Positions 1 through 64,000 of a DNA stretch of 64,000 nt are shown here, in pieces; position 1 is the first letter of the stretch, and every line of letters begins with the position of its first letter. Location of the stretch: positions 66,271 through 130,270 of the forward strand of contig CAVRUS010000012.1 in assembly GCA_963724415.1 (NCBI GenBank), read 5' to 3'. Made by a program: the position numbers and the translations under genes. The notes below the pieces were generated by a model. It had not been told where the DNA came from, made no database searches, and was given only the letters and a program-made list of their open reading frames with translations. The stretch is from an uncultured Actinomycetota bacterium (GTDB lineage Bacteria; Actinomycetota; UBA4738; HRBIN12).

Positions 1-1975
1 CGCAGCCGTCCTCGCCGGCGTGGCAGCCATCGTGGTGGCGAAGGCCGCCGAACTCGCGCACACCGCACAGATCTCCGGCTTGACGGGCTACGACCCTCCC
101 GACGTCTTCCTGACGGTCGTCACCGCGGGCATCCTCGTGACCGTCCTCTGCGGGATCGTCTTCGCGGCGATCGGGAGGTTCCGGCTGGGCGGGCTGATCC
201 GGTTCGTGCCGTATCCGGTCGTCGGAGGGTTCCTCGCCGGCACGGGATGGCTGCTGTTCAAGGGCGGGGTCAACGCCGCGGCGGGGATGCAGGTGAAGCT
301 CCGCAACCTCGGCCAGTTGTTCGAGTTCCAACTCAGCCACCTGCTCCCGGCACTCGCGTTCGGTGTGATCCTTGCTGATCGCGGTCCGCGTGATCAAGCG
401 GCCCCTCGTGATCCCGGCGGTGATCGGGATCGGGCTGGTGGTGTTCGCGATCGGGATGGTCGTGACCGGCTCCTCGATCGAGGAGGTCCGCGAGGGAGGG
501 TGGCTGCTGTTCGGAGGGTCCGAGACGACGCAGCTGTGGGAGTTCCGGACGTTCGAGGCGCTCGGCGGCGCCGACTGGGCGTCCGTGCTCGAATCGTGGG
601 CCGAGATCGTGGGCGCGGTGTTCGTGGCCACGCTCGCGATCCTGTTCAACATCTCCGGCACCGAGCTCGTCTTGGACCGGGACCTCGACACGAACAAGGA
701 GCTCCGCGACGCCGGCGTCCTGAACGTCGTGTCGGGAGCGCTCGGGGGGATCCCCGGCTATCACGCGCTCTCGCTGACCGCGCTCGCGGAGCGCATGCGC
801 GTGGACGCGCGGGCCGCCGGGCTGATCGCGGCGGCGGTCCCCCTGGCCGCGGTCGTGTTCGGCGCCTCGGTCGTGGGGCTGATCCCGCGGATGATCGTCG
901 GAGGCGTGCTGGTGTTCCTCGGCCTGGCCTTCCTGGTCGAGTGGGTCTGGGACAAGCGGAAGCTGCTGCCGCCGCTCGAGTACGCCGTCGTGGTGGTGAT
1001 CCTGGTCGGGATCATCGTGTGGGGGTTCCTGGAGGGTGTCGTGATCGGCCTGGTGCTCGCGGTCGTGTTGTTCGCCGTGAGCTACGGCCGGATCGAGCTG
1101 GTGAGAGAGGTCGCCTTCGGCGAGACCTATCGCTCGAACGTCGATCGGCCGGCGAGCGAACGTGCCGAGCTGCGCGGGCTTTCGGACCGGGTCCAGATCC
1201 TGCGGGTGAGCGGGTTCGTGTTCTTCGGGTCGACGAACCGCCTGCTGGAGCGGATCACGCCACCGGATGGAACAGGCGGCCCCGCCCCCGGTTCCTGGTG
1301 ATCGATCTGCGGCGCGTCACAGGCGTGGACTCCTCGGCGGTCGTCGCGTTCGTGAAGGTGATGGGTCTGGCGGAGGCCGCCGGATCGGAGATCGTCTTCA
1401 CCGGCGCCTCCGATCCCGTGCGTGCCCAGCTCGCCCGCGGAGGCGTGGACGAGACCGAGGGTCTCGTGGTCTTCGAGCCCGACCTGGACCGAGGGCTGCA
1501 GCGGTGCGAGGACGCGCTGCTTTCCGCCCCGAGCCTCGACGAGGCGCGTCGGGAGCACCCCGCCGCCGCCTCACCCGACGGGCTGCCCCCGGGCCTGGCC
1601 GCCCACCTCGAGCGCGTCTCGGTGCCCGCCGGCACGGTCCTGCTCCATCAGGACGACCCGCCGGGCGACGTCTACGTGCTCGAGTCCGGGCGCCTGGCCG
1701 TGGAGACCGTCACGCCCGAGGGCACGCGGCTCCGGCTGCGGACGCTCCGCCCCGGGGTCGTCGTGGGCGAGATCACGCTCTACACGGACGTCCCGCGCAC
1801 GGCCGACGTGGTGGCCGAGATCCCGAGCGTGGTCCTGCGCATCGACCGCGGATCGATCGAGCGGCTCGAGGCCGAGGAGCCGGAGCTCGCCGCGGCGCTG
1901 CACCGGTGGCTCGCGACGACGATGGCGGAGCGACTGACCGACCGGATGCGGGCGCTGGACTCCCTTCTGGATTGA
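1..1975 (+). CDS. SulP-family anion transporter fused to a C-terminal STAS domain and a cyclic-nucleotide-binding (cNMP) domain. The 5' end lies outside the window. The frame switches twice as assembled (about 385 and about 1285).
   Basis: SulP TM motifs (FVPYPVVGGFLAGTGWLL) in frame 2 continue as IAVRVIKRPLVIPAVIGIG... in frame 3 (ORF 372..1301). STAS motifs (ILRVSGFVFFGSTNRLLERI / FLVIDLRRVTGVDSSAV) and a cNMP-binding domain (VYVLESGRLAV...GEITL...RTADVVA) resume in frame 2 up to the stop at 1975. Confidence 0.7.
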   Translation, partial: AAVLAGVAAIVVAKAAELAHTAQISGLTGYDPPDVFLTVVTAGILVTVLCGIVFAAIGRFRLGGLIRFVPYPVVGGFLAGTGWLLFKGGVNAAAGMQVKLRNLGQLFEFQLSHLLPALAFGVILADRGPRDQAAPRDPGGDRDRAGGVRDRDGRDRLLDRGGPRGRVAAVRRVRDDAAVGVPDVRGARRRRLGVRARIVGRDRGRGVRGHARDPVQHLRHRARLGPGPRHEQGAPRRRRPERRVGSARGDPRLSRALADRARGAHARGRAGRRADRGGGPPGRGRVRRLGRGADPADDRRRRAGVPRPGLPGRVGLGQAEAAAAARVRRRGGDPGRDHRVGVPGGCRDRPGARGRVVRRELRPDRAGERGRLRRDLSLERRSAGERTCRAARAFGPGPDPAGERVRVLRVDEPPAGADHATGWNRRPRPRFLVIDLRRVTGVDSSAVVAFVKVMGLAEAAGSEIVFTGASDPVRAQLARGGVDETEGLVVFEPDLDRGLQRCEDALLSAPSLDEARREHPAAASPDGLPPGLAAHLERVSVPAGTVLLHQDDPPGDVYVLESGRLAVETVTPEGTRLRLRTLRPGVVVGEITLYTDVPRTADVVAEIPSVVLRIDRGSIERLEAEEPELAAALHRWLATTMAERLTDRMRALDSLLD

Positions 1976-2020
1976 GACCTGGCCTGGACTGAGGCCTGGA
2001 TCGAGGGCCCGTGTCCGAGC

Positions 2021-2686
2021 TCAGCACCCGAGGATGCCGGGCCACAGGTGCGCGACCTCGCGCTTGCACACCGGGATCCGGGTCCAGTCGTCCGTCGCGA
2101 GATCGGTCGCCCGCTCTCCTTCGTACGCGCAGGTGTCGTCGAGCGCCTCGAGGTGCAGCGACCCGCGTTCAAGCGCCCACGAGTACGTCCCGCGTTCCCG
2201 GGAGCAGTTCGGATCGTTGAACAAGGTCAGCCGGTCCCCATCCACGGTGTAGTGACCGGTCGAATGGAACGCCGCCATCTGGTGGTCCACGAAGTACGCG
2301 CCCTGGAAGAAGATCAGGGTCGTGACCCCTGGGTCGCGCGCGTACGGCAGGCACCGGCGGCACGGGAACGGGAGCGCGTTGCTCGCGCCGCCGAGGTCGT
2401 CGAGCGTGAGGATCAACATGTACGTGCCGTCGATCTCGGTCGCGACCGGCGCGGGGGTCGGCTCCGTGTACGGGTACGGCAGCACGGTGACCGGTAGGTC
2501 GGCGAGCGACGACGCTTCCAGGACCTCGTTGCTCGCGGGGGTCGGAGTCGGGGACGGTGACGCAGCGACCGGGGCGGGCGCGGGCGGCGGGTCGTCGAAC
2601 AGGAGAGCCGCCACGAGCAGCAGGGACACGGCCGCCACCACGGACGGCACGAGCCTGCGTCTGGTCGGGTTCGATCCTTCGGTCAC
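2021..2686 (-). CDS. Hypothetical secreted or membrane-anchored protein. It has an N-terminal TM/signal segment, a Pro-rich linker and a Cys-containing globular domain.
   Basis: ORF MTEGSNPTRRRLVPSVVAAVSLLLVAALL... with PAPAPVAASPSPTPTP linker. No recognisable family. Confidence 0.45.
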   Translation of the reverse strand: MTEGSNPTRRRLVPSVVAAVSLLLVAALLFDDPPPAPAPVAASPSPTPTPASNEVLEASSLADLPVTVLPYPYTEPTPAPVATEIDGTYMLILTLDDLGGASNALPFPCRRCLPYARDPGVTTLIFFQGAYFVDHQMAAFHSTGHYTVDGDRLTLFNDPNCSRERGTYSWALERGSLHLEALDDTCAYEGERATDLATDDWTRIPVCKREVAHLWPGILGC

Positions 2687-2730
2687 GGGCAGTCGGTGAT
2701 GATACGCGCGGCGTCCGTAGCATCTCCGGC

Positions 2731-3456
2731 GTGGTGGACGAGCTGCGACCGATCGAGGCCGTCGTGTTCGACATGGACGGCGTCCTGATCGATTCGGAGC
2801 CGATCTGGCGGGCCGTGGAGCGCGACGTCTTCGCGGGCGTCGGGATCGAGCTCACGGACGAGGACCTGTTCCCGACGATGGGGGTGCGGATCGCCGACGT
2901 CGTGGACCGTTGGTACCGGCGCCATCCGTGGCCCGAGCCCAGCCGGGAGACGATCGCCGAGGCGATCGTCGAGGGGGTCGTGCGCGCGATCCGGGAGCGC
3001 GGGACCGTGCTCGAGGGAGCGACGGCCGCCGTGGACCACGTCCGCGGACTCGGCCTCCGGGTGGCCCTCGCCTCGTCCTCGCCGATGCCGTTGATCCAGG
3101 CAGTGCTCTCTCTCGACGGGCTCGCCGAGCGGTTCGACGCCGTGGTCTCCGGCGAGGACGAGGAGCTCGGCAAGCCGGATCCCGCGGTCTATCTGTCGGC
3201 CGCCCGTCGACTCGACGTGCGACCGGATCGATGCCTCGCCGTGGAGGACTCGATCAACGGCGTCCGCGCGGCGAAGGCTGCGGGGATGGTCTGCGTCGCG
3301 GTCCCGGCGGTCGGCGCGGACGACGGCATCGCTGCGGAAGCCGATCTCGTGCTCGGCTCGATCGCGGATCTCGGCGACCGGATGTGGGCCGAGGTCGGGG
3401 CGGTCCCGCAGCGGTCCGTCTCGCATACTGAGCGGATGGGCGGAGGTGGCCGATGA
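2731..3456 (+). CDS. HAD-superfamily hydrolase (beta-phosphoglucomutase / phosphatase-like).
   Basis: HAD motif I AVVFDMDGVLIDSE, motif III GKPDP, motif IV CLAVEDSINGVRAAKAAGM. Probable GTG start at 2731/2734; the R-rich N-terminal extension of the listed ORF looks spurious. Confidence 0.75.
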   Translation: MVDELRPIEAVVFDMDGVLIDSEPIWRAVERDVFAGVGIELTDEDLFPTMGVRIADVVDRWYRRHPWPEPSRETIAEAIVEGVVRAIRERGTVLEGATAAVDHVRGLGLRVALASSSPMPLIQAVLSLDGLAERFDAVVSGEDEELGKPDPAVYLSAARRLDVRPDRCLAVEDSINGVRAAKAAGMVCVAVPAVGADDGIAAEADLVLGSIADLGDRMWAEVGAVPQRSVSHTERMGGGGR

Positions 3457-4284
3457 CCGACATCCCTTCGGTGACGCTGGCCAACGGCGTCGCGATGCCG
3501 GCGCTCGGGCTGGGTACCTCGCCGATGGGCGACCGGAAGGCCGAGGAGATCGTGACCGCCGGGTTGCGTGACGGCTATCGCCTGATCGACACCGCCGAGA
3601 ACTATCGGAACGAGGGCGGCGTGGGACGGGGCATCCGGGCGAGCGGCGTGGACCGCGACGAGGTGTTCGTCACCACGAAGTTCAACGAGCGCTGGCACGG
3701 CGAGGCCGAGGCACGACAGGCCTTCGCGAACGGCGCCGAGCGCCTCGGCCTCGCGCACATCGATCTGCTCCTGATCCATTGGCCGAACCCGCAGAAGGAT
3801 CGCTACGTGGACGCGTGGAAGGGGCTCCTCTCGTTGCTCGAGGACGGTTCGGTCCGCGCGATCGGCGTCTCGAACTTCAAGCCGGCGCACCTCGACCGTC
3901 TCCTCGAGGCGACGGGGGTCGCGCCCCACGTGAACCAGATCCAGCTCGATCCGACGCACAGCCGACCCGAGGAGCGTGCGTACCACGCCGCGCACGGGAT
4001 CGTGACCGAGAGCTGGTCACCGATCGGCGCGGGCAGCGATCTCCTCGCGGATCCGACGATCGTCGACATCGCCCGGCGCCGCTCGAGGACGCCCGCGCAG
4101 ATCGTGTTGCGATGGCACGTGCAGCTCGGGTCTCGTCCCGATCCCCAGGACGTCGAAACCGGAGCGCCTGGCCGAGAACCGGGACGTGTTCGACTTCGAG
4201 CTCACCGACGCCGAGATGGAGGAGCTCGCGGCCCTCGATCGTCGCGACGAAGGGGTCATGGACTCCGACCGCTTCGGCCACTGA
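3453..4284 (+). CDS. Aldo/keto reductase (2,5-diketo-D-gluconate reductase-like) with a +1 frame switch near 4135.
   Basis: LGLGTSPMG...GYRLIDTAENYRNE...IDLLLIHWP...IGVSNF...IVLRWHVQLGS in frame 3. The conserved C-terminus VPIPRTSKPERLAENRDVFDFELTDAEMEELAALDRRDEGVMDSDRFGH* is read in frame 2, ending at 4284. ATG at 3453 overlaps the upstream stop (ATGA). Confidence 0.8.
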
Positions 4285-4353
4285 GCCGGAGAACAGGCGA
4301 ACCCGACCCGTTGCCCACCCGTAGACCTTCGAACGACGACGAAGGAGGCTCGG

Positions 4354-4845
4354 ATGAGGTCTGGCCGGATCAAGGTGCTCGCGGTGGCCGCGCTCTTCCC
4401 GCTCGCGATGGCTGCATGTTCGGACGACGGCGGGGACGGGACGTCCTCGCCCACGGAGTCGTCCGCGCCGTCCGAGGAGCCGTCCGAGGAGCCCGCGGAG
4501 GCGACGGTCGCCGTCGAGGACTCCGACTTCGGGCAGATCGTCGTGGATGCCGAGGGCCGCACGCTGTACGTGTTCCTCGTCGATGAGGGGACCGAGAGCA
4601 CGTGCTACGACGATTGTGAGGCCAGCTGGCCGCCGCTCACGGTGGAAGGCGAACCCGTCGCCGGCGAGGGCGTCGACGGCACACTCGGGACGACGGAGCG
4701 TGAGGACGGCTCCCTCCAGGTGACCATCGACGGCCACCCGCTCTACTACTTCGCCTCCGACGCGACCGCCGACGACGTGAACGGACAGGGCGTCGGCGAC
4801 GTGTGGTACGTCGTGGCCCCGGACGGGGCGGCGATCCAGGGCTAG
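4354..4845 (+). CDS. Lipoprotein of the COG4315 / secreted-repeat (Lipoprotein_15-like) family.
   Basis: Signal peptide with lipobox-like LAMAAC, Ser/Glu-rich linker, motifs GRTLYVF..D....STCYDDCEASWPPL and GHPLYYFASD. Confidence 0.65.
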   Translation: MRSGRIKVLAVAALFPLAMAACSDDGGDGTSSPTESSAPSEEPSEEPAEATVAVEDSDFGQIVVDAEGRTLYVFLVDEGTESTCYDDCEASWPPLTVEGEPVAGEGVDGTLGTTEREDGSLQVTIDGHPLYYFASDATADDVNGQGVGDVWYVVAPDGAAIQG

Positions 4846-4924
4846 GGACGCACGCGCATCAGGGTTCTGTGGCTCCGGCTCGGCGTATCCTGCACGTCTT
4901 CGACCCTGGGAGGCGGCGGGACGC

Positions 4925-6598
4925 GTGTCGGTTTCGGAGCAGATCGTCGCGCAGCTCACCGCCGCGGGCGTTCGGCGCGCCTACACGGTCCCCGGCGAGA
5001 GCTTCCTCCCGCTGCTCGACGCCTGTGACCGCCATCCGGACATCCAGCTGATCTCGACGAGGCACGAATCCGGCGCGGCGTTCATGGCCGACGCCGACGC
5101 GAAGGTCACGGGCCTGCCCGCGCTCGCGATGGCGACACGCGGTGTCGGCGCCGCGAACCTCGCGATCGGCGTGCACACCGCGATGCAGGATTCGACGCCG
5201 ATGATCGTGATCCTCGGACAGGTCGAGTCCACGTTCCTGGGCCGCGAGGCATTCCAGGAGGTCGACCTCCCGTCGTTCTACCGGGAGATCACGAAGTGGT
5301 CCGTGACGGCGCCGTCGAGCGAGCGGCTCCCGGAACTCATCGGCCGCGCGATCCACGCGGCGACGAACGGGCGGCCGGGGCCGGTGATGGTGGCGGTTCC
5401 TGCGGATCTCTTCGACGGGGACGCAGGTGCGGAGCAACGTCACCTCCCCGGTGTGACCGATCGCGGCCGGCCCACGCCGAGCGAGGGAACGAGCGGGACG
5501 ATCGCCGACATCCTCCTCCGTGCCCGAGCGCCGGTGATGATCGCCGGCGGCGGCGCGAGGGATGCGCGCGAGGCGCTCGTCGCCACCGCCGATCGGTTCG
5601 GGCTCGGCGTCTACGCCGGCTTCCGCCGCCAGGACGTCTTCCCCAACGAGCATCCGAACTACTGCGGGCCGCTGGTGCTCGTGACCCCGCCCGAGACGCT
5701 GCGTGCCCTCGAGGACGCCGACGTCGTGCTCGTCGTCGGGTGCCGCCTCAGCGAGATCACGACCCAGGGGTACCGCCTGCCGAGGACCGACCAGCGCGTG
5801 ATCCAGATCGACGTCGAACCCGCGAGCGTCGGCGCGGTCGTCTCGGTGGAGGTCGGCTTGGTCGCGGATGCGGGGGAGGCGCTGCGCTCGATCCTCGAGC
5901 ACGCACCGGACGGGTCCGCGAACGACCGCGACTGGACGGCTGCGCACGGCGCGTTCCTCTCGGCGAGCACGCTGCCCGAGCGGACCGAGGGACCACTGCA
6001 TCCGGCGGCGGTGATCGCGGCGCTCGGGGAGGTCTTCCCGCCGACGGTCGTCCTCGTGAACGACGCCGGCAACTTCTCGATCTTCGCGCACCGGTACTGG
6101 CGGTTCTCGCACCCTCGGACCCAGGTGGGCCCGACCAGCGGCGCGATGGGGTACGGCGTCCCCGCGGGGATCGGCGCCAAGCTGGCCGATCCGTCGAGCG
6201 AGGTCGTCGTCCTCGCGGGCGACGGCGGGTTCCTGATGACCGGCCAAGAGCTTGAGACGGCCGTGCGCTACGACGTGCCGTTCACGACCGTCGTGTTCCG
6301 CAACGGCCTCTACGGCACGATCGCGCTGCACCAGGCCCGCGCGTTCCACCGGACGGCCGGGGTCGACATCGGGGAGGTGGACGTCGCCGCCGTGGCTCGC
6401 GGGTACGGCGCGGAGGCATGGTCCGTCTCCGATCAGGACGAGCTCACGAGCGCGCTCGCCGAGGCCCGCGGCTGCGGCCGGCCGGCCGTGATCGACTGCC
6501 AGGTGGATCCCGACGTGCTGTCTCCGTCCGATCGGCTGAGCAGCCTCCTGTCCGCGGATCCGACGGGATCGGAGGAGGACGCTCCCGTCAGGGGCTGA
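4925..6598 (+). CDS. Thiamine-diphosphate-dependent enzyme (acetolactate synthase large-subunit / benzoylformate decarboxylase-like).
   Basis: GTG start preceded by GGGAGG RBS. N-terminal Pyr domain (TVPGESFLPLLDA...HESGAAFMADA), central domain, C-terminal PP-binding domain (GAMGYGVPAGIGAKLA...LAGDGGFLMTGQELET). Confidence 0.8.
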   Translation: MSVSEQIVAQLTAAGVRRAYTVPGESFLPLLDACDRHPDIQLISTRHESGAAFMADADAKVTGLPALAMATRGVGAANLAIGVHTAMQDSTPMIVILGQVESTFLGREAFQEVDLPSFYREITKWSVTAPSSERLPELIGRAIHAATNGRPGPVMVAVPADLFDGDAGAEQRHLPGVTDRGRPTPSEGTSGTIADILLRARAPVMIAGGGARDAREALVATADRFGLGVYAGFRRQDVFPNEHPNYCGPLVLVTPPETLRALEDADVVLVVGCRLSEITTQGYRLPRTDQRVIQIDVEPASVGAVVSVEVGLVADAGEALRSILEHAPDGSANDRDWTAAHGAFLSASTLPERTEGPLHPAAVIAALGEVFPPTVVLVNDAGNFSIFAHRYWRFSHPRTQVGPTSGAMGYGVPAGIGAKLADPSSEVVVLAGDGGFLMTGQELETAVRYDVPFTTVVFRNGLYGTIALHQARAFHRTAGVDIGEVDVAAVARGYGAEAWSVSDQDELTSALAEARGCGRPAVIDCQVDPDVLSPSDRLSSLLSADPTGSEEDAPVRG

Positions 6599-7808
6599 GC
6601 CCTTCCCGCGGGGAGCGCCGGTACTCGAAGTGGTTCCCGTCGGGAACCACGAACGAACCGCCCCAGATGAACCCCCAGCGTCGGAGCGTGCTCCTGAGCG
6701 CCGGCGGCTGATGGGGCGTGACGCCGTAGTAGTTGCCGACCAGGTTCACATCGAACGCGATCCCCCAGGAATGGTGCGACAGCAGAGCGGTGGGATCGCG
6801 GCTGATGAACCGTGGGACGAAGCACCCGTGGAAGGATCTGATCGCGTCGACGGCGCCCGCATCACGGAGCTCGCGCATCGCGCCCCGGAGCTGCGGCAGG
6901 ATCCCTCGATGACACGTGACCTCGCCGAGCAACGGAACCCGGGTCGTGACGAGATGGGTTCGGATCCAGGCGGGGTCGACCTCGAGGGAGCCCGGCTGCC
7001 CTGCCGCCGGCTGCGCGGCGAACTCCCCGAACAGCGCCTTCAACAGGACGGGTGGCAGCACCGCGTCACCCGCCCGGAAGTACGGCGTCTCGCCGGGAGC
7101 GCGGACCTGGACCTTTCGGAAAACGCCCAGATCGCTCGGCAGGAGCGGCCGGATCGCTCGCCGCAAGGATCCGGAGGTCATCGACCGGGCGACGACCGGC
7201 CGGATCAGGAGGTACCGGTCGCGCGTCACCCCGATGCGGCGGCCCACGTCCTTCGACACGAGGAGCTCCGCGGCTCCGACCAGCTCGTCGGGGAGGACCG
7301 CCGCGATCCGGATGCGCGCTCCCGTTCCCAGCTCGAGGAGGGCGCCGGGGCCGAGCCGTCGGACGGACGCCGATGTCGATCCCAGGATCCCCTCGCCGTT
7401 CTCGACCGCCGCCAGCGTGGCGCGATCGGCCGGTGGGAGGAATGGAGCGAACGATGCGGGATCCACGGCGGCGACGTCGAGTGGGATCCGGTACGGGTGT
7501 GTGGGGCGGTCGACGAGCTCGCCCGCGGCGCTCCAGGAACGAGCGAGCCACACGTTGTCTTCCGCGACGACGGTGATCCCTCCGATCTCCGGACGCCGCG
7601 CCACCCGCGCCGCGAAGCCGTCCGGAAGGCCTCGCGGCACCCACGCGAGGAAGGTCTCCGGCGGCGCCGGCCGCGTGAGCACGATCGGGGACCCGGCGCG
7701 AGGTTCGACCTCCGGCGGGAGCCGCCACGACTGGATCGCGAGGGTGAGGACGACGCCGAGCGAGATCCCCGCGAGCCCGCCGGCGCCGAACCGGAGTCCC
7801 CGTCGCAT
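6588..7808 (-). CDS. Membrane-anchored M15-family zinc peptidase (VanY / D-Ala-D-Ala carboxypeptidase-like).
   Basis: N-terminal TM (GLAGISLGVVLTLAI). C-terminal SHHSWGIAFDVN...GFIWGG...DGNHFEY (H-x6-D ... D-x2-H metal ligands of M15). ATG at 7808 overlaps the stop of the upstream anti-sigma gene (ATGA). Confidence 0.7.
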   Translation of the reverse strand: MRRGLRFGAGGLAGISLGVVLTLAIQSWRLPPEVEPRAGSPIVLTRPAPPETFLAWVPRGLPDGFAARVARRPEIGGITVVAEDNVWLARSWSAAGELVDRPTHPYRIPLDVAAVDPASFAPFLPPADRATLAAVENGEGILGSTSASVRRLGPGALLELGTGARIRIAAVLPDELVGAAELLVSKDVGRRIGVTRDRYLLIRPVVARSMTSGSLRRAIRPLLPSDLGVFRKVQVRAPGETPYFRAGDAVLPPVLLKALFGEFAAQPAAGQPGSLEVDPAWIRTHLVTTRVPLLGEVTCHRGILPQLRGAMRELRDAGAVDAIRSFHGCFVPRFISRDPTALLSHHSWGIAFDVNLVGNYYGVTPHQPPALRSTLRRWGFIWGGSFVVPDGNHFEYRRSPREGLSP

Positions 7809-9788
7809 CAGCCGCCTCCGCTTCCGTCCTCGATCCCGGCGATCGCGCGGGCGATACCGATCAGCGACCGGAGGTCGAGCTCCCCTTGGAGGGAGTGGTA
7901 CACGCCGTGGTCGACCCATTCGAGCTCTGCGCGGCTCGGCGTCCATCGGGCAACGAGATCGGAGAAGGAGATCCGGCTCTGCTCGGACGAGGAGGGGGGT
8001 GGGAGGGCGGCATCGCGCTCGACGTGCAGCGTCAACGGTTCGCCCGCCGCGTCGGTGTCGACTTGGCGGAGCCGGAACGTGATCCCTTCGATCGTGGATC
8101 CTGTCGTCGATCGCTCGGTGCTCGCGACGACGTACCCGCCCGGGAGATCATCGAACAGGGACGGAGGCAGCCCCGCCGCGGCGAGCCCGGCAGCCACGTC
8201 GATCCGTTCCACGTCGACGCCGGGCGAACCGCGGTCGCGCCACGCCGCCGGGAGGGGGCGGCCGACGACCGTGAGGGAGGACGCGATCTCGAGCAGTCGC
8301 TCCCGGGAGAGGTTCGTCTCGAGGAAGAGGTCGGCGTCCTCGGCATGGATCGCGAGACGGCGGCCGAAGCCCTCGCCCGCGGGCTCGTAGTACGCCACGC
8401 CGCCACCCTCCAGGGGGATCTCCTGCGCGCCCGGATCCAGCGGGCCGAAGGCCTCGGGACCCGCCCAGTCGCGTCGCTCGCCGACCTTCAGGTAGTCCAG
8501 TCCTTCCGCGTAGACCAGCACCGAGCTCGGGGTCGCCGGCGCGGACGGTGTCGGCAGGACGATCGAGACGAGCTCGAGGTCGCCCGGATCCGTCGGAGTC
8601 GCGGGGAGGTAGCCGATGCGGTCCGGGAGATCCTCCAACCGGGGCGGATCCGCCGTGGCGGGCTCGGCGCCGGGGATCCGGAAGAGGTCGAGGCCGGGCG
8701 GCTCCTCCGACACGGAGACGAGACGGACGTCGAGGATCGGCGGACCCGGAGGTTCGACCGCGCGGCCGTATCGCAGCTCCCACGCGCGACGCTCGGGGCT
8801 CCGCGAGGGGTGCACCACGATCCGGAGCGGGAGCCACGAGCGAGCGTCGAGCCAGAGCACCACGGGATCGCGGTCGAAGAACGGTCGCCAGGTCCCGCCC
8901 ATCCGCAGGAAGGGGAACATCGGCGCCGCCCGTTCGAACGACAGACGCACGCGGATCGCGTCCCGGCTCCCGATCCGGTCTTCGCCGATCACCTGGAAAC
9001 CGGTCGCGGATCCGAAGGTGGAGAGCGGGAGGACGAGATCTGCCGGCAGCGGGGCGACCGCGGAGAACTCGGACAGGTGGGTCACCGCCGCTCGCGTCCG
9101 CGGGCAGATGTCCGGGGGAAGGTCCCCGGGACATCCGGACGGTCCCGACGTGAACGTGGTGGTGACGTCCTGGATGTACCGGAGGTCGGTCGGCGTCCAG
9201 GACGGGGACGGGTAGATCGTGCGGTCCTGGACCTCCAGACGGAAGCGTTGCGGGGATCGGAACGCCACCAGCATGTCCAGCACGCGCTCGGGGACCGCGG
9301 GATCGAGACCGAACTCGTGGATCACGTACCTCCCCTCGAAGGCATCGAGCGTCGGCGCGACGGTGCGGACGTTGCGCACGAGGGTCGCCGCCGCGATCGG
9401 TCGGTTCGCCGGGCTCTGCCACGGGCCGCCGACGAGCACGCTGCCGAGGACCATCCCGGCGATCGCGGCGGCGACCGCTGGGGCGAGGGCCCACGGGCGG
9501 CGGTGGCGCCCCTGTCGTGACCGCATCCGTCCGTCGATCGCGCGCGGCAGGGGGACGGGTCGGGTTCGTTCGCGCGCCACCGCCGCCATGATCGGGTCCA
9601 CGAGATCGGGGACCGGCTCGGCGGCGCGGATCCGCACGCCGCTCCGGATCCGAGCGGATCGTTCGGCGAACGCTCGGCACCGGGCACACGTCTCCGCATG
9701 CTCGACGGCGGTCTCCGCGTGGCGAACCGACACGCGCTCGCCGTCCATCCGGGTGGACAGGACCAGCTGGGCGGCCTCGCAGTTCACG
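7808..9788 (-). CDS. Membrane anti-sigma factor: N-terminal zinc-finger (ZAS-like) domain, single TM, and an extracellular domain of about 550 aa of unknown fold.
   Basis: VNCEAAQLVLSTRMDGE...HAETCARCRAFAE (H-x3-C-x2-C), TM WALAPAVAAAIAGMVLGSVLVG. GTG start at 9788 overlaps the sigma-factor stop (GTGA). Confidence 0.7.
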
Positions 9789-10335
9789 TCGCCTCCTCCT
9801 CGTCCGCGATCGCGAGGCAGAGCGCCTGCCGGGCCCGGAACATCCGGCTCTTCACCGTTCCCACCGCGACGCCCAAGACGTCGGCCGTCTCCTGGTACGA
9901 AAGACCGAACACCTCGACGAGGAGGAACGCCTCTCGATGTTCCGTCGAGACGGCTCGGAGGGCCGCGTCGAGTTCGGCCCGAGCCGAGGGATCGGCGACG
10001 CTCCGGGGTCGGACCTGGTCCTCCCACGGCGCATCGGACCGTCGCTGGCCGCGGAGGGCGTCCATCGCGCAGTTCCGCACGATGCTGAACAGCCACGATC
10101 CGAACTTCCGGTCACCGCGGAACCCACCGAGGAACCGGAAGGCCCGGAGGAATGCCTCCTGGGTGACGTCCTCCGCGAGCTGGCGGTCGCGCGTGAGATG
10201 CCACGCGAATCGGAAGGCGTCGGCTTGGAACTCGCGCACGAGGTCCTCGAAGGCGAGGAGGTCGCCTCGGCGCGCACGTTCCACCGTTCGCGGATCCGGA
10301 TCCCGCACCCGCTTCCTCTCAGCTCGTCCCGACAC
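9784..10335 (-). CDS. ECF (group 4) sigma-70 family RNA polymerase sigma factor.
   Basis: Region 2 (GDLLAFEDLVREFQADAFRFAWHLTRDRQLAEDVTQEAFLRAFR) and region 4 (LSYQETADVLGVAVGTVKSRMFRARQAL). Confidence 0.85.
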   Translation of the reverse strand: MSGRAERKRVRDPDPRTVERARRGDLLAFEDLVREFQADAFRFAWHLTRDRQLAEDVTQEAFLRAFRFLGGFRGDRKFGSWLFSIVRNCAMDALRGQRRSDAPWEDQVRPRSVADPSARAELDAALRAVSTEHREAFLLVEVFGLSYQETADVLGVAVGTVKSRMFRARQALCLAIADEEEAT

Positions 10336-10446
10336 GACCGCGCCGGCGGCGCCCCGCGCGCCCGGTCGAGGATCCGGCGCCCACGATGCGCCCTCGTCCG
10401 CCCATCGGCAAGGAGACCGCCTCCACGGGCCGCGGGTTCCATCCGT

Positions 10447-11709
10447 CTAGGGCGTCGCGACGTGCAGGATCGACTCGACGTGCCCGAACGGAAGCGTCGT
10501 GGTCGCATCCCCGGTGCCGGTGTCCACGAGCGCGACGGGGCCTCCCAGGGCGGCGTAGAGGCGAGCGCCGTCCTCCGACATCGCCAGCCCGGTCACATCG
10601 CCGGGCAGCGGCCATCGCCCCAGGACCTCCAGCGTTCGGGTGTCGATGCGAGCGAGGGACGAACCTCCATCGCCGACGAACAGCGTGTGCCCGTCGACGC
10701 TGATCCTCGCCGACGTCCGTCCCTGTTCGAGCGGTCCGAGGTCGATCCGCTCGGACCGGGTGATCTCCAGGGTCCGGGTGTCCATCACCGCGATGCGCCC
10801 ACGCATCGAGTCGACGATGTACAGGGAGCGGCCGTCGGGGGAGGACGTCATCGCCTGCGCTCTCGCCGGCTCTCCCCAGAGCGAGCGGGGAAGCCCGGCG
10901 CAATACGCCCATCCCTGGCGGAGGTTCAGCACGTGGACGAAGCTCACCTCGCGCCCGCCGTAGGAGGACCCCGCCCAATGGTCGTGGGAGTGCTCGGCCG
11001 TGCGGTTCGTGTACAGGGTGTAGAGCTGCTCGGAGGCCGGATCGAAGACCTGCGCGAGCCGGATCCCCGGCATGCGCTCCGGCGGCGTCTCGAACCGGCC
11101 GAACACCGGATGGACCCTCCCGTCCCCGAGGTCGAGGAACGTGACCCGATAGGAGGTCGGCGCTTCGGCCGGGAGGTACTGGATCAGGAACAGGCGTGAG
11201 TCGTCGATCGAGAACGCTTCGGGCTCGAAGTTCCCCGGCAGCCGATACCGGCGCGTCGGATCCTCACCCGCGGGGTCGACAACGACGATCCTGGTGTGCG
11301 TGCGTGGAAGCGCGGACGTCGCATCGACACCGACCGGGAGGGGAGCCAGGAGCGCGACGGCGCGACCCGTGAGCGATGCGGCCCGAGCGTCGAGGCTCCC
11401 TCGGATCCTCGTGGAGGAGAGGACGGCGCCGGTGGAGGAATCCCGCGTCTCGAGCGTCGTCGATCCGTCGTTCCGCGTCGTCGCGTAGAGCCGCGAGCCG
11501 TCCGGCGCCGCGAGCTGTGAGCCACGGGAGGAGAGCACGGCGCCGGACGAGGAGCCGACGATCACCGTCCCGTCCCTCGTCCCGAGCACGAGCACGTCGT
11601 GGAGGACGGGATCGATCGGTTCGGCCTCGCGTCCCGGTGGAACCGTCGGACCCGTGCACGCGACGGCGGCCACCAGCAGCATCGGGACGATGATCGAACG
11701 GGCTCGCAT
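10447..11709 (-). CDS. Secreted / lipoprotein beta-propeller repeat protein (YVTN / PQQ-like repeats).
   Basis: ATG at 11709 with GAGGAGG RBS. Signal peptide MRARSIIVPMLLVAAVACTGP. Repeated ...DG.RLY... blades (GSRLYATT, GRSLYIVD, GHTLFVGD, GARLYAAL). Confidence 0.6.
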   Translation of the reverse strand: MRARSIIVPMLLVAAVACTGPTVPPGREAEPIDPVLHDVLVLGTRDGTVIVGSSSGAVLSSRGSQLAAPDGSRLYATTRNDGSTTLETRDSSTGAVLSSTRIRGSLDARAASLTGRAVALLAPLPVGVDATSALPRTHTRIVVVDPAGEDPTRRYRLPGNFEPEAFSIDDSRLFLIQYLPAEAPTSYRVTFLDLGDGRVHPVFGRFETPPERMPGIRLAQVFDPASEQLYTLYTNRTAEHSHDHWAGSSYGGREVSFVHVLNLRQGWAYCAGLPRSLWGEPARAQAMTSSPDGRSLYIVDSMRGRIAVMDTRTLEITRSERIDLGPLEQGRTSARISVDGHTLFVGDGGSSLARIDTRTLEVLGRWPLPGDVTGLAMSEDGARLYAALGGPVALVDTGTGDATTTLPFGHVESILHVATP

Positions 11710-11726
11710 CGCGCCACCTCCTCTGT

Positions 11727-11792
11727 CTCGTGCGCTATCGCTTCGCTCCTTGAGCGCTTCTCGTGCGCTATCGCTTCGCTCCTTGAGCGCTT
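11727..11792. repeat. Perfect 33-bp tandem direct repeat x2 (ctcgtgcgctatcgcttcgctccttgagcgctt). It lies immediately upstream of the RBS of the beta-propeller lipoprotein gene, in a divergent intergenic region.
   Basis: Read directly: copy 1 at 11727-11759, copy 2 at 11760-11792, identical. Confidence 0.9.
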
Positions 11793-11935
11793 GTCGGATC
11801 GGTCGGATGATGCGATCGGATCGCGACGCATCTGAGTGTACCCGGTCGGCGCGCCGGAAGTTCCGAGGAACGAACGGAACCTTCGGAGACGCGGCTCGGT
11901 CTCTGGCATGGATGGTCGAGACGAGGAGGTCACGG

Positions 11936-12715
11936 ATGCGCACGATCCGACGGAAACGCTTCCAGGTGTTCCTGACGACGATGATCGGAGCCGCGATGCT
12001 CCTCCCGCCGTCGGCGGCCGGCGCGAACGGCGGCGCGTATCTCGAGTTCGATCGGACGTACTACCTCCCCGGCGACGCGGGCCACGCGGTGACGTACGTC
12101 TCGCTCCCGGCGAGCAAGGAACATCTCCTCGACGAAGGGCCCTTCTACGTGTTCGCGCTCGCGCGGGGAACGTCCCTCAAGGAGGGTCGCCCGATCCCGC
12201 CCGGCGCGGTGCGCCTCGGGACCGTGTCGGTGACGGAGGAGGACGAGTCGTACGAATTCACGACCGAGTTCACGGTGCCCGAGCTCGATCCGGGGTTCTA
12301 CGAGATCGGGGTGTGCAACGAGCCCTGCACGATCTCGGGGTTCCGGGAGGCGCTCGGTGGCTCGCTGACGATCGTCGAGACCCGCCGCGAGGCGCAGCTG
12401 CTCACCCAGAACGATCGTCTCCGAGGTGAGCTCTTCGGCGCCCGCCGGGAGGCTCGACGGGCGGAGCGGCGACTGACGGCCGCGCAGGACGAGCTCGATG
12501 CTCAGCTCGCGTTCGGAGATTCGGAACGGACCGAGCTCGCCGCCGAGATCGAGCGACTCGAGACGCAGCTCGCCGCGGCTCGCTCGCGCCAGGCCGATCA
12601 GGGACGGACGCCCTTCGATCCCTGGGTGGTGGGCGCGATCCTCCTCGTGACACTCGTCGTCGCGGTCCTGGCGTTCCGACGGCGACGGATGCTTCCGGCG
12701 ATGACCGACCTGTAG
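11936..12715 (+). CDS. Hypothetical secreted protein with a coiled-coil segment and C-terminal TM anchor.
   Basis: GAGGAGG RBS 5 nt upstream of ATG. Signal peptide, Ala/Arg/Glu-rich heptad region, C-terminal VVGAILLVTLVVAVLAF. Confidence 0.5.
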   Translation: MRTIRRKRFQVFLTTMIGAAMLLPPSAAGANGGAYLEFDRTYYLPGDAGHAVTYVSLPASKEHLLDEGPFYVFALARGTSLKEGRPIPPGAVRLGTVSVTEEDESYEFTTEFTVPELDPGFYEIGVCNEPCTISGFREALGGSLTIVETRREAQLLTQNDRLRGELFGARREARRAERRLTAAQDELDAQLAFGDSERTELAAEIERLETQLAAARSRQADQGRTPFDPWVVGAILLVTLVVAVLAFRRRRMLPAMTDL

Positions 12716-12747
12716 CGCTCGAGCGCGACCCGCGGCATCATCGGGGG

Positions 12748-13368
12748 ATGGCGCACGAGCCGCTCCCCGCCGGGCTCGACCTCCGTGCGGCGTTGCGCGC
12801 GTGCGCTCGGGTCGGTCACGCGCGCGTACCCGACGCCGTGGGGGCGGACTTCCTCCGTGATCTCCGCCGAGAGCTCGACGCTGGCCCGTTCCGGCCGTTC
12901 GGCGAGTCCTTCGGACCGGTCCGTCAACAGATCGACGGCTTCGACGTCCCGCTTCCGTCCGACGACTTCCCTCTGCTCACCGAGCTCTGTCGCGAGCTCC
13001 GAGACCGCGTGCGCCTGCACGGTCGGGGCCTCCGGGGACTCGCTACCTGGAGTCCGAACGAGGTGGGCATCGCGCACTACGTCCCGGGCTCGATCGGCAT
13101 CACGCCGCACATGGACGGGAAGTGGTACCGGCGGCTCGTCGTCGTGGCGACCGTCACCGGTCGAGCGCCGTTCGCGATCTGCCGTTCCCGGGACCCCGAC
13201 GACGTGCTGGAGCGCTGGGTCGCCGGTCCCGGTGACCTCGTGCTGATGCGCGGCCCCGGGCTCGCAGGCACTCGGGACGGTCGTCCCTTCCATCTGGTGG
13301 AGGGCCCGCGCCGAGGGGAGCGCCTTTCGCTCGGGATCCGGATGTCGGCGCGACCTCGTGAGCCGTGA
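12748..13368 (+). CDS. 2OG-Fe(II) oxygenase superfamily protein (AlkB-like fold), tentative.
   Basis: Possible H-x-D ... H triad (ITPHMDG ... FHLVEG) and RLSLGIR (R-x-S). Weak. Confidence 0.35.
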   Translation: MAHEPLPAGLDLRAALRACARVGHARVPDAVGADFLRDLRRELDAGPFRPFGESFGPVRQQIDGFDVPLPSDDFPLLTELCRELRDRVRLHGRGLRGLATWSPNEVGIAHYVPGSIGITPHMDGKWYRRLVVVATVTGRAPFAICRSRDPDDVLERWVAGPGDLVLMRGPGLAGTRDGRPFHLVEGPRRGERLSLGIRMSARPREP

Positions 13369-13408
13369 GGCGTCCTGAACTCTCATCCGTTCCTCATCTT
13401 CCTGAGGC

Positions 13409-14098
13409 ATGCTGACGACGCCGATGCGCGCGCTGGTGGTGGAGGACGGGTCGAAGATGGCTGCGCTCCTCCGGCGGGGGCTGCAGGAGGAGGGGTTCGC
13501 GGTCGACGTCGCCGGGTCCGGCGAAGACGGAACGTGGTTCGGCACCGAGAACGACTACGACGTGATCCTGCTCGACGTGATGCTCCCGGACATCGACGGG
13601 TTCGAGGTCTGCCGCCGCTTGCGCGCGGCGGACCGATGGGCGCCCATCCTGATGCTGACCGCGCGCGACGGCGTCCGGGACCGGGTCACCGGCCTGGACG
13701 CCGGCGCCGACGACTACCTCACGAAGCCGTTCTCGTTCGACGAGCTCTTCGCTCGCGTGCGGGCCCTCCTCCGGCGGGGGCCATCGGAACGGCCCCCGGT
13801 GCTCGTGGTCGGCGATCTCGTCCTCGATCCCGCGACCCGCCGGATCACGCGCCAGGATCAGGAGATCGACCTCACGCCGAAGGAGTTCGGTCTCCTCGAA
13901 CTGTTCCTCCGTCACCCGGGTGAGGTCCTGTCGCGAACGCGGATCCTCGAGCACGTTTGGGACTTCGCCTACGACGGCGACTCGAACGTGGTCGACGTCT
14001 ACGTCCGCTACCTCCGGGAGAAGATCGACCGCCCCTTCGGCCGCCGCTCGATCGAGACGGTTCGAGGCGTGGGGTACCGCCTGCGGGAGGACCCGTGA
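13409..14098 (+). CDS. OmpR-family response regulator (receiver plus winged-helix).
   Basis: ALVVEDG...DVILLDVMLPDIDG...LMLTAR...YLTKPF. C-terminal trans_reg_C (LTPKEFGLLELFLRHPGEVLSR...VRGVGYRL). Confidence 0.9.
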   Translation: MLTTPMRALVVEDGSKMAALLRRGLQEEGFAVDVAGSGEDGTWFGTENDYDVILLDVMLPDIDGFEVCRRLRAADRWAPILMLTARDGVRDRVTGLDAGADDYLTKPFSFDELFARVRALLRRGPSERPPVLVVGDLVLDPATRRITRQDQEIDLTPKEFGLLELFLRHPGEVLSRTRILEHVWDFAYDGDSNVVDVYVRYLREKIDRPFGRRSIETVRGVGYRLREDP

Positions 14099-14143
14099 GA
14101 GGACTGGCGATCCGGACGCAGGCTGACGCTCGTCTTCGCGGGC

Positions 14144-15427
14144 ATGACGGTCGTCGTCCTGGGGATCGGCGTGATCGCCCTCGTGCTCGGGTTCCGGAGT
14201 GAGCTGTGGCGCTCCGTCGATGAAGGATTGGTCGAGCGAGCATCGACGCTTGCGGTGGATCCACTCGACGCCGTGACGGCGATGACCGGCTCAGACGATG
14301 TGTTCGCTCAGGTGCGTCTCCGGACCGAGATCCTTGCATCGAGCCCAGGCCTCGGAGACGAACCGCTTCCGCTTCCCCCTTCCGACGGCTCGTGCGAGCC
14401 GGGGTTCCTCGAGGCCGATGTCACCATCGGAGGGGAATCGGTACCGGCCCGCCTGTACGCGACGTGCGTTCTGGACGGCTCGACGCTCGTCGTCGGGCAA
14501 GACGTGGAAGATCAACGCCTCGCGATCGCCCGCTTGACCGCGATCGTCGCGATCGGCGGCCCGATCCTTCTCGCCGCGATGGCGGGTCTCGGGTGGGTGC
14601 TCGCCGGGGCCGCGCTCCGGCCCGTCGAGCGTCTCCGCGCCGAAGCTGCCGCCCTCTCGCTCGCCGAACCGGCCCGCCGACTGCCGGTGCCCGAGACGGG
14701 CGACGAGCTGCAGCGGCTCGCCGAGACGCTGAACGGGATGCTCGATCGCGTCCACGAGTCACTCGAACGCGAACGGCGCCTCGTCGACGAGGCGAGCCAC
14801 GAGCTTCGGACGCCACTCGGCGTCGTGCAGGCCGAGCTCGATCTGGCGTTGCGCGAGCCGCGGAGCCGCGAGGAGCTCGAGGCCGCCCTGCGGAGCATCA
14901 CGCAGGAGACGGACCGACTCCGCCGACTGACCGAGGATCTCCTCGTGCTGGCTCGATCCGATCACGGGCGCATCCCCGTCCATCGCACCGACGTGGACGT
15001 ATCGGAGATCCTCCAGCGCGTCGCTCACGAGTTCGCCGACAACGCCGCGCGGGTCGACGTGGAGGTCCGGGTCTCCGGCCCACCGCTCCGCGCGCGTCTC
15101 GATGGCGACCGGGTCCGGCAGGCGGTGGAGAACCTCGTGGCGAACGCGATCCGGCATGCGGACCGAGGCGGGGTCGTGGAGGTGACTGCGGTTCGCGACG
15201 CCGATGCGCTCCGGATCGTCGTGCGAGATCCCGGTCCCGGGTTCGCGGAGGACGTGATCGACCGCGCGTTCGAGCCGTTCGCGAGGGCGGACGGGGATCG
15301 GGCGAACGACGGCGCGGGACTCGGCCTCGCGATCGTGAGAGCGGTCGCGGAGGCCCACGGCGGGTCGGCCACGGCCCGGAACCTGGACGGCGGCGGCGCA
15401 GAGGTCTCCATCGAGGTGCCGGTCTGA
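14144..15427 (+). CDS. Sensor histidine kinase (2 TM, HAMP, HisKA, HATPase_c).
   Basis: H-box ASHELRTPLGVVQAELDLAL, N-box LVANAIRHA, G-boxes DPGPGF / GAGLGLAIV. The frame-2 stop of the RR sits directly upstream. Confidence 0.85.
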   Translation: MTVVVLGIGVIALVLGFRSELWRSVDEGLVERASTLAVDPLDAVTAMTGSDDVFAQVRLRTEILASSPGLGDEPLPLPPSDGSCEPGFLEADVTIGGESVPARLYATCVLDGSTLVVGQDVEDQRLAIARLTAIVAIGGPILLAAMAGLGWVLAGAALRPVERLRAEAAALSLAEPARRLPVPETGDELQRLAETLNGMLDRVHESLERERRLVDEASHELRTPLGVVQAELDLALREPRSREELEAALRSITQETDRLRRLTEDLLVLARSDHGRIPVHRTDVDVSEILQRVAHEFADNAARVDVEVRVSGPPLRARLDGDRVRQAVENLVANAIRHADRGGVVEVTAVRDADALRIVVRDPGPGFAEDVIDRAFEPFARADGDRANDGAGLGLAIVRAVAEAHGGSATARNLDGGGAEVSIEVPV

Positions 15428-15505
15428 CCTTCATCGGTCTCTCACGGTGTTCTCACGGCCGGACGCGCAGGATCGCTCCCGGATCATCCACGAGAGGAGA
15501 GAACG

Positions 15506-15832
15506 ATGGATCGGAAGCGGAGGTGGATCGCTGGAGGAGCCGTCGCACTGGTGGTCGTGGGCGGAACGACCGGTTTCGCGATCGCGTCGGCGGGCGACGA
15601 CGACCAGCCGCTCACCGGCTCCGCGCTCGAGGAGGCGACCGCCGCGGCGCTCGCGCACACGGGCGGCGGGACCGTGATCGAGTCCGAGGCGGGAGACGAT
15701 GGTGCGGCCTACGGCGTGGAGATCCGCCTCGATGACGGCACCGTGGTCGAGGTCACGCTCGACGCGGACTTCCGAGTGATCGGAGCCGGATCCGACGATG
15801 ACGGGACGGAGGACGGCGCCTCGGACGACTGA
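15506..15832 (+). CDS. PepSY-domain protein (secreted / membrane-anchored).
   Basis: AGGAGAG RBS. N-terminal TM. TGGGTVIESEAGDDGAAYGVEIRLDDGTVVEVTLDADFRVIG is a typical PepSY beta-strand pair. Confidence 0.65.
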   Translation: MDRKRRWIAGGAVALVVVGGTTGFAIASAGDDDQPLTGSALEEATAAALAHTGGGTVIESEAGDDGAAYGVEIRLDDGTVVEVTLDADFRVIGAGSDDDGTEDGASDD

Positions 15833-15855
15833 CGGAAGCCGCCCGGCCGACCCTC

Positions 15856-17445
15856 CTAGGAGACCTCGACAGAGATCGTGTGATGGCCGGTCGCGCCGTC
15901 CGGGAACGGAGGGACGCGGTCGGTGGTCTGCGTCGCACCGTCGCCGTCCGTCGCCCGGACCGCCAGGGTGTGCGGCCCGGATCTCGCGTTCCATCGGTAC
16001 ACCCACTGCCGCCACGTGTCGACGGTGTCCTCGGCCCCGAGCTCGGCACCCTCCCACGGGCCGTCGTCGACCCGCACCTCGACACGCTCGATACCACGAT
16101 GCTGCGCCCACGCGACCCCCGCCACGGGGACGACGCCGGGAGCGAGCGTCGCTCGGGAGGCTGGCGTGTCGATCCTCGATTGCGTCTTGACCGGTGCCTC
16201 CTTCGCCCAGCCCCGCTGGATCCAGTACGCGTCGTAGGCATCGAGCGTCGTGAGCTCGAGGTCGACCAGCCACTTCATGGCGGACACGTAGCCGTACAGG
16301 CCGGGCACGATCATCCGGACCGGGAACCCGTGCTCCAACGGGAGGGGCTCGCCGTTCATCGAGACGGCGAGCATCGCGTCCCGGCCGTCCAACACGACGG
16401 CGGTCGGCGTGCCGATCGTGAAGCCGTCGGCCGAGCGAGACACGATCTGCGACGCGTCGGGGTGCACCCCTGCATCCCGGAGGAGGTCCGCGAGCGGCGC
16501 GCCGACCCAGCGCGCGTTCCCCACGTAGCGCCCGCCGACCTCGTTCGAGACGCACGCGATCGTGACGTCGCGCTCGATCATCGGGCGAGCCAGGAGCTCG
16601 TCGAGATCGAGGGTGAGGTCTCGGTCGACCATCCCGTGCACCCGCAAAGTCCACGTCTCGGCATCGATCGCAGGGACGAACAGCGCCGTGTCGACGCGGT
16701 AGAAATCCGGGTTCGGCGTGAGGAACGGGCCGACGCCGGGCACCCCGAGGTCCGCGCCGGCCGGGGTCGGCGGCCCGGCGACCGCCGGTGGGGGGATCTG
16801 CACGGCGGCTCGCGAGTCCGCGGCGGTCGCTCGGCTGGTGAGGAGGCGTCCGAGACCGCCGGCCACGATGGTGACGCCCGCCGCAGCGAAGCCCGCCTGC
16901 AGGAACCGCCTCCGGTCGTAGCCCCGTATCGAGGGCTCCGGCGTTTCGTCAGAGATGTCGGCCGTTGGCAGTCCCGCCGCCTCCCGCAGCATCCGGTACG
17001 TCAACACGCCGACCGCTGCGCCGACGATCGACGGGATCGCGTCGATCAGATCGTTCGCGGGCCGGGTGACGGCGGCGGCCGCGCCGATCGCTCCGAGCAC
17101 CACGCAGGCGGCGATGCCGAGGCGTGGCCGCCGCCACGCCGCCGCTCCCACGATCGCGACGGCGATCGTGAGCACCACGCCGATCCCGATCAGGAGCGCG
17201 AGCTTGTCCTCCTCGCCGAACGTCCTGATCGCGAAGGACTTCAGCCACTCCGGGCTCGCGTCGACGACGGCGCCGCCCACGGCGACGATCGGTGACGATC
17301 CGGGCCCGAACACGGCCGCGAGCAGCTCCGCGACGCCGAGGGCCACGCCCGCGGCGAGCACCCCCACGACGGCGCCCGCGGCCCAGCGGGGACCGGGTGT
17401 GTCCCCGGCCTCGGCTCTTCCGCTCACTTCCTCGAGTGTGCCCAT
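15856..17445 (-). CDS. Membrane-anchored molybdopterin-dependent oxidoreductase (sulfite-oxidase / MsrP-YedY family).
   Basis: N-terminal multi-TM segment, Tat-like RRRFLQAGFAAAG, Moco-binding core (...CVSNEVGG...NARWVGAPLADLL...) and dimerisation-like C-terminal domain. Confidence 0.75.
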   Translation of the reverse strand: MGTLEEVSGRAEAGDTPGPRWAAGAVVGVLAAGVALGVAELLAAVFGPGSSPIVAVGGAVVDASPEWLKSFAIRTFGEEDKLALLIGIGVVLTIAVAIVGAAAWRRPRLGIAACVVLGAIGAAAAVTRPANDLIDAIPSIVGAAVGVLTYRMLREAAGLPTADISDETPEPSIRGYDRRRFLQAGFAAAGVTIVAGGLGRLLTSRATAADSRAAVQIPPPAVAGPPTPAGADLGVPGVGPFLTPNPDFYRVDTALFVPAIDAETWTLRVHGMVDRDLTLDLDELLARPMIERDVTIACVSNEVGGRYVGNARWVGAPLADLLRDAGVHPDASQIVSRSADGFTIGTPTAVVLDGRDAMLAVSMNGEPLPLEHGFPVRMIVPGLYGYVSAMKWLVDLELTTLDAYDAYWIQRGWAKEAPVKTQSRIDTPASRATLAPGVVPVAGVAWAQHRGIERVEVRVDDGPWEGAELGAEDTVDTWRQWVYRWNARSGPHTLAVRATDGDGATQTTDRVPPFPDGATGHHTISVEVS

Positions 17446-17530
17446 CTCCTGCGACGTTACGACTCCACGTGGTTTCCGTTCGAGATAGGCTCCTGCGAGC
17501 GTTCCCCCGACGACTCCAGGAGGACACCAG

Positions 17531-19094
17531 GATGTCTCGACGCCTCCTCGCCCTGAGCAGCGCGCTTGGGCTCATGCTCCTGCTCTTCACGCCCACGGCC
17601 GAGGCCACCCCGATCACCGTCAAGGTGATGACGCTGAACATCTTCTACGGCGGTGATGAGTGGAACCTCGACACGGGCCAGTGGTGCGCGGACGCCGCGG
17701 GCTGCCCCGAGACGATCGGGCACGTCGTCTCGGCGATCCAGGCGGCCGACCCCGACATCATCGGCTTCCAGGAGGGGACGGCCAACGAGTGCGTGATCGC
17801 GGATCGACTGGCGTGGTTCTGCGAGCCGCGGCTCCAGCTGATCTCGCGCTTCCCGCTCGTCGATCCTCCTGGCGCGAACGGCGCCTACGTGCTCGCCGAG
17901 GTGGCAACGGGACGGTTCGTCGCGGTCTCGAACGTGCACCTCCCGTCGGATCCGTATGGCCCGTACTGGGTGCGGGACGGCGAACCGCGAGCTGCGGTGC
18001 TCGAGCTGGAGCGAACCACGCGCCTCCCAGCGATCCAGCAGCAGCTCGACGTGCTCCCCGGCCTTGCCGACGACGGCATGCCTGTGTTCCTCACCGGCGA
18101 CTTCAACTCTCCCTCGCATCTCGACTGGACCCCCGCGGTCGACGCCGTCCGCGAAGAGGTGCGATATCCGGTCTCGTGGCCGGTCTCCGCGGCTCTCGCC
18201 GACGCGGGCTTCCGCGACTCGTACCGCGAGATCCACCCCGATCCCGTCGCCGTGCCCGGCTTCACCTGGACGCCGCCCGGCACCTTGGAGTCGGTGCCCG
18301 ACGAGGTCCACGATCGGATCGATTGGGTGCTCGTCCAGGGTCCTGCCGAGACGGTCGCGACGGAGCTGGTCGGCGAGGCCGGAGGGCCCGACGTGGACAT
18401 CGAGCGGGACCCGTATCCGACGGATCACCGCGGCGTGGTCTCCACCTTCCGCGTGGAGGCCGCCGACCTCCCCCCGTTCGCGGCGGTGGCCGCGCGCCGG
18501 GTCTTCGTGGGTGAGGACCTTGACGTCCGCGTGCACGGGCCCGCATCACGCGTCGTGCTCGTCCCGAAGGGGCAGGGGCCGGGCGCGGCCCTCGCCTCGC
18601 TCGCGGTGGGCGGCGCCGATGTCACCCTCACGTTCCCCACCGGTGCCGTGTCACCCGGCGCGTATCAGGCGCTCCTGCTGAACGCCGGCGACACGGTCCT
18701 GTCCCGAAGTCCGTTCTGGCTGTACGCGGCGGGGACCTCGCCACGGGTCCGGACGACGCAGGACGTCTACGAGGTGGGCGAGCCGATCCGGGTGCGCTGG
18801 CGAGCCGCCCCCGGGTACCGGTTCGACTGGATGGGGGTGTACGCCCCCGGCCGCGGCCCGGCGCAGAACGCGGAGGACTGCAACGCGGGGAGCTGCGGCA
18901 ACGGCCACTACCTCCTGTACCACTACACGGACACGCGGATCCAAGGGTCGGCGTTGCTCGGCCCCGACTCCTTCCCGGGATATCGCACCTGGCCGTTGAA
19001 GGTCGGGACCTACGAGATCCGGCTCCTGATGGACGACGGCTACCGCCTCCTGGCGATCTCCAACTCCTTCAAGATCGTGCACGCGTCGTCGTAG
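17531..19094 (+). CDS. Secreted endonuclease/exonuclease/phosphatase (EEP) family protein with a C-terminal beta-sandwich extension.
   Basis: CCAGGAGG RBS. Signal peptide. EEP motifs (VMTLNIFYGG...IGFQE...VSNVHL...FLTGDFNSPSH...DRIDWVL...TDHRGV). Confidence 0.75.
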
Positions 19095-19100
19095 GGGCTC

Positions 19101-19120
19101 GCCGCCACCCGGGTGGCGGC
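19101..19120 (+). terminator. Perfect 20-nt GC palindrome (gccgccacccgggtggcggc) directly after the EEP stop codon. Candidate intrinsic terminator hairpin, no U-tract.
   Basis: Read directly. 8-bp stem, 4-nt loop. Confidence 0.4.
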
Positions 19121-19140
19121 GGGTTACGGTGGGCGCCGAG

Positions 19141-20030
19141 ATGTCTCCCGCCCTGCTCATCGTGCTCGGCGTGATCGCGCTCGTCGCGGTCGCGTACTTC
19201 GCCGGCCTCCGGCCGGCACCCGCCCGCGGCCGCAAGCCGACGCCCGGCATCCTCCGCCGCCGATCCAAGTGGCGGAAGGTCCTCCCCGTCATCCCGCTCC
19301 TCGGGGCCGTCGGGTGCCTCGTCTACGCGTTCAGCGGGTTCCGGTTCAACGTCGAGGAGACCGCGCCGGTGATCGTGCTCGTGATGGACGTGTCGAACTC
19401 GATGGATGCCACGGATGTCGAGCCGAACCGTCTCGTGGCGGCGGAAGATGCCGCGAACGCGTTCCTCGACGAGCTCCCCCCGGAGTTCCGGGTCGGTCTG
19501 GCGACCTTCGCGGGGGAGGCCACGCTCGATGGTCGACCCCACGCCAGGCCCGCGGAGAGGTCGTCGACGCGCTCGGCGGGACTCACCACCTCACGGGGAA
19601 CGGTGATCGGCGACGGGCTCACGGTCGCGCTCGACGTGATCGAGGAGATCCGGCTCGATGCGCCGGACACCCCCGCGGCCGCCCTGCTCCTGTCCGACGG
19701 CCGGGACACCGGGAGCCGAGGTACCCCCCGGCGAGGCCGCGGCGCGAGCCGGCTTCACTCGACGTTCCGGTGTTCACGGTCGTCGTCGGTCAGGTAGCCG
19801 AGGACGATGGTTCCGGTGCCGACCTCGACGCCATGGAAGCGATCGCCACCACGAGCGGCGGCGACACGTTCACCGCCGAGACGAGTGACGAGCTCACGAC
19901 GATCTACGCGGACCTCGGATCCGAGCTGTCGGTGGAGCTGGACGTCGAGCCGTCCACCACGCCTCTGGTGATCGCGGCGATCGCCCTGACCGTGCTCTCC
20001 GGGCTCATGCTCCTCTACGCTCCCCGCTGA
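19141..20030 (+). CDS. VWA-domain membrane protein (BatA-like), frame-shifted at least once and probably three times as assembled.
   Basis: N-terminal TM. MIDAS VLVMDVSNSMDA. GTVIGDGL and LLLSDGRDTG in frame 1. ARGEVVDALGG and the conserved C-terminus LDVPVFTVVVGQ...TGGDTFTAETSDELTTIYADLGSEL plus terminal TM are in frame 3 (ORF 19113..20030). Confidence 0.65.
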
Positions 20031-20116
20031 TCGCGCTCACCCGCCCGGTTCTCCTCGACCGGGATGGCCTCCTCGCCAGGCGTAGGAGACGACCAGCTGG
20101 GGTATCTCCCCATCGG

Positions 20117-21145
20117 ATGCGTGAATCGACACTCGACCCGACGTCCGCCACAGCCGGTGATCGGCTCCCGACTGCGCGCGGTCCCCTCAGCGAGGCGATA
20201 CTCGGCGTGCTCACGCAACGTGGTACGCCCGGATATCCGATCCCCGTGCCGGCGGATCCGTTGGGCGACGACGATCTCCATCTCGCCCTCGCCCTCGCCT
20301 ACGAGCTGTCGTACCGAGGCCTCCCGGGGGTCCGCGACGATCTGGAGTGGGATCCGGCGGTCCTGGGGATCCGGCGGGTTCTCGAAGACGCGTTCGAGGC
20401 CGGCCTGCGCCGTTTGATCCCTCGGGAGTACGTGGATCCTGCCGACGTTCCCGACCGGCTCCAGGAGATCGCCTCGCCGCCCGGTGAGGATTCGCTCTCC
20501 GCGTTCATCGAGCGTGCCGCCACGCTGGAGCAGGCCCGGGAGTTCCTGATCCACCGCTCCGCCTATCAGCTGAAGGAGGCCGATCCGCACTCCTGGGTGA
20601 TCCCACGTCTGGTGGGGGCGGCGAAGACGGCGGTCATGGAGATCCAGTACGACGAGTACGGCAGCGGCGACCCTGCCTGGATGCACGCGGAGCTGTTCCG
20701 GAACACGATGGTCGCCGCGGGTCTCGACGGGTCGTACGGGGCCTACCTCGGACAGCTGCCGGGGTCGACCCTTGCGACGATGAATGTGATCTCGCTCTTC
20801 GGGCTCCACCGCAGGCTGCGTGGCGCGCTCGTGGGTCATCTCGCCGCATTCGAGATGAGCTCGAGCCTGCCGAACCGCGCCTACGGTCGGGGGTTCCGCA
20901 GGCTCGGCTTCGACGATACGGCGACCCGATTCTTCGACGAGCACGTCGAGGCGGACTCGGTCCACGAGGTGCTCGCCTGCGACCTGGCCACCCTGTTGGC
21001 GACCCGTGAGCCCGAACTCGCGGGAGATGTCGTGTTCGGAGCGACCGCGATGGCGTTCCTCGAGGACCGTTTCGCCGACCGCCTGCTCGGCGGCTGGCAG
21101 TCCGGTGGCTCGGCGCTCCTGCTGGCGGCCGCAGCCGCGAGCTGA
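20117..21145 (+). CDS. Heme-oxygenase-like diiron enzyme ('iron-containing redox enzyme family', Haem_oxygenas_2 / HDO-type), tentative.
   Basis: All-helical, about 340 aa. Carboxylate/His-rich motif TAVMEIQYDEYGSGDPAWMHAELF plus downstream HLAAFE and EHVEADSVHE, as in CADD / SznF-type HDOs. Confidence 0.5.
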   Translation: MRESTLDPTSATAGDRLPTARGPLSEAILGVLTQRGTPGYPIPVPADPLGDDDLHLALALAYELSYRGLPGVRDDLEWDPAVLGIRRVLEDAFEAGLRRLIPREYVDPADVPDRLQEIASPPGEDSLSAFIERAATLEQAREFLIHRSAYQLKEADPHSWVIPRLVGAAKTAVMEIQYDEYGSGDPAWMHAELFRNTMVAAGLDGSYGAYLGQLPGSTLATMNVISLFGLHRRLRGALVGHLAAFEMSSSLPNRAYGRGFRRLGFDDTATRFFDEHVEADSVHEVLACDLATLLATREPELAGDVVFGATAMAFLEDRFADRLLGGWQSGGSALLLAAAAAS

Positions 21146-21150
21146 GCGCC

Positions 21151-22119
21151 GTGCTCTCCTACGTGCTCCCGTACCGGGGCGGATCCGCGGAGGAAGACGA
21201 TGGCGAGCTGGGGGACTATCTGGGATGGCTGTCCTCGAGGGTGGACCTGATCGTCGTGGACGGTTCCGATCCGGCCGCGTTCCAGGAGCACCACGACCGG
21301 TGGCCCTCTTCGGCCACGCACGTACCGCCCGACACGGACATCGTGTGCCGCAACGGGAAGGTGCGCGGGGTCCTGACGGGGATCCGCCGCGCCGTCCACG
21401 AGTCGGTCGTCATCGCGGATGACGACGTCCGCTACGACGACGCCACCCTCGCGACGATGCACGAGCTCCTGCGACATGCAGACCTGGTCCGACCGCAGAA
21501 CGTCTTCGATCCGCTCCCGTGGCACGCCCGATGGGATACGGCCCGGATGCTGCTGAACCGGTCGCTGGGAAGCGATCATCCGGGGACGTTGGGGGTCCGA
21601 CGGTCGTTCCTCGATCGGGTCGGCGGCTACGACGGGAACGTGCTCTTCGAGAACCTCGAGCTGGTCAGGACCGTCGCGGCCGCCGGGGGGCGCGTTGTGG
21701 ATGCCCCGGGGCTCTACATCCGCCGGCTCCCGCCGAGTGTCCCTCGGTTCCTGGAGCAGCGTCCCAGGCAGGCGTACGACGACCTGGCGCAGCCGCTCCG
21801 TCTCACCTTCTTCCTGGCCCTCGGGCCTGCGCTCGTCGCGATCGCTCGGCGTCGGCCACGTGTGCTCCTCGTCGGTGCCGCCGTCTCGGTGTTCGGCGCG
21901 GAGGTCGGCCGCAGGCGTCACGGAGGCGCGCACGTCTTCGACCGGCTCTCACCGTTGTTCGCCCCGGCATGGATCGCCGAACGTGCCTGTCTCGTCTGGC
22001 TCGCGGTGGCCTCGAGGTTCGGTCGGGGAGGCTCTGTCTACGCCGGACAGGTCATCCGCCGGTCGGCGAATCCGCCGCGCGTCCTCCGGCGGCGGCTGCG
22101 CGCACGGATCGGGGACTGA
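21151..22119 (+). CDS. Glycosyltransferase family 2-like protein.
   Basis: GTG start 5 nt after the upstream stop. LSYVLPYRGGS...VDLIVVDGSDP...IADDDVRYDD (DxD-like). C-terminal amphipathic / TM segment. Confidence 0.5.
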   Translation: MLSYVLPYRGGSAEEDDGELGDYLGWLSSRVDLIVVDGSDPAAFQEHHDRWPSSATHVPPDTDIVCRNGKVRGVLTGIRRAVHESVVIADDDVRYDDATLATMHELLRHADLVRPQNVFDPLPWHARWDTARMLLNRSLGSDHPGTLGVRRSFLDRVGGYDGNVLFENLELVRTVAAAGGRVVDAPGLYIRRLPPSVPRFLEQRPRQAYDDLAQPLRLTFFLALGPALVAIARRRPRVLLVGAAVSVFGAEVGRRRHGGAHVFDRLSPLFAPAWIAERACLVWLAVASRFGRGGSVYAGQVIRRSANPPRVLRRRLRARIGD

Positions 22120-22309
22120 ACGGCACGATCTTGTGGGTTCCGTCGCAGAAGGGTTGGGACGCCGATCGACCACAGCGGCAGATCGCGTTCACCCGCCGGC
22201 GGAGGGGCACCGTGTTCCCGCTCTCATCGAGCAGCTGGATCGGTCCCCGGACGAGCATCGGGCCATCGGCCGTGACCCGGACGACGCAGACTTCCTCGGC
22301 CCGGGTCAC
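22052..22309 (-). CDS. CDGSH-type iron-sulfur domain protein (mitoNEET-like).
   Basis: GPMLVRGPIQLLDESG...ICRCGRSASQPFCDGTHK. GTG at 22309 overlaps the stop of the upstream small gene (GTGA). Only the 3' 86 codons of the 166-aa track ORF look real. Confidence 0.7.
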   Translation of the reverse strand: MTRAEEVCVVRVTADGPMLVRGPIQLLDESGNTVPLRRRVNAICRCGRSASQPFCDGTHKIVPFSPRSVRAAAAGGRAADSPTGG

Positions 22310-22554
22310 GAGCCGCGCTTCCGGGCCGTCGCCTTGCCCCCCTTGCGGCCGGCCGCCTTCTTCTGGGCGGTCGTCCCGCCCTGTTTGGTCGTGTTGCGGC
22401 GGGTTCCCGAGCCCGAAGCCTTCCCTCCTCGCGAGGACGCTCCGGGCGAGTTCGCGATCCGCGCCGCCCGTTCCTTCGACATCCCCTTCTCCTTCAAGGC
22501 CTCGTACTGGTCTTCGTTCTTCACGCTCGGTCGCTTGTCCGGCATGCTCCACAC
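22306..22554 (-). CDS. Conserved small basic hydrophilic protein (actinobacterial small stress-type protein). Paralogous in its N-terminus to the 33337..33666 protein.
   Basis: MPDKRPSVKNEDQYEALKEKGMSKERAARIANS... followed by a Lys/Gly-rich tail. Confidence 0.55.
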   Translation of the reverse strand: MWSMPDKRPSVKNEDQYEALKEKGMSKERAARIANSPGASSRGGKASGSGTRRNTTKQGGTTAQKKAAGRKGGKATARKRGS

Positions 22555-22638
22555 CTCCCGGGCCGGTCCGTCGGAGATACCGTTCCCCGATCCGACCGCC
22601 TGTAGTCCTTCTCGCGCGGATGGCTCAGCGAACGTGGC

Positions 22639-23013
22639 TCAGCGCACCTGGACCTCACGCTCCGCACCGATCTGGTCGTCGATGCAGAACCGGGTTGCCG
22701 GTCGAACGGACAGCCGCTTGGGGTCGATCCGTGTACCGCACGCCTCGCACGTCCCGTAGCTCCCGTTCGCGAGACGTGCCTGCGCGTGCTCGATGTCGGT
22801 GAGCTGTCCGTCGATGTCGTTGATGATCGAGAGGTCCCGCGCACGTTCGAACATCTCCGATCCGGCATCGGCCACGTGGCCGCCGGCGGAAGGGTCTCCC
22901 GTGGGGTCTCGTTCGGTGTCTTCAGCGGTCTCCGTCAGGCTCGCACGGATCCCGCCCAGCCGAACCCGATCCTGCTCGAGCAACTTCGCGTACCGATCGT
23001 TCGTGCCGGACAT
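22639..23013 (-). CDS. DksA/TraR-family C4-type zinc-finger protein.
   Basis: ...IEHAQARLANGSYGTCEACGTRIDPKRLSVRPATRFCIDCQ-like four-Cys finger at the C-terminus. Coiled-coil N-terminus. Confidence 0.75.
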   Translation of the reverse strand: MSGTNDRYAKLLEQDRVRLGGIRASLTETAEDTERDPTGDPSAGGHVADAGSEMFERARDLSIINDIDGQLTDIEHAQARLANGSYGTCEACGTRIDPKRLSVRPATRFCIDDQIGAEREVQVR

Positions 23014-23202
23014 CCTGGCCTCCTATCGACGCCTGTCATCTCGTGGTGACTCCTTTCCCAAGCCGCGGCCGATGCATGCGCGGATCGACGAGGTCATCTG
23101 GTTCCCGCCGTCGTGACTCGGCCATTCGGGGGACGGACCCGGCTGCCGATGGGGTGACCGTTCGACTGATTGACGGGGTGTTCCCGCCGGGTCACGCTTC
23201 CC

Positions 23203-25344
23203 ATGTTCCCTGGGAAGGAGGGTTCCCTGAAGGCGCGACGTACCCTGATCGGCTTCACCCTGCTGGCGATCCTGGCCGTTGCCGTGCCCGCAGCTCCCGC
23301 CGGCGCCGCCGCGACGTCTCGCGACACCTCCCTGCGTTCCTCTCGTCTCACCGACGCCGACGGCGACGGCTTGGACGACGTGCTCGAACGTCGCCTCCGG
23401 AGGGCCGATCACGGCAGCCGCCAGGCCGTCGTCGTGGCCACGGATGGCTCGTTGAGCATCGCGGGAGCGCGTCGCGTCGCCGGTTCGTTCACCGTGAGCC
23501 GCAGGCTCGGGATCGTCGACGGCTTCTCCGCGCGGTTGACCGCCGCGCAGATCCGACGGCTCGCGGCCGAACCTGGGGTCGTGCGCATCGACCACGACGC
23601 GGTCATCCGGGCCACGATGGATGCGGCGCGGGCGGACTACGGTGTCGACGCCGCCCGTGCGGATCTCGGTGTGACCGGAGCCGGCGTGACCGTCTGCATC
23701 CTCGACACCGGCGCCGATCCGAACCACGAACAGCTCGACTCGAAGGACATCGTCTGGCAGGACTTCGTGGGAAGCTCCACGACGCCGTTCGACGATCACG
23801 GGCATGGCACGCACGTCGCATCGATCGCGGTGGGCGACGGCGTCGGTGGAGCGAGCGCCGCACGCTTCGGCGGCGTCGCTCCGGCGGCCGACCTGTGGGC
23901 CGGCAAGGTCCTCAACGCACAAGGATCGGGAAGCGAGTCGGGGATCATCGACGCGATCGAGTGGTGTGCGGACTCGCCCGACGTCGATGTGATCTCGATG
24001 AGCCTCGGCTCGGAGCTCCCGTCGGACGGCACCGACGCGCTCGGTATCGCGGCCAACAACGCGGTGGCGAGCGGGAAGATCGTCGTGGCCGCCGCCGGGA
24101 ACGCGGGCGACGCCCCCAACTCGATGGCGTCGCCGGGTGCCGCCGCGGACGTGATCGCGGTGGGCGCGGCCTCGTCGTGGTCGGCGGCGCCCGCCACACA
24201 GAACCATTCGAACGGGATCTACCTCGCGCCGTTCTCCAGCCGGGGCGGATCCGACTTCGCCGCCGACCAGAAGCCCGACATCGTGTCCCCCGGCGTGAAC
24301 GTGATGGCGGCGAAGGCGAACACCGCCGCGGCCTACGTCGTGAACAGCGGGACCTCGATGGCGACGCCGTTCACGGCCGGGTCAGTGGCGCTGGCACTCG
24401 ATGCGTGGAGCGGACCTGCCCCCAGCCCGGCAGAGATGCAGGAGGCGATCGAGGCGACCGCCGAAGACTTCGGGCCCGCCGGCAAGGACCCCGATTGGGG
24501 GGCGGGTCTGATCGACGTGCTCGCCCTGACGTCGACGGCGGCGGGCACGACCGGGGAGAACGCCTTCCCGACGCATCAGCATGTCGCGGGATCCGTCCCG
24601 GACAGCGGGGAGTGGACCCACGAGTTCGACCTCGGTCCGGACGACCTGGGGGTGCCGATCGCCGCGACGATCACCCTCGACGGCACGTGTGAGGACTTCT
24701 TCGGATTCGGCTGCCTCTTCGGCTGGACGCCCGATATCGACGCCGAGCTGTTCGATCCGAACGGGACGCTGCTCGACGTCAGCGTGTGCGCGGCGATCGA
24801 GGCCGGTGATCCCCATCCCGGGCCGTGCGCGATCGGGCGTCAGGAGACGTTGCAGTCGATGCCGACGGTCGCCGGCACCTATGTGATCCGCCTATTCCCG
24901 TTCGAGGGAGATCCCAACCTCGGGCAGGGCGGTGCGTTCGATCTCGATCTGTCGACGGGCCCGGCCGGGGGCGGGACCACGCCGCCGCCGCCGCCCCCGC
25001 CACCGCCGCCGTCCATGCACGTCGGCGATCTCGATGACACGTCGATCACGTTGTCGGCGGGGAAGTGGCGTGCCCGCGCCACGATCCGTGTGCATGACGG
25101 CGCACACGCGACCCTGTCCGGTGTCGTGGTGCGAGGGCGGTTCGGGCCGAACGGACCGATCGTCAGCTGCACGACCGGGAGCGCCGGAGCGTGCACGCTC
25201 AAGCGGGACATGAAGAGCATCCGCCTCAGCATCGAATTCGTACTGCTCGGGTTGACGAAGTCGACGCACACCTACGTCGGGGCGAACAACCACGACCCGG
25301 ACGGAGACAGCAACGGGACTCGGATCACCGTGACCCGGCCGTAG
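23203..25344 (+). CDS. Secreted S8-family (subtilisin-like) serine peptidase with a poly-Pro linker and a C-terminal beta-sandwich domain.
   Basis: Catalytic triad motifs VCILDTGAD (Asp), HGTHVASIAVG (His), GTSMATPFTAGSVALAL (Ser). (P)14 run at about 24975-25015. Signal peptide. Start codon uncertain (ATG 23203 or TTG 23170). Confidence 0.85.
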   Translation: MFPGKEGSLKARRTLIGFTLLAILAVAVPAAPAGAAATSRDTSLRSSRLTDADGDGLDDVLERRLRRADHGSRQAVVVATDGSLSIAGARRVAGSFTVSRRLGIVDGFSARLTAAQIRRLAAEPGVVRIDHDAVIRATMDAARADYGVDAARADLGVTGAGVTVCILDTGADPNHEQLDSKDIVWQDFVGSSTTPFDDHGHGTHVASIAVGDGVGGASAARFGGVAPAADLWAGKVLNAQGSGSESGIIDAIEWCADSPDVDVISMSLGSELPSDGTDALGIAANNAVASGKIVVAAAGNAGDAPNSMASPGAAADVIAVGAASSWSAAPATQNHSNGIYLAPFSSRGGSDFAADQKPDIVSPGVNVMAAKANTAAAYVVNSGTSMATPFTAGSVALALDAWSGPAPSPAEMQEAIEATAEDFGPAGKDPDWGAGLIDVLALTSTAAGTTGENAFPTHQHVAGSVPDSGEWTHEFDLGPDDLGVPIAATITLDGTCEDFFGFGCLFGWTPDIDAELFDPNGTLLDVSVCAAIEAGDPHPGPCAIGRQETLQSMPTVAGTYVIRLFPFEGDPNLGQGGAFDLDLSTGPAGGGTTPPPPPPPPPPSMHVGDLDDTSITLSAGKWRARATIRVHDGAHATLSGVVVRGRFGPNGPIVSCTTGSAGACTLKRDMKSIRLSIEFVLLGLTKSTHTYVGANNHDPDGDSNGTRITVTRP

Positions 25345-25359
25345 GACGGCCGGGTCACG
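25329..25359 (+). terminator. Perfect 13-bp-stem hairpin (cgtgacccggccg-tagga-cggccgggtcacg) straddling the S8 peptidase stop codon. Candidate intrinsic terminator.
   Basis: Read directly. No U-tract, as is common in high-GC genomes. Confidence 0.45.
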
Positions 25360-25384
25360 CTCGCTTCCTTGCAGGCCTGTTTCG

Positions 25385-25925
25385 CTAGCTCGTGTGCGAG
25401 TGGGTCACCCGGTCATCCGTGTCGGAGTCGATGTCCGTGGATGCCGTCGACGCGGCGACCGTTCGCGTGGACGGGAAGAACCCGCCGATCAGCGCGAGCA
25501 CCCCACCCGCGAGCACGAACCAGAGGCCGATGCCAACGTCCTCGAGCGAGTCCAGCGATCCCGCGCGGCCCATCTGGATCACCGACGAGGGTGAACGCCA
25601 CGAGCGCGACTGCGCCGGCGAACCTCGTGAGCCAGCCGCCACGGAACGCGAGCCCGAGGATGATGACCGCTCCGCAGATCGCCGTCACGAGGCCGGCCGA
25701 CGAGAAGAACCCGGCGGTGCCCGCATCCGTCGACCAGAAGCTCTGTACGGCGAGCTCCGATCCGTCGGTGCCACTCACCCACGGGAGGAAGCTCCCGACC
25801 AACAGGAGCACGGCGGCGGCGACGGTGAGGATCACGCGGAGCGCGAGCCACGGAGAAGGAGCCTCGCTGACCGCCCGCGTCTCCGTCGACGTCGCATCCG
25901 CGTCGTGCTGTTGGATCGCACGCAT
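25385..25925 (-). CDS. Small four-TM membrane protein with an apparent frame switch near 25600.
   Basis: ORF 25413..25925 (WLALRVILTVAAAVLLLVGSFLPWV ... AVALVAFTLV) continues as a TM helix only in the frame of ORF 25385..25642 (VIQMGRAGSLDSLEDVGIGLWFVLAGGVLALIGGFFP). Confidence 0.45.
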
Positions 25926-26053
25926 ACCTGAACCTCCTTCTGCCTGGTCCGGCCGGCCGCGTTCAGCCGACCTCGGCTGGCAGACGCATACCCAGCGGGA
26001 ACGAGGTTCAACCCTCTGCGAACGGAGCCCTCACGAGGTGACGCACAGCAGGC

Positions 26054-26410
26054 TCATGCAGGGTGAGGCACGCGGATCCGGACGGTGGAGCCGACGGCGT
26101 CCGCTTCCGGGAACAGCGCTCGGATCAGGTCGAACCGCCCGGTCCATCCCTGGAGATCCGGTCCCTCCGTCTGGACCGGCACGTCCTCGGCTCGCAGCTC
26201 GATGCCGCGGTCGTCGGAGGAGAGCTCGAACGTCACGAGATCTCCGGTCTCCGCCTCGACGGCGCCCGAGAAGAGTTCCGATGCAGCTAGACGGAGGTCG
26301 TCTCGGACCGGCTCGGGAAGCTCCCACTGCTCGGTCACTGAGCCGATGAAGATGCGAACGATGAGCGCGAGAGCGGGATCGCCCGCGACGCTCAGCCGGG
26401 TGCTCGGCAC
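26054..26410 (-). CDS. RsbW/SpoIIAB-like anti-sigma factor paralog with a degenerate (kinase-dead) N-box.
   Basis: Aligns to the RsbW fold (DDLRLAASELFSGAVEA in place of D.I.DLKIAVSEACTNAVQHA). N and H of the N-box are absent. Confidence 0.45.
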   Translation of the reverse strand: MPSTRLSVAGDPALALIVRIFIGSVTEQWELPEPVRDDLRLAASELFSGAVEAETGDLVTFELSSDDRGIELRAEDVPVQTEGPDLQGWTGRFDLIRALFPEADAVGSTVRIRVPHPA

Positions 26411-26420
26411 GTCCTTCCCG

Positions 26421-26759
26421 TCAGTCCTGCGGGATCTCGTCGGTGCTCGTGTAGAGCGTGAGCACCCGGTCGAGACCGGTGAGATCCATCAACCGACGGA
26501 GACCCGATCCTTCGGGGGCGACCAGCGCGAGGTCCCCACCGCGCTCACGCAGGTGCTTGAGACACGCGACGATCGCTCCGAGACCGGACGAGTCGATGAA
26601 GCCGAGCCCACGGAAGTCCACGATGACCTTGGACGGCTCCGCGTCGCCTGCCTCGAGGACGGATTCCCGGAAGCTGGGAGCCGTGTAGAGGTCGAGTTCA
26701 CCGCTCACTTCGACGACGGCCCAACTCCCATGTGTGCGCCTGTCGAGGGTCAGATCCAC
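26421..26759 (-). CDS. STAS-domain anti-sigma-factor antagonist (RsbV / SpoIIAA-like).
   Basis: AGGAGG RBS 8 nt upstream of GTG at 26759. VVEVSGELDLYTAPSFRESV...VIVDFRGLGFIDSSGLGAIV (phosphorylatable Ser in DSSGLG). Confidence 0.8.
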   Translation of the reverse strand: MDLTLDRRTHGSWAVVEVSGELDLYTAPSFRESVLEAGDAEPSKVIVDFRGLGFIDSSGLGAIVACLKHLRERGGDLALVAPEGSGLRRLMDLTGLDRVLTLYTSTDEIPQD

Positions 26760-26816
26760 GGTGCAATCCTCCTGAGATCGGGGGCCGATGAGGCGCCAGT
26801 AGTATAGGTCGACATC

Positions 26817-27212
26817 GTGACGAACTTCCCGACGACAGTCTCCGTAGACGTGCCCGCGACGCCCGCGTTCGTCCAGGTGCTTCGGAACGTCGTGGCCGGG
26901 GTTGCCGCTCGTCTGGACATGCCGATCGACCAGATCGAGGACATCCGACTGGCCGTCACGGAGGCGTCGTCGTTGTTGCTCCGCGAAGGGGACCCGACGA
27001 CGCTCCGCATGGCGATCGGCCGGGACGAGGACACGCTCGATGTCACCCTCACCTCCGACGGCCGAGCGGATGCATGGCCGACGGAGCAGGTGATGGCCTC
27101 GTGGCCCTGGCTCGTCGTGAAGGGGCTCACCGACGAGATCCGTGCCGACCCGGGGGACGGCACGGGTCTGTCGATCGGCTTCACCAAGGGTCGTGAGCGT
27201 GTGGATCGGTGA
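26817..27212 (+). CDS. RsbW-like anti-sigma factor placed directly upstream of sigB-type sigma, but with N-box Asn/His replaced (predicted pseudo-kinase).
   Basis: DQIEDIRLAVTEASSLLLREGD aligns with B. subtilis RsbW DEIEDLKIAVSEACTNAVQHAY, with N->L and H->E. Stop overlaps the GTG of the sigma gene (GTGA). Confidence 0.6.
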   Translation: MTNFPTTVSVDVPATPAFVQVLRNVVAGVAARLDMPIDQIEDIRLAVTEASSLLLREGDPTTLRMAIGRDEDTLDVTLTSDGRADAWPTEQVMASWPWLVVKGLTDEIRADPGDGTGLSIGFTKGRERVDR

Positions 27213-27955
27213 GCGATCGCACCGGCCCGACCAGGTCCGAAGAGGAGATCGCCGAGCTCTTCCGGAAGCTGCCCGATGCGGGGGCGAGGGAGGCACTCGC
27301 GACGGAGTTCCTCCCGCTCGCCGAGTACTTCGCCCGCCGATTCTCGGGCAGAGGGGAGCCCGTCGACGACCTCACACAGACCGCGTCCCTCGGGCTGCTG
27401 AACGCGATCGATCGATTCGACCCCGAGCGAGGTGTGCCCTTCTCGACGTACGCGGCCGCCACGATCGTGGGCGAGCTGAAACGTCACTTCCGCGACCGAG
27501 GGTGGGCCTTGCGCGTGCCTCGGAACGTGCAGGAGACCGCGATCCTCGTGAACCGCACCGTGTCGACGATGTGGCAGGACCTCGGGCGCGCTCCGACGGT
27601 CGCGGAGATCGCGCGCGCGGCGGACATCGGTGAGGACGACGTCTTGCAGGCGCTCGATGCGCTGCAGGCCTACACGACGGACTCGCTCGATGCCCCGGTC
27701 GGCGACGCGTCCACGACCGCCGCGGAGTCGATCGGCAGCGAGGACCGGAGCTTCGAGGTGTCGGAGGACTGGCTGAGCGTGGCTCCGGCGCTCCGGGATC
27801 TCCCCGAACGGGAGCGGACGATCCTCTACCTGCGGTTCTTCGAAGGGAAGACCCAGACGGAGATCGCCGACGAGCTGGGGATCTCCCAGATGCACGTGTC
27901 CCGGCTCGTCTCCCAGGCATTGGAGAAGCTCCGGGAGCAGACCGGAGGAGTGTGA
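27209..27955 (+). CDS. SigB/SigF-type (group 3) sigma-70 family sigma factor.
   Basis: Regions 2, 3 and 4: DLTQTASLGLLNAIDRFDPERGVPFSTYAAATIVGELKRHFRD ... ERERTILYLRFFEGKTQTEIADELGISQMHVSRL. Confidence 0.9.
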   Translation: MSDRTGPTRSEEEIAELFRKLPDAGAREALATEFLPLAEYFARRFSGRGEPVDDLTQTASLGLLNAIDRFDPERGVPFSTYAAATIVGELKRHFRDRGWALRVPRNVQETAILVNRTVSTMWQDLGRAPTVAEIARAADIGEDDVLQALDALQAYTTDSLDAPVGDASTTAAESIGSEDRSFEVSEDWLSVAPALRDLPERERTILYLRFFEGKTQTEIADELGISQMHVSRLVSQALEKLREQTGGV

Positions 27956-28016
27956 CGCGGGAGCCGGACGGAGGGGGCCCGCGACCGACTCCCGCCCCAC
28001 GATCGTGGCGGGGGCC

Positions 28017-28513
28017 CTACGAGGCCTCCCGCGCCGCCCTCACGCGCTCCGGGGTGCCGAGGTCCGGTCCGGCGTTGGTGTCCTCCGTCGCCGCTGATGC
28101 CGAGATCGACGCGAGCGCCTCGCCGACGCTCCGCATCGATGCCGAGCCGAGCGCGACGTCGCCCAGGGACAGCATGCCCACGAGCGTTCCATCCTTCACG
28201 ACGGGCAGCCGGCGGATGCGCCGCTGCGCCATCAACGCCCTCGCATCGCAGAGTTGCGTGTCCGGTGTGGTGGTCTCGAGGCCTTTCATCGTCGCGATGT
28301 CCCGAAGGAGGACGGACCGAGGGTCCTTGCGTTCGGCGAGGACCCGGAGCACGAGATCCCGGTCGGTCACGATCCCGACCAATCGCTCGCCATCGGTCAC
28401 GGGGATCGTTCCGATGTCGTTCGCGGCCATGAGCCCGGCGGCGTCCCCTGCATCCATGTCGGGTGAAGCCGTCACCGGCCGGGTCGCCATCGCGTGTCGG
28501 ACGAGCATCATCT
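28017..28513 (-). CDS. Tandem CBS-domain protein.
   Basis: MMLVRHAMATRPVTASPDMDAGDAAGLMAANDIGTIPV ... RRLPVVKDGTLVGMLSLGDVA. The upstream part of the 292-aa track ORF is GC noise. Confidence 0.75.
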
Positions 28514-28598
28514 GAACCCCACCTCCTCTGCAGCTGTGTGATCCACTCCACCGTTCCCGACGCTTCCCGACTCCAAACGCGGTTCCCGCGACCGACGG

Positions 28599-29123
28599 AT
28601 GGGTACGGGACCGCCTGTGACGGAGGAGTCGAAGGACCGCCGGGCGCGGGACGCAGCCGCCGAGACGGATCCGGACGAATCGCCGAAGGAGCGCGTCGAC
28701 CGAGAGCTGATCGAGCTGCTCAACGGGCTGCGGGTCATCCTGCCCGGCGTCCAGGTGTTGCTCGCGTTCCTCCTCACCGTGCCGTTCTCGAGCGGGTTCG
28801 GGGAAGCGACCGAGACCGATCGTTCGGTGTACTTCGTGTGCGTGCTCCTCACCGTCGGAGCGATCGGCGCACTCACCATGCCGGCCGCGTATCACCGGAT
28901 CCGCTTCCGGCAGGGGGACAAGGAACGGATGCTGCGCTTGTCCAACACGTTCGCGATCGTCGGCCTCGCGCTGCTCACGGTGGCGATGGCGACGGTGGTC
29001 TTCTTCATCACCAACGTGCTCTACGGTGTGGCAGCCGCGATCCCCGTGAGCCTCGCCGTCTTGGTGATGCTCAGCGTCTCCTGGTTCGCCATCCCGGTGT
29101 TCCGCCGGGTCGAAGACAGCTGA
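28599..29123 (+). CDS. DUF6328-family membrane protein.
   Basis: ELIELLNGLRVILPGVQVLLAFLLTVPF signature plus three further TM helices. Confidence 0.6.
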   Translation: MGTGPPVTEESKDRRARDAAAETDPDESPKERVDRELIELLNGLRVILPGVQVLLAFLLTVPFSSGFGEATETDRSVYFVCVLLTVGAIGALTMPAAYHRIRFRQGDKERMLRLSNTFAIVGLALLTVAMATVVFFITNVLYGVAAAIPVSLAVLVMLSVSWFAIPVFRRVEDS

Positions 29124-29131
29124 GTCGGAGG

Positions 29132-29470
29132 TCAGTCGGCCGGACGATCCCCGCGGTGGTCGGCTCGAAGAGGGACATCGTGCTCCTCGTCGACAGCGGG
29201 CTCCGCGAGCGGATGCCTCGTCTCCGATGGCTCCGCCCCCGGGTCGGGTGATTCCAGACCGGAGAACGACCCGACCAGTGCACCGTAGAGGAGACCGCCG
29301 ATCGTTCCGGCCACTGCGCAGGCGACGATCGCGCCGGCCCGATCGTCGAACGCCAGGATCCCCACGACGCCGCCGAGGGTCGCGCCCACGAGCACCCCCA
29401 CGACGAGGCCGGCGGACAGCCTCCTCTTCAAACGGGGCTCGAAGCCTTGCTCGGTGCGAGGGTCGGTCAT
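29132..29470 (-). CDS. Small membrane protein with glycine-zipper TM helices.
   Basis: GLVVGVLVGATLGGVVGILAF ... AVAGTIGGLLYGALVGSFSG. Confidence 0.45.
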   Translation of the reverse strand: MTDPRTEQGFEPRLKRRLSAGLVVGVLVGATLGGVVGILAFDDRAGAIVACAVAGTIGGLLYGALVGSFSGLESPDPGAEPSETRHPLAEPAVDEEHDVPLRADHRGDRPAD

Positions 29471-29522
29471 CGTGGAAAGGGCCGGGCCCGCCCGCACGGA
29501 GGAGCGGGCGGGCCCGGACGAC

Positions 29523-29693
29523 TCAGAAGAGGCTGACGCCTCCGGGGCCGACCAACAGCCCGACGATGACCAGCACGATGCCGGCCAGGACGCCGCCGCG
29601 AACGATGCTGATAACCCCCATGATCACCAGCACGACGGCCAGGATCCAGAGCAAGGTGGCTGCACCACCCGAAAGCGCGAGCAAGCCTGTCAT
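29523..29693 (-). CDS. Very small (56 aa) two-TM membrane protein.
   Basis: GGAAGGAG RBS then ATG at 29693. MTGLLALSGGAATLLWILAVVLVIMGVISIVRGGVLAGIVLVIVGLLVGPGGVSLF. Confidence 0.5.
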   Translation of the reverse strand: MTGLLALSGGAATLLWILAVVLVIMGVISIVRGGVLAGIVLVIVGLLVGPGGVSLF

Positions 29694-29710
29694 GTGTCGC
29701 TCCTTCCTTC

Positions 29711-29746
29711 GTGTTCCTTGGCGTGTTCCTTGGCGTGTTCCTTGGT
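29711..29746. repeat. 12-bp tandem direct repeat x3 (gtgttccttggc, gtgttccttggc, gtgttccttggt) beginning 18 nt upstream of the start codon of the 56-aa membrane-protein gene.
   Basis: Read directly. Confidence 0.9.
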
Positions 29747-29870
29747 GTCGTGGTGGAGTTCCATCACGTTCCAGATGGTTCCCGCGCCGACGACCGTGCA
29801 AACGCATCAGGAAACGCGAAGGAGGGGCGCGATGCGCGCGCCCCTCCTTCGCTCGGTACCGTTCGTTGGC

Positions 29871-30230
29871 TCAGAGCTTCGCGATCGGCTCCGTGCCACC
29901 GTCGGTCGCGGTGTGGCCGTTGCCGTTCTGCGGAGCGAGCGAACGGGCCCAGTCCTTGAGCTGCTCGTACCGGGCCCGGCCCGCCTTCGCCCCGAGCACG
30001 TAGGCGCCGCCGGCCAGCACGATCCACTTCAGGCGACCGGGTCGCCGCGTCCTCGAGAGCGCCGCGAGCGTCTCCTTCGAGCGCCCCTCCGCCTGGTCGA
30101 GATCGTGGCGGAGCTCGCCGACCGCCTCGCGGAGCTCGTCGTTCTCCTTGGACAACTTGTCGACGCGGCGGTCGAGCCACCGCTCCTTCACCATCGACTT
30201 CGCTTCGTGCATGGTTGCTGGTTGTCTCAT
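29871..30230 (-). CDS. Hypothetical coiled-coil protein with C-terminal membrane anchor (120 aa).
   Basis: GGAGGAGG RBS then ATG at 30230. MRQPATMHEAKSMVKERWLDRRVDKLSKENDELREAVGELRHDLDQAEG ... LKWIVLAGGAYVLGAKAG. Only the 3' end of the 656-aa track ORF is credible. Confidence 0.5.
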   Translation of the reverse strand: MRQPATMHEAKSMVKERWLDRRVDKLSKENDELREAVGELRHDLDQAEGRSKETLAALSRTRRPGRLKWIVLAGGAYVLGAKAGRARYEQLKDWARSLAPQNGNGHTATDGGTEPIAKL

Positions 30231-30292
30231 CTGCAGACCCTCCTCCGGGTAGCCGTCAGAGGTCCTGTACCCACTCCGAGCCGTGCCTACCC

Positions 30293-32464
30293 TCAGGTCG
30301 AGAGGCGCTTCGCCACGACCAGCGCGGCGTCGTCGCGGAGCTCGCCCCGCGGGTCGAGCAGCGTGCGCTCCACGGTCTTGACGATCCCTGCGGCATCCTC
30401 GCCGGAGGCAGCGACCAGAGCCGACCGGAGCATCGACTCGCCTTCGTCCGGGTGCTCGACGGAGAGCTCGGTGACGCCGTCGGTGAACAACGCGATCGTG
30501 TCGCCGCGTCGCAGTTCCGCGCGGGCTTCGTGGAGGGAGATGTCGGCGAAGAGGCCCAGCAAGGAGCCGGGTCTCCCGACGGTCTCCAGCGATCCCTCGC
30601 CCCGGACCAGCAACGGCGGTGGGTGGCCGCCGAGACACGTCGTCACGGTCGTCCCGTCGTCCGTCATCGTGAGGCGGACGACGCAGACCGTGCAGAAGCG
30701 GTCTCCCATCAGCTCGCTCTCGAGGAGGAAGCCGTTGAGGAGGTCCAACACCTCGGGCAGGGGCCGCGTGTCGTCCTCCCGAGCGAGGCTCCGGAGCGCG
30801 ATCCGCGTCATGCCCATGATCGCGGCTGCTTCCGGTCCCTTCCCACAGACGTCGCCGATCGCCAGGTACCACACGTTGCCCTCGCCGAAGACGTCGTAGA
30901 AGTCGCCGCCCACCTCGTCGCCGAACCGCGACGGCCGGTACATCGTGGCCACCTCGAAGCCGGGGACGTGTGGGAGGGACATCGGCAGCAGGGCGCGCTC
31001 CAGGGCGGTCGCCATCCGATCGCGCTGATCGAACAGCTGCGTTCGGTCGATCGTGGTGGCCAGGGAGTCCGCGATGCTCTGGAGGAAGTCCGCGTCGTCC
31101 TCGTGGAAGGCATCGGCCGTCCGGGACGAGGCGTGAAGGACGCCCACGACGCGGCCGCCGACCCGGACCGGGACCCCGACGTAGGAACGGCGTCCGCGGA
31201 GCGCCGGGCTGATCACGTCGTCGCTCGTCATCTCGCTGATGACGAGCGGCCTGCCCGTCGCCGCGATCCGGCCGGAGGCCCCGGACCCGAGCGGGATCGC
31301 CACCGCCGTGCTCTCCTGCTCCTCGACCCCGACGCTGCCCTTGAGCCGAAGCTCCCGCCCGTCGTCCGACAGCAGGAGGAACGAGGTGCCGTCGCCCAAG
31401 ACCGCGTCGCGGACGACGGGCAGGACGCGCTCGACGAGCTCGTCGAGGCCAGTGGCGGCGTTGGCGGCGTCGCTGACGGCCTGGAGCTTCCGGAGGCGGT
31501 CCTCCGCGTGTTCGGCCGTGGCCCGCGCGCGACGCTCGTCCTCCGTCGACCGGATGCGGTTGAGGGCGATCGCCGCCTGATGCGCGATGGACAGGAGGAG
31601 GCCGCGCTCCTCGGGCGGCACCATGTGATCGCGGTGGAACCCGAGGCTCAGCGCTCCGAGGACCTCCGCCCCGAGCGCCACCGGGACGCCGGCGAACCCG
31701 CCGAATCGGGCATCCCCTTCGATCTTCCGGACGATCGGGAACCGCGCGAGCAGCTCGCCCCGGGACTCGATGAAGATCGACCGGCCGGTTCGCACGATCT
31801 CCGGGCCCGGAGCCGGGGTATCGATCGCGTGTCGTCTCCATCCGTCCTCGGCAGGCTCATCCAGGGCGGAGCCGACCAGCACCTGGAGCGTCGCGGGGTC
31901 GTCCCCGCTGCGGACCGTCAGCCCGCCGGCGTCCGCACCGAGCGCCTCGATCGCTGCGGCGACCGTCGCCTTCGCGACGTCTTCCGGGGTCATCGCGCGC
32001 GCGAGGACCTCGGTGACGGCCTGCAGCCGGTGGAGGCGGTTGCCGGCGAGGCGCTCGCGTCCCACCGCAGCCGCGCGGCCCTCGTTCGCCTGGCGGAGCC
32101 TCCCCGAGATCACGCCGGCGCCGACGGAGGCGGCGAGCCAGAGGAACATGGACAACTGGGACCCTCGCTCGAAGTCGGTCACCAGCGGCACGAACACGAG
32201 ACCGCCGACCAGGCTCACCAACGCGCCCGCGAGCGGGCCGCAGACGATCGCCGCCGCGACGGAGATGAGCGCGCCGAGACCGCCCGGGACCCCTTCGAAG
32301 CTCCCGGGGCGTACCTCCGCGAAGAGCAGGAGCACCGCGACCTGCGCCAGGACGAAGCCGGGGATCCATCGTGGCTTCCAGATCCAGCGGGCGAGCGGTC
32401 CCGGCCTGCGGGCCCGTCGGGCCGTCCGCTCGACCGATCGCTCGCTCTGGCCCACGGACGTCAC
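30293..32464 (-). CDS. Membrane-bound GAF-domain PP2C-family (SpoIIE/RsbU-like) serine phosphatase.
   Basis: N-terminal 4 TM, GAF region(s), C-terminal PP2C motifs (DFYDVF...WYLAIGDVCGKGPEAAAIMG...ALFTDGVTE). GTG at 32464 overlaps the stop of the upstream RsbW-like kinase gene (GTGA). Confidence 0.85.
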   Translation of the reverse strand: MTSVGQSERSVERTARRARRPGPLARWIWKPRWIPGFVLAQVAVLLLFAEVRPGSFEGVPGGLGALISVAAAIVCGPLAGALVSLVGGLVFVPLVTDFERGSQLSMFLWLAASVGAGVISGRLRQANEGRAAAVGRERLAGNRLHRLQAVTEVLARAMTPEDVAKATVAAAIEALGADAGGLTVRSGDDPATLQVLVGSALDEPAEDGWRRHAIDTPAPGPEIVRTGRSIFIESRGELLARFPIVRKIEGDARFGGFAGVPVALGAEVLGALSLGFHRDHMVPPEERGLLLSIAHQAAIALNRIRSTEDERRARATAEHAEDRLRKLQAVSDAANAATGLDELVERVLPVVRDAVLGDGTSFLLLSDDGRELRLKGSVGVEEQESTAVAIPLGSGASGRIAATGRPLVISEMTSDDVISPALRGRRSYVGVPVRVGGRVVGVLHASSRTADAFHEDDADFLQSIADSLATTIDRTQLFDQRDRMATALERALLPMSLPHVPGFEVATMYRPSRFGDEVGGDFYDVFGEGNVWYLAIGDVCGKGPEAAAIMGMTRIALRSLAREDDTRPLPEVLDLLNGFLLESELMGDRFCTVCVVRLTMTDDGTTVTTCLGGHPPPLLVRGEGSLETVGRPGSLLGLFADISLHEARAELRRGDTIALFTDGVTELSVEHPDEGESMLRSALVAASGEDAAGIVKTVERTLLDPRGELRDDAALVVAKRLST

Positions 32465-32868
32465 GCTCCTACGTCGATCTCGAACCAGACCTCGCTGCGG
32501 TCCTTCGTGATCACGCCCCACCGATCCGCGAGCCGATCGACGAGGTAGAGACCCCACCCTGAGCTCTCGGATGCGGTGGGCAGCCTCGGTTCGGCGACGA
32601 ACCCGGAGCCGGGGTCCGACACCACCACCCGGACCCGTGCGGGATCCACTTTGAGCCGGAGCTCGATCTCCGGAAGCCCTTGGCGCGGCGCGTGGCGGAC
32701 CGCGTTCGTGACGAGCTCGCTCACCAGCAGGGTGGCGTCCTCGAGGATCTTGGGGGAGACGGCGGGGCCGAGCTCCGCGTTCACGACGGCACGTGCTTGC
32801 GAGGCGGCCTCAGGTGCCAGCTCGAAGGTAGCCCGATGCTCCATGGCCGTCATGGTGGCTCGGCGCAT
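32461..32868 (-). CDS. RsbW/SpoIIAB-type anti-sigma factor serine kinase (HATPase_c_2) with an intact N-box.
   Basis: LLVSELVTNAVRHA (E-x3-N-x3-H), GSGF, GWGLYLVDRLADRWGV. Start codon uncertain (32853-32892). Confidence 0.75.
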   Translation of the reverse strand: MRRATMTAMEHRATFELAPEAASQARAVVNAELGPAVSPKILEDATLLVSELVTNAVRHAPRQGLPEIELRLKVDPARVRVVVSDPGSGFVAEPRLPTASESSGWGLYLVDRLADRWGVITKDRSEVWFEIDVGA

Positions 32869-32946
32869 CGGTTCCGGCAACCCATGAGGCAACGAGAACC
32901 TGATCCCGGAGGGACGATCCGGGCGGCTCGGGGGTCGGACCGAGCG

Positions 32947-33150
32947 CTACTTGCGGTGGTTCCGGAGCGGCGTGACCCGCTCCATCGGACGATGCGACCA
33001 ACAACGGTCGCCGTCGTTGTAGACGGACAGGACCGTCCAACAGCCTGCGACCTCGCAGACCCGGCCTTGATCGAATCGAGGAACCGGGGGACCGTCCTGC
33101 GGGGTTTCCGTTCGGACCGGCGTCGTGTCGAGTTCGACGGACAGTTGCAT
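32947..33150 (-). CDS. Hypothetical 67-aa Cys/His-containing protein (possible zinc ribbon).
   Basis: GGAGGAGGAAGG RBS 4 nt before ATG at 33150. RVCEVAGCWTVLSVYNDGDRCWSH (C-x4-C-x13-C-x2-H). Confidence 0.4.
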   Translation of the reverse strand: MQLSVELDTTPVRTETPQDGPPVPRFDQGRVCEVAGCWTVLSVYNDGDRCWSHRPMERVTPLRNHRK

Positions 33151-33336
33151 CGGCCTTCCTCCTCCGTTGGCTCCTCGTGCGTCTGCGCGCCCAGATACCC
33201 GAGAACCTCCCCGGCCAAACGCTTCTCGCCCGAGACCCTGACGGACCGTTCAGGTGTGCTCGCGGGGCGAGCCGGGTAGGAAAGGACAGAGATCCGAGAG
33301 AGAACCGGCGACGACCAAGGAACAGGAGGACGTGCC

Positions 33337-33666
33337 ATGCCGCAGCAAGCGTGGAGCGAGAAGCGCGAGCGTCAGTACGAACACATCAAGGAAGGTCTGC
33401 GGGAGCAGGGGCGGTCGATGGAGACAGCCGAGGAGATCGCAGCGAGGACCGTCAACAAGGAGCGAGCGCGGGCCGGCGAGGCGCGCACGGCCAGTCGCGC
33501 TTCCGTGGACGACCTGTCGTCGGGTCGACGCGGGGGGTTGCGATCCCACTCCGGGCCAGGCGGCCGGACCTATCGACAGCTCTACGAAGAGGCGAAGGAT
33601 CGGGGGATCGACGGACGCTCGAAGATGTCGAAGGCGCAACTCGAGCGCGTGCTCTCGCGTCGCTGA
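33337..33666 (+). CDS. Conserved small hydrophilic protein with a C-terminal Rho-N/SAP-like helix motif.
   Basis: AGGAGG RBS. N-terminus ERQYEHIKEGLREQGRSMETAEEIAARTVNKERA resembles the 22306..22554 protein. C-terminus RTYRQLYEEAKDRGIDGRSKMSKAQLERVL. Confidence 0.55.
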   Translation: MPQQAWSEKRERQYEHIKEGLREQGRSMETAEEIAARTVNKERARAGEARTASRASVDDLSSGRRGGLRSHSGPGGRTYRQLYEEAKDRGIDGRSKMSKAQLERVLSRR

Positions 33667-33712
33667 CCCCTGTGAACACAGCAGCACGAGGATCGAGAGG
33701 AGAGGTGCACCG

Positions 33713-33910
33713 ATGATCGTCGCGATCGAGCAGATCCGAGATGTCCGCCGCGAGCCGGAGCCCGAGCCCCAGCCGCCACAGCCCCCGGAGCCGGGTCCCC
33801 CGGTCCCGCCGCAGCCGGGTCCGCCCGTGCCGGCACCGCAGCCCGACCCCCAGCCCTCGCCCGTGCCGCAGCCCCAACCCGATCCATCCCCCCCTCCGCC
33901 GACCGGCTGA
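33713..33910 (+). CDS. Possible 65-aa proline-rich micro-protein.
   Basis: GAGAGGAGAGG RBS 6 nt before ATG. MIVAIEQIRDVRREPEPEPQPPQPPEPGPPVPPQPGPPVPAPQPDPQPSPVPQPQPDPSPPPPTG*. Could be GC-driven noise. Confidence 0.3.
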   Translation: MIVAIEQIRDVRREPEPEPQPPQPPEPGPPVPPQPGPPVPAPQPDPQPSPVPQPQPDPSPPPPTG

Positions 33911-33973
33911 GTTCGCGGACGGGGAGCGAACCCGGGGTTTGCCGGTCGAGCGGTCCTGGGTACGGGAAAAGGT

Positions 33974-34378
33974 GTGCTCCTCGACATCGATCTTCGCCTG
34001 CCGCCTGACGCTCGATCGCCGGGGAAGGCTCGACGCACCCTCGAGAGGCTGCGGTCCTCCCTCGACGACCCGTTCGTGAACGACGCCGCGCTGCTCGTGA
34101 GCGAGGTCGTCTCCAACAGCGTCCGCCACGCGGGCCTCGAGGCATCCGAGGCGATCCAGGTCCGCGTCCGTGGGACGAGGTCGATGCTCCATGTGGACGT
34201 GATCGATCAGGGGCCCGGGTTCGAACCCGACGTTGGACCGAACGAGGGGAACGGCGGCTGGGGATTGCGCCTCGTGGATCGACTCGCGACGCGGTGGGGC
34301 GTCGAGTGCGGTGACACCACCAGGGTGTGGTTCGATCTCGCCCCCGCCGTTTCCGCCTCCCCCGGCTCGGGTACCTGA
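33974..34378 (+). CDS. Second RsbW-type anti-sigma factor serine kinase (HATPase_c_2).
   Basis: LLVSEVVSNSVRHAG (intact N-box), DQGPGF, GWGLRLVDRLATRWGV. Confidence 0.75.
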   Translation: MLLDIDLRLPPDARSPGKARRTLERLRSSLDDPFVNDAALLVSEVVSNSVRHAGLEASEAIQVRVRGTRSMLHVDVIDQGPGFEPDVGPNEGNGGWGLRLVDRLATRWGVECGDTTRVWFDLAPAVSASPGSGT

Positions 34379-34411
34379 GGACCGAGGACGACAACAGGAG
34401 GTGGGAATCAG

Positions 34412-34603
34412 ATGGGCGAGAAGATGGACAAGGCCAAGGGGCACGTGAAGGAATCGGTCGGCGACCTGACCGACAACGAGCGACTCGAACGCGAGGGCAA
34501 GCTCGATCAGGTGAGCGGCGACGTGAAGGGTGCCGCGGAAGACGCCAAGGACAAGGTCGGTGAGGGCGTCGACGAGGTGCGCGACCGGCTCCGCGACGAG
34601 TAG
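34412..34603 (+). CDS. CsbD-family general stress protein.
   Basis: GGAGGTGG RBS. MGEKMDKAKGHVKESVGDLTDNERLEREGKLDQVSGDVKGAAEDAKDKVGEG. Confidence 0.8.
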   Translation: MGEKMDKAKGHVKESVGDLTDNERLEREGKLDQVSGDVKGAAEDAKDKVGEGVDEVRDRLRDE

Positions 34604-34630
34604 AAGGATCGACGTCCTTCGGGGCGAGAG

Positions 34631-34667
34631 ACGCCCCCGGTGCATGCACCGGGGGCGTTTCGATTTG
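34631..34667 (+). terminator. Intrinsic terminator after csbD-like gene: 14-bp perfect stem (acgcccccggtgca / tgcaccgggggcgt) followed by a TTCGATTT U-rich tract.
   Basis: Read directly. Confidence 0.7.
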
Positions 34668-34723
34668 CGTAGGAGATGCGGTGGCGGCAGAGTGAGCCTC
34701 CACGCGGGGTGAGAGGGGGAGAC

Positions 34724-35350
34724 ATGATGTCGGACGACGACACGATCGACGGCGAGGAGCACCCGTTCGACTACACGGGAGTGCACGCCTTCTTGTTCAT
34801 CGACCAAGTACAGGAGGGCAGGAGTCCCGAACAGGTCGTCGAGAAGCTGCGGGAGGCGGGGAAGCCTCCGATCATGTACGCGTCGACCTTCGTGGGGGAC
34901 TTCGTGGCGTTCGCGCACGTCCGCGTCGAGTCGTTGAGCGAGCTGCAGAACCTGATCGACGGCACGATCTGGGAGGCGGGCGCCCGATGCACGTGGGGGC
35001 TCGAATCACCCGTGTCGACGCTCGGCGCCAAGCGGAAGTCGCCCGGGATCATCGCCCTGACGAGGATCAAGATCCAGCCTGGGCACGCGGATGATGCCAG
35101 GAACAGCCTCGCGGAGGCCGGCGATATGGAGGGCACCGGATTCGTGGGCGCATCGGTCATCACGGGCGAATACGACATCCTGCTCCAGATGACCGGCGGC
35201 TCTCTGGAAGACGCCAAGACCAACATCATGAACGCGTTGGGGCCGATCCAGGATGTCGTGATGCGTACGTCGACCGCGTTCGCCGACGGCAACAGGACGG
35301 CCGCGCGCTACGGTCGGATCCCGTTGAACGCTACGTCTCCTGAGGGCTGA
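34724..35350 (+). CDS. Tandem ACT/RAM (Lrp/AsnC ligand-binding-like) domain protein lacking an HTH.
   Basis: Two beta-alpha-beta-beta-alpha-beta-like units (HAFLFIDQV...FVGDFVAFAHVRV and IIALTRIKIQPG...GEYDILLQMTG). Confidence 0.4.
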   Translation: MMSDDDTIDGEEHPFDYTGVHAFLFIDQVQEGRSPEQVVEKLREAGKPPIMYASTFVGDFVAFAHVRVESLSELQNLIDGTIWEAGARCTWGLESPVSTLGAKRKSPGIIALTRIKIQPGHADDARNSLAEAGDMEGTGFVGASVITGEYDILLQMTGGSLEDAKTNIMNALGPIQDVVMRTSTAFADGNRTAARYGRIPLNATSPEG

Positions 35351-38300
35351 TCCCTTCGAGGCGCTCGCGGGTCTTCGCCGCGTCCGCGTGCGCGCGCTTG
35401 GCTTCGTACCGTTCGAGCGCGGTTCCGAGCGCCTTGACGGCGTCGTCGGTGCGACCGGCTCCGTGCAGAGCTTCCGCGAGCGCGCGCGCCGCTTCGGCCT
35501 GAAGGAGCACGAAGTCGGTCGAGTCGGCGATCGTCGCCGCCTCCTCCGCCAGCGACACGGCGCTCGACGGATCTCCCGCAGCGGTCCGGGCACGCGCGCG
35601 CACGGATCTCCACGCGACCTGCACCTCGAGGTCGTCCTCCGCCGCCTCGAGCGCGACCTCCCTCGCGAGGACGTCGGCCTCCTCGAATCGACCCATGTCG
35701 CAGAGCACGTCCGCGAGTGTCGCAGCGACCTGGAGGGCGTTGTTCGCGTCGCCCTGGCCGCGGAAGAACGTGTGGACCGATCGGAGCAGCCCCTCCGCCT
35801 GCTCGGGGCGGCCTTCGCGCCTCGCGATCTCCGCGCGGGCGGCTTTCGACGATCTCGAGCCAGCGTCGTTGTCCGAGATCCTCGAAGGTGTACCGCGCGC
35901 GGTCCGTCGCCGCCTTGGCGTCGCCCTGTCGCCCGACCGCGGCGAGCATCATGGCCTCGTCCAGCAGGAGCAGCGTTCTGGCCAGGAGGTCATCGTCGAG
36001 CTGTGCGCGCGTCTCGTCGAGGCGCTCCAGCGCTTCATCGAGGGGAACACGGCCCTTGTGGAGCGCGTAGGCGATCAGCGGTGCCGCCTCCGCCGCCGAC
36101 GCGTCTGCTTCCGCTCGCGCGCGCGTGCGCGAGCGCGAGCTGTGCTGCCTCGAGCATCGCCTCGGCATCGCCTTTGAACCAATGGATCGTCGCGAGGTCC
36201 GCGAGCGCGGCCGCGAGACTCGCTTCATCGCCGGCTTCCTCGAACCGGTGGACCGACCTCTCGACATCCCCTCGAAGGACGTCGGCCGGTGTTGCTCCCG
36301 GGTCCAAGAGGAAGCGGAGCATCGTCTGCTGCAGGCGCGCGCGCTCCGCCACGACGCTGTGGTCCCCGGGAGCGAGTCCGGCCAGTAGCTCGGAGACCGG
36401 TGCCTCCGATCGTTCGATCTCACCCGCGAACAGGAGCGCGTCGTGGAGGTCGGCCAGGACCTCCGGCCGATCGGGATGCGCCCGGGGGAGCAGCGCGGCC
36501 GCCCGCTCGAAGAGTCCGGCCGCGGCGCGTACGTCGCCGCGCCCTGCCGCAGCGCGGCCTGCCGCGGCGAGGTGCGCGCCCGCGCGCTCGGCCAGGGGCT
36601 GCGTCCCCGCATCCGTCTCCCCGAGATCGCGGACGGCGTGGTGCGCCTGCTCGAGGTGGTAGCCCATCTGTTCGTCCCTCGCTTCGCCTTCGGGCTCATC
36701 GGCGAGCAGCTCGGCGGCGGCCGTATGGAGCCGAACGCGGAGGGACTTCGGGATCGCGTCGTACGCGGCCTCGCGTGTCAGGGCATGCCGGAACCGATAC
36801 CCGTCGCCCGTCGCTTCGGGATCCGCGACGATGAAGTCCCGCTGCGCGAGCTCACCGAGGGTGGCGCCGACGTCGATCGCGTCGGCCTCCGAGAGGATCG
36901 CCTCCAGGTGGGCGCGATCGAAGGCGAGACCGAGGACGGCAGCCCGCTCGAGCACCTGCCGGGCCGACGGGTCGAGGCGATCGATCCGCGCGGCCAACAG
37001 CGCGGAGATCGTGGGAGGGATGGCGATCTGCGACAGGTCGTCCGGGGTGGCGTCGGAGGTGATCGCGCCTTCCTCCTCGAGCATCATCACGATCTCCTCG
37101 AGGAAGAACGGGTTGCCGTCGGCGACGTCGGCGATCGTGTCCTCCACGGCCGGGGCGGGGGACGTCAGCAGATGGCGAGCGAGCTCGCGGCTGGGCGCCG
37201 CTGCGAGCGGCTCCAGCTGCACCGTCACGGCCCCGGGGGTCCGTCCCCAGGTCGGGAGAAGGTTGAGGAGCTCGGGGCGCGCCAGGCAGAGGAGCAGGAT
37301 CGGCGCCCCTCGCGCCCATTCCGCCAGATGCTCGAGGACGTCGAGGAGCGCCGGCGCCGCCCACTGCACGTCGTCGAACGCGAGTACCAGCGGACTCCTG
37401 TGGGCGAGCGTCTCGAGGCACGTCCGGATCGACCACGCGGTCTCCTCCTGTGTGGTCGTGCCGGACGCCAGGCCGAGCGCCCGCGCGACGCCGTCGGCGG
37501 CCAGGGACCCCTGGGGGTGTTCGCCGAGGAGTTCCCGGATCCGCTCGACGGTCCGTGCCGGGTCGTCCTCCGGAGTCGACCCGGCCGCCTGTCCCACGAC
37601 GTCCATCAGCGGCTGGAGCGCGCTGCCTTCGCCGTATGCGGGACAGCGCGTGCGGAGCACGACCGCGTGCGGATGCTCCCGGAGGAACTCGGCGATCAGC
37701 CGCGACTTCCCCAAGCCGGCGCTGCCGATCAGCGTGAGCGTCCGGCACCGTTCGGAGGTGAGGTGACTCTCGTACGTCTCGTGCAGCAGCCGGAGCTCCG
37801 CCGTCCGATTCACGAACGGGGGCTCGGGCCGGGGCAGTCCCTGTCCGGTGTCCAAGACGCGAACGAGTCGGAAGGCGCTCACGGAGCCCTCGAAGCCCCG
37901 GAGATCCTCGAGCGTCACCTCCTCCGCCTCGATCGCGTTGCGAGCGATCCGCCTCGTGATGCCGTCGATGAGGATCTCGCCCGTCCCGGCGCGCTGCTCC
38001 AAGCGGGCGGCGAGATTGACCGACGTCCCCATCACGAACGGCTCGCCCGTGGTGCGGTCGCTCGCGACGACGTTGCCCGTCGCGACCCCGGTGCGGATCG
38101 CGAGCTCCACGTCCCATCGGCGTCGGAGCTCGTCGTTCGCTTGGTCGATCAGCTGACGCATGTCCCAGGCGGCGAGGACCGCCCGCAGCGCGTCGTCCTC
38201 GTTCGCGCGCGGGAAACCGAAGACGGCCATCACGGCGTCCCCGATGAACTTCTCGATGCGACCGCCGTGCCGCGCGACCGCGGTCCGCGCCGCATCGAAG

Positions 38301-38497
38301 TAGTCGCCCATCACCAGGTGCAGGGTCTCGGGGTCCAGCCGGTGCGCCAGATCCGTCGACCCGGCGAGGTCGGTGAACAGGACCGAGACCTGCCGGCGTG
38401 ACTCGGTCGGTTCGGCGACGTCGATCGGCTGGCCGCACGCCAGGCAGAACCGAGCGTGGTCGGGGTTGTCGGCGGAGCACGAAGGACAGACCGGCAC
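35331..38497 (-). CDS. Class III adenylate/guanylate cyclase with N-terminal double zinc ribbon, central AAA/NB-ARC-type ATPase and C-terminal TPR region (mycobacterial Rv0386/Rv1358-like without LuxR). Frame switches about twice in the TPR part.
   Basis: MPVCPSCSADNPDHARFCLACGQP. Cyclase core VSVLFTDLAGST...FIGDAVMAVFG. P-loop GSAGLGKSRL. TPR-like text continues in ORFs 35308..36699 and 35331..35708 in two other frames. Confidence 0.8.
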
Positions 38498-38655
38498 GCA
38501 GGAAGCCTACGGCGGGCCGACACCGCGTGGGTCGCACCGCGCCCGGGACGTCGCCGCTGGACCCGGGTCACCGGTTCCGCTGCGCCGATCGGGTCCGCTC
38601 CGTAGAGTCGGCGCGACGATCCGGGTGACGGGGCGACCCGCCGGAGAAGGGGCGC

Positions 38656-40275
38656 ATGGCGAGCTACGACGCGATCGTGATCGGCGGCGGACACAACGGG
38701 CTGACCGCGGCGTTCTACCTCGCCCGCGCGGGACTGCGGACGGTCGTGCTGGAGCGGCGGGACGTCGTCGGGGGTGCCTGCGTCACGGAGGAGATCGCGC
38801 CCGGTTGTCGCGCGTCGACGACCTCGTACATCGCGTCGATGCTCCGGCCCGAGGTGATCCGCGACCTGCGGCTCGAGAGTCGCGGTCTCCGGATGGTCCC
38901 GTGCGAGCCCGGGCTCCAGGCCGTGTTCGAGGACGGCAGCGTGGTGCCCTGGTGGACGGATCACGAGCGGGCGGTGCAGGAATTCGCGACCAGCATCTCG
39001 CCTGCCGACGCGGCGTCGTTCGACCGCGTGCACCGACGGCTCCATGCGCTCGCCCGCTACCTCCAGCCGTTCTTCCTCGAGGAGCCGCCGAACCTCTACG
39101 CGCGCGGGTGGGCGAAGGTCCGCGAAGGCAGCCGCGCGTGGCGGCGGTTCCGCTCGATCAGCGGCGACGAGCTGGCCGACCTCGTCCGGTTCACGACCGG
39201 GTCGCTCGGCGAGTTCGTCGAGCGACACTTCGAGTCCGATCGGATGCGGAGGATGTACCTCGCGAACAACGTCTACGGGATGCACGCGCCGCCGTACATG
39301 CCCGGGACCGCGATCGGGCTGCTCTTCCATCTGCTGTCGGGTGGCAGCGACGGGGTCCAAGGGTTCTACGGGCACGTGATCGGCGGCATGGGATCGATCA
39401 CCGCGGCGATGGCCGAGGCGGTCCGCGCATCGGGCGGCGAGATCCGGACGTCCGCCCCGGTGACGAAGGTGGTCGTCCGAGACGGCCGCGCGACAGGAGT
39501 GGTGCTCGACGGCGGGGAGGAGCTCGAGGCCGACGTCCTGCTGTCGAACGCCGACCCGAAACGCACGTTCCTGGGTCTGGTCGACGCCGCGGAGCTCCCG
39601 GCCGACTTCCGCGAGGACGTCTCCGCGATCAAGATGGCCGGCCCCTGCGCCAAGGTGAACTTCGTGCTGTCGGCCGAGCCTGCGTGGACCGGCATGCCCG
39701 CCGACGCGGATGCCAACCGCAGGTCCCTCGCCACCCTGGTGCCCACGCTCGCCGAGGCGCAGGCGATCTACGACCGCCACCGCGAAGGCGAGATCCCCGA
39801 CCGGCTCTGGGTGGATTGCGTCACCGCCTCCAACGTCGACGACACGCTCGCTCCCGCCGGCGTGCACGTGATGACGTCGTTCGTGCAGTACGTGCCGTAC
39901 GTGCTCCGGAGCGGATCGTGGGACGAACGCCGCGACGAGCTCCTCGCGAAGGTCGTCGGCAGGATCGAGGAGTCGGCGCCCGGCTTCCGCGGCACGATCG
40001 AGTCGGCGCAGGTGGTGACCCCGCTGGACCTGGAGCGCACCTACGGGCTCACCGAGGGCAACATCTTCCACGGAGATCTCCACATCGGGCAGCTGTTCTC
40101 GATGCGCCCGACCCCGGCGTGGTCGCGATACCGCACGCCGATCCACGGCCTCTACCTGTGCGGGGCGGGCGCGCACCCCGGCGGCGGCGTGACCGGAGCG
40201 CCGGGGTACGGGGCATCGCACGCCGTGCTCCGCGATCGGCGCCGCGGCCAAGGACGCAGACGGAGGCGCCGGTGA
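38656..40275 (+). CDS. FAD-dependent oxidoreductase of the phytoene-desaturase / amine-oxidase (CrtI-like) family.
   Basis: GGAGAAGGGG RBS. YDAIVIGGGHNGLTAAFYLARAGLRTVVLERRDVVGGAC dinucleotide fold. C-terminal LYLCGAGAHPGGGVTGAPG. Stop overlaps soxD GTG (GTGA). Confidence 0.75.
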   Translation: MASYDAIVIGGGHNGLTAAFYLARAGLRTVVLERRDVVGGACVTEEIAPGCRASTTSYIASMLRPEVIRDLRLESRGLRMVPCEPGLQAVFEDGSVVPWWTDHERAVQEFATSISPADAASFDRVHRRLHALARYLQPFFLEEPPNLYARGWAKVREGSRAWRRFRSISGDELADLVRFTTGSLGEFVERHFESDRMRRMYLANNVYGMHAPPYMPGTAIGLLFHLLSGGSDGVQGFYGHVIGGMGSITAAMAEAVRASGGEIRTSAPVTKVVVRDGRATGVVLDGGEELEADVLLSNADPKRTFLGLVDAAELPADFREDVSAIKMAGPCAKVNFVLSAEPAWTGMPADADANRRSLATLVPTLAEAQAIYDRHREGEIPDRLWVDCVTASNVDDTLAPAGVHVMTSFVQYVPYVLRSGSWDERRDELLAKVVGRIEESAPGFRGTIESAQVVTPLDLERTYGLTEGNIFHGDLHIGQLFSMRPTPAWSRYRTPIHGLYLCGAGAHPGGGVTGAPGYGASHAVLRDRRRGQGRRRRRR

Positions 40276-40499
40276 CGCTGCAGGTCCCGTGCCCGAACTG
40301 CGGGTGGCGCTCCTCGACCGAGTTCGCGTGGGGCGGTGAGCTCCGGCCGATCGACGCACCGGACGTGGAAGCGGATTTCGCTCGCGTCTTCCTGCCCGCG
40401 AACGCCGTCGGGCCCCAACAGGAGCGCTGGTTCCACCTCCTCGGCTGCCGCCGCTGGCTCACCGTGACACGCGACACGACGACGAACGAGGTCCGCTAG
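40272..40499 (+). CDS. soxD: Sarcosine oxidase delta subunit.
   Basis: VTLQVPCPNCGWRSSTEFAWGGE... small Cys-pair N-terminus typical of SoxD. Its position directly before soxA. Confidence 0.7.
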   Translation: MTLQVPCPNCGWRSSTEFAWGGELRPIDAPDVEADFARVFLPANAVGPQQERWFHLLGCRRWLTVTRDTTTNEVR

Positions 40500-43005
40500 G
40501 TGGCAGGGTCGATGCGGCTCGGCCGGAAGCGGATCCCGGTCGAGGAGGGGGACACGGTCGCCTCCGCGCTCTATCGGGCCGGGATCCGGACGTTCTCGCG
40601 ATCGCTCAAGTACCACCGGCGCAGGGGTCTGTACTGCGGCACGGGGGAGTGCCCCAACTGCCTCCTGACCGTCGACGGCGTTCCCGGCGTGCGCTCGTGC
40701 GTGACGCCGGCCCTCGAGGGGATGCGCCTGCGTCGCGAGCACGGGTGGCCCTCGGTCGAGCGGGACGCGCTGTCGATCCTCGATCGCCTGCACGTCCTGC
40801 TGCCGGTGGGCTTCTACTACAAGACGTTCATCCACCCCCGATGGCTCTGGGGGGTGGCCGATCGGATCATCCGGCGGGCGGTCGGGTTGGGCCGTCTGCC
40901 GAGCGGACCCGTCGAGAGACGGACGGCCCGGCATCTCCACTGCGACGTGCTGGTCGTCGGGGCGGGCTCGTCGGGGCGGGCGGCCGCCGTCACGGCCGCC
41001 GCCGGGGACGAACGGGTGGTGCTCTGCGACGAAGGAGACGTCTCGGACCCACCCGCCGGGATGGACGTCCTCCCGCGGCACGCTGCGATCGGGATCTACG
41101 AGGGACCGATGGTGGCCCTCGCCTCGGCGAACGGCATCGTCCAGGTCCACCCGCGACGGGTCGTGGCGGCGACGGGTGGGGTCGAGGTGCATCCGGTCTT
41201 CCCGGGCAACGATCTCCCCGGCGTGATGCTGGGGCGGGCGGCCGCCGGTCTCGCGGAACGGGGCGTCATGCCGGGGCGCCGCGCGGTGGTCGTGGTGGGC
41301 CACGACGAAGGGATCGAGCACCTGCGGTCCCTGCAGGATGCCGGCGTTCGGATCGCCGCCGCGGTGGTCCCGGCGTCGCTGGCCGCGCGGGTGCCGGAGG
41401 GGATCAGGACGATGGTGGGGGCCGAGGTCCTGCGCGCCGACGGGAAGCACGACGTTCGCTTCGCCGTGCTCCGGGACGCCGAGGGCGTGACCCGTGGCAT
41501 CGGCTGCGACCTGTTCGTGCTGTCGGTGGGCCTCTGGCCGAGGGACGACCTGGTCCGGATGGCCGGCCCGGATGCGGTCGAGGTCGTCGGTGACGCCTCG
41601 ATCGCCGCGCAGGCGGTGCCGGAGTCCACCGCGGGCACCGTGTGTCTCTGCGAGGACGTGTCCATCGCAGACCTGGAGCGTGCCTGGGCGGAGGGCTACC
41701 GCTCGTCGGAGCTCTCGAAGCGGTACACGACCGCGACGATGGGCCCGTGCCAGGGGGCGATGTGCGGGCGGCACCTGGCGGCGTTCGCGGCAACCCGGAA
41801 CACCACGGCGACCGCCGACACCTCCGCACGGACGACGGCGCGCCCGCCCGCGCGCCCCGTGCCGCTGGGCACGCTCGCCGCGGCCGTTCACCCGGTGATC
41901 GAGAAGCGCACCTCCCTGCACGACGCGCACGTCGCGGCGGGCGCACGCATGGGATGGTCCGGATCCTGGCTGCGGCCGTTCGACTACGGCGACGCGTCGG
42001 ACGAGTACCGGGCCGTCCGTGAGCGCGTGTCGGTGATGGACGTGGGGACGCTCGCGAAGTTCCTCGTCACGGGACCGGACGCCACGCACCTGATGGAGGT
42101 CGCCTTCCCCGCGAGGTTCACCGACGTCGCTCCCGGCCGGTCTCGCTACCTCCTCGCCCTCGACGAAGCGGGCTACGTGTTCGACGACGGCCTCGCGTGC
42201 GCGCTCGGCGAGGAAGGCTGGTACCTCACGTCGACGTCGGGAGGGGCGGATCGGATGGAGGCCTGGCTCCGGGACCACGCCGACCGCCGGGGGCTCCGGG
42301 CGCACGTCATCGACCTCACGGCCGAGCGGGGGGCGATCGTGGTCGCGGGGCCGCTCGCGCGCGCGCTCCTCGGCGAGCTCACGGACGCGCCACTCGATGC
42401 GGAGACCTTCCCGCCGCTCGGGATCCGCGAGGTGCGCGTGGCAGGCGTCCTCGTGCGGCGCGATCCGGAGCGGCTTCGTCGGCGAGGTGTGCTTCGAGCT
42501 CCATCATCCGCGGTCGCGAGGCCCAGACCTCTGGACGGCGCTCGTCGGGGAAGGTGCCGCGTTCGGCCTCCGTCCGCACGGGCTCGACGCGCTCGAGATC
42601 CTCCGGCTCGAGAAGGGACATCCCTACGTCGGGCAGGACACGCTCCCGGACGACACGCCGGCGAAGCTCGGCCTCGACCGTGCCGTGGCTCCCGGGGAGA
42701 GCTTCGCGGCCTCCCGCGCGCTCGAGCGCCTCGCGGGTCTCTCGATCGACCGGAAGCTCGTCGGCCTCGAGTTCGATCGAGGGGGCGCGGAGCTCCGCGG
42801 CGTGCCGTTGCGGATCGGCGGGCGGATCCTGGGGAGGGTGACCTCGGCGGCATGGAGCCCGATCCTGGAGCGATCGATCGGTCTCGGGTGGATCCGCCGG
42901 GAGCCGGACGGCGGGTTCCCCGACACGCTCCACGCCGATCGCGTCACCGCTCGCGTCGTTCCCACGCCGTTCCTCGACCCGGAGGGAGCGCGCCTCCGTG
43001 GTTGA
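40500..43005 (+). CDS. soxA: Sarcosine oxidase alpha subunit, with one frame switch near 42468.
   Basis: N-terminal 2Fe-2S/FAD-NAD region (LYCGTGECPNCL, DVLVVGAGSSGRAAAV). C-terminal GcvT-like domain that continues (GFVGEVCFELHHP...EILRLEKGHPYVGQD...) only in the frame of ORF 42397..43005. Confidence 0.85.
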
Positions 43006-43388
43006 GCTCTGGTCCGTCCACGCGAACGAGGATGCCTGCGAGCTCGCGATGCGCGCGCCGGGCGCGGGCAGGGTGGCGACGGACGAGGTGTTCGTTCGAG
43101 GCTCCATCGCGGAGGACCTCCGCGCGGCCGTGCTGACGGTCGACCCCGACGCGCTGATCCGGGAGTCGACCGAGGGGTGGGACGGGGATCGTGCTCGAGG
43201 GCGGCGACGCGCACGCGGTCTTCGCCCGGTTGTCGGATCTCCGGCTCCCGGACGGGGGAGGCTACGTGCAGGGGGATGTCGCGCGCGTCGCCGCCCGGGT
43301 CTTCGTGGAGGACGGCGCGCTCCATCTCTTCGTCCGCGCCCAATGGAGCGCCTACCTCCATCGGCAGGTCGAGGGAGCCGGGTCATGA
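42998..43388 (+). CDS. soxG: Sarcosine oxidase gamma subunit, with one frame switch near 43185.
   Basis: GGAGGGAG RBS. GTG overlaps the soxA end. ...STEGW then GIVLEGGDAHAVFARLSDLRLPDGG...ALHLFVRAQWSAYLHRQV* in a second frame. Stop overlaps soxB ATG (ATGA). Confidence 0.65.
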
Positions 43389-44593
43389 CGGGCCTGCTCC
43401 GCCGCCGGACCTACCTCCCGTCGCGGGAGCTGCGGCGCGCCTACGACGTCGTGATCGTCGGCGGTGGCGTCAACGGGCTGTCGCTCGCGTACCACCTCGC
43501 CGCCGAGCACGGGATCCGGGACGTCGCGGTCATCGAGCGCTCCTACATCGGGAGCGGCGGCAGCGGTCGCAACACGCAGGTCCTCCGCGCGAACTACAAC
43601 ACCCCGGAGACGGTGCCGCTCTACGCCGCCAGCCTCGCGCGCTACCGCCGGTTGTCGCAGGAGCTCGGGTTCAACGTCTTGTTCACGAACGAGGGCGAGC
43701 TCGACCTCTGCCACACGGAGGATTCCCTGCAGGTCGAGCGGGAGAAGTCCGCCCTGAACAGGGCGCTCGGCGTGCAGACGGACATCCTCGGACCCGACGA
43801 GATCCTCGAGGTGTGTCCTCTGGTGGATCTGAGCGGCGGCGGCGAGCTCCCGGTGCTGGGCGCGTCGTACCACCCGCCCGGATCCTTCGCCCGCCACGAC
43901 GCCGTCGTCTGGGGGTTCGCGCAGGCCGCCGCGCGGCGCGGCGTGGACATCCACCAGGGCGTGACGGTCACCGGCGTCGAGGTGGACGGCGACACGTGCG
44001 TCGGCGTGGAGACGTCGGCCGGCCCGGTCTCGGCCGGACACGTCGTGAGCGCGGTCGCCGGATGGTCGACCCAGGTGGCGGCGATGGCGGGTGTGCGCCT
44101 GCCGATCGTGACGCACCTGCTGCAGGCCTTCGTGACCGAGCCCTATCGACCGGTGTTGCGCGGGCTGGTCTCGTCGATGGACCTCACGATCTACGTGTCG
44201 CAGACCGCCCGCGGGGAGCTCCTGGCGGGTGCCGAGATCGTCCCGTACGCCACGTACTCGACGCGCTCCACGTTCGAGTTCCTCGCCGAGGCCGCCCGGC
44301 GATCGGTGATGATCCTCCCGTTCATGGCGGAGGCGCGGGCGATGCGGCAATGGGGCGGGTCGTGCGACATGACGCCCGACTCGTCCCCGATCCTCGGCCC
44401 CACGCCCGTGGACGGCTTCGGTGTGATGGCCGGGATGGGGACGTGGGGGTTCAAGGGCGCGCCGATCTTCGGCGCGACGATGGCCGACTACGTCGCGACC
44501 GGCCGCGTGCCGGAGCTGATCGCGCCCTTCGCCCTGAGCCGGTTCCGCGAGGATCGCATGGTTCCCGATGCCGCCTCGGCGGGTACCCACTGA
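43386..44593 (+). CDS. soxB: Sarcosine oxidase beta subunit (FAD, DAO family).
   Basis: YDVVIVGGGVNGLSLAYHLAAEHGIRDVAVIE...GSGRNT...GWGFKGAPIFGATMADYVATG. Confidence 0.85.
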
Positions 44594-44598
44594 GCGCG

Positions 44599-45066
44599 AT
44601 GCGACGACTCGACCTCATCCGGCACGCGAAGCGGGACCCGAACCACGACCGCCTCTCGGCCGCGGGGCGGGCCCAGGCGGAGGACGTCGGACGGGCCGCG
44701 TCGGACGGCTACGACGCTGTCTTCGTCTCGCCGGCGGAGCGGGCCGCCGAAACGGCCGCGTGGATCGTCCGCGGGGCGGGGAGTCAGCTGCCCTCGCACG
44801 GGGTGATCGACGGTCTGGCCGGGAGGGACGCGACGGGCGGCAGCCCGGAGGGGATGGCCGCGGGCGTCCGCACCCTGCTCGACGCCGTCCCCGATGGCGG
44901 CGATCGGCCTCGCGGTCTCGCACACACCGTTCGTCGAGCGCGCGATGATCGGCCTGACCGGGCGCGAGCCGGCGCCGTTCGCGGAGTGCGAAGGCATCCG
45001 CGTGGTCCTGGCGGATGACGGTGGGGTGGAGGTCGAGGAGATCAGGCGCTCGGCCGCGGATCGGTG
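44599..45066 (+). CDS. Histidine-phosphatase (phosphoglycerate-mutase-like) family protein, with a frame switch near 44895.
   Basis: LDLIRHAKRD...AAGRAQAEDVGRA...DAVFVSPAERAAETAAWI in one frame. The conserved C-terminus AAIGLAVSHTPFVERAMIGLTGREPAPFAECEGIRVVL is in the adjacent frame. Confidence 0.65.
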
Positions 45067-45539
45067 ACGTCCGCCACCTGCGCGTCGAGGACGCGGAGGA
45101 GGTCCGCCGGGTCGACGTGGAGGTTGACGCCATGGGCGCCGGCGCCGATCGCGACGACGTCGCGATCGGCGATGGTCGCGTCGGCCACGACCGGCCAGGC
45201 GGTGGACGACGCGAACGGCGTGATCGCGCCCCGCTCGTAGCCGGTCGCGTCGCGTGCCTCCTCCTGATCCGGGAGCGAGAGCCGGTGCACCCCGAGGTGT
45301 GCGCGGAGCCGCGCCCAGTCGATCTGCCGGCCGCCGGGGACGAGGACGAAGACGTAGTCGCCCGCGCCGCGCCGCACGACGATCGAACGGATCAGCTGTG
45401 CCACCTCGATGCCCTGGAGCTGGGCGCTCTCCTCGGCACTGTGCGCCCGTTGCGTGCGGACGACGCGGAACGGGATGCCCGACGCGCCGACCTCGCGGAT
45501 CGCGGGGGTGTCCTTCGTCGCGTCGTGGTGAGCGGTCAT
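45042..45539 (-). CDS. ybaK: YbaK/EbsC-family Cys-tRNA(Pro) / aminoacyl-tRNA deacylase.
   Basis: [55 protein letters not shown]...GAITPF. Confidence 0.75.
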
Positions 45540-46606
45540 GGATCGTGGTCGGCGTACGCCGGCCGGATCACGTCGTCCAGGAACGCCACCCGCTCGTCGA
45601 AGGGCAGGAACGCCGACTTCATCGCGTTGATCGTGAGCCTGCCGATCCGATCCCATCCGATCCCGAACGCGTCGACCAAGTGCGCGAGCTCCTCGGAGAG
45701 CGTCGTCGCGGACATCAGGCGGTTGTCCGTGTTCACGGTCACGCGGAACTTCAGGTCCGTCAGGAGCCCGATCGGATGCGCTTCGATCGACGCCGCCGCG
45801 CCCGAATGGACGTTGGAGGTCGGGCACAGCTCGAGGGGCACGCGCCGGTCGCGAACGAGATGCGCGAGGGGCCCCAGCCGAGCATGGCCGTCGGGCCGCA
45901 GGTCGATGTCGTCGACGATCCGCACCCCGTGACCGAGCCGCTCGGCGCCGCAGAGCTGCAGCGCCTCCCAGATGGACGGCAGTCCGAACGCCTCTCCGGC
46001 GTGGATCGTGAGATGGAAGTTCTCCCGGCGGACGTGGTCGAACGCGTCGAGATGACGCGTGGGCGGATAGCCGGCCTCCTCACCCGCGATGTCGAAGCCC
46101 ACCACACCTCGGTCCCGCCAGCGGACGGCGAGCTCGGCGATCTCGAGCGAGCGCGCGGCCGTCCGCATCGCGGTGAGGAGGGTGCCGATGCGGATCCCGG
46201 TGCCACGGGAGCCTTCGCGGAAGCCCTCTTGGACCGCCTCGACGACGTCGTCGAGAGCGAGCCCCTGCTCGAGGTGCTGCTCGGGGGCGAAGCGGACCTC
46301 GGCGTAGACGATCCCGTCGGCGGCGAGATCCTCGGCGCATTCGCGCGCGACCCGCACCAGCGACCCGCGCGTCTGCATCACGCCGACCGTGTGCGCGAAC
46401 GTCTCGAGGTAGAGCACGAGATCCTTCCGATCGGCTCCACGGGTCATCCACGCGCCGAGCTCCCCGACGTCACGCGTGGGGAGCCCCTCGTAGCCGGTCT
46501 CGTCGGCCAGCTCCACGATCGTGGCGGGCCGGAGTCCGCCGTCCAGATGGTCGTGCAGCAAGACCTTCGGCGCCTCCCGGATGCGCTCGAGCGTCGGCGT
46601 CGCCAT
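45536..46606 (-). CDS. add: Adenosine deaminase.
   Basis: [15 protein letters not shown]...HAGE...[10 protein letters not shown] and other ADA motifs. Stop overlaps ybaK ATG (ATGA). Confidence 0.9.
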
Positions 46607-46636
46607 ACGCAGATGCTAGAGGCGCGCCGCCGTGGT

Positions 46637-47728
46637 CAGGAGGACTTGAGGTAGCTGTACGTGATCTTCGCCGTGACGATCCGGCACGACGTGACCCCGC
46701 TCACGGAATCGGTCACCGTGAGGAAGGACTCGTGACTCGTGTGGCCTGGGATTTCGCCTGCTGGGGCCGCATTCGTTCTGGGAGTTGTCGATCACGAACG
46801 ACGCGCTCTCGATCCGCTGGGCGCTGCCCAGCCCCCACCGGTAGAAGACGGACATCCTGCTCCCATGGCAATCGACCTGGAGGAACCCGCCCAGTGCGTG
46901 GACGAAGCAGTCGCCGCCGCGGACGGTCGCGCTCTCGGTCGTGTGGTGGTACGCCGTGCCCGGCTTGGTCTTGATCGCGGTGGTCCGGTAGGTCCTGACG
47001 ATCGAGACCTTCTTCGGCTTGGAGACGGCGGGGGGAGCCGTCCCATCGTCCGCCCAGATCTTGACGAAGTACTTCCCCGCGGGTCGGTTGCCGGCGAAGC
47101 TGCCCTCACCCTGGCCGTCCCAATCCCAATGGTTCGATCCTGCGCCCAGGCTTCCGAGCTGGTCCTCCCGGATCAACGATCCACAGCACTTCCCGCTGCC
47201 GTTGGCCTTGAAGACGCGGGCCTCCGCGTCGGCGTCCGCGGCGAGGGTGAATCGGATCCGTGTTTCGTCCTTGTACCCGTCGTCGATCCACGGCAGGAAC
47301 GGGTTCGGCGTCGCTCCCGTGATGACGGCGAGGGGGGGAAGGAGATGGAAGTTCTCGGGACTTCCCTGGAGGTTCCCGCCCCGATAGACGGCCACCTGGT
47401 ACGTCCTCGCCGATGTGACGGAGAGCGCCGGCCACGAGAAGGACACCTCGCGCGGCGACGTCTGCGTGTCGGGGTCGATGAACACTTGCTTCTCGCGGAT
47501 CGCGGAGCCGCCGAGCGGCCGCAGCCGGAGCTCGAACGTCGCGTCGCTCGAATCGGCGTCGAACGTGAACGTCACGGTCGCCGGCCCGGAGAACGGTGAG
47601 AAGAATTCGCTCGTCCCCCCCGGGAACGTGATCACGGGGTCCTCGTAGACCGCCGTGGCGGGGAGTGCGGTCAGGAGACCGAACGCCAGGGCGATCGCGG
47701 CGGCTACCGGGAGGGATCGTGTCCGCAT
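46637..47728 (-). CDS. Secreted beta-rich (Ig/FN3-like) protein of unknown function, with a frame switch near 46790.
   Basis: Signal peptide MRTRSLPVAAAIALAFGLLTALPATA. The plausible C-terminus ...ESFLTVTDSVSGVTSCRIVTAKITYSYLKSS* appears in the adjacent frame. ATG follows the dinB stop directly. Confidence 0.5.
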
Positions 47729-48820
47729 CTATCCATCATCGGCATCTGGGGCCTCGATATGGAGTATCGGTTGATCTCGGGCGTCGCCGGCGTCTCGCTC
47801 ACCGAACTCCGCGCGCACGCCGAGCAGCCGCACGGGCCTCTCGATCGTCGGGAACCTCGCCAGCGCGGCCCTCGCACCGGCCGCGATGTCCTCGGGATCG
47901 CTCGTCGGCGCGGGCAGCGCGAGTCCCCGGGTCTTCGTGATGAAGGGGACCAGCCGGACCTTCACGACGACCCGGACCGCCGGGCGACCGTCCTTCCGCA
48001 CGTCCTGCGTCGTCTCGAAGGCGAGCCGGTCGAGCTCACGCAGCACCTCGTCGTTCGTCGCGAGGTCTCGCTGGAACGTTCGTTCGCGGCTCACGCCTTT
48101 CGGGATCCACGGCGCGTCGCTGACGGGGCTGGTGTCCTCGCCGCGGGCGAGCTGCGCGAGCCAAGGTCCCGTGCTCGGACCGAACGCGGCGGACAACGCG
48201 GCGGGGTCGCTCGCCGCGAGCTCGGCGACCGTGCCGATGCCGATCGAGGCGAGCTTCCGCGCCGTCTTCGTGCCGATGCCCCACAACGCGTCCGTCGGCC
48301 GCGAACCCATCCACTCCGCCCACCGATCGGAGGTGAGCACGAAGACCCCGGCGGGCTTCCCGGCGTCGGTCGCGATCTTCGCCTGGAGCTTGTTGTCCCC
48401 GATGCCGATCGAGCACCAGAGCTCCGTCCGTTCGAGGACCCGTGCCTGGATGTCACGGGCGAGCGCCTCGGGGTCGTCCGTCTCCACCGCGATGAACGCC
48501 TCATCCCATCCCATCACCTGGACGACGAAGCCGAAGGACCGGAGCGTGTCCATCACGCGACGCGATGCCTCGAAGTAGACCGGTGCGTCGACGGGGAGGA
48601 ACACGGCTTCGGGACACCGCTTGAGGGCCGTGCGGAGCGGCATCCCCGAGCCGACCCCGAACGCCCGGGCTTCGTAGGAGGCGGTGGAGACGACCCCGCG
48701 TTTCGTCGGGTCGCCGTCACCCCCGACGACGACGGGCCGGCCGCGGAGCTCCGGCCGACGGAGCACCTCCACGGCCGCCAGGAACTGGTCGAGATCGACG
48801 TGGAAGACGAACGGTGCCAC
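47729..48820 (-). CDS. dinB: DNA polymerase IV (Y-family translesion polymerase).
   Basis: FHVDLDQFLAAVE...VVVGG...RGVVSTASYEAR.FGV.SGMP...SIDEAF-like IMS motifs. Little-finger domain. Confidence 0.9.
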   Translation of the reverse strand: MAPFVFHVDLDQFLAAVEVLRRPELRGRPVVVGGDGDPTKRGVVSTASYEARAFGVGSGMPLRTALKRCPEAVFLPVDAPVYFEASRRVMDTLRSFGFVVQVMGWDEAFIAVETDDPEALARDIQARVLERTELWCSIGIGDNKLQAKIATDAGKPAGVFVLTSDRWAEWMGSRPTDALWGIGTKTARKLASIGIGTVAELAASDPAALSAAFGPSTGPWLAQLARGEDTSPVSDAPWIPKGVSRERTFQRDLATNDEVLRELDRLAFETTQDVRKDGRPAVRVVVKVRLVPFITKTRGLALPAPTSDPEDIAAGARAALARFPTIERPVRLLGVRAEFGERDAGDARDQPILHIEAPDADDG

Positions 48821-48829
48821 CGCGATCGG

Positions 48830-49729
48830 TCAGGCCGCGTTCGCGCTGTCGAGCGCGGCCTGGAGCCGTTGCACGGGACCCTTCAGGCCGTGTTCGTCCG
48901 CGAACTCCTTCAGGGCGTCGTCGTCCCGTCCGCCCGACCACACGGTCAGGGGCGCGACGGCGTTCACCGGGACGAGGCGACGCATCGCGTCGAGGTAGTC
49001 GGCCGACTCGAGGAGGCGCGCCTTGAGTGCCGGCTTGCCCTTCAGCGGTCCGGGGCGGGTCTGGGGCTGCGCGGCATCGGCGAGCAGGTCGTCGAGGGAG
49101 TCGTAGGTCTGGATCAACGCTCGCGCGGTCTTCTCGCCGACGCCACGCACACCGGGGAGGTCGTCGGACGGATCCCCACGGAGGATCGCGAATTCCGCGT
49201 ACCGCGATGCCGGCACGCCGTACTTCGCGAGGACGCCCGCTTCGTCGTACTCGCCCAGCTCGGAGACGCCTCGCAGCGTGAACAGCAGCTTCACGACGGG
49301 GTCCCGGACGAGCTGGATCAGGTCGCGGTCACCCGAGACGATCTCGATCCGATCGGTCTCGGCCGCTTCGACGCAGAACGCGCCGATCGCGTCCTCCGCC
49401 TCCCACCCCTCCGTCTCCGCCTGCAGGAGGCCGGTGAGGTCCAGGACGCTGCGCAACAGCGCGAACTGCTGCGTGATCGCCTCGGGCTCCGGGGGGCGGT
49501 TGGACTTGTAGCCCGGATAGATGTCCGTGCGCTCCACCGGCCGCCAGTCGTGGTCGTACACGTGGACGACCTCGTCGGGTCGGCGTGTGGCGACGAGCCG
49601 GGTGACCATGTCGAGGTAGCCGTGGACGGCGTTCACCGGCCGTCCGTCGGGCGCCGTCACCGAGTCCGGCATCGCGAAGAACGCCCGGTAGGTCAGGCTC
49701 GAGACGTCCAGCAGGATCCTGTGGGTCAC
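48830..49729 (-). CDS. Stand-alone 5'-3' exonuclease / flap endonuclease (Pol I N-terminal-domain homolog).
   Basis: ILLDVSSLTYRAFFAMP...VYDHDWRP...GYKSNRPP...GDRDLIQLV...DDLPGVRGVGEKTA. Confidence 0.85.
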   Translation of the reverse strand: MTHRILLDVSSLTYRAFFAMPDSVTAPDGRPVNAVHGYLDMVTRLVATRRPDEVVHVYDHDWRPVERTDIYPGYKSNRPPEPEAITQQFALLRSVLDLTGLLQAETEGWEAEDAIGAFCVEAAETDRIEIVSGDRDLIQLVRDPVVKLLFTLRGVSELGEYDEAGVLAKYGVPASRYAEFAILRGDPSDDLPGVRGVGEKTARALIQTYDSLDDLLADAAQPQTRPGPLKGKPALKARLLESADYLDAMRRLVPVNAVAPLTVWSGGRDDDALKEFADEHGLKGPVQRLQAALDSANAA

Positions 49730-50535
49730 TCAGCGCTCCTCGCGGTCGTGTGCACGATATCGAGGAGCTCCCGATGAAGCGTCGGGTCCGCGCTCGCGAG
49801 GAGCGAGTCGGACCGAAGGGTCCAGGGTGCGCCCTCGATGTCCGAGATGCTCCCTCCCGCCTCGGTGACGAGCAGGGTTCCCGCCCCCGTGTGCAGCGCC
49901 GGGGCCGAGAACAGCGCGTAGGCACCAAGGCGGCCAGACGCGACGTACGACGAGGACAGCGTGCTGCTGAGGTTGCGGATGTCCCAGCGATCCGCGCGGA
50001 TCATCTCGTGGGTGAAGCGCGCGGCGTGTTCCCGCCGCGAGCCAGCTGCCTGGCCCGGTTCAACCGAGATGGTCTGGTTCTGACCATCGGTGCCCAGCCG
50101 ACGCTGACCCTCGGGGCCCGTTGCCCAGGCCCCACCGCTGTGCTCCGCGAACTGGACCTCGTCGATCGATGGATCGCCCACGACCGCAACGGTGATCCGA
50201 TCGCCCTCCGCCAACGCGAGGTTGACGCTGTAGAGCGGGATCCCGGACGCGAAGTTGCGCGTGCCGCAGATGGGGTCGAGGAGCCAGTAGGTCGATCCGT
50301 CGGCGGGGGGTTCCCCTCCGCGCTCTTCGCCGACCACCGGATGGGACGTCTCACCCTCGACGATCCGTCGGATCTCATCCTCGACGGCGATGTCGGTCGC
50401 GGTCACCAGATCGCGGCCCCCCTTGGAGGTGATCTCCTCCGCGCCAACCCGGCTGCGGGCGAGCTCCAGACCACGACGGACCGCACGGAGGGCCACTTGC
50501 GTGGCGGGTCGGACGTCCTCGATGGCCCGATCCAT
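49726..50535 (-). CDS. Inositol monophosphatase family protein (SuhB/ImpA-like).
   Basis: ATDIAVEDEI...HPVVGEE...WLLDPICGTRNFASGIPLYSVNLAL. Stop overlaps the downstream exonuclease ATG (ATGA). Confidence 0.8.
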   Translation of the reverse strand: MDRAIEDVRPATQVALRAVRRGLELARSRVGAEEITSKGGRDLVTATDIAVEDEIRRIVEGETSHPVVGEERGGEPPADGSTYWLLDPICGTRNFASGIPLYSVNLALAEGDRITVAVVGDPSIDEVQFAEHSGGAWATGPEGQRRLGTDGQNQTISVEPGQAAGSRREHAARFTHEMIRADRWDIRNLSSTLSSSYVASGRLGAYALFSAPALHTGAGTLLVTEAGGSISDIEGAPWTLRSDSLLASADPTLHRELLDIVHTTARSAE

Positions 50536-50552
50536 CCCCCGACCTCAGCCTG

Positions 50553-51062
50553 TCATCCGTCGCCCGGCCATGGCAGTTGGGCAGCATCCAGCAGGTCCAG
50601 CTCACCCGGCGAGTGTCCGCACTCGGTGAGATAGCGAGCGAGCTCGCTGCGGTGCTGGGTTCCGTGGTTCACGATGTGGGCAACGATCAGCCACCGCGGC
50701 TCTCCGGGGTCGCCGTCCGCCAGCGGCTCGTTCAGGCCCGCTTGGTCGAGGGACTCCACGTAGCTCCGGAGGCGGATGTCCTCCTCGAGGCAGAACGCAT
50801 GGATCGCCGCCAGGTCGTCGAGCACGAACCCGTGGTCCCAGACGTAGGTCTGCCCGACGTCGTTCCCGATGCAGCCCTCGCGCCAGCTCCAATCGACGTC
50901 GACGAGGTGCCGGAGCGTGTCGAACGCGCTGCCGTGGTCGAGGACCGCCGGTCTCCGGAGCTCTTCGTCCGAGAGACCGGCCGCCGTCGTCAGGATGCGG
51001 TCGTTCGCCCACGCGTGGAAGCGAACGAAGTGCGAGCAGGCTGTCCCGATCCATCTCGGCAT
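50553..51062 (-). CDS. DinB_2 / DUF664 (YfiT-like) four-helix-bundle metal-dependent protein.
   Basis: HFVRFHAWANDRILTTAAGLSDEEL...DTLRHLVDVDWSW...AHIVNHGTQHRSELARYL. Confidence 0.7.
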   Translation of the reverse strand: MPRWIGTACSHFVRFHAWANDRILTTAAGLSDEELRRPAVLDHGSAFDTLRHLVDVDWSWREGCIGNDVGQTYVWDHGFVLDDLAAIHAFCLEEDIRLRSYVESLDQAGLNEPLADGDPGEPRWLIVAHIVNHGTQHRSELARYLTECGHSPGELDLLDAAQLPWPGDG

Positions 51063-51142
51063 CCTAGGGCGGGTCCGAGCCCGGTGCCAGCGTCGTGTGG
51101 CAGGGTGTCCATCGACTCATCGCCTCGCGCAGAGGAGGCGAC

Positions 51143-51598
51143 ATGGACTGGTACCTGCCGCTGAAGCTCGTGCACGTCCTGTCGGCGATCGTCGCCGTCG
51201 GCACGAACCTGACGTACTTCGTCTGGCTCGCCGCGATGAAGGAACGCCCGCCGTCGCAACAGGCGTTCGCGCTCGAGACGATCAAGAAGCTCGACATGCG
51301 TCTCGCGAATCCCGCGTACGGCGTGCTCCCGCTCACCGGCGTGATCATGGTGCTCATCGCGGACGGACTGGGATTCACCACGTTCTGGATCGCCGTCGCG
51401 ATCGGCCTGTACATCCTGGTGGGCGTGATCGCAGGTGTGTTCTTCGCTCCGTCGTTGCGACGTCAGACCGAGCTCGCGGGTGAGGCAGGCTCCGCGGCCT
51501 ACGAGGCGGCCGCCAAGCGCACCCGGATCACCGGCATCCTCACGATGCTGCCCATCGCGGGCATCCTCTACCTGATGGTGATGAAGCCCACGCCGTAG
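51143..51598 (+). CDS. DUF2269-family integral membrane protein.
   Basis: GAGGAGG RBS. MDWYLPLKLVHVLSAIVAVGTNLTY... four TM helices. Confidence 0.55.
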   Translation: MDWYLPLKLVHVLSAIVAVGTNLTYFVWLAAMKERPPSQQAFALETIKKLDMRLANPAYGVLPLTGVIMVLIADGLGFTTFWIAVAIGLYILVGVIAGVFFAPSLRRQTELAGEAGSAAYEAAAKRTRITGILTMLPIAGILYLMVMKPTP

Positions 51599-51602
51599 CG
51601 GG

Positions 51603-51875
51603 TCAGTCCCGGCGCCGTTTCTTCGGCGTGAGGCCCTTGCCGAGGAAGCCGAGGCCGACCGCGATGAGGGTCACGAGGGTTCCCACGAGCAGGACGACGA
51701 TGAGCATCACCGCGAGGGGGCTCGGGCGGCCGTCGCCGAACATCTCCACCAGCGCGTAGACCGAAAGCCCGATCCAGAGCAGGAACACCACCGCCCATGC
51801 CAGCATCGCGAAGAGGCTGAGGGAACCGAGGGCAACGAGGAGACCCGTGCCCGTGCCCTCCCGGAATCGCGCCAT
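51603..51875 (-). CDS. Small two-TM membrane protein with basic C-terminal tail.
   Basis: LLVALGSLSLFAMLAWAVVFLLWIGLSVYALVEMF...VMLIVVLLVGTLVTLIAVGLGFLGKG...KKRRRD. Confidence 0.4.
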   Translation of the reverse strand: MARFREGTGTGLLVALGSLSLFAMLAWAVVFLLWIGLSVYALVEMFGDGRPSPLAVMLIVVLLVGTLVTLIAVGLGFLGKGLTPKKRRRD

Positions 51876-52124
51876 GACCTGCAGCCTAGCTGCGACCGGC
51901 TGCTAGCGTCGGCGCCGAGATGGAGACGACCCACGGGCGGACGGCGTGGCCCGCCGTCGCCGCGGCCATCGCCGGCTTCGTCGTGGAAGCCACCGTGGCC
52001 GGCGGTCCCCGGTTCCCCGCTGCAGCCGGTCCTGGCTCCGGGCGCGGATCCCGGCGGCCCGTTCGCCTGGCTCGCGGAGCTGGTCGGCCTCGATCGCCTC
52101 GGCGACGCCCTCCCGGTCGCCTCC

Positions 52125-53480
52125 GTGCTCGGCGTCGCCGCGGGGATGGCCGGGTTCCTGATCCTGCTCCGGGCGGCGTGGCGCGGCGACCTCTCGATCC
52201 GTGTCGCCCTCGGGCTGGCGGTCGCCTTCCACGTGGGGATCGTGCTGCTGCCGCTGTTGGTCTCGCGGGACGTGTACTCGTACATCGCGCACGGACAGAT
52301 CGTCTCCCTGCACCACGCGAACCCGTACGTGCAGACGCCGGCCGACTTCCCCGGCGTCCTCTCGCGGACGCTCGTCGGTCCGCAGTGGGTCGACACGCCC
52401 TCCGTCTACGGACCGCTCTTCACGCACATCGCCGGCGCCGTCACCCGGACCTCGTCGCGGCTCGACGTGCTCGTCGACACCTTCCGGCTGATCGCGATCG
52501 GCGCGAGCCTCGCGACGACGTTCGTGATCGCCGTGGTGTGTCGCCGCGTCCGTCCGGGACGGGCCGCTTTCGCAGTCGCCGCGTTCGGGCTCAACCCGGT
52601 CATCCTCTTCCAGTCCGCGGGCAGCGGCCACAACGACCTCTTGGTGGCTCTCGCGATCGCGGTCGCCGCCTGGTGCGTGCTCACCGAGCGGACCCACTGG
52701 GCGATCGCGGTCGTCACGTGTGGCGCGCTCGTGAAGGCGACGGCGTTCCTCCCGCTGGTGCTCCTCGTCGTCTGGGTCGCCTGGCGCCGCCCGCCTGGCG
52801 AGCGCCTGCGGGCCGCGGTGACCCATGCGGCCTTGGGGGCGGCCATCGTGCTGGTGGTCGCGTTCCCGTTCCTCCAGTCGCACGATCCGACGCTCGGGAT
52901 GCTCGAGCTCTCGTCGCACGAGGGATGGCTCGCGCCCTCCCGGTTCTTCCGCCGCGTGCTGGACGCGATCAGCGGGGACACGTTGGGTGTGGTGGCGCGC
53001 GTCGCGTTCGCGATCGCGCTCGTTGCGACGGTGGTCTGGCTCGTCCGGGCGATCGCGCGTGCGGCTGCGTCGGGACGGCCGTCCCTCGAGCTCCTCGGCG
53101 GGTGGGGATGGGCCCTGCTCGCCCTGACGCTGCTCGGCCCGGTGCTCCTCCCGTGGTACCTCGCGTGGTCGCTCCCGCTGATCTGGATCCTCCCGAGGGT
53201 GCCCCGCGTCTCTTTGATCGCGCTGTCGACCGTGCTCGCGCTCTCGCAGTGGACCGCGGAGCCGATCCGCTTCCCCGACGCGTACGACCTCAACATCCTG
53301 ATCGGGCACTACGTGCTCACGCCGATCGTGATCGGCCTGCTGGTGTGGTTGCTCCTCGACCTACGCCGGCGCTCGTCGATCCCGCTGCCTTTGCACGACG
53401 AGGAAGAGCGCGAGCCCGCCGAAGCCCGCGAGGGCCGAGGCGGCGAGCGCGACCGGCACCTCCACGAGCCGGAGCCCTAG
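52125..53480 (+). CDS. GT-C polyprenol-phosphate-mannose-dependent alpha-1,6-mannosyltransferase-like protein (MptA/MptB, GT87/DUF2029-like). N-terminus possibly extends to about 51920 through a frame switch.
   Basis: LLPLLVSRDVYSYIAHGQIVSLHHANPYVQTP...GPQWVDTPSVYGPLF signature and at least 9 TM helices. A TM-like start METTHGRTAWPAVAAAIAGFVVEA lies in another frame upstream. Confidence 0.5.
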   Translation: MLGVAAGMAGFLILLRAAWRGDLSIRVALGLAVAFHVGIVLLPLLVSRDVYSYIAHGQIVSLHHANPYVQTPADFPGVLSRTLVGPQWVDTPSVYGPLFTHIAGAVTRTSSRLDVLVDTFRLIAIGASLATTFVIAVVCRRVRPGRAAFAVAAFGLNPVILFQSAGSGHNDLLVALAIAVAAWCVLTERTHWAIAVVTCGALVKATAFLPLVLLVVWVAWRRPPGERLRAAVTHAALGAAIVLVVAFPFLQSHDPTLGMLELSSHEGWLAPSRFFRRVLDAISGDTLGVVARVAFAIALVATVVWLVRAIARAAASGRPSLELLGGWGWALLALTLLGPVLLPWYLAWSLPLIWILPRVPRVSLIALSTVLALSQWTAEPIRFPDAYDLNILIGHYVLTPIVIGLLVWLLLDLRRRSSIPLPLHDEEEREPAEAREGRGGERDRHLHEPEP

Positions 53481-55166
53481 CCGGTCCAGCAGCAGCGCGG
53501 CGAGGGAGAGGGACGCGGTGCCGAACGCCGGCGCTGTCCCGAGGACGACGGCGCGGTCGTCGAACGACGTGCGCGCGTAGCCGAGGCCCAGGACATCGAG
53601 CACCAGGAGGATCCCGATCGTGGCGAGCGCGATCCCACCCGGTGAGGACGGCCCGAAATCGAGGACATCGGGTCCACCTACCAGGCTGAACTCCGGCAGG
53701 TTCTGCGAGGACCACAGGCCAGGTTCGAGCTCGGTGAGCTGGGTCGCATCGCCCAGATCGTCGCCTCGATAGAACGGTTCGAGCACCAACACGAGCGTGT
53801 GGAGGTCTCGCGTCGCGTCCTCGAACGTCAGCCTCGCGAGGGCGTCGTATTGAGCATCGCCCCGCCTCGTTGGTCGGCCATCGAAGAAGTCGGTGACGCT
53901 GCCGACGACGACGTGGACGTCTTCAGCGCGGTCCGGCGCCGACGCAGCGCGGAGGATGTTCGCTGCACGCGCCCCCAGGAACGTCGCGGAGGCGTCCGGA
54001 TCATCCACGATCACGACGATCGGGATGTCGGATCCAGAGACCCGAAGCATCGCGGCCCGGGCGACGTTCGCCTCGCGGACCGAAACGAACGGCGCCTGGC
54101 GCCCCCAGGCGAGGAGCGCGCCGACGATCATCCAGCCGGCGAGCACCACGACGACCACACGCGTCACCCAGGGATGCGTGTGGTGTCGACGCAGGATCCA
54201 CACGAGGCTGATCGCCGCGCCGATCGGCACCGCGAACCCGAACGTCACGATGCGATCCGGTGGGAACCACCCGGTGATCCAGCCCACCGGGATCGCGATC
54301 GCGATCACGGCGAGCCAGGAACCGATGAACCGGCGCAGGAACCCGTCGGCGTCGAGCGTGCCGAGGATCGCGAGCGGGACGGCGATCCACTGCACGTACC
54401 TGGCGGCACGGAGCCGGAACCGCTCGCGGTACGCATCGACGAGGGTGGTGTCGAGTCCCGCCCGCCGGAGGTAGCCATCTTTCGAAGTCTCGCCGGCGAT
54501 CGGTCCCGGCCCGGCGATCGTGGCCAGGACGCCGGCCCCCGCGACGAGCCCTCCCGCCGCGACCGACAACGCGATGTCGCGGGCTTCGTCGCGGGCGCCC
54601 GCGCGCCAGGCGAGGATCGCGGTGACCAGCAGCACGACGATCGCGTGGACCAGGAACGGCGGGTGGGCGATCCCGCCACCGGCGAGGAGGAGGCCCGCGG
54701 CCCACCACGCGCGTGTGGGACCTGCCAACGCCGCGGCCGCGGCCAGGAAGCAGACGGCGAGGATCAGGTTGGCCAGGTACCCGGCCACCAGGTGCACGGA
54801 GAACACACCCGCGAGCAGCCCGGCGAGCATCCACGCAGGAGCGGCGCGGCTGCCTGCGGCGCGGACCAGCGCTGCGGCGGCCACGCCGGTCGCGACCCCG
54901 AGCGCCGATGCGAGCCCGGCCGTGACCGCAGTGACGTTGAGCTGCAGCGTCCCGGCGAGCGCCGCTGCGAGCGCCGGCGCGCCCGGCCTGCTCCCCATCA
55001 TCGACAGGCCCTCGCTCGCCCCGACGCGCGTCCACCAGAGGTAGACGGGCACGTCCGGGCCGACACCGAACGGATAGCCATCGATCAGATAGGGCCACAC
55101 GAACACGACGAGGAGCGCCGCGGTGAGACCTCCGAGCCAGGCGAGATCCCGGCGATCGGTGCGCAT
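53361..55166 (-). CDS. Large polytopic membrane protein (about 600 aa, at least 12 TM). Possible GT-C-type glycosyltransferase or envelope biogenesis protein.
   Basis: MRTDRRDLAWLGGLTAALLVVFVWPYLIDGYPFGVGPDVPVYLWWTRV... Its 3' end overlaps the convergent MptB-like ORF by about 120 nt. Confidence 0.4.
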   Translation of the reverse strand: MRTDRRDLAWLGGLTAALLVVFVWPYLIDGYPFGVGPDVPVYLWWTRVGASEGLSMMGSRPGAPALAAALAGTLQLNVTAVTAGLASALGVATGVAAAALVRAAGSRAAPAWMLAGLLAGVFSVHLVAGYLANLILAVCFLAAAAALAGPTRAWWAAGLLLAGGGIAHPPFLVHAIVVLLVTAILAWRAGARDEARDIALSVAAGGLVAGAGVLATIAGPGPIAGETSKDGYLRRAGLDTTLVDAYRERFRLRAARYVQWIAVPLAILGTLDADGFLRRFIGSWLAVIAIAIPVGWITGWFPPDRIVTFGFAVPIGAAISLVWILRRHHTHPWVTRVVVVVLAGWMIVGALLAWGRQAPFVSVREANVARAAMLRVSGSDIPIVVIVDDPDASATFLGARAANILRAASAPDRAEDVHVVVGSVTDFFDGRPTRRGDAQYDALARLTFEDATRDLHTLVLVLEPFYRGDDLGDATQLTELEPGLWSSQNLPEFSLVGGPDVLDFGPSSPGGIALATIGILLVLDVLGLGYARTSFDDRAVVLGTAPAFGTASLSLAALLLDRLGLRLVEVPVALAASALAGFGGLALFLVVQRQRDRRAPA

Positions 55167-55174
55167 CCCGCCCG

Positions 55175-55744
55175 CTATCCGCTGGCGGAGAAGGCGCCTC
55201 GAGCGTCCACGGTGAGCGCGCCCGCGGCATCGGTGAGCAGGGTGCACGTGAACACCCCGCCCATGTTGTCGGGCAGGGCGGGCGTGATCGTGATGCTGCA
55301 CTCCCCGGCGGAAGAGGTGAACTCGACGGGCCCCTCCGGACCCTGGACGCTGAACGAGAGGACCGTGAGCGCGCTCGTTTCGGCGAGGCTCACGAACGAC
55401 GTGCCGGACAGGTGCACGACGCTCGGTCCGCCCGTCCAGGTGATGTCCATCGGCGCGGGCGGCGGCGCCCAGACCGCCGGCGTCTGGATCGCGGGGAGGC
55501 TGACGTTCAGCGTGAGGTCGCCGGTCAGCGTGAGGGTCGCGCTGCCGACCGCGAGTGGGCTCTCCGGTCCCGGCGAGCCCGAGGGACTCGCCGAGGGTGT
55601 CACGCTCACCGAGCCATCGCCGATCGACGGTGGCGAGATCGACGGGGATGGTCCGTGACCGGTCCCCGTGGCGCTGCAGGAGATCGCGAGGACGCCGCAG
55701 AGAACGCCGAAGAGCGCCCCGGTCCTCAGCCGCGTTCCGCGCAT
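55175..55744 (-). CDS. Putative lipoprotein / secreted Ser/Pro/Thr-rich protein.
   Basis: MRGTRLRTGALFGVLCGVLAISCSATG signal. SPSISPPSIGDGSVSVTPSASPSGSPGP linker. Confidence 0.45.
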   Translation of the reverse strand: MRGTRLRTGALFGVLCGVLAISCSATGTGHGPSPSISPPSIGDGSVSVTPSASPSGSPGPESPLAVGSATLTLTGDLTLNVSLPAIQTPAVWAPPPAPMDITWTGGPSVVHLSGTSFVSLAETSALTVLSFSVQGPEGPVEFTSSAGECSITITPALPDNMGGVFTCTLLTDAAGALTVDARGAFSASG

Positions 55745-55845
55745 CCCGCCGAGCCTACCCCACGCCCGTATCGCTCCCGGGAACGATGAAGTCATCCTGG
55801 CGAGACTCCGGCGGCCGGAGTGATACCCGCTGTTAGCATCGCCGG

Positions 55846-57231
55846 ATGCTGGCCCGCGAGCTCGTGGAGGAGGTGCTGCGCGCCGCCCGGCGTCGCGGCG
55901 GTTCCTTCTCCGAGCTCTTCGTCGAGGAGCGGACGTCCACGTCGATCCGCCTGGACGACGGCAAGGTGGAGGAGCTGACGAGCGGCATGGACCGCGGGGC
56001 GGGCGTGCGCGTCGCCCTCGGCACGTCCTACGGGTACGCGTACTCGAACCGTCTCGATCGCGACTCCCTCCTGCAGGCGGCCGACGCCGCGAGCGCCGCG
56101 CTCCAGGAAGGCGAGGCCGCGTCGATCGTCGACCTGACCGCCCGCGTCGGCCCCGGTGTGAACAAGACGGACCGCCCGGCGGGAGCGCTGCCGGCCGCCG
56201 ATAAGGTCGCCTGGCTCCGGGAGCTCGACGACGCCGCGCGGGCCCTCAGCCCGGAGGTCGTCCAGGTGATCGGGATGTACGGCGACTCCCTCCAGAAACG
56301 GCTGATCGCGACCTCGGACGGCCGCTGGGTCGAGGAGGAGCGCCCGCGGATCCGGCTGGTCACGCAGGTCGTGGCCGCCCGCGACGGCACGATCCAGACG
56401 GGGTTCTTCGGGCCGGCCGCCTGCGGAGGGCTCGAGCTCTTCGGCCGCTACGGGGCCGCCGAGATCGGGGAGAAGGCGGCCCAGCGGGCCGTGACGATGC
56501 TCGATTCGATCCCGGCCCCGGCCGGCGAGATGGCCGTCGTCCTCGCTCCCGGGATGGGCGGCGTGCTCTTCCACGAAGCCGTCGGGCATCCGCTCGAGGC
56601 CGATGCCGTCGACAAGGAGGCGAGCGTCTACCGTGGCCTCGTCGGGACCGCGTGCGCGAGCGAAGTCGTCAATGGGGTTGACGATGCGACGCTCCCGAAC
56701 GGATGGGGATCGTTCGACTTCGACGACGAAGGCGAGCCGAGTCAGCGCACGGTGCTGTTCGAGGGCGGTGTGCTCCAGGGCTTCCTCTACGACCGGCTCC
56801 GGGCGGACAAGGACGGTGTGCCGTCCACCGGGAACGGGCGTCGCGAGTCCTACGCGAGCCCGCCGATCCCCCGGATGACGAACACGAACATCCTCGACGG
56901 CCCCGAGCGAGCCGACGCGATCATCGAGGGCACGGAGAAGGGCGTCTTCGTCACGTCGCTCGGCGGCGGCCAGGTCAACCCGGCCAGCGGGGACTTCGTG
57001 TTCGGGTGCTCCGAAGCGTTCCTGATCGAAGGCGGGAAGGTCACCACGCCGGTCCGCGGCGCGAACCTGATCGGGCGCGCGATCCAGGTGATGTCGGCCG
57101 TGGACGCGGTCGCCGGCGACTTCGACACGTGGGAGGGCGTCTGCGGCAAGGACGGGCAGCAAGCGCCCGTCGGCAGCGGCTCGCCGACCCTGCGGATCTC
57201 GCGCATCACGGTCGGGGGCACGAGTGCCTGA
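55846..57231 (+). CDS. tldD: TldD-family metalloprotease.
   Basis: Full-length conservation (RGGSFSELFVEER...GVRVALGTSYGYAYSN...HEAVGHPLEAD...GNGRRESYASPPIPRMTNT...). Confidence 0.85.
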   Translation: MLARELVEEVLRAARRRGGSFSELFVEERTSTSIRLDDGKVEELTSGMDRGAGVRVALGTSYGYAYSNRLDRDSLLQAADAASAALQEGEAASIVDLTARVGPGVNKTDRPAGALPAADKVAWLRELDDAARALSPEVVQVIGMYGDSLQKRLIATSDGRWVEEERPRIRLVTQVVAARDGTIQTGFFGPAACGGLELFGRYGAAEIGEKAAQRAVTMLDSIPAPAGEMAVVLAPGMGGVLFHEAVGHPLEADAVDKEASVYRGLVGTACASEVVNGVDDATLPNGWGSFDFDDEGEPSQRTVLFEGGVLQGFLYDRLRADKDGVPSTGNGRRESYASPPIPRMTNTNILDGPERADAIIEGTEKGVFVTSLGGGQVNPASGDFVFGCSEAFLIEGGKVTTPVRGANLIGRAIQVMSAVDAVAGDFDTWEGVCGKDGQQAPVGSGSPTLRISRITVGGTSA

Positions 57232-58558
57232 TCTGGCGGACCTCTGTCGCGTGGCGGTGGACGCCGCCGAGCCGGGCGAGGCGGTGGAGGCCTACGCGGA
57301 GGAGTCCCGTCGCACGGAGGCGAAGGCGCTCCGCGGCGAGGTCGAGGGTCTGCAGTTCTCCGAGTCGCGCGGCGTCGGCGTCCGGGTCGTCCGGGACGCT
57401 CGGCTCGGCTACGCATGGGCGGCCAACCCGGACGCCGACGAGGTCCGTGACGTCGTCGGGCGCGCGCGGGAGAACGCTGCGCTGGCTGAGGCCGACGAGC
57501 ACAACGTGCTCCCGGAGCCCGGCCGTTGGACGCCGATCCCCGAGCTGTACCGGGAGTCGTCGGTCACGGTCCCCACCGAGGGGAAGACGCGTCTCGCGCT
57601 GGACCTCGAGGCCCGCGCGATCTCGCGCGATCCGCGCGTCACCAAGATCGACGAAGCACAGGTGGGCGACGCGGTCTCGCGCGTCGCGATCGCCTCGACG
57701 AACGGGGTCGAGGCCGAGTACGCGCGCACGGATGCGTGGTGCCTGGCCGTCACCCTCGCCGTCGAGGGGGACGAGACGCAGACCGGGTTCTCCTACCGGA
57801 TCGCCCGTGGCCTCGACGAGCTGGATTGGGAAGCGGTCGCCGACGAGGCCGTGGAGCGCGGCGCGAGGATGCTCGGCGCGGCGAAGCCGACGACCGCTCG
57901 CGTGCCGGTCGTGCTCGATCAGTTCGCCGCGATGTCCTTCCTGGGCGTGCTGGCGGGCGCGCTCTCCGCTGATGCCGTGCAGAAGGGCCGGTCCCTGTTC
58001 GCCGACCTCGTCGGGGAGCACGTCGGTTCGGAGCTCTTCACGCTCGTGGACGACGGCACGAACGTCGAGGGGCCGGGCGCGGCTCCGTTCGACGACGAGG
58101 GTGTGCCGAGCGGCCGGACGGAGCTGTTCACGAAGGGTGTGCTCACCGGGTTCCTCCACAACGCCTACACGGCGCACAAGGGCGGCACGACGTCGACCGG
58201 GAACGGCAAGCGCGGCTACCGCGCGGCGCCGGGGGTCGGCACTTCGAACTTCTACCTCGACGCAGGAGAGACCGCTCGCGACGAGCTGCTGCGGCGCGCC
58301 GAGGGTGGCGTGCTGATCCAGGACGTGAGCGGCGTCCACTCCGGGGCGAACCCGATCAGCGGGGAGTTCAGCGTCGGCGCGACGGGGCTTCGGATCAGCG
58401 GTGGGTCGCTCGGGGAGCCGCTCCGCGAGATGACGATCGCCTCCACGCTGCCGGAGATGCTGCAAGCGATCACCGGCGTCGGCGACGACCTCCGGTTCTT
58501 CTCATCGGTGGGCACGCCGTCCGTGCTGATCGGCGAGATGACGCTCGCCGGCGTCTGA
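57224..58558 (+). CDS. pmbA: PmbA/TldE-family protein (TldD partner).
   Basis: GVGVRVVRDARLGYAWAAN...GNGKRGYRAAPGVGTSNFYLD...; overlaps the tldD stop. Confidence 0.85.
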   Translation: MPDLADLCRVAVDAAEPGEAVEAYAEESRRTEAKALRGEVEGLQFSESRGVGVRVVRDARLGYAWAANPDADEVRDVVGRARENAALAEADEHNVLPEPGRWTPIPELYRESSVTVPTEGKTRLALDLEARAISRDPRVTKIDEAQVGDAVSRVAIASTNGVEAEYARTDAWCLAVTLAVEGDETQTGFSYRIARGLDELDWEAVADEAVERGARMLGAAKPTTARVPVVLDQFAAMSFLGVLAGALSADAVQKGRSLFADLVGEHVGSELFTLVDDGTNVEGPGAAPFDDEGVPSGRTELFTKGVLTGFLHNAYTAHKGGTTSTGNGKRGYRAAPGVGTSNFYLDAGETARDELLRRAEGGVLIQDVSGVHSGANPISGEFSVGATGLRISGGSLGEPLREMTIASTLPEMLQAITGVGDDLRFFSSVGTPSVLIGEMTLAGV

Positions 58559-58564
58559 CCGGCT

Positions 58565-59212
58565 TCAGAGCTGGACGAGGCCCCTGGTCGTCAGGAGGAC
58601 GCCGACCAACGCGATGCAGGCGGCCGAGACGACCGGCGCGAGTCGCATCAGACCGACCGGAAGTCTCCCGGTCGCGACGTGGCGCGCGCGGATCGCGAGC
58701 GCGCCGACGGCGACGAGCGACGCCGCGAGCCCGACGCTGAACGCGGCGATCAGGGCGAGTCCGAGGGCGGTCCGGCCGATCGACACCGAGCCGAGGAGGA
58801 CGACGAGCGCGCTCGGTGACGGCAGGATCCCTCCCGCGAACGCGAGCGCGACGAGGCTCCGCCGGGAGAGGGGTCCCTCCGGGTGCGGATGGTCGTGCCC
58901 GTGTCGCCGCCGCTCCGAGAGCGCGTGGATCCTCGAGACGAGCAGGGCGGCGCCGAGACCGAGGGCGACCAGGCCGGAGGCGAGCCCCAGCCACGGGTAG
59001 ACGCGTTCGGGCGCGAAGATGCGCTCCGCGGACAGGACCAGGAGGCCGAGGCCGAGCACCGAGGCGGTATGCATCACCGAGACCGCGGCGCCGACGGCGG
59101 CGGCCTGACGGAGCGTGCCGCCGGCGCCGATCAGGTACGCGCCGATCAGGGACTTGCCGTGGCCGGGGCCGAGCGAATGGATCGCGCCGACGCCGATCGC
59201 CACCGCGATCAT
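58565..59212 (-). CDS. NicO/RcnA-family Ni/Co transporter permease domain. May be continuous with the upstream periplasmic domain via a frame switch.
   Basis: AIHSLGPGHGKS signature, His-rich loop RRRHGHDHPHPE, GGILPSPSALVVLLG. Confidence 0.65.
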   Translation of the reverse strand: MIAVAIGVGAIHSLGPGHGKSLIGAYLIGAGGTLRQAAAVGAAVSVMHTASVLGLGLLVLSAERIFAPERVYPWLGLASGLVALGLGAALLVSRIHALSERRRHGHDHPHPEGPLSRRSLVALAFAGGILPSPSALVVLLGSVSIGRTALGLALIAAFSVGLAASLVAVGALAIRARHVATGRLPVGLMRLAPVVSAACIALVGVLLTTRGLVQL

Positions 59213-59289
59213 CAGGGCGATCAGGCCCGGCGAGAGATCGGAACGAGCGGCGAAGCCGGCGAGGAGCCCACCGCTCGCCGGCCCCGCCG

Positions 59290-59933
59290 CTTCGGATCCG
59301 GGCTGCGCCTAGCAGAGCTGCACCGCCCGGACGGAACGTCAAGGATGCCGACCGGACGTGCGAGGGAGCCACATCGGTCGGGTACGAGCGGAGCCGATCG
59401 CTCGCGCTCTCGCTGGGGACGTCGGATCGCACGATCGTGGCGCCGTCTCCGACGGCCGTGACCTCTCGCCACCCGAGCCGGTCCGCGTAGTTGCGATCCT
59501 CGAACGTGAGGTCGTGGGCGGCCGGATCGACCGCGGCCCCGAGCAGGCACCGGAGCCGAAGCGTCGACAGGCCGGCTTGCCCGACCGGCATCGAGAGCTC
59601 CGTCGAGCGCACGGACAGAGGAGTGGGCGCTCCGTCGATCCGGAGGCGCAGTCCCGTCCGGAGGTCGTCGCAGGCTGCCGTGCGGTACGCCTCGAGCTCT
59701 CGCGCGGACATGGTGCCGTCGCCATCGGGATCGAGACGGCGCTGCTCCTGCAGTGTGGGGATCTCCGCCATGTCCACGGCGTAGTCCACGAGGACCTCAT
59801 CCGGGCGGACCACGATCCCGGCCGCGGTGTTGATCGTGAAGTTGCCCAGCGGATGCGCGAGCGCGGCCGTCGCACCCGAGAGCACGCCGAGCGCAACCAG
59901 CGAGACGAGCAGGACCCGCCGTCGACCGCTCAA
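59290..59933 (-). CDS. DUF1007-like periplasmic component of the Ni/Co transporter (HPLGNF motif). Has no in-frame stop before the permease, so it is either fused or frame-shifted near 59270.
   Basis: GGGAGG RBS then TTG at 59933. Signal peptide then AHPLGNFTINTAAGIVVRPDEVLVDYAVDMAEIP. Beyond about 59290 this frame becomes Arg-rich noise, while the permease TM1 (GGLLAGFAARSDLSPGLIALMIAVAIG) appears in the next frame. Confidence 0.5.
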
Positions 59934-60160
59934 CCCGCCTCCCGCTCACCTCACGCAGCGGCCGGTCCGCCGCACCGGTCTGCATTCGCAGGGCTCGGTC
60001 CACCGGATCGGTCGTGAGACGAGAACCGAGCCGGATCGAGCCCGACTCGGGTGGACAAGGTCATCGTTGAGGTGCAAGGATTCCCGCCGACGATCATCGG
60101 GGGTGGAAGCGCTGCTCCGAGGGGTCGGAGGCCCCTCCTTGAGTGAAGGGAGGGAGTTGC

Positions 60161-61723
60161 ATGGCCGAGAAGGCCGACGACCAGATGATCTCCGAGAAGG
60201 TCGCGCCGGTCCTCGTCGCGCGCACGCTCGGACCCTTCGACCTCGTCGTGATCTTCGTCGCGATCGTGTTGTTCATCAACAACGCGGCCGGCGTGCAGTT
60301 CGCGGGGCCGTCGGTGTTCATCTTCTGGATCCTCGCGTTCGCGACGTTCCTGGTCACCGGGGCGTTCGTGACGGCCCAGCTGGGGCGGATGTTCCCCGAG
60401 GAGGGCTCGCTCTACGTTTGGACGCACAAGGTCCTCGGTCCGTTCTGGGGGTTCTTCGCCGGCTTCGTGGCGTGGTGGCCGGGCCCGATCTCGCTGGTGT
60501 TCATCGGGATCCTGTTCGCGAACTTCCTGCAGCAGGCTGCCGTGTTCATCGATCCGGATTGCGCGGCCCCGTGCCTGTTCACCAAGAACTGGCAGATCGG
60601 CGTCGTCGTCTTGCTCGTGATCTGGTTCAGCGCGCTGATGTCCTACCTGAAGATGCGCGTGACGCAGAACTACGTGAACGTGCTGTTCTGGTTCTACGCG
60701 GGCGTGATCTTCCTGATCGGGTTCGCCGGCGTGTGGTGGCTCCTGCAAGGCAACGGCGCTTCGACGGACTTCGGGACGGGCTGGAACCCATGGCACGGTG
60801 ACGAGCTGGCGCTCGGGTTGCCGGCCAACCTGACCTTCTTCTCCTTCGCGATCCTGGCGCTCCTGGGGATCGAGACGCCGCTGAACATGGGTGCCGAGGT
60901 GACCGGCGGTGAGAAGGCGATCCGCACGTTCTTGCTGTGGGGCTGCCTCATCGTGATGGCCGCCTACCTCTGGGCGACGTGGGGAAACATGGTCGTGATC
61001 GAGTTCGGCGGCGCGAACGGGACCACCGGCGGCGTCGAGACGATCGGTCTCTCGCTCGGAAGATGGTTCGGTGCCGCAGCCGGTCTCGTGATGGCATGGG
61101 TGGTGCTGACCGTCGCCGTCGTCTACAACTTCTCGTTCGGACGGCTGCTGTTCGTGTCGGGGATGGAGAAGCGGCTGCCGCACCAGATCGGCAAGGTCAA
61201 CAGGAACAAGGTGCCGGCGAACGCGATCACGCTCCAGAGCGCGATCTCGACGGTCCTCGCGATCCTCGTGTTCTTCGTCCTCGGAGGTGGCACCGCCGAT
61301 CCGTACAAGTACTTCTACATCCTCTACGCCGGCGTCACGATCGTGTGGTGCATCTCGACAGCGCTGCTGTTCCTCGACATCTTCTTCGCGAAGCGCGCCG
61401 AGCCGGAGCGGTTCGAGCGAGAGCGGCGCGTCCCCGTCGGCTGGTTGTACCTCTGCGGCGTGGTGGGGTTCGTCGTCAACATCCTCGCGGTGCTCTTCAT
61501 CTTCGTGGGCTCGTGGTATCCGGCCGGGTTCCCGACGCTCTCCGAGTGGAACGCGTGGATGATCGGCTTCACGGCCGTCTCGGTGATCTCGGGCATCGTG
61601 ATCTGGTTCGTATCGCAGTCGGCGAGGCGCGGGAAGTCCGACGAGGAGTTGATCGCCGAGGGCATCGCCGATCGCCGGATCGCCGAGGGCGGCGGGGCAC
61701 CGGCTCGGCCAGACCCGGCTTGA
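60161..61723 (+). CDS. APC-superfamily amino-acid / polyamine permease (12 TM).
   Basis: GGGAGGGAG RBS. APC-type TM pattern (FDLVVIFVAIVLFINNAAGVQFAGPS...GLPANLTFFSFAILALLGIE...). Confidence 0.75.
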   Translation: MAEKADDQMISEKVAPVLVARTLGPFDLVVIFVAIVLFINNAAGVQFAGPSVFIFWILAFATFLVTGAFVTAQLGRMFPEEGSLYVWTHKVLGPFWGFFAGFVAWWPGPISLVFIGILFANFLQQAAVFIDPDCAAPCLFTKNWQIGVVVLLVIWFSALMSYLKMRVTQNYVNVLFWFYAGVIFLIGFAGVWWLLQGNGASTDFGTGWNPWHGDELALGLPANLTFFSFAILALLGIETPLNMGAEVTGGEKAIRTFLLWGCLIVMAAYLWATWGNMVVIEFGGANGTTGGVETIGLSLGRWFGAAAGLVMAWVVLTVAVVYNFSFGRLLFVSGMEKRLPHQIGKVNRNKVPANAITLQSAISTVLAILVFFVLGGGTADPYKYFYILYAGVTIVWCISTALLFLDIFFAKRAEPERFERERRVPVGWLYLCGVVGFVVNILAVLFIFVGSWYPAGFPTLSEWNAWMIGFTAVSVISGIVIWFVSQSARRGKSDEELIAEGIADRRIAEGGGAPARPDPA

Positions 61724-61728
61724 CCTGC

Positions 61729-61762
61729 GGGGGAGGTCGCCCGCTATCGGGCGACCTCCCCC
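61729..61762 (+). terminator. Intrinsic-terminator-like hairpin, 15-bp perfect stem (gggggaggtcgcccg-ctat-cgggcgacctccccc) starting 6 nt after the APC permease stop.
   Basis: Read directly. Confidence 0.6.
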
Positions 61763-61940
61763 GGTGACTCACGTCCCGAGGCCGTGGAGGTTCCGACATG
61801 CGTCGCCGAGCATGCGCTCGCCTCCCGCAGGTCGTCGACCAGGGAGGAGCGTAGGGGAAGCGGCCCAGATGGATGATTGACCCCTCTGTCCTGCGCAGGA
61901 AGCTCAGGCGTCATCCGCGGGCGGGCGAGAGGGGAAGAGC

Positions 61941-62447
61941 ATGAGGAAGCCTGGCTGGCTCATCGGGATCGTTGCAGTGTCCGTGGTCGTGGCTTCAGCC
62001 GCGTCCGCGCTCGCGGCCGAGTCCCTGCACGCCGAGTTCAAGGAGACGTTCGGCCGAGCTTCTTCCAAGCCGTGCGAGCACTTCTTGTGCGGAACCGGGA
62101 CCGTCCAGGGGTTCGGTGCCGCTACCAGCGAGTACGACATCATCGGCTTCGAGCCGATCGAGGGCACGTCCTGCGCCGATCTCACAGCGGTCCGTGTGAT
62201 CACGCTCGTCGGCGACGGCAGCACCCTGACGTTGGACGATACGGGCGTGGTGTGCTTCCCGGGCGCCTCGAACACGACGTCCGGCTCCCTTGTCTCCTTC
62301 GGGAACCCGGGGAGGTTCGAAGGGACCTTCGAGGTGAGCGGCGGCACCGGGGTCTTCGAGGGCGCGAGCGGATCCGGGACCAGCCTGTTCCGGGCCGCGG
62401 GCGACTCCGGACACGCGTCGCTCGACGGCACGATCTCACTGCCATAG
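61941..62447 (+). CDS. Hypothetical secreted Gly/Thr-rich protein.
   Basis: GAGGGGAAG RBS. Signal peptide MRKPGWLIGIVAVSVVVASAASALA. Three Cys residues. No family recognised. Confidence 0.45.
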   Translation: MRKPGWLIGIVAVSVVVASAASALAAESLHAEFKETFGRASSKPCEHFLCGTGTVQGFGAATSEYDIIGFEPIEGTSCADLTAVRVITLVGDGSTLTLDDTGVVCFPGASNTTSGSLVSFGNPGRFEGTFEVSGGTGVFEGASGSGTSLFRAAGDSGHASLDGTISLP

Positions 62448-62487
62448 CGAGCGATCCGGGCTGGGCGCTGCGCGGTGACGCGCGGCG

Positions 62488-63664
62488 GTCAGCCACGCAG
62501 GCCGTGGAGCGCGCGGCAGGCGTCGCCGAGGACGAGCCTGCCCAGCGCGATAGCGCTCGTCGACGGAGACGTAGTCACGGTCGACGAACGCCCCCAGGAC
62601 ACGCTGGAGCGCGGATCGTGCGAGGAGCGCCGAGGCCCAGAACGCCTCCGGCTCCCCGGCCTCGTCCGATCCGTAGAGGAGCTTCGCCGCCGGGACCGTC
62701 CCGACGAGCATCTCGAGGGCCCACTCCACCTGCCCCCATCCCCACGGGATCAGCTCGGAGAGCTCCAGGTAGACGTTCGGCAGGACCGAGGCCACGTACG
62801 CGGCCTCGCGGACCCACGGGTAGCCGGAGTGCACCAGGACGATCGGTTGATCCTGCGACGTCGACGAGGAAGGGGAACATCGACACCGGGTCCGCATGCG
62901 CCAGGTTGATGTCCGGGTCGCCCGCCGCCGCAATGGAAGTGGAACGGCCGATCGTTCGCCTTCGCGACGGCGAGCGTCCGATGGATCAGGAAGTCGCGGA
63001 CCGGCTTGGCGTGCTCTCTCGTCTCGGCCCAATCGTCACTCCGCCATCGTTCGAACGCGTCCTGGGCGGCCGACGCGTCGGGATCGCCGATGTCGAGCCC
63101 GGTCCGGTACGCGACGATCGACTTGTACGCCACGCAGTTCGGGTCTGCGGCTGCCCGTTCCGCTTCGTCTTCCACTCCGGAGACGAGCTCGTCGAACGTG
63201 CCGTCCCGGTGCTGAAGGACCCAGGGCTCGAGGCGCGTCACGCGGTGCACCGTCACGCCGATCGTCGCGGCGAACTCGTTCGCGGGGATCGGCGGCTGCG
63301 GGTACCCCTCGTCGGAGAGGACGGCGACCACGCCCGCGGCCTCCATCAATCCCTTCGTGTACGCGACAGCGTCAGTCTGGATCGCTGCCTGCCGGGCGGC
63401 GGTCACGGCCTCGCGCGTGGGCTCGCAACCGAGGTGCGCCGCCAACCACCGCCGGAGGGCGAGGGCGTACACCGTGGAGTCCGTGAACGCGTCCGCCACC
63501 GGCCACAGCTCGGCGTGCATCTGGGAGGAGGACAGGAACGATTCCCCGAGGAACATCGCCCGCGTGTCGAAGCCCTCCGACCCCTTGGCTACCAGGTCCT
63601 CGAGCCGGTACGGGTGCGTATGCGCATCGACGATCTCGATGCCGGACAGATCGACGTCGGCCAT
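62488..63664 (-). CDS. Amidohydrolase_2 (PF04909-type metal-dependent hydrolase / decarboxylase), frame-shifted at least twice (near 62555 and in a GGC run near 62900).
   Basis: MADVDLSGIEIVDAHTHP...RPFHFHCGGG in one frame; QPIVLVHSGYPWVREAAYVASVLPNVYLELSELIP in a second; C-terminus AIALGRLVLGDACRALHGLRG* in a third. ATG overlaps the stop of the upstream GS-like gene (ATGA). Confidence 0.65.
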
Positions 63665-64000
63665 CAATACCTCCACCGATGCGCGCGCACGACATCCTCC
63701 GGCTCCTGGCCCTCGAAGACGTCGCGTTCGGCGCGCCTGGTCGCGAGGAACGAGTCGAACAGCACGTCGCCCATCGCTTCGCGGAGCATCGAAGACTTCT
63801 CGAGCTCGCCGATCGCGGCGCCGAGTGAGTCGGGCAGCTGGCGGATCCCCATCGAGCGGCGACGGCGAGCGGGGATCGAGGCGGGATCCTCGCCGACGGG
63901 CTCGGGGAGCGACAGCTCGCGGTCGAGCCCGTCGATCCCGGCGGCGACGATCGCGCCGAGGGCAAGATATGGGTTCGCGGCCGGGTCCATGGACTTGACC
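63664..64000 (-). CDS. Glutamine-synthetase-family protein, C-terminal part only (5' end beyond window). Possibly a gamma-glutamyl-amine ligase (GlnA-like paralog).
   Basis: NPYLALGAIVAAGIDGLDRELSLPEPVGEDPASIP...GIRQLPDSLGAAIGELEKSSMLREAMGDVLFDSFLATRRAERDVFEGQ matches the GS catalytic-domain C-terminus. Confidence 0.7.
   Translation of the reverse strand, partial: VKSMDPAANPYLALGAIVAAGIDGLDRELSLPEPVGEDPASIPARRRRSMGIRQLPDSLGAAIGELEKSSMLREAMGDVLFDSFLATRRAERDVFEGQEPEDVVRAHRWRY

Follow-up and report, generated by a model that had tools for sequence, protein, structure and literature searches.

We identified 22 frame changes in 13 of the approximately 68 genes of the window, the 64,000-nucleotide stretch of DNA analysed here, and, as judged from sequence comparison, the broken genes very probably reflect consensus errors in the assembled sequence rather than mutations in the organism. 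Every change is a +1 change, one extra base each (22/22, p = 5e-7), which amounts to about one extra consensus base per 3 kb and to interruption of about 19% of the genes; 21 of the 22 were resolved against relatives. The window has 70% GC and is probably part of a long-read metagenome-assembled contig from an uncultured soil actinobacterium. In a GC3 frame plot, the phase flips on the same strand within genes. Among the Pfam matches in the unrepaired window, positions 81-142 and 178-378 of the Sulfate_transp HMM sit in separate frames, as do positions 1-180 and 170-254 of the GCV_T HMM, and the Aldo_ket_red match ends at HMM position 250 of 291. The initial annotation had reported many frame switches in conserved genes and, if anything, slightly understated them: all twelve genes that it named are affected, as is a histidine kinase. 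Its description of the switches as a mixture of +1 and -1 was not borne out.

At the beginning of the window, the gene for a SulP/STAS/cNMP transporter (1-1975, plus strand, 5' end cut by the window) had been suspected of shifts at about 385 and 1285, and the related contigs place them at 372, 1257 and about 1289. The extra T at 372 (frame +2 to +3) is missing from L084 and L085, and the L086 protein aligns over q80-204 in frame +2 and over q204-507 in frame +3. An extra A at 1257 moves the reading from frame +3 to +1 ('LLERI' in frame 3, 'HRMEQAAPPP' in frame 1), and a further change 32 nt later, at 1286-1290 (plus strand, frame +1 to +2), can be read as an additional C within a C-run or as the loss of 2 nt. 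Between the conserved flanking anchors, the distance is 72 nt, in frame, in L086, 77 nt in the window and in L084, and 76 nt in L085, and the same ~75 nt are broken in the window, L084 and L085 in each one's own way. The SulP Pfam domain is split as assembled and unbroken once repaired. In the aldo/keto reductase (AKR) gene (3453-4284, plus strand), an extra T lies at 4131, close to the predicted 4135, and changes the frame from +3 to +1, after which the C-terminal motif LVPIPRTSKPERLAENRDVFDFELTD picks up in the next frame. The histidine kinase gene (14095-15427, plus strand), an additional case outside the original list, carries an extra A at codon 8 (14120, frame 1 to 2) that is missing from L081, L084 and L085; its relatives start with VRGLAIRTRLTLVFAG, and the window reads VRGLAIRTQ in frame 1 and then RLTLVFAG in frame 2.

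The VWA gene (19141-20030, plus strand) contains five single extra bases, at 19529 (A), 19546 (A), 19574 (C), 19716 (C) and 19751 (G), where shifts had been expected between about 19540 and 19735. Four of the five are missing from all ten related contigs aligned, and the one at 19574 is also present in L092, where two haplotypes differ. Five insertions in 230 bp represent significant clustering (Monte Carlo p = 2e-5), and further clusters are found in the amidohydrolase gene (three in 380 bp), the SulP gene (two or three) and the cyclase gene (two). The repaired VWA protein matches positions 2-172 of the 174 in the Pfam VWA HMM and is 96% identical to that of a sister. A gene for a 4-TM membrane protein of 175-179 aa (25388-25925, minus strand) has one extra base at 25582-25585 (frame -3 to -1), near the predicted 25600. 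This gene occupies a single frame in L081 (ERZ25039494 contig_2341, the same contig as L091), L082, L083, L090, L094, L095 and L097, and L098 is without the window's extra base but has another one close by. The window's extra base is common to L092, L093 and L096, which come from different samples, and adjoins a two-allele site. Both shifts proposed for the adenylate/guanylate cyclase-AAA_16-TPR gene (~35343-38500, minus strand) were located, one at 36100 (frame -1 to -2) and one at 35850 in the C-terminal TPR part (frame -2 to -3), where the window reads CG, L091 and L092 read C, and L003 and L015 read G. Once repaired, the cyclase comprises 1051 aa, in which Pfam finds Guanylate_cyc, AAA_16 and TPR_12.

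In the sarcosine oxidase region, an extra T at 42451 (predicted at about 42468) changes the frame of the alpha subunit gene soxA (40500-43005, plus strand) from +3 to +1 and splits its GCV_T domain between frames. Nine relatives place this break at 42449-42454, and the extra T is missing from L001, a MEGAHIT MAG with 95.5% nucleotide identity. The neighbouring small soxG-like gene (~43007-43388, plus strand) has an extra C at 43183 (frame +2 to +3) and the histidine phosphatase gene (~44599-45064, plus strand) an extra G at 44902 (frame +1 to +2), within a few bases of the expected 43185 and 44895, respectively. Over 39760-46243, the alignment of the window with L001 contains only four gaps, namely, these three single bases and one in-frame 3-bp indel. 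The secreted-protein gene downstream of dinB (46636-47728, minus strand) has one extra base close to its 3' end, located only to the range 46746-46763 (predicted at about 46790), that changes the frame from -1 to -2; the segments ...NECGP and GHTSHES... share one frame in L006-L009 and lie in different frames in the window. Two cases that had been listed as merely possible proved real. The N-terminus of the GT87/MptA_B-family glycosyltransferase, the MptB-like case (51920-53474, plus strand), is broken by an extra G at 52001, at about codon 28 (frame +2 to +3), and the NicO-family transporter gene (58568-~59890, minus strand), a single gene of 442-448 aa in relatives, is broken by an extra T at 59310 (frame -3 to -1). 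The Amidohydro_2 gene (62489-63664, minus strand), for which at least two shifts had been proposed, has three single extra bases, at 62923 (C), 62857 (G) and 62546 (C), and runs through frames -1, -2, -3 and -1; the three are the sole gaps over 1.5 kb aligned with the JGI contig L089.

Across the related assemblies, the extra bases are missing from L001, L083, L086, L087, L088, L089 and most sister contigs (21 of 22 sites), the exceptions elsewhere being the 4-TM base (L092, L093 and L096) and the base at 19574 (L092). In the JGI and scaffold-named contigs L083, L086, L087 and L088, the genes broken in the window are all intact, and MEGAHIT, JGI or scaffold-named contigs of related organisms have no breaks in the genes compared. 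When L087, L088 and L089 were compared mutually with the same detection pipeline, no frame changes were found in ~35 kb. About a dozen sister contigs, with Flye-style 'contig_N' names and 91-98% nucleotide identity (ENA ERZ25039456 to ERZ25039591), each carry a distinct set of broken genes, mostly with +1 changes; in these comparisons, contig names alone are the basis for treating the ERZ contigs as 'Nanopore/Flye' and the JGI contigs as 'short-read'. In L081, L084 and L085, frame changes number between 4 and 12 per 16-21 kb; over 16.6 kb, L084 has 45 1-bp insertions private to it, and the pattern of gene fragmentation varies among L090-L098. The S8 protease, for example, comes to 713, 714, 636, 448+263, 654 or 109+513+97 aa, depending on the contig. 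No frame changes were found over the ~15.8 kb compared in L082, although it is a long-read relative by contig naming; the error rate therefore differs between assemblies, and coverage or strain mix may account for the cleanness of L082.

Repair consisted of deleting the extra bases in 12 of the 13 genes (for soxA, the histidine phosphatase and AKR, only within the pN/pS script), and the 12 repaired genes contain no internal stop, that is, no nonsense codon. Pfam was run on ten repaired genes, and the domain matches are unbroken in most. Pooled pN/pS comes to 0.24 for the sequence downstream of the first shift and 0.21 for that upstream, compared with 0.05-0.20 in intact control genes, in a pairwise measure with little power against very recent real mutations. 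Selection downstream of the shifts thus appears to be as strong as upstream, with no sign of relaxation. The preference of the initial annotation for assembly error over pseudogenisation accordingly held up: independent assemblies lack the extra bases, repair is clean, selection is unrelaxed and the sisters break differently, and the signs of decay that it had named, dN/dS and additional stops, gave the result above.

If the frameshifts were instead real pseudogenising mutations in the organism, which we consider very improbable, the interruption of ~19% of the genes would resemble the large share of interrupted genes in pseudogene-rich genomes of the Mycobacterium leprae type, and the recurrence of the 4-TM insertion in four assemblies from different samples would be expected by descent. 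However, in M. leprae and recent host-restricted pathogens, nonsense mutations, deletions, insertions and IS elements are mixed and selection is relaxed, whereas all 22 lesions in the window are single-base insertions, unaccompanied by nonsense codons, deletions or insertion sequences, and relaxation is not seen downstream of them, within the limited power against very recent events. Decay would also have to place five lesions within 230 bp of a VWA gene whose repaired product is still nearly identical to that of a sister, and would require an independent burst in each of the sister strains at 96-97% identity, with an insertion per 370 bp of coding sequence in one of them, yet same-clade MEGAHIT, JGI or scaffold-named contigs lack lesions in these genes. 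Moreover, mutation does not predict that inserted bases match neighbouring alternative alleles. That the cell itself restores the proteins, by programmed +1 ribosomal frameshifting or transcriptional slippage, is exceedingly improbable. The frame does pick up exactly, the downstream sequence is conserved, and reading continues in an adjacent frame as it does in prfB or dnaX, but programmed frameshifts of that kind have a site conserved across relatives and a defined motif. In contrast, the sites of the window are conserved in no relative, each protein is read from one frame in the relatives, a search for a motif shared among the 21 sites found none, one gene carries up to five shifts, and the shifts in sister assemblies are located elsewhere.

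Within the category of sequencing artefacts, classical homopolymer-length errors of the Nanopore, 454 or Ion Torrent type could account for the extension of same-base runs at 372 (T to TT), 19716 (C to CC), 19751 (G to GG), 62923 (CC to CCC) and possibly 1289 (a C4-5 run). The initial annotation had placed most shifts in G/C homopolymers or GGC runs, but only about 5 of the 21 resolved insertions adjoin an identical base, none of the insertion sites of the window lies in a run of more than 4-5 bases, and the inserted base is A or T in 9 of the 18 identifiable cases, in a sequence with 70% GC. Same-base insertions show no enrichment when ten assemblies are considered together, their share being at or below chance (35% observed versus 48% expected). 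Nanopore homopolymer errors are, furthermore, usually described as deletion-prone, whereas the window has insertions only. We regard this explanation, too, as very improbable. What distinguishes the insertion sites is polymorphism, here measured between assemblies of different samples as a proxy for co-occurring strains: among private 1-bp insertions in the ten assemblies, 35% (15/43) match the allele of other assemblies in the adjacent column versus 3.6% expected (p = 1.4e-11), and the adjacent column is polymorphic at 23 of 43 (53%) versus 16% (p = 3e-8). For eight sites of the window, sister data are available, and six of these fit a pattern in which both alleles are present.

Because the insertions adjoin polymorphic positions and in many cases match the alternative allele, they point to a consensus derived from collapsed strains, and a strain-collapse consensus artefact is the likely cause of the broken genes, by a mechanism that we have in part demonstrated and in part infer. 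Reads from co-occurring strains with ~94-98% identity would be merged into a single consensus, neighbouring haplotype differences would produce conflicting read alignments, and the consensus would then write both alleles in succession, with the gain of one base. A comparable process is reported for Trypanosoma brucei Lister 427, where nearby allelic variants misalign reads, resulting in INDEL errors and truncated ORFs in the collapsed consensus (PMC8445201). In the window, the inserted bases lie beside polymorphic columns and in many cases match the other allele. T. brucei, however, is a diploid eukaryote with two alleles, sequenced with PacBio, whereas the window would represent a bacterial strain mix for which we infer the read-level mechanism.

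The reads behind the window are probably Nanopore reads, and the pipeline was probably Flye with one round of Medaka. Microflora Danica long-read MAGs, with 'contig_N' naming like that of the sister contigs, are among the closest relatives of the window in GTDB, and this catalogue was assembled from Nanopore reads alone with Flye --meta and polished with a single Medaka round (PMC12313526). The part of the initial annotation that proposed a long-read assembly is supported, and its suggestion that the assembly was unpolished is unproven, the related Microflora Danica assemblies having been polished once. Like Nanopore-only MAGs, for which an evaluation of R10.4 provides a further example of indel and frameshift errors (PMC9262707), the window has conserved genes split by single-base indels, at a rate that differs between assemblies. 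In the Microflora Danica study, residual errors were tied to low coverage and to long homopolymers in low-GC genomes (PMC12313526), whereas the window, which may or may not belong to that dataset, has 70% GC and insertions only, which track strain-polymorphic sites rather than homopolymers.

A minority of the insertions might be real, although this is very improbable; the natural population would then carry a segregating frameshift allele of the 4-TM gene, or the lineage would be an insertion-biased mutator. The foremost candidate is the 4-TM extra base, which is found in four assemblies made from different samples and might be a genuine segregating allele, not an artefact that arose repeatedly. 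On a less radical reading, strain polymorphism, over homopolymers, would be the main driver of residual errors in these long-read soil MAGs, and, if this is true, the polishing of such MAG catalogues should change.

Under the preferred reading of the broken genes as consensus errors, the spurious extra bases cause gene callers to split or truncate the affected genes, and the annotation of the window therefore needs repair. The matter is one of artefact, and the biology behind these genes would be ordinary, as deletion of the extra base restores each protein.

A sliding GC3 frame plot of the window (70% GC) revealed many same-strand switches of coding phase that coincide with no gene boundary, and Pfam matches were divided between frames. 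The Sulfate_transp match of the SulP transporter gene covers HMM positions 81-142 and 178-378 in two different frames, with STAS and cNMP_binding back in the first; the Aldo_ket_red match ends at HMM position 250 of 291, and the classical C-terminal motif carries on in the next frame; and the GCV_T match in the alpha subunit of sarcosine oxidase falls into two pieces, 1-180 and 170-254. By tblastn of the proteins of relatives on the window, and by nucleotide alignment for the nearest relatives, we placed the changes in the genes for SulP (372, 1257 and about 1289), AKR (4131), a histidine kinase (14120, codon 8), VWA (19529, 19546, 19574, 19716 and 19751), a 175-179 aa 4-TM membrane protein (25582-25585; gene at 25388-25925, minus strand), a Guanylate_cyc-AAA_16-TPR cyclase (36100 and 35850), soxA (42451), soxG (43183), a histidine phosphatase (44902), a secreted protein downstream of dinB (46746-46763), a GT87/MptA_B-family protein (52001, codon 28), NicO (59310; a single gene of 442-448 aa in the related contigs L087, L088 and L089) and Amidohydro_2 (62923, 62857 and 62546). 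The count, a lower bound, is 22 frame changes, spread over 13 of some 68 genes. Thus, the numerous frame switches reported in the initial annotation are real features of the assembled sequence: every gene that it listed was recovered, mostly within about 20 nt of where the switch had been placed, and NicO and the N-terminus of the GT87/MptA_B-family gene, proposed there as possible cases, are indeed broken. The break in the histidine kinase was absent from that list.

Other candidate sites were rejected as frameshifts. The signal at 51026 is an antisense match spanning a divergent promoter, that at 32221 lies upstream of the start of an intact GAF-SpoIIE gene, and that at 40227 is the soxD/soxA boundary; at 55155, relatives have one gene of about 603-616 aa and a separate one of 177-186 aa, and the signals at 7800, 9750, 19116, 21160, 27208 and 45504 mark ordinary gene boundaries. 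Apparent 1-base deletions of the window at 823 and 8625 in a three-way alignment proved to be insertions in sister contigs.

With the intact soxB product as query, a scan of the genome collection returned uncultured Actinomycetota MAGs only, several of which are Microflora Danica (MFD) long-read MAGs, that is, Nanopore-only assemblies produced with Flye --meta and one Medaka polish (PMC12313526). The MEGAHIT-named contig L001 shares 95.5% nucleotide identity with window 39760-46243. Protein searches and subsequent contig look-ups yielded two classes of relatives, namely JGI or scaffold-named contigs (L083, L086, L087, L088 and L089; 78-89% identity to the window) and ENA "contig_N" contigs within accessions ERZ25039456 to ERZ25039591 (L081, L084 and L085 at 91-97%; L082 farther off, with 83% protein-level identity in its S8 protease). 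An exact look-up of the window STAS protein added nine further "contig_N" contigs (L090-L098, 94-98% identity) and a short, k141-named contig (L099), none identical to the window; for its TldD and PmbA proteins, exact look-ups gave no hit. Naming and relatedness suggest an origin like that of the MFD MAGs for the window and the ERZ contigs alike.

The window begins within the second of two SulP paralogues (1-1975); relatives carry tandem SulP-STAS-cNMP_binding transporter genes encoding 728 and 734 aa (L086, 2636-7046). A 2.6 kb segment of the window at 20030-22629, with genes for Haem_oxygenas_2, a 325-aa glycosyltransferase-like protein, zf-CDGSH and DUF7218, recurs at least partly in L090, L091, L095 and L097, is missing from L092, L093, L094 and L096, and appears to be a strain-variable island. 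At 38656-44590, an amine oxidase-like flavoprotein gene, soxD, soxA and a small soxG-like gene are followed by soxB, which is thus last, unlike in the usual soxBDAG order; the order is kept in related MAGs. The alignments to L005, L009, L017 and L087 are interrupted over a stretch that holds a 269-aa ORF on the minus strand (49726-50550); in its place, relatives carry either a VanZ-like gene or no gene at all.

All 22 changes are +1, so that the window carries one extra base at each (p = 5e-7), and five of them fall within 230 bp (Monte Carlo p = 2e-5). After deletion of the extra bases, 12 of the 13 genes have no internal stop. Pfam matches were obtained for eight of ten repaired proteins and are now unbroken, including Sulfate_transp 81-378 as a single stretch (94 bits), VWA 2-172 of 174 and Amidohydro_2 127-261. 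Pooled pN/pS was 0.24 downstream of the first shift versus 0.21 upstream, a test that very recent mutations would escape; six intact control genes gave 0.05-0.20.

Over 6.5 kb, L001 differs from the window by four gaps in all, three of which are the extra bases of soxA, soxG and the histidine phosphatase and the fourth an in-frame 3-bp indel; across the amidohydrolase gene, L089 shows exactly three 1-bp gaps. A single detection pipeline, with the same query proteins throughout, found no frame change within about 35 kb of L087, L088 and L089, and 4, 10 and 12, mainly +1, in 16-21 kb of the "contig_N" loci L081, L084 and L085; none was found within the compared ~15.8 kb of L082, also a "contig_N" contig. 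In three-way alignment, private single-base insertions numbered 45 in 16.6 kb for L084, 7 for L085 and 6 for the window, and in one 75-nt stretch of SulP each of the three is broken in its own way, with L086 in frame. Gene calls on L090-L098 show fragmentation hitting other genes in each contig. Independent bursts of insertion mutation in every strain are not a credible source of these breaks, because contigs of other naming from the same clade have these genes intact, and an assembly artefact explains the whole cross-assembly pattern.

The initial annotation had likewise favored consensus indel errors, on the grounds that most shift points lie in G/C homopolymers or GGC runs. Assembly error is supported by the repair, selection and cross-assembly data; the homopolymer description is not upheld, because, of the 21 resolved insertions, about 5 adjoin an identical base, and A or T makes up 9 of the 18 inserted bases identified. 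GATC, a methylation motif, occurs 866 times in the window versus 173 expected from base composition (a fivefold excess, one per 74 bp), and the insertions lie weakly nearer to it than random positions do (median 11 versus 23 nt; post-hoc p about 0.03). No GATC lies near the VWA cluster. We do not rely on this link.

When up to nine sister contigs were aligned to the window, the extra base often fell where the sisters have two alleles and the window carries both in succession: AT at 19529 (A, T or C in the others), CA at 19546, CG at 35850 (C or G in the others) and AC at 36100. The 19574 and 4-TM sites look like joins of two haplotypes. Among 43 private insertions pooled over ten assemblies, the inserted base was an allele of the others at the adjacent column in 35% (3.6% expected, p 1.4e-11), and that column was polymorphic in 53% (16% expected, p 3e-8); identity to the neighboring base was not enriched (35% versus 48% expected). 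These figures point to the collapse of co-occurring strains into a single consensus. The same cause has been described for collapsed diploid assemblies (PMC8445201); here, co-occurring strains would have been collapsed.

The window and three sister contigs of other samples (L092, L093 and L096) carry exactly the same extra base in the 4-TM gene, which might be either a recurrent artefact or a real allele. It could be the latter, but it lies exactly at a site with two haplotypes (…ATCACGACGAG… and …ATCACCGCGAG…), where a recurrent artefact is expected. In L093, one base is missing 12 nt from the extra base, which restores a 179-aa reading frame and yields a non-conservative SPSS instead of FTLV. 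A second example of recurrent insertion is the extra T common to L084 and L085 at the equivalent of window 823. Additionally, the window shares with L093, L094 and L097 a G-run at the Exo_endo_phos stop codon (19094) that exceeds that of the other sisters by one base; the run is at the gene end, and its extra length leaves the frame unaffected.

To conclude, comparison of the assemblies supports assembly error as the origin of the frame switches, which almost certainly represent no biological feature and are relevant only to annotation quality and polishing; biologically, they reveal nothing new. About one gene in five of the window would be called split, truncated or pseudogenised, including sarcosine oxidase subunits, the SulP transporter, the histidine kinase and a cell-envelope glycosyltransferase. 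Most of the errors would slip through homopolymer-aware filters, because they are insertions at strain-variable sites; what is needed is frameshift-aware gene calling, or else polishing that uses short reads or resolves strains. Any metabolic reconstruction, pseudogene count, coding-density statistic or protein database drawn from this record and the sister assemblies would take over false fragments.

Follow-up and report, generated by a model that had tools for sequence, protein, structure and literature searches.

The reaction is known for only about a dozen heme-oxygenase-like diiron enzymes (HDOs), and large actinobacterial clusters predicted as N-oxygenases are still orphan. Among the characterized systems, the HDO domain of SznF, from the streptozotocin pathway, N-hydroxylates N-omega-methyl-L-arginine, and HrmI and BelK are L-lysine N6-oxygenases (6-nitronorleucine). 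An extra Glu on the auxiliary helix has been described as a feature predicting N-oxygenases rather than C-H-cleaving HDOs (PMC7848743). In the mangotoxin system the HDO MboA, a desaturase/acetylenase and not of the N-oxygenase type, is encoded together with its own iron-sulfur redox protein, MboB, and a 2026 paper presents them as perhaps the first case of an HDO with a redox partner dedicated to it (PMC13185094). Guanidine N-H hydroxylation is also the reaction of the YqcI/YcgG enzymes (DcsA, AglA, GntA and ChmN), which are heme guanidine N-hydroxylases (PMC12866846) and differ wholly from HDOs in fold and in cofactor, a thiolate-ligated heme.

We analysed an HDO gene in a stretch of 64,000 nucleotides of DNA, here called the window. 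The original prediction placed it in a two-gene cassette, an HDO-class oxidase translationally coupled to a family 2 glycosyltransferase (GT2), that could modify a lipid or glycan. Both open reading frames are as described, and the features to which we refer are as follows.

20082-20105, plus strand: promoter-like GTAGGA-N12-GGGTAT element, SigB/SigF type (motif scan, clade conservation)
20117-21145, plus strand: HDO, 342 aa, ATG start (PF14518 match, ligand alignment, AF2 model)
21151-22119, plus strand: GT2/GT21-like transferase (GT), 322 aa, GTG start (PF13641, PF13506, conserved motifs)
22052-22309, minus strand: CDGSH-type [2Fe-2S] protein, ~85 aa, motif CRCGRSASQPFCDGTH (PF09360)
22306-22554, minus strand: DUF7218 protein (PF23855, 58.8 bits)
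22639-23013, minus strand: DksA/TraR-type zinc-finger protein (PF01258, TIGR02890)
26421-26840, minus strand: STAS antagonist
26817-27212, plus strand: RsbW-like anti-sigma factor (HATPase_c_2 and RsbW matches)
27209-27955, plus strand: SigB/SigF/SigG-family sigma factor (TIGR02980)

A probable diiron enzyme resembling N-oxygenases

The product of ORF 20117-21145 matches PF14518 with an E value of 6e-57 and 192.7 bits (cut-off 28.9), its sole Pfam match, and its translation contains EIQYDEYGSGDPAWMHAELF, HLAAFE and EHVEADSVHE, the carboxylate/His pattern from which the HDO class had been recognized. The predicted ligands are E154, E180, H190, E246, H276, D280 and H283, a SznF-like set of three His and four carboxylates, and in a phmmer alignment these seven residues fall on SznF E189/E215/H225/E281/H311/D315/H318, the SznF numbering having been checked against PMC7848743. 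The core of three His and three carboxylates is present (E180, H190, E246, H276, D280 and H283, equivalent to SznF E215/H225/E281/H311/D315/H318), and E154 corresponds to the extra Glu of SznF, E189, the contexts being L-K-E-A-D-P in HDO and L-S-E-A-S-P in SznF. The ligand residues show no variation in 17 relatives and are kept in 80-97% of 108 divergent representatives, E154 in 103 of them.

The AF2 model of HDO is all-helical, with a pLDDT of 83.5 and a pTM of 0.86. Helix 137-154 breaks right after E154 and is followed by a short helix, residues 157-160; in SznF, likewise, the extra Glu lies on an interrupted auxiliary helix. When the model was searched with Foldseek, HrmI was the best match (E 4e-9, TM 0.71, ~325 columns), SznF and RohS, likewise N-oxygenases, followed with E values of 1e-6 and 1e-5, FlcD was also among the best folds, and the top 35 matches were all HDOs. 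HrmI and BelK are the best full-length match in sequence as well (phmmer E 1.4e-7) and, like HDO, are stand-alone proteins, of ~340-360 aa. TenA and PqqC appeared at E > 0.02 only, with a TM of ~0.5 or less, and the Pfam search of HDO returned neither TENA_THI-4 nor PqqC. These weak Foldseek scores and the full diiron ligand set rule out a TenA/PqqC housekeeping identity for HDO.

In sequence, HDO stands well apart from its characterized relatives. The nearest solved protein is only ~20% identical, with ~19-20% identity to SznF and ~20% to HrmI and BelK, and NCBIfam gave no usable name for HDO, GT or the CDGSH protein. HDO has neither the fused C-terminal cupin nor the N-terminal domain of SznF, whose chains are 450-490 aa in length, and the locus is without a streptozotocin-type cluster, while its CDGSH and GT2 genes have no place in the Szn pathway. 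HrmI, on the other hand, is listed as a 3His/3carboxylate enzyme (2026 review), whereas HDO keeps the SznF-type fourth carboxylate, and HrmI sits in an NRPS cluster, which HDO does not.

By its ligands and modelled fold, HDO is probably a heme-oxygenase-like diiron enzyme of the N-oxygenating, SznF-like type, with the proviso that HDOs with identical ligands may perform different chemistry (2026 review). The ligands and the nearest structural neighbours, taken together with the heme guanidine N-hydroxylases that partner GT elsewhere, as described below, suggest that the chemistry of HDO would be N-oxygenation of an amine or guanidine.

A CDGSH protein is the most constant partner of HDO

The CDGSH protein matches PF09360 with 65.5 bits (cut-off 29.5), and CRCGRSASQPFCDGTH in its translation satisfies the cluster-binding motif C-X-C-X2-(S/T)-X3-P-X-C-D-G-(S/A/T)-H. 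Its gene, with a predicted GTG start at 22309, is convergent with GT and overlaps the 3' end of GT by 68 nt. The stop codon of the DUF7218 gene overlaps this start (GTGA), so the two genes are probably co-transcribed, and the DksA/TraR-type gene likely opens the minus-strand unit of which the CDGSH gene is the last. Both the DUF7218 gene (cluster 17) and the DksA/TraR-type gene (cluster 12) recur in the close clade, the former beside the module, of which the latter may be a part. The only terminator-like site detected, at 22365-22381, falls within the DUF7218 gene, and its occurrence is no more than expected by chance.

We examined gene linkage in 88 HDO loci, in 80 loci found by a search with GT only, and in 14 close relatives. 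A CDGSH gene lies within 3 kb of HDO in 83 of the 88 HDO loci, in several orientations, and is the most constant neighbour. It is mostly convergent and not co-transcribed; Curtobacterium and Streptomyces records nevertheless contain co-directional CDGSH and HDO genes in operons with 4-nt overlaps, and 10 metagenomic loci have operons in the order CDGSH, HDO, GT. In 16 loci HDO and CDGSH occur as a pair with no accessory gene. The CDGSH gene was overlooked in the original prediction, and its constancy means that the locus is not a two-gene cassette. Instead, the window contains a three-gene module of HDO, CDGSH and GT that is widespread in soil actinobacteria.

We propose that the CDGSH protein is the redox partner of HDO, an arrangement that would parallel the MboA-MboB pair, in which an HDO and an iron-sulfur redox protein of its own are encoded together. 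Whereas MboB is an NAD(P)H/flavin/Fe2S2 reductase, the CDGSH protein is a ~80-aa [2Fe-2S] protein without a flavin domain and would need an upstream reductase. In the study of AglA, a heme N-hydroxylase, a 2Fe-2S protein did not support the enzyme. Our literature search found no paper linking HDO to CDGSH or to a carboxylate-amine ligase.

GT is a clade-specific accessory of HDO

GT, whose GTG start lies 5 nt beyond the TGA of HDO, scores 30.6 bits against PF13641 (cut-off 27) and 25.7 bits against PF13506 (cut-off 21.7), weak matches that are above cut-off, and among 18 relatives GT21 is matched in all 18, PF13641 in 16 and PF00535 in 15, in support of the GT2-like assignment. The N-terminal GT-A-type region carries the motifs VVDGS, NGK, ADDDVRY, FENLEL and QRPRQAYDD. 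In alignment A2, D37 (VVDGS), D90 and D92 (ADDDVRY) and E167/E170 (FENLEL) are invariant and D91 of the D90-D91-D92 stretch is kept in at least 90%; the acidic motif residues are also kept in the more divergent alignment A3. GT has the DXD metal/nucleotide-sugar motif of GT2 enzymes. Hydropathy identifies C-terminal hydrophobic segments at ~217-233 and 270-290. Judged from these sequence features, GT is probably a membrane sugar-transferase of GT2/GT21 type with a putative GT-A fold; its AF2 model has a pLDDT of 44. The sole solved sequence relative is 6yv7 (E 7e-4), a GT2 entry named 'Glycosyl transferase, family 2', which, like the GT21 family, shares with GT the GT21/GT2 Pfam matches and D...DDD...Q/RxxRx-like motifs, at very low similarity. 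A match of GT to TIGR04283, at E 0.008 and 15.7 bits where the cut-off is 182, was dismissed. The protein P0235 contains both Pfam domains but was rejected as a natural HDO-GT fusion; it starts within HDO and diverges before the junction, and appears to be a frameshift or read-through gene call.

GT is absent from 63 of the 88 HDO loci and present in 25, among them those of all 14 close relatives, where it lies directly downstream of HDO: it is a clade-specific accessory of HDO. The linkage holds in the reverse direction, with HDO present in 50 of the 80 GT-seeded loci and directly upstream in 49. Two objections had been anticipated in the original prediction, namely a TenA/PqqC-type protein and a pairing not conserved elsewhere; the fold matches and these neighbourhood comparisons answer both in its favour. 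As for translational coupling, 42 of 66 HDO-GT junctions among relatives overlap, 34 of the 42 by 4 nt, and from this arrangement we infer the coupling itself.

Could the adjacency be without functional meaning, a synteny inherited within one clade? The 63 HDO loci without GT point that way, and the 14 close relatives that have the pair could owe it to common descent. However, Thermoleophilia and Nonomuraea also pair HDO with GT, at 43-57% GT identity, in other gene orders and on other strands, and the gene order varies (L019, L062, L084, L121 and L122). Moreover, flanking genes change between loci while the trio stays, the 50 GT-seeded loci with HDO were found independently of HDO, and the metagenomic loci are 50-70% identical, against the near-identity expected of strains. 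Mere inheritance is thereby largely refuted, and we consider it very improbable.

The remaining GT-seeded loci connect GT to a second N-hydroxylase family. In 12 loci without HDO, GT adjoins YqcI/YcgG (PF08892) and/or DUF1989 (PF09347), a family that includes carboxyguanidine deiminase, while neither stands beside GT in any of the 50 HDO-positive loci. YqcI/YcgG is found beside GT orthologues in 11 metagenomic loci, in the position equivalent to that of HDO, and its guanidine N-H hydroxylation is the class of reaction predicted for HDO; the window contains no YqcI/YcgG gene. GT thus partners two unrelated N-hydroxylase folds, a pairing for which the literature search found no paper linking GT to YqcI/YcgG. 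In some Streptomyces-like loci (L094 and L095) GT stands alone, and a check of these for a third N-oxygenase type turned up nothing beyond stress proteins, a P450-like gene and obg/rpmA. Given these solitary copies and its absence from 63 of 88 HDO loci, GT is not essential to the core function of HDO.

HDO loci of other lineages have a YbdK-type ligase and an N-methyltransferase instead, and ligase and GT are never found together. In Kitasatospora, in a single case, a dimethylargininase lies between ligase and HDO. These neighbours of HDO orthologues echo the methylarginine chemistry of SznF. No YbdK ligase, N-methyltransferase or dimethylargininase was found in the window, and genes typical of biosynthetic clusters, such as those for a transporter or an NRPS, are missing from the locus.

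For the proposed modification of a lipid or glycan by the oxidase we found no support. In its most specific form, HDO would carry out UndA/BesC-type C-H or C-C cleavage and GT would build or decorate a glycolipid, as might be expected from the C-terminal hydrophobic segments of GT, its resemblance to the GT21 family and 6yv7, and the fact that fatty acids are substrates of some HDOs, UndA among them. Yet E154 takes up the position at which the substrate carboxylate is bound in UndA (PMC7848743), BesC is a poor match to the HDO model (E 4e-3, TM 0.45), and UndA is absent among the 50 Foldseek matches listed. There are no co-occurring lipid-metabolism genes either, and the alternative partners of GT are enzymes of guanidine chemistry. 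We regard the glycolipid route as unlikely; the pairing of GT with heme N-hydroxylases, like the ligands of HDO and its nearest structural neighbours, favours N-oxygenation.

A promoter-like element and stress regulators

The GTAGGA-N12-GGGTAT element upstream of HDO is the sole match in the 64 kb window, where 0.01 is expected. SigB/SigF promoters (B. subtilis SigB, M. tuberculosis SigF, S. coelicolor SigB) have a GTTT-like -35, a spacer of 12-17 nt and a GGGTAT-like -10, and the -35 here, GTAGGA, is a partial match only. The -10 element ends 11 nt 5' of the HDO ATG, which implies a near-leaderless HDO mRNA. Of the 13 clade loci tested, 10 have GGGTAY at a distance of 15-17 nt from the ATG (L001, L003-L005, L007-L011), as does the window, and in L006, L012 and L013 it lies farther upstream; the background is 2.6% of random 120-nt stretches. 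A sigma-70 promoter scan found none. The element is best described as a candidate promoter, and the SigB/SigF/SigG-family sigma factor (262.2 bits against TIGR02980, cut-off 234.35), whose module lies ~5 kb from the HDO operon, as its candidate regulator. Streptomyces and Kitasatospora homologues of HDO are flanked by similar regulators, and the HDO-CDGSH-GT module is probably stress-controlled.

This setting is also what could be expected if the locus served stress physiology, HDO and CDGSH being a redox or iron-homeostasis pair and GT remodelling the envelope independently, with co-regulation and no shared metabolite. HDO and CDGSH might then handle NO, peroxide or Fe-S damage, or HDO might, like CADD, sacrifice itself in making a cofactor. 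Stress regulators and stress proteins abound in the neighbourhoods, namely SigB/F/G sigma factors and RsbW-like, STAS, SpoIIE, CsbD, DksA-like and DUF7218 proteins, and genes for transport or scaffold building are absent. The closest relatives of HDO are from Actinomycetota MAGs, and its strong conservation (53-76% identity between orders, presence in at least 572 species genomes) suggests core physiology rather than specialized metabolism; GT can stand alone, and HDO and CDGSH occur together without accessory genes. Co-regulation alone, however, does not readily explain the 4-nt overlaps between HDO and GT or the mutually exclusive pairing of GT with a second, unrelated N-hydroxylase family. 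As a structural match, CADD (E about 1e-3) falls far behind the substrate-oxidizing N-oxygenases, and the accessory genes found elsewhere (ligase, N-methyltransferase and dimethylargininase) encode small-molecule enzymes. A role of this kind is conceivable, and we think it rather improbable.

A model for the module and its implications

The explanation that we prefer, and to which we give about an even chance of being right, is a SigB/SigF-controlled pathway in which HDO N-oxygenates an amine or guanidine, the CDGSH protein supplies electrons, and GT acts on the substrate or product. HDO would bind two irons through its three His and four carboxylates, activate O2 and N-oxygenate a nitrogen nucleophile, the likeliest target being a small molecule resembling an amino acid, at its guanidino or amino group. 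The 85-aa CDGSH protein would be the dedicated redox partner of HDO and would return electrons to the diiron site between turnovers. GT, which would be translated in tandem with HDO, would either make a glycosylated substrate or glycosylate the N-oxygenated product, and a stress sigma factor of the SigB/SigF type would drive the module.

A wider reading, which we offer only tentatively and judge to be improbable as it stands, is that actinobacteria possess a stress-induced guanidino/amino N-hydroxylation with a dedicated GT2 and CDGSH electron donors, the heme enzyme being swapped in for HDO in other phyla. The product might be an N-oxygenated glycoconjugate or an envelope molecule that releases reactive nitrogen.

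For the orphan HDO clade, the locus provides three handles: a near-universal CDGSH partner, a partner GT and a candidate stress-type promoter. That GT is shared with heme guanidine N-hydroxylases narrows the likely chemistry, and the CDGSH partner differs in type from MboB, the redox partner first reported in 2026. If the wider reading is true, CDGSH proteins would be the first small [2Fe-2S] proteins to serve heme-oxygenase-like diiron enzymes as dedicated electron donors, and a biochemical role could be assigned both to bacterial CDGSH proteins and to perhaps one of the largest orphan HDO clades.

The diiron oxidase and its ligand set

The window (~70% G+C) holds the two open reading frames of the original prediction, with 5 nt from stop to start, and a third gene that it had missed:

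20117-21145, +, HDO, heme-oxygenase-like diiron oxidase/oxygenase, 342 aa
21151-22119, +, GT, GT2/GT21-like glycosyltransferase, 322 aa, GTG start
22052-22309, -, CDGSH-type [2Fe-2S] protein, motif CRCGRSASQPFCDGTH, PF09360 at 65.5 bits

HDO matches PF14518 (Haem_oxygenas_2, 'iron-containing redox enzyme') with E 6e-57 and 192.7 bits in a profile search, and a sequence search of the PDB returned only HDOs: HrmI (E 1.4e-7), SznF (E 4e-7) and, weakly, RohS and BesC. Residues E154, E180, H190, E246, H276, D280 and H283 align with SznF E189, E215, H225, E281, H311, D315 and H318, the SznF chain numbering having been verified through Asp185, Glu189 and Met193 as named in the structure paper (PMC7848743). 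Glu189, the seventh SznF ligand, sits on an interrupted auxiliary helix and has been used to set predicted N-oxygenases apart from HDOs that cleave C-H or C-C bonds, UndA and BesC among them (PMC7848743). None of the seven varies among 17 relatives (64-86% identity), and they are kept in 80-97% of 108 full-length representatives (38-60% identity), with E154 in 103 of the 108 and D156, two residues past it, in 107. R147 and R164 are conserved too, and together with D156 they would suit a charged, amino-acid-like substrate. HrmI is given as a 3His/3carboxylate enzyme in a 2026 HDO review, which also states that the same ligand sets can yield different reactions, a caveat for the chemistry of HDO.

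The AlphaFold2 model of HDO is all-helical (pLDDT 83.5, pTM 0.86), and its helix 137-154 ends exactly at E154. Foldseek against the PDB placed HrmI at the top (E 4e-9, TM 0.71), followed by SznF, RohS and FlcD; CADD, BesC and PolF were weaker matches and TenA/PqqC appeared only at E > 0.02, a ranking by which HDO is not of the TenA/PqqC type. The profile match, the SznF-type ligands and the fold neighbors uphold the HDO class, and the ligand set and the structural ranking disfavor the UndA/BesC-like lipid or glycan chemistry first suggested for it.

A conserved HDO and CDGSH core

A scan with one genome per species found HDO relatives in at least 572 genomes, the best 80 being Actinomycetota MAGs (65-76% identity) and Thermoleophilia (53-61%). 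Around these best 80 loci by similarity, partner genes were located by tblastn. GT lies immediately 3' of HDO in 14/14 close relatives. Of the more distant loci, 7 also have it there and 3 others have it nearby in different arrangements; in the remaining loci tblastn found no GT within 8 kb of HDO. At these GT-less loci the gene immediately 5' of HDO, in the same orientation, encodes a YbdK/GCS2-type carboxylate-amine ligase (PF04107), and beyond it there is usually a HemK2-like N-methyltransferase.

With eight loci from named actinomycetes added, CDGSH was found within 3 kb in 83 of 88 HDO loci, the methyltransferase in 42, the ligase in 40 and GT in 25, while GT and ligase never co-occurred (0/88); these counts depend on the thresholds set for tblastn and on a simple gene caller that uses GC3, and many loci are truncated contigs. 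Given the prevalence of CDGSH over GT and the mutual exclusion of GT and ligase, the invariant core is HDO plus CDGSH, GT is one of two alternative accessory sets, and the proposed two-gene cassette was incomplete. HDO and CDGSH run in the same direction and overlap by 4 nt in Curtobacterium (HDO, CDGSH) and Streptomyces (methyltransferase, CDGSH, HDO); the Kitasatospora order is ligase, dimethylargininase, HDO with CDGSH convergent, and Nonomuraea has HDO, CDGSH and GT. Ligase, methyltransferase and dimethylargininase genes occur nowhere in the 64-kb window.

A second core architecture, N-methyltransferase (-), ligase (+), HDO (+) and CDGSH (-), is seen in at least 32 Thermoleophilia loci (L015-L080, e.g. 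L031, L043, L079) and in L083, without GT throughout save for one locus with methyltransferase and GT (L076), whose GT is apparently frameshifted. One protein whose annotation combines HDO and GT domains (P0235) was considered as a natural fusion; a frameshift, or a gene call that reads through, is the likeliest explanation for it.

In the window CDGSH is convergent with GT, overlapping its final 68 nt (22052-22119) tail-to-tail; the C-termini of both proteins are conserved, and this tight packing recurs at other GT-type loci. Convergent transcription could link expression of the two genes. On the minus strand, CDGSH follows two further genes:

22306-22554, -, DUF7218 gene, stop overlapping the probable GTG start of CDGSH
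22639-23013, -, DksA/TraR-like gene, preceding the DUF7218 gene

Upstream of HDO lie:

15856-17445, -, membrane-anchored molybdopterin oxidoreductase
17292-19094, +, secreted endonuclease/exonuclease/phosphatase-family protein
19129-20030, +, VWA/BatA-like gene, just upstream of HDO

The first two are syntenic in the close clade (neighbor-gene clusters 6 and 9) and are probably unrelated to the HDO module, since they are absent from distant HDO loci. The VWA/BatA-like gene changes frame at ~19720-19755, beside a six-C run, with an intact homolog aligning in frame 1 to 19752 and in frame 3 thence to 20027; it is either a pseudogene or the site of an assembly indel.

GT and its alternative partners

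GT matches PF13641 and PF13506 (GT2-like, GT21) weakly, above curated cut-offs, and 18/18 aligned relatives match GT2-type models, which together with the reading frames and the PF14518 match confirms the oxidase-glycosyltransferase pair. The family (~325 aa) is well conserved up to its last residues, with the motifs YVLPxR, VVDGS, NGKVxG, ADDDVRY, RPQNxFDP, FENLEL and QRxRQAYDD, and two or three moderately hydrophobic segments in the C-terminal part suggest that GT is membrane-associated. Among solved proteins its one relative is 6yv7 (E 7e-4), a chain deposited under the name 'Glycosyl transferase, family 2', and as the structure prediction was of low confidence (pLDDT 44), putative GT-A membership is read from profile matches and motifs.

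A metagenome scan was also seeded with a GT alignment led by a divergent Nonomuraea sequence. Among its best 80 loci HDO is present in 50, directly upstream of GT in 49 and downstream in 2; eight further loci, on truncated contigs, have CDGSH without HDO, and ten show the co-directional order CDGSH, HDO, GT. The pairing is conserved elsewhere, and its appearance in both HDO-seeded and GT-seeded tests disfavors synteny by chance. GT also occurs by itself at a few full-length loci, whose surroundings near obg are Streptomyces-like, so that the coupling is frequent, not obligatory.

At 12 HDO-negative loci, GT is adjoined by YqcI/YcgG (PF08892, E 4e-56) and/or DUF1989 (PF09347, E 8e-51), some also with a Methyltransf_25 gene; neither YqcI/YcgG nor DUF1989 was found at any of the 50 HDO-positive loci. 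The G+C range of these 12 loci (0.42-0.69) indicates that the contigs, which have no taxonomic labels, probably come from other phyla as well. YqcI/YcgG proteins are heme-dependent guanidine N-hydroxylases, e.g. DcsA, AglA, GntA and ChmN (PMC12866846), and a passage in PMC11271267, citing Schneider 2020, places carboxyguanidine deiminase in DUF1989. One GT family is thus paired with either of two N-hydroxylase folds that are unrelated to each other. Of the indirect evidence, this argues most strongly for HDO being an N-hydroxylase with GT in the same pathway, plausibly on guanidine-type chemistry. The combination of GT, YqcI/YcgG and DUF1989, with or without Methyltransf_25, is present on lower-GC metagenomic contigs (L104, L114, L119, L125, L139, L140, L149, L157, L165 and L167) and is apparently a guanidine N-hydroxylase cassette of other phyla that has not been described before.

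Gene packing and possible stress control

Across 66 co-directional HDO-GT junctions, 42 overlap (34 by 4 nt) and 9 have 0-10-nt gaps; the 5-nt gap in the window has no obvious ribosome-binding site. This packing is consistent with the translational coupling of the original prediction, and the coupling itself we infer. Candidate regulatory features are:

20082-20105, +, promoter-like GTAGGA-N12-GGGTAT, directly upstream of HDO, ending 11 nt before its ATG
26054-26410, -, second HATPase_c_2 protein
26421-26840, -, STAS antagonist
26817-27212, +, RsbW-like anti-sigma factor, end overlapping the sigma-factor start
27209-27955, +, SigB/SigF/SigG-family sigma factor (262 bits, cut-off 234)

The SigB/SigF promoter consensus is GTTT-N12-17-GGGTAT, which we take the motif upstream of HDO to resemble. 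That motif is the single match in the window (0.01 expected). Of 13 clade loci tested, 10 have GGGTAY at the same place, 15-17 nt ahead of the start, and the other three have it farther upstream, against a background of 2.6% of random 120-nt windows; the position of the motif would imply a near-leaderless HDO mRNA. The sigma-factor module lies ~5 kb from HDO/GT, and homologs of these regulators flank the Streptomyces and Kitasatospora HDO loci. Motif, module and flanking regulators make stress control of HDO-GT plausible. The partner-switching module is complete at 26054-27955. A second GGGTAT at 25988-25993 (-), ~63 nt upstream of a membrane-protein ORF (25413-25925, -), is a possible further SigB/F-type promoter; the ORF keeps its synteny across the close clade (cluster 13).

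The stress-gene context and the absence of biosynthetic-cluster hallmarks would also fit a general-stress redox/iron pair beside an independent envelope GT, the two being merely co-regulated, but this reading is weakened by the overlapping HDO-GT junctions and by the YqcI/YcgG swap beside GT. The best-supported mechanism is stress-induced N-oxygenation with re-reduction by CDGSH and GT in the same pathway. Under stress, the sigma factor would direct a near-leaderless HDO-GT transcript; diferrous HDO would take O2 and oxygenate a nitrogen nucleophile, CDGSH would re-reduce the diiron site, and GT would either make a glycosylated substrate or conjugate the product. In other lineages the ligase and N-methyltransferase stand in for GT, speculatively as an alternative conjugation or masking strategy. 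The role proposed for CDGSH has one precedent in MboA/MboB, an HDO with a dedicated iron-sulfur partner and possibly the first such pair (2026; PMC13185094); CDGSH would be a different, smaller partner type.

In the literature searched, no paper ties HDO to CDGSH or, in the sense meant here, GT to YqcI/YcgG, and both glycosyltransferases and ferredoxin-type partners go unmentioned in the 2026 HDO review. HDO itself joins a known superfamily as a new member; the conserved pairing of HDO with CDGSH, and the form of it that includes GT, look like a variant not yet described.
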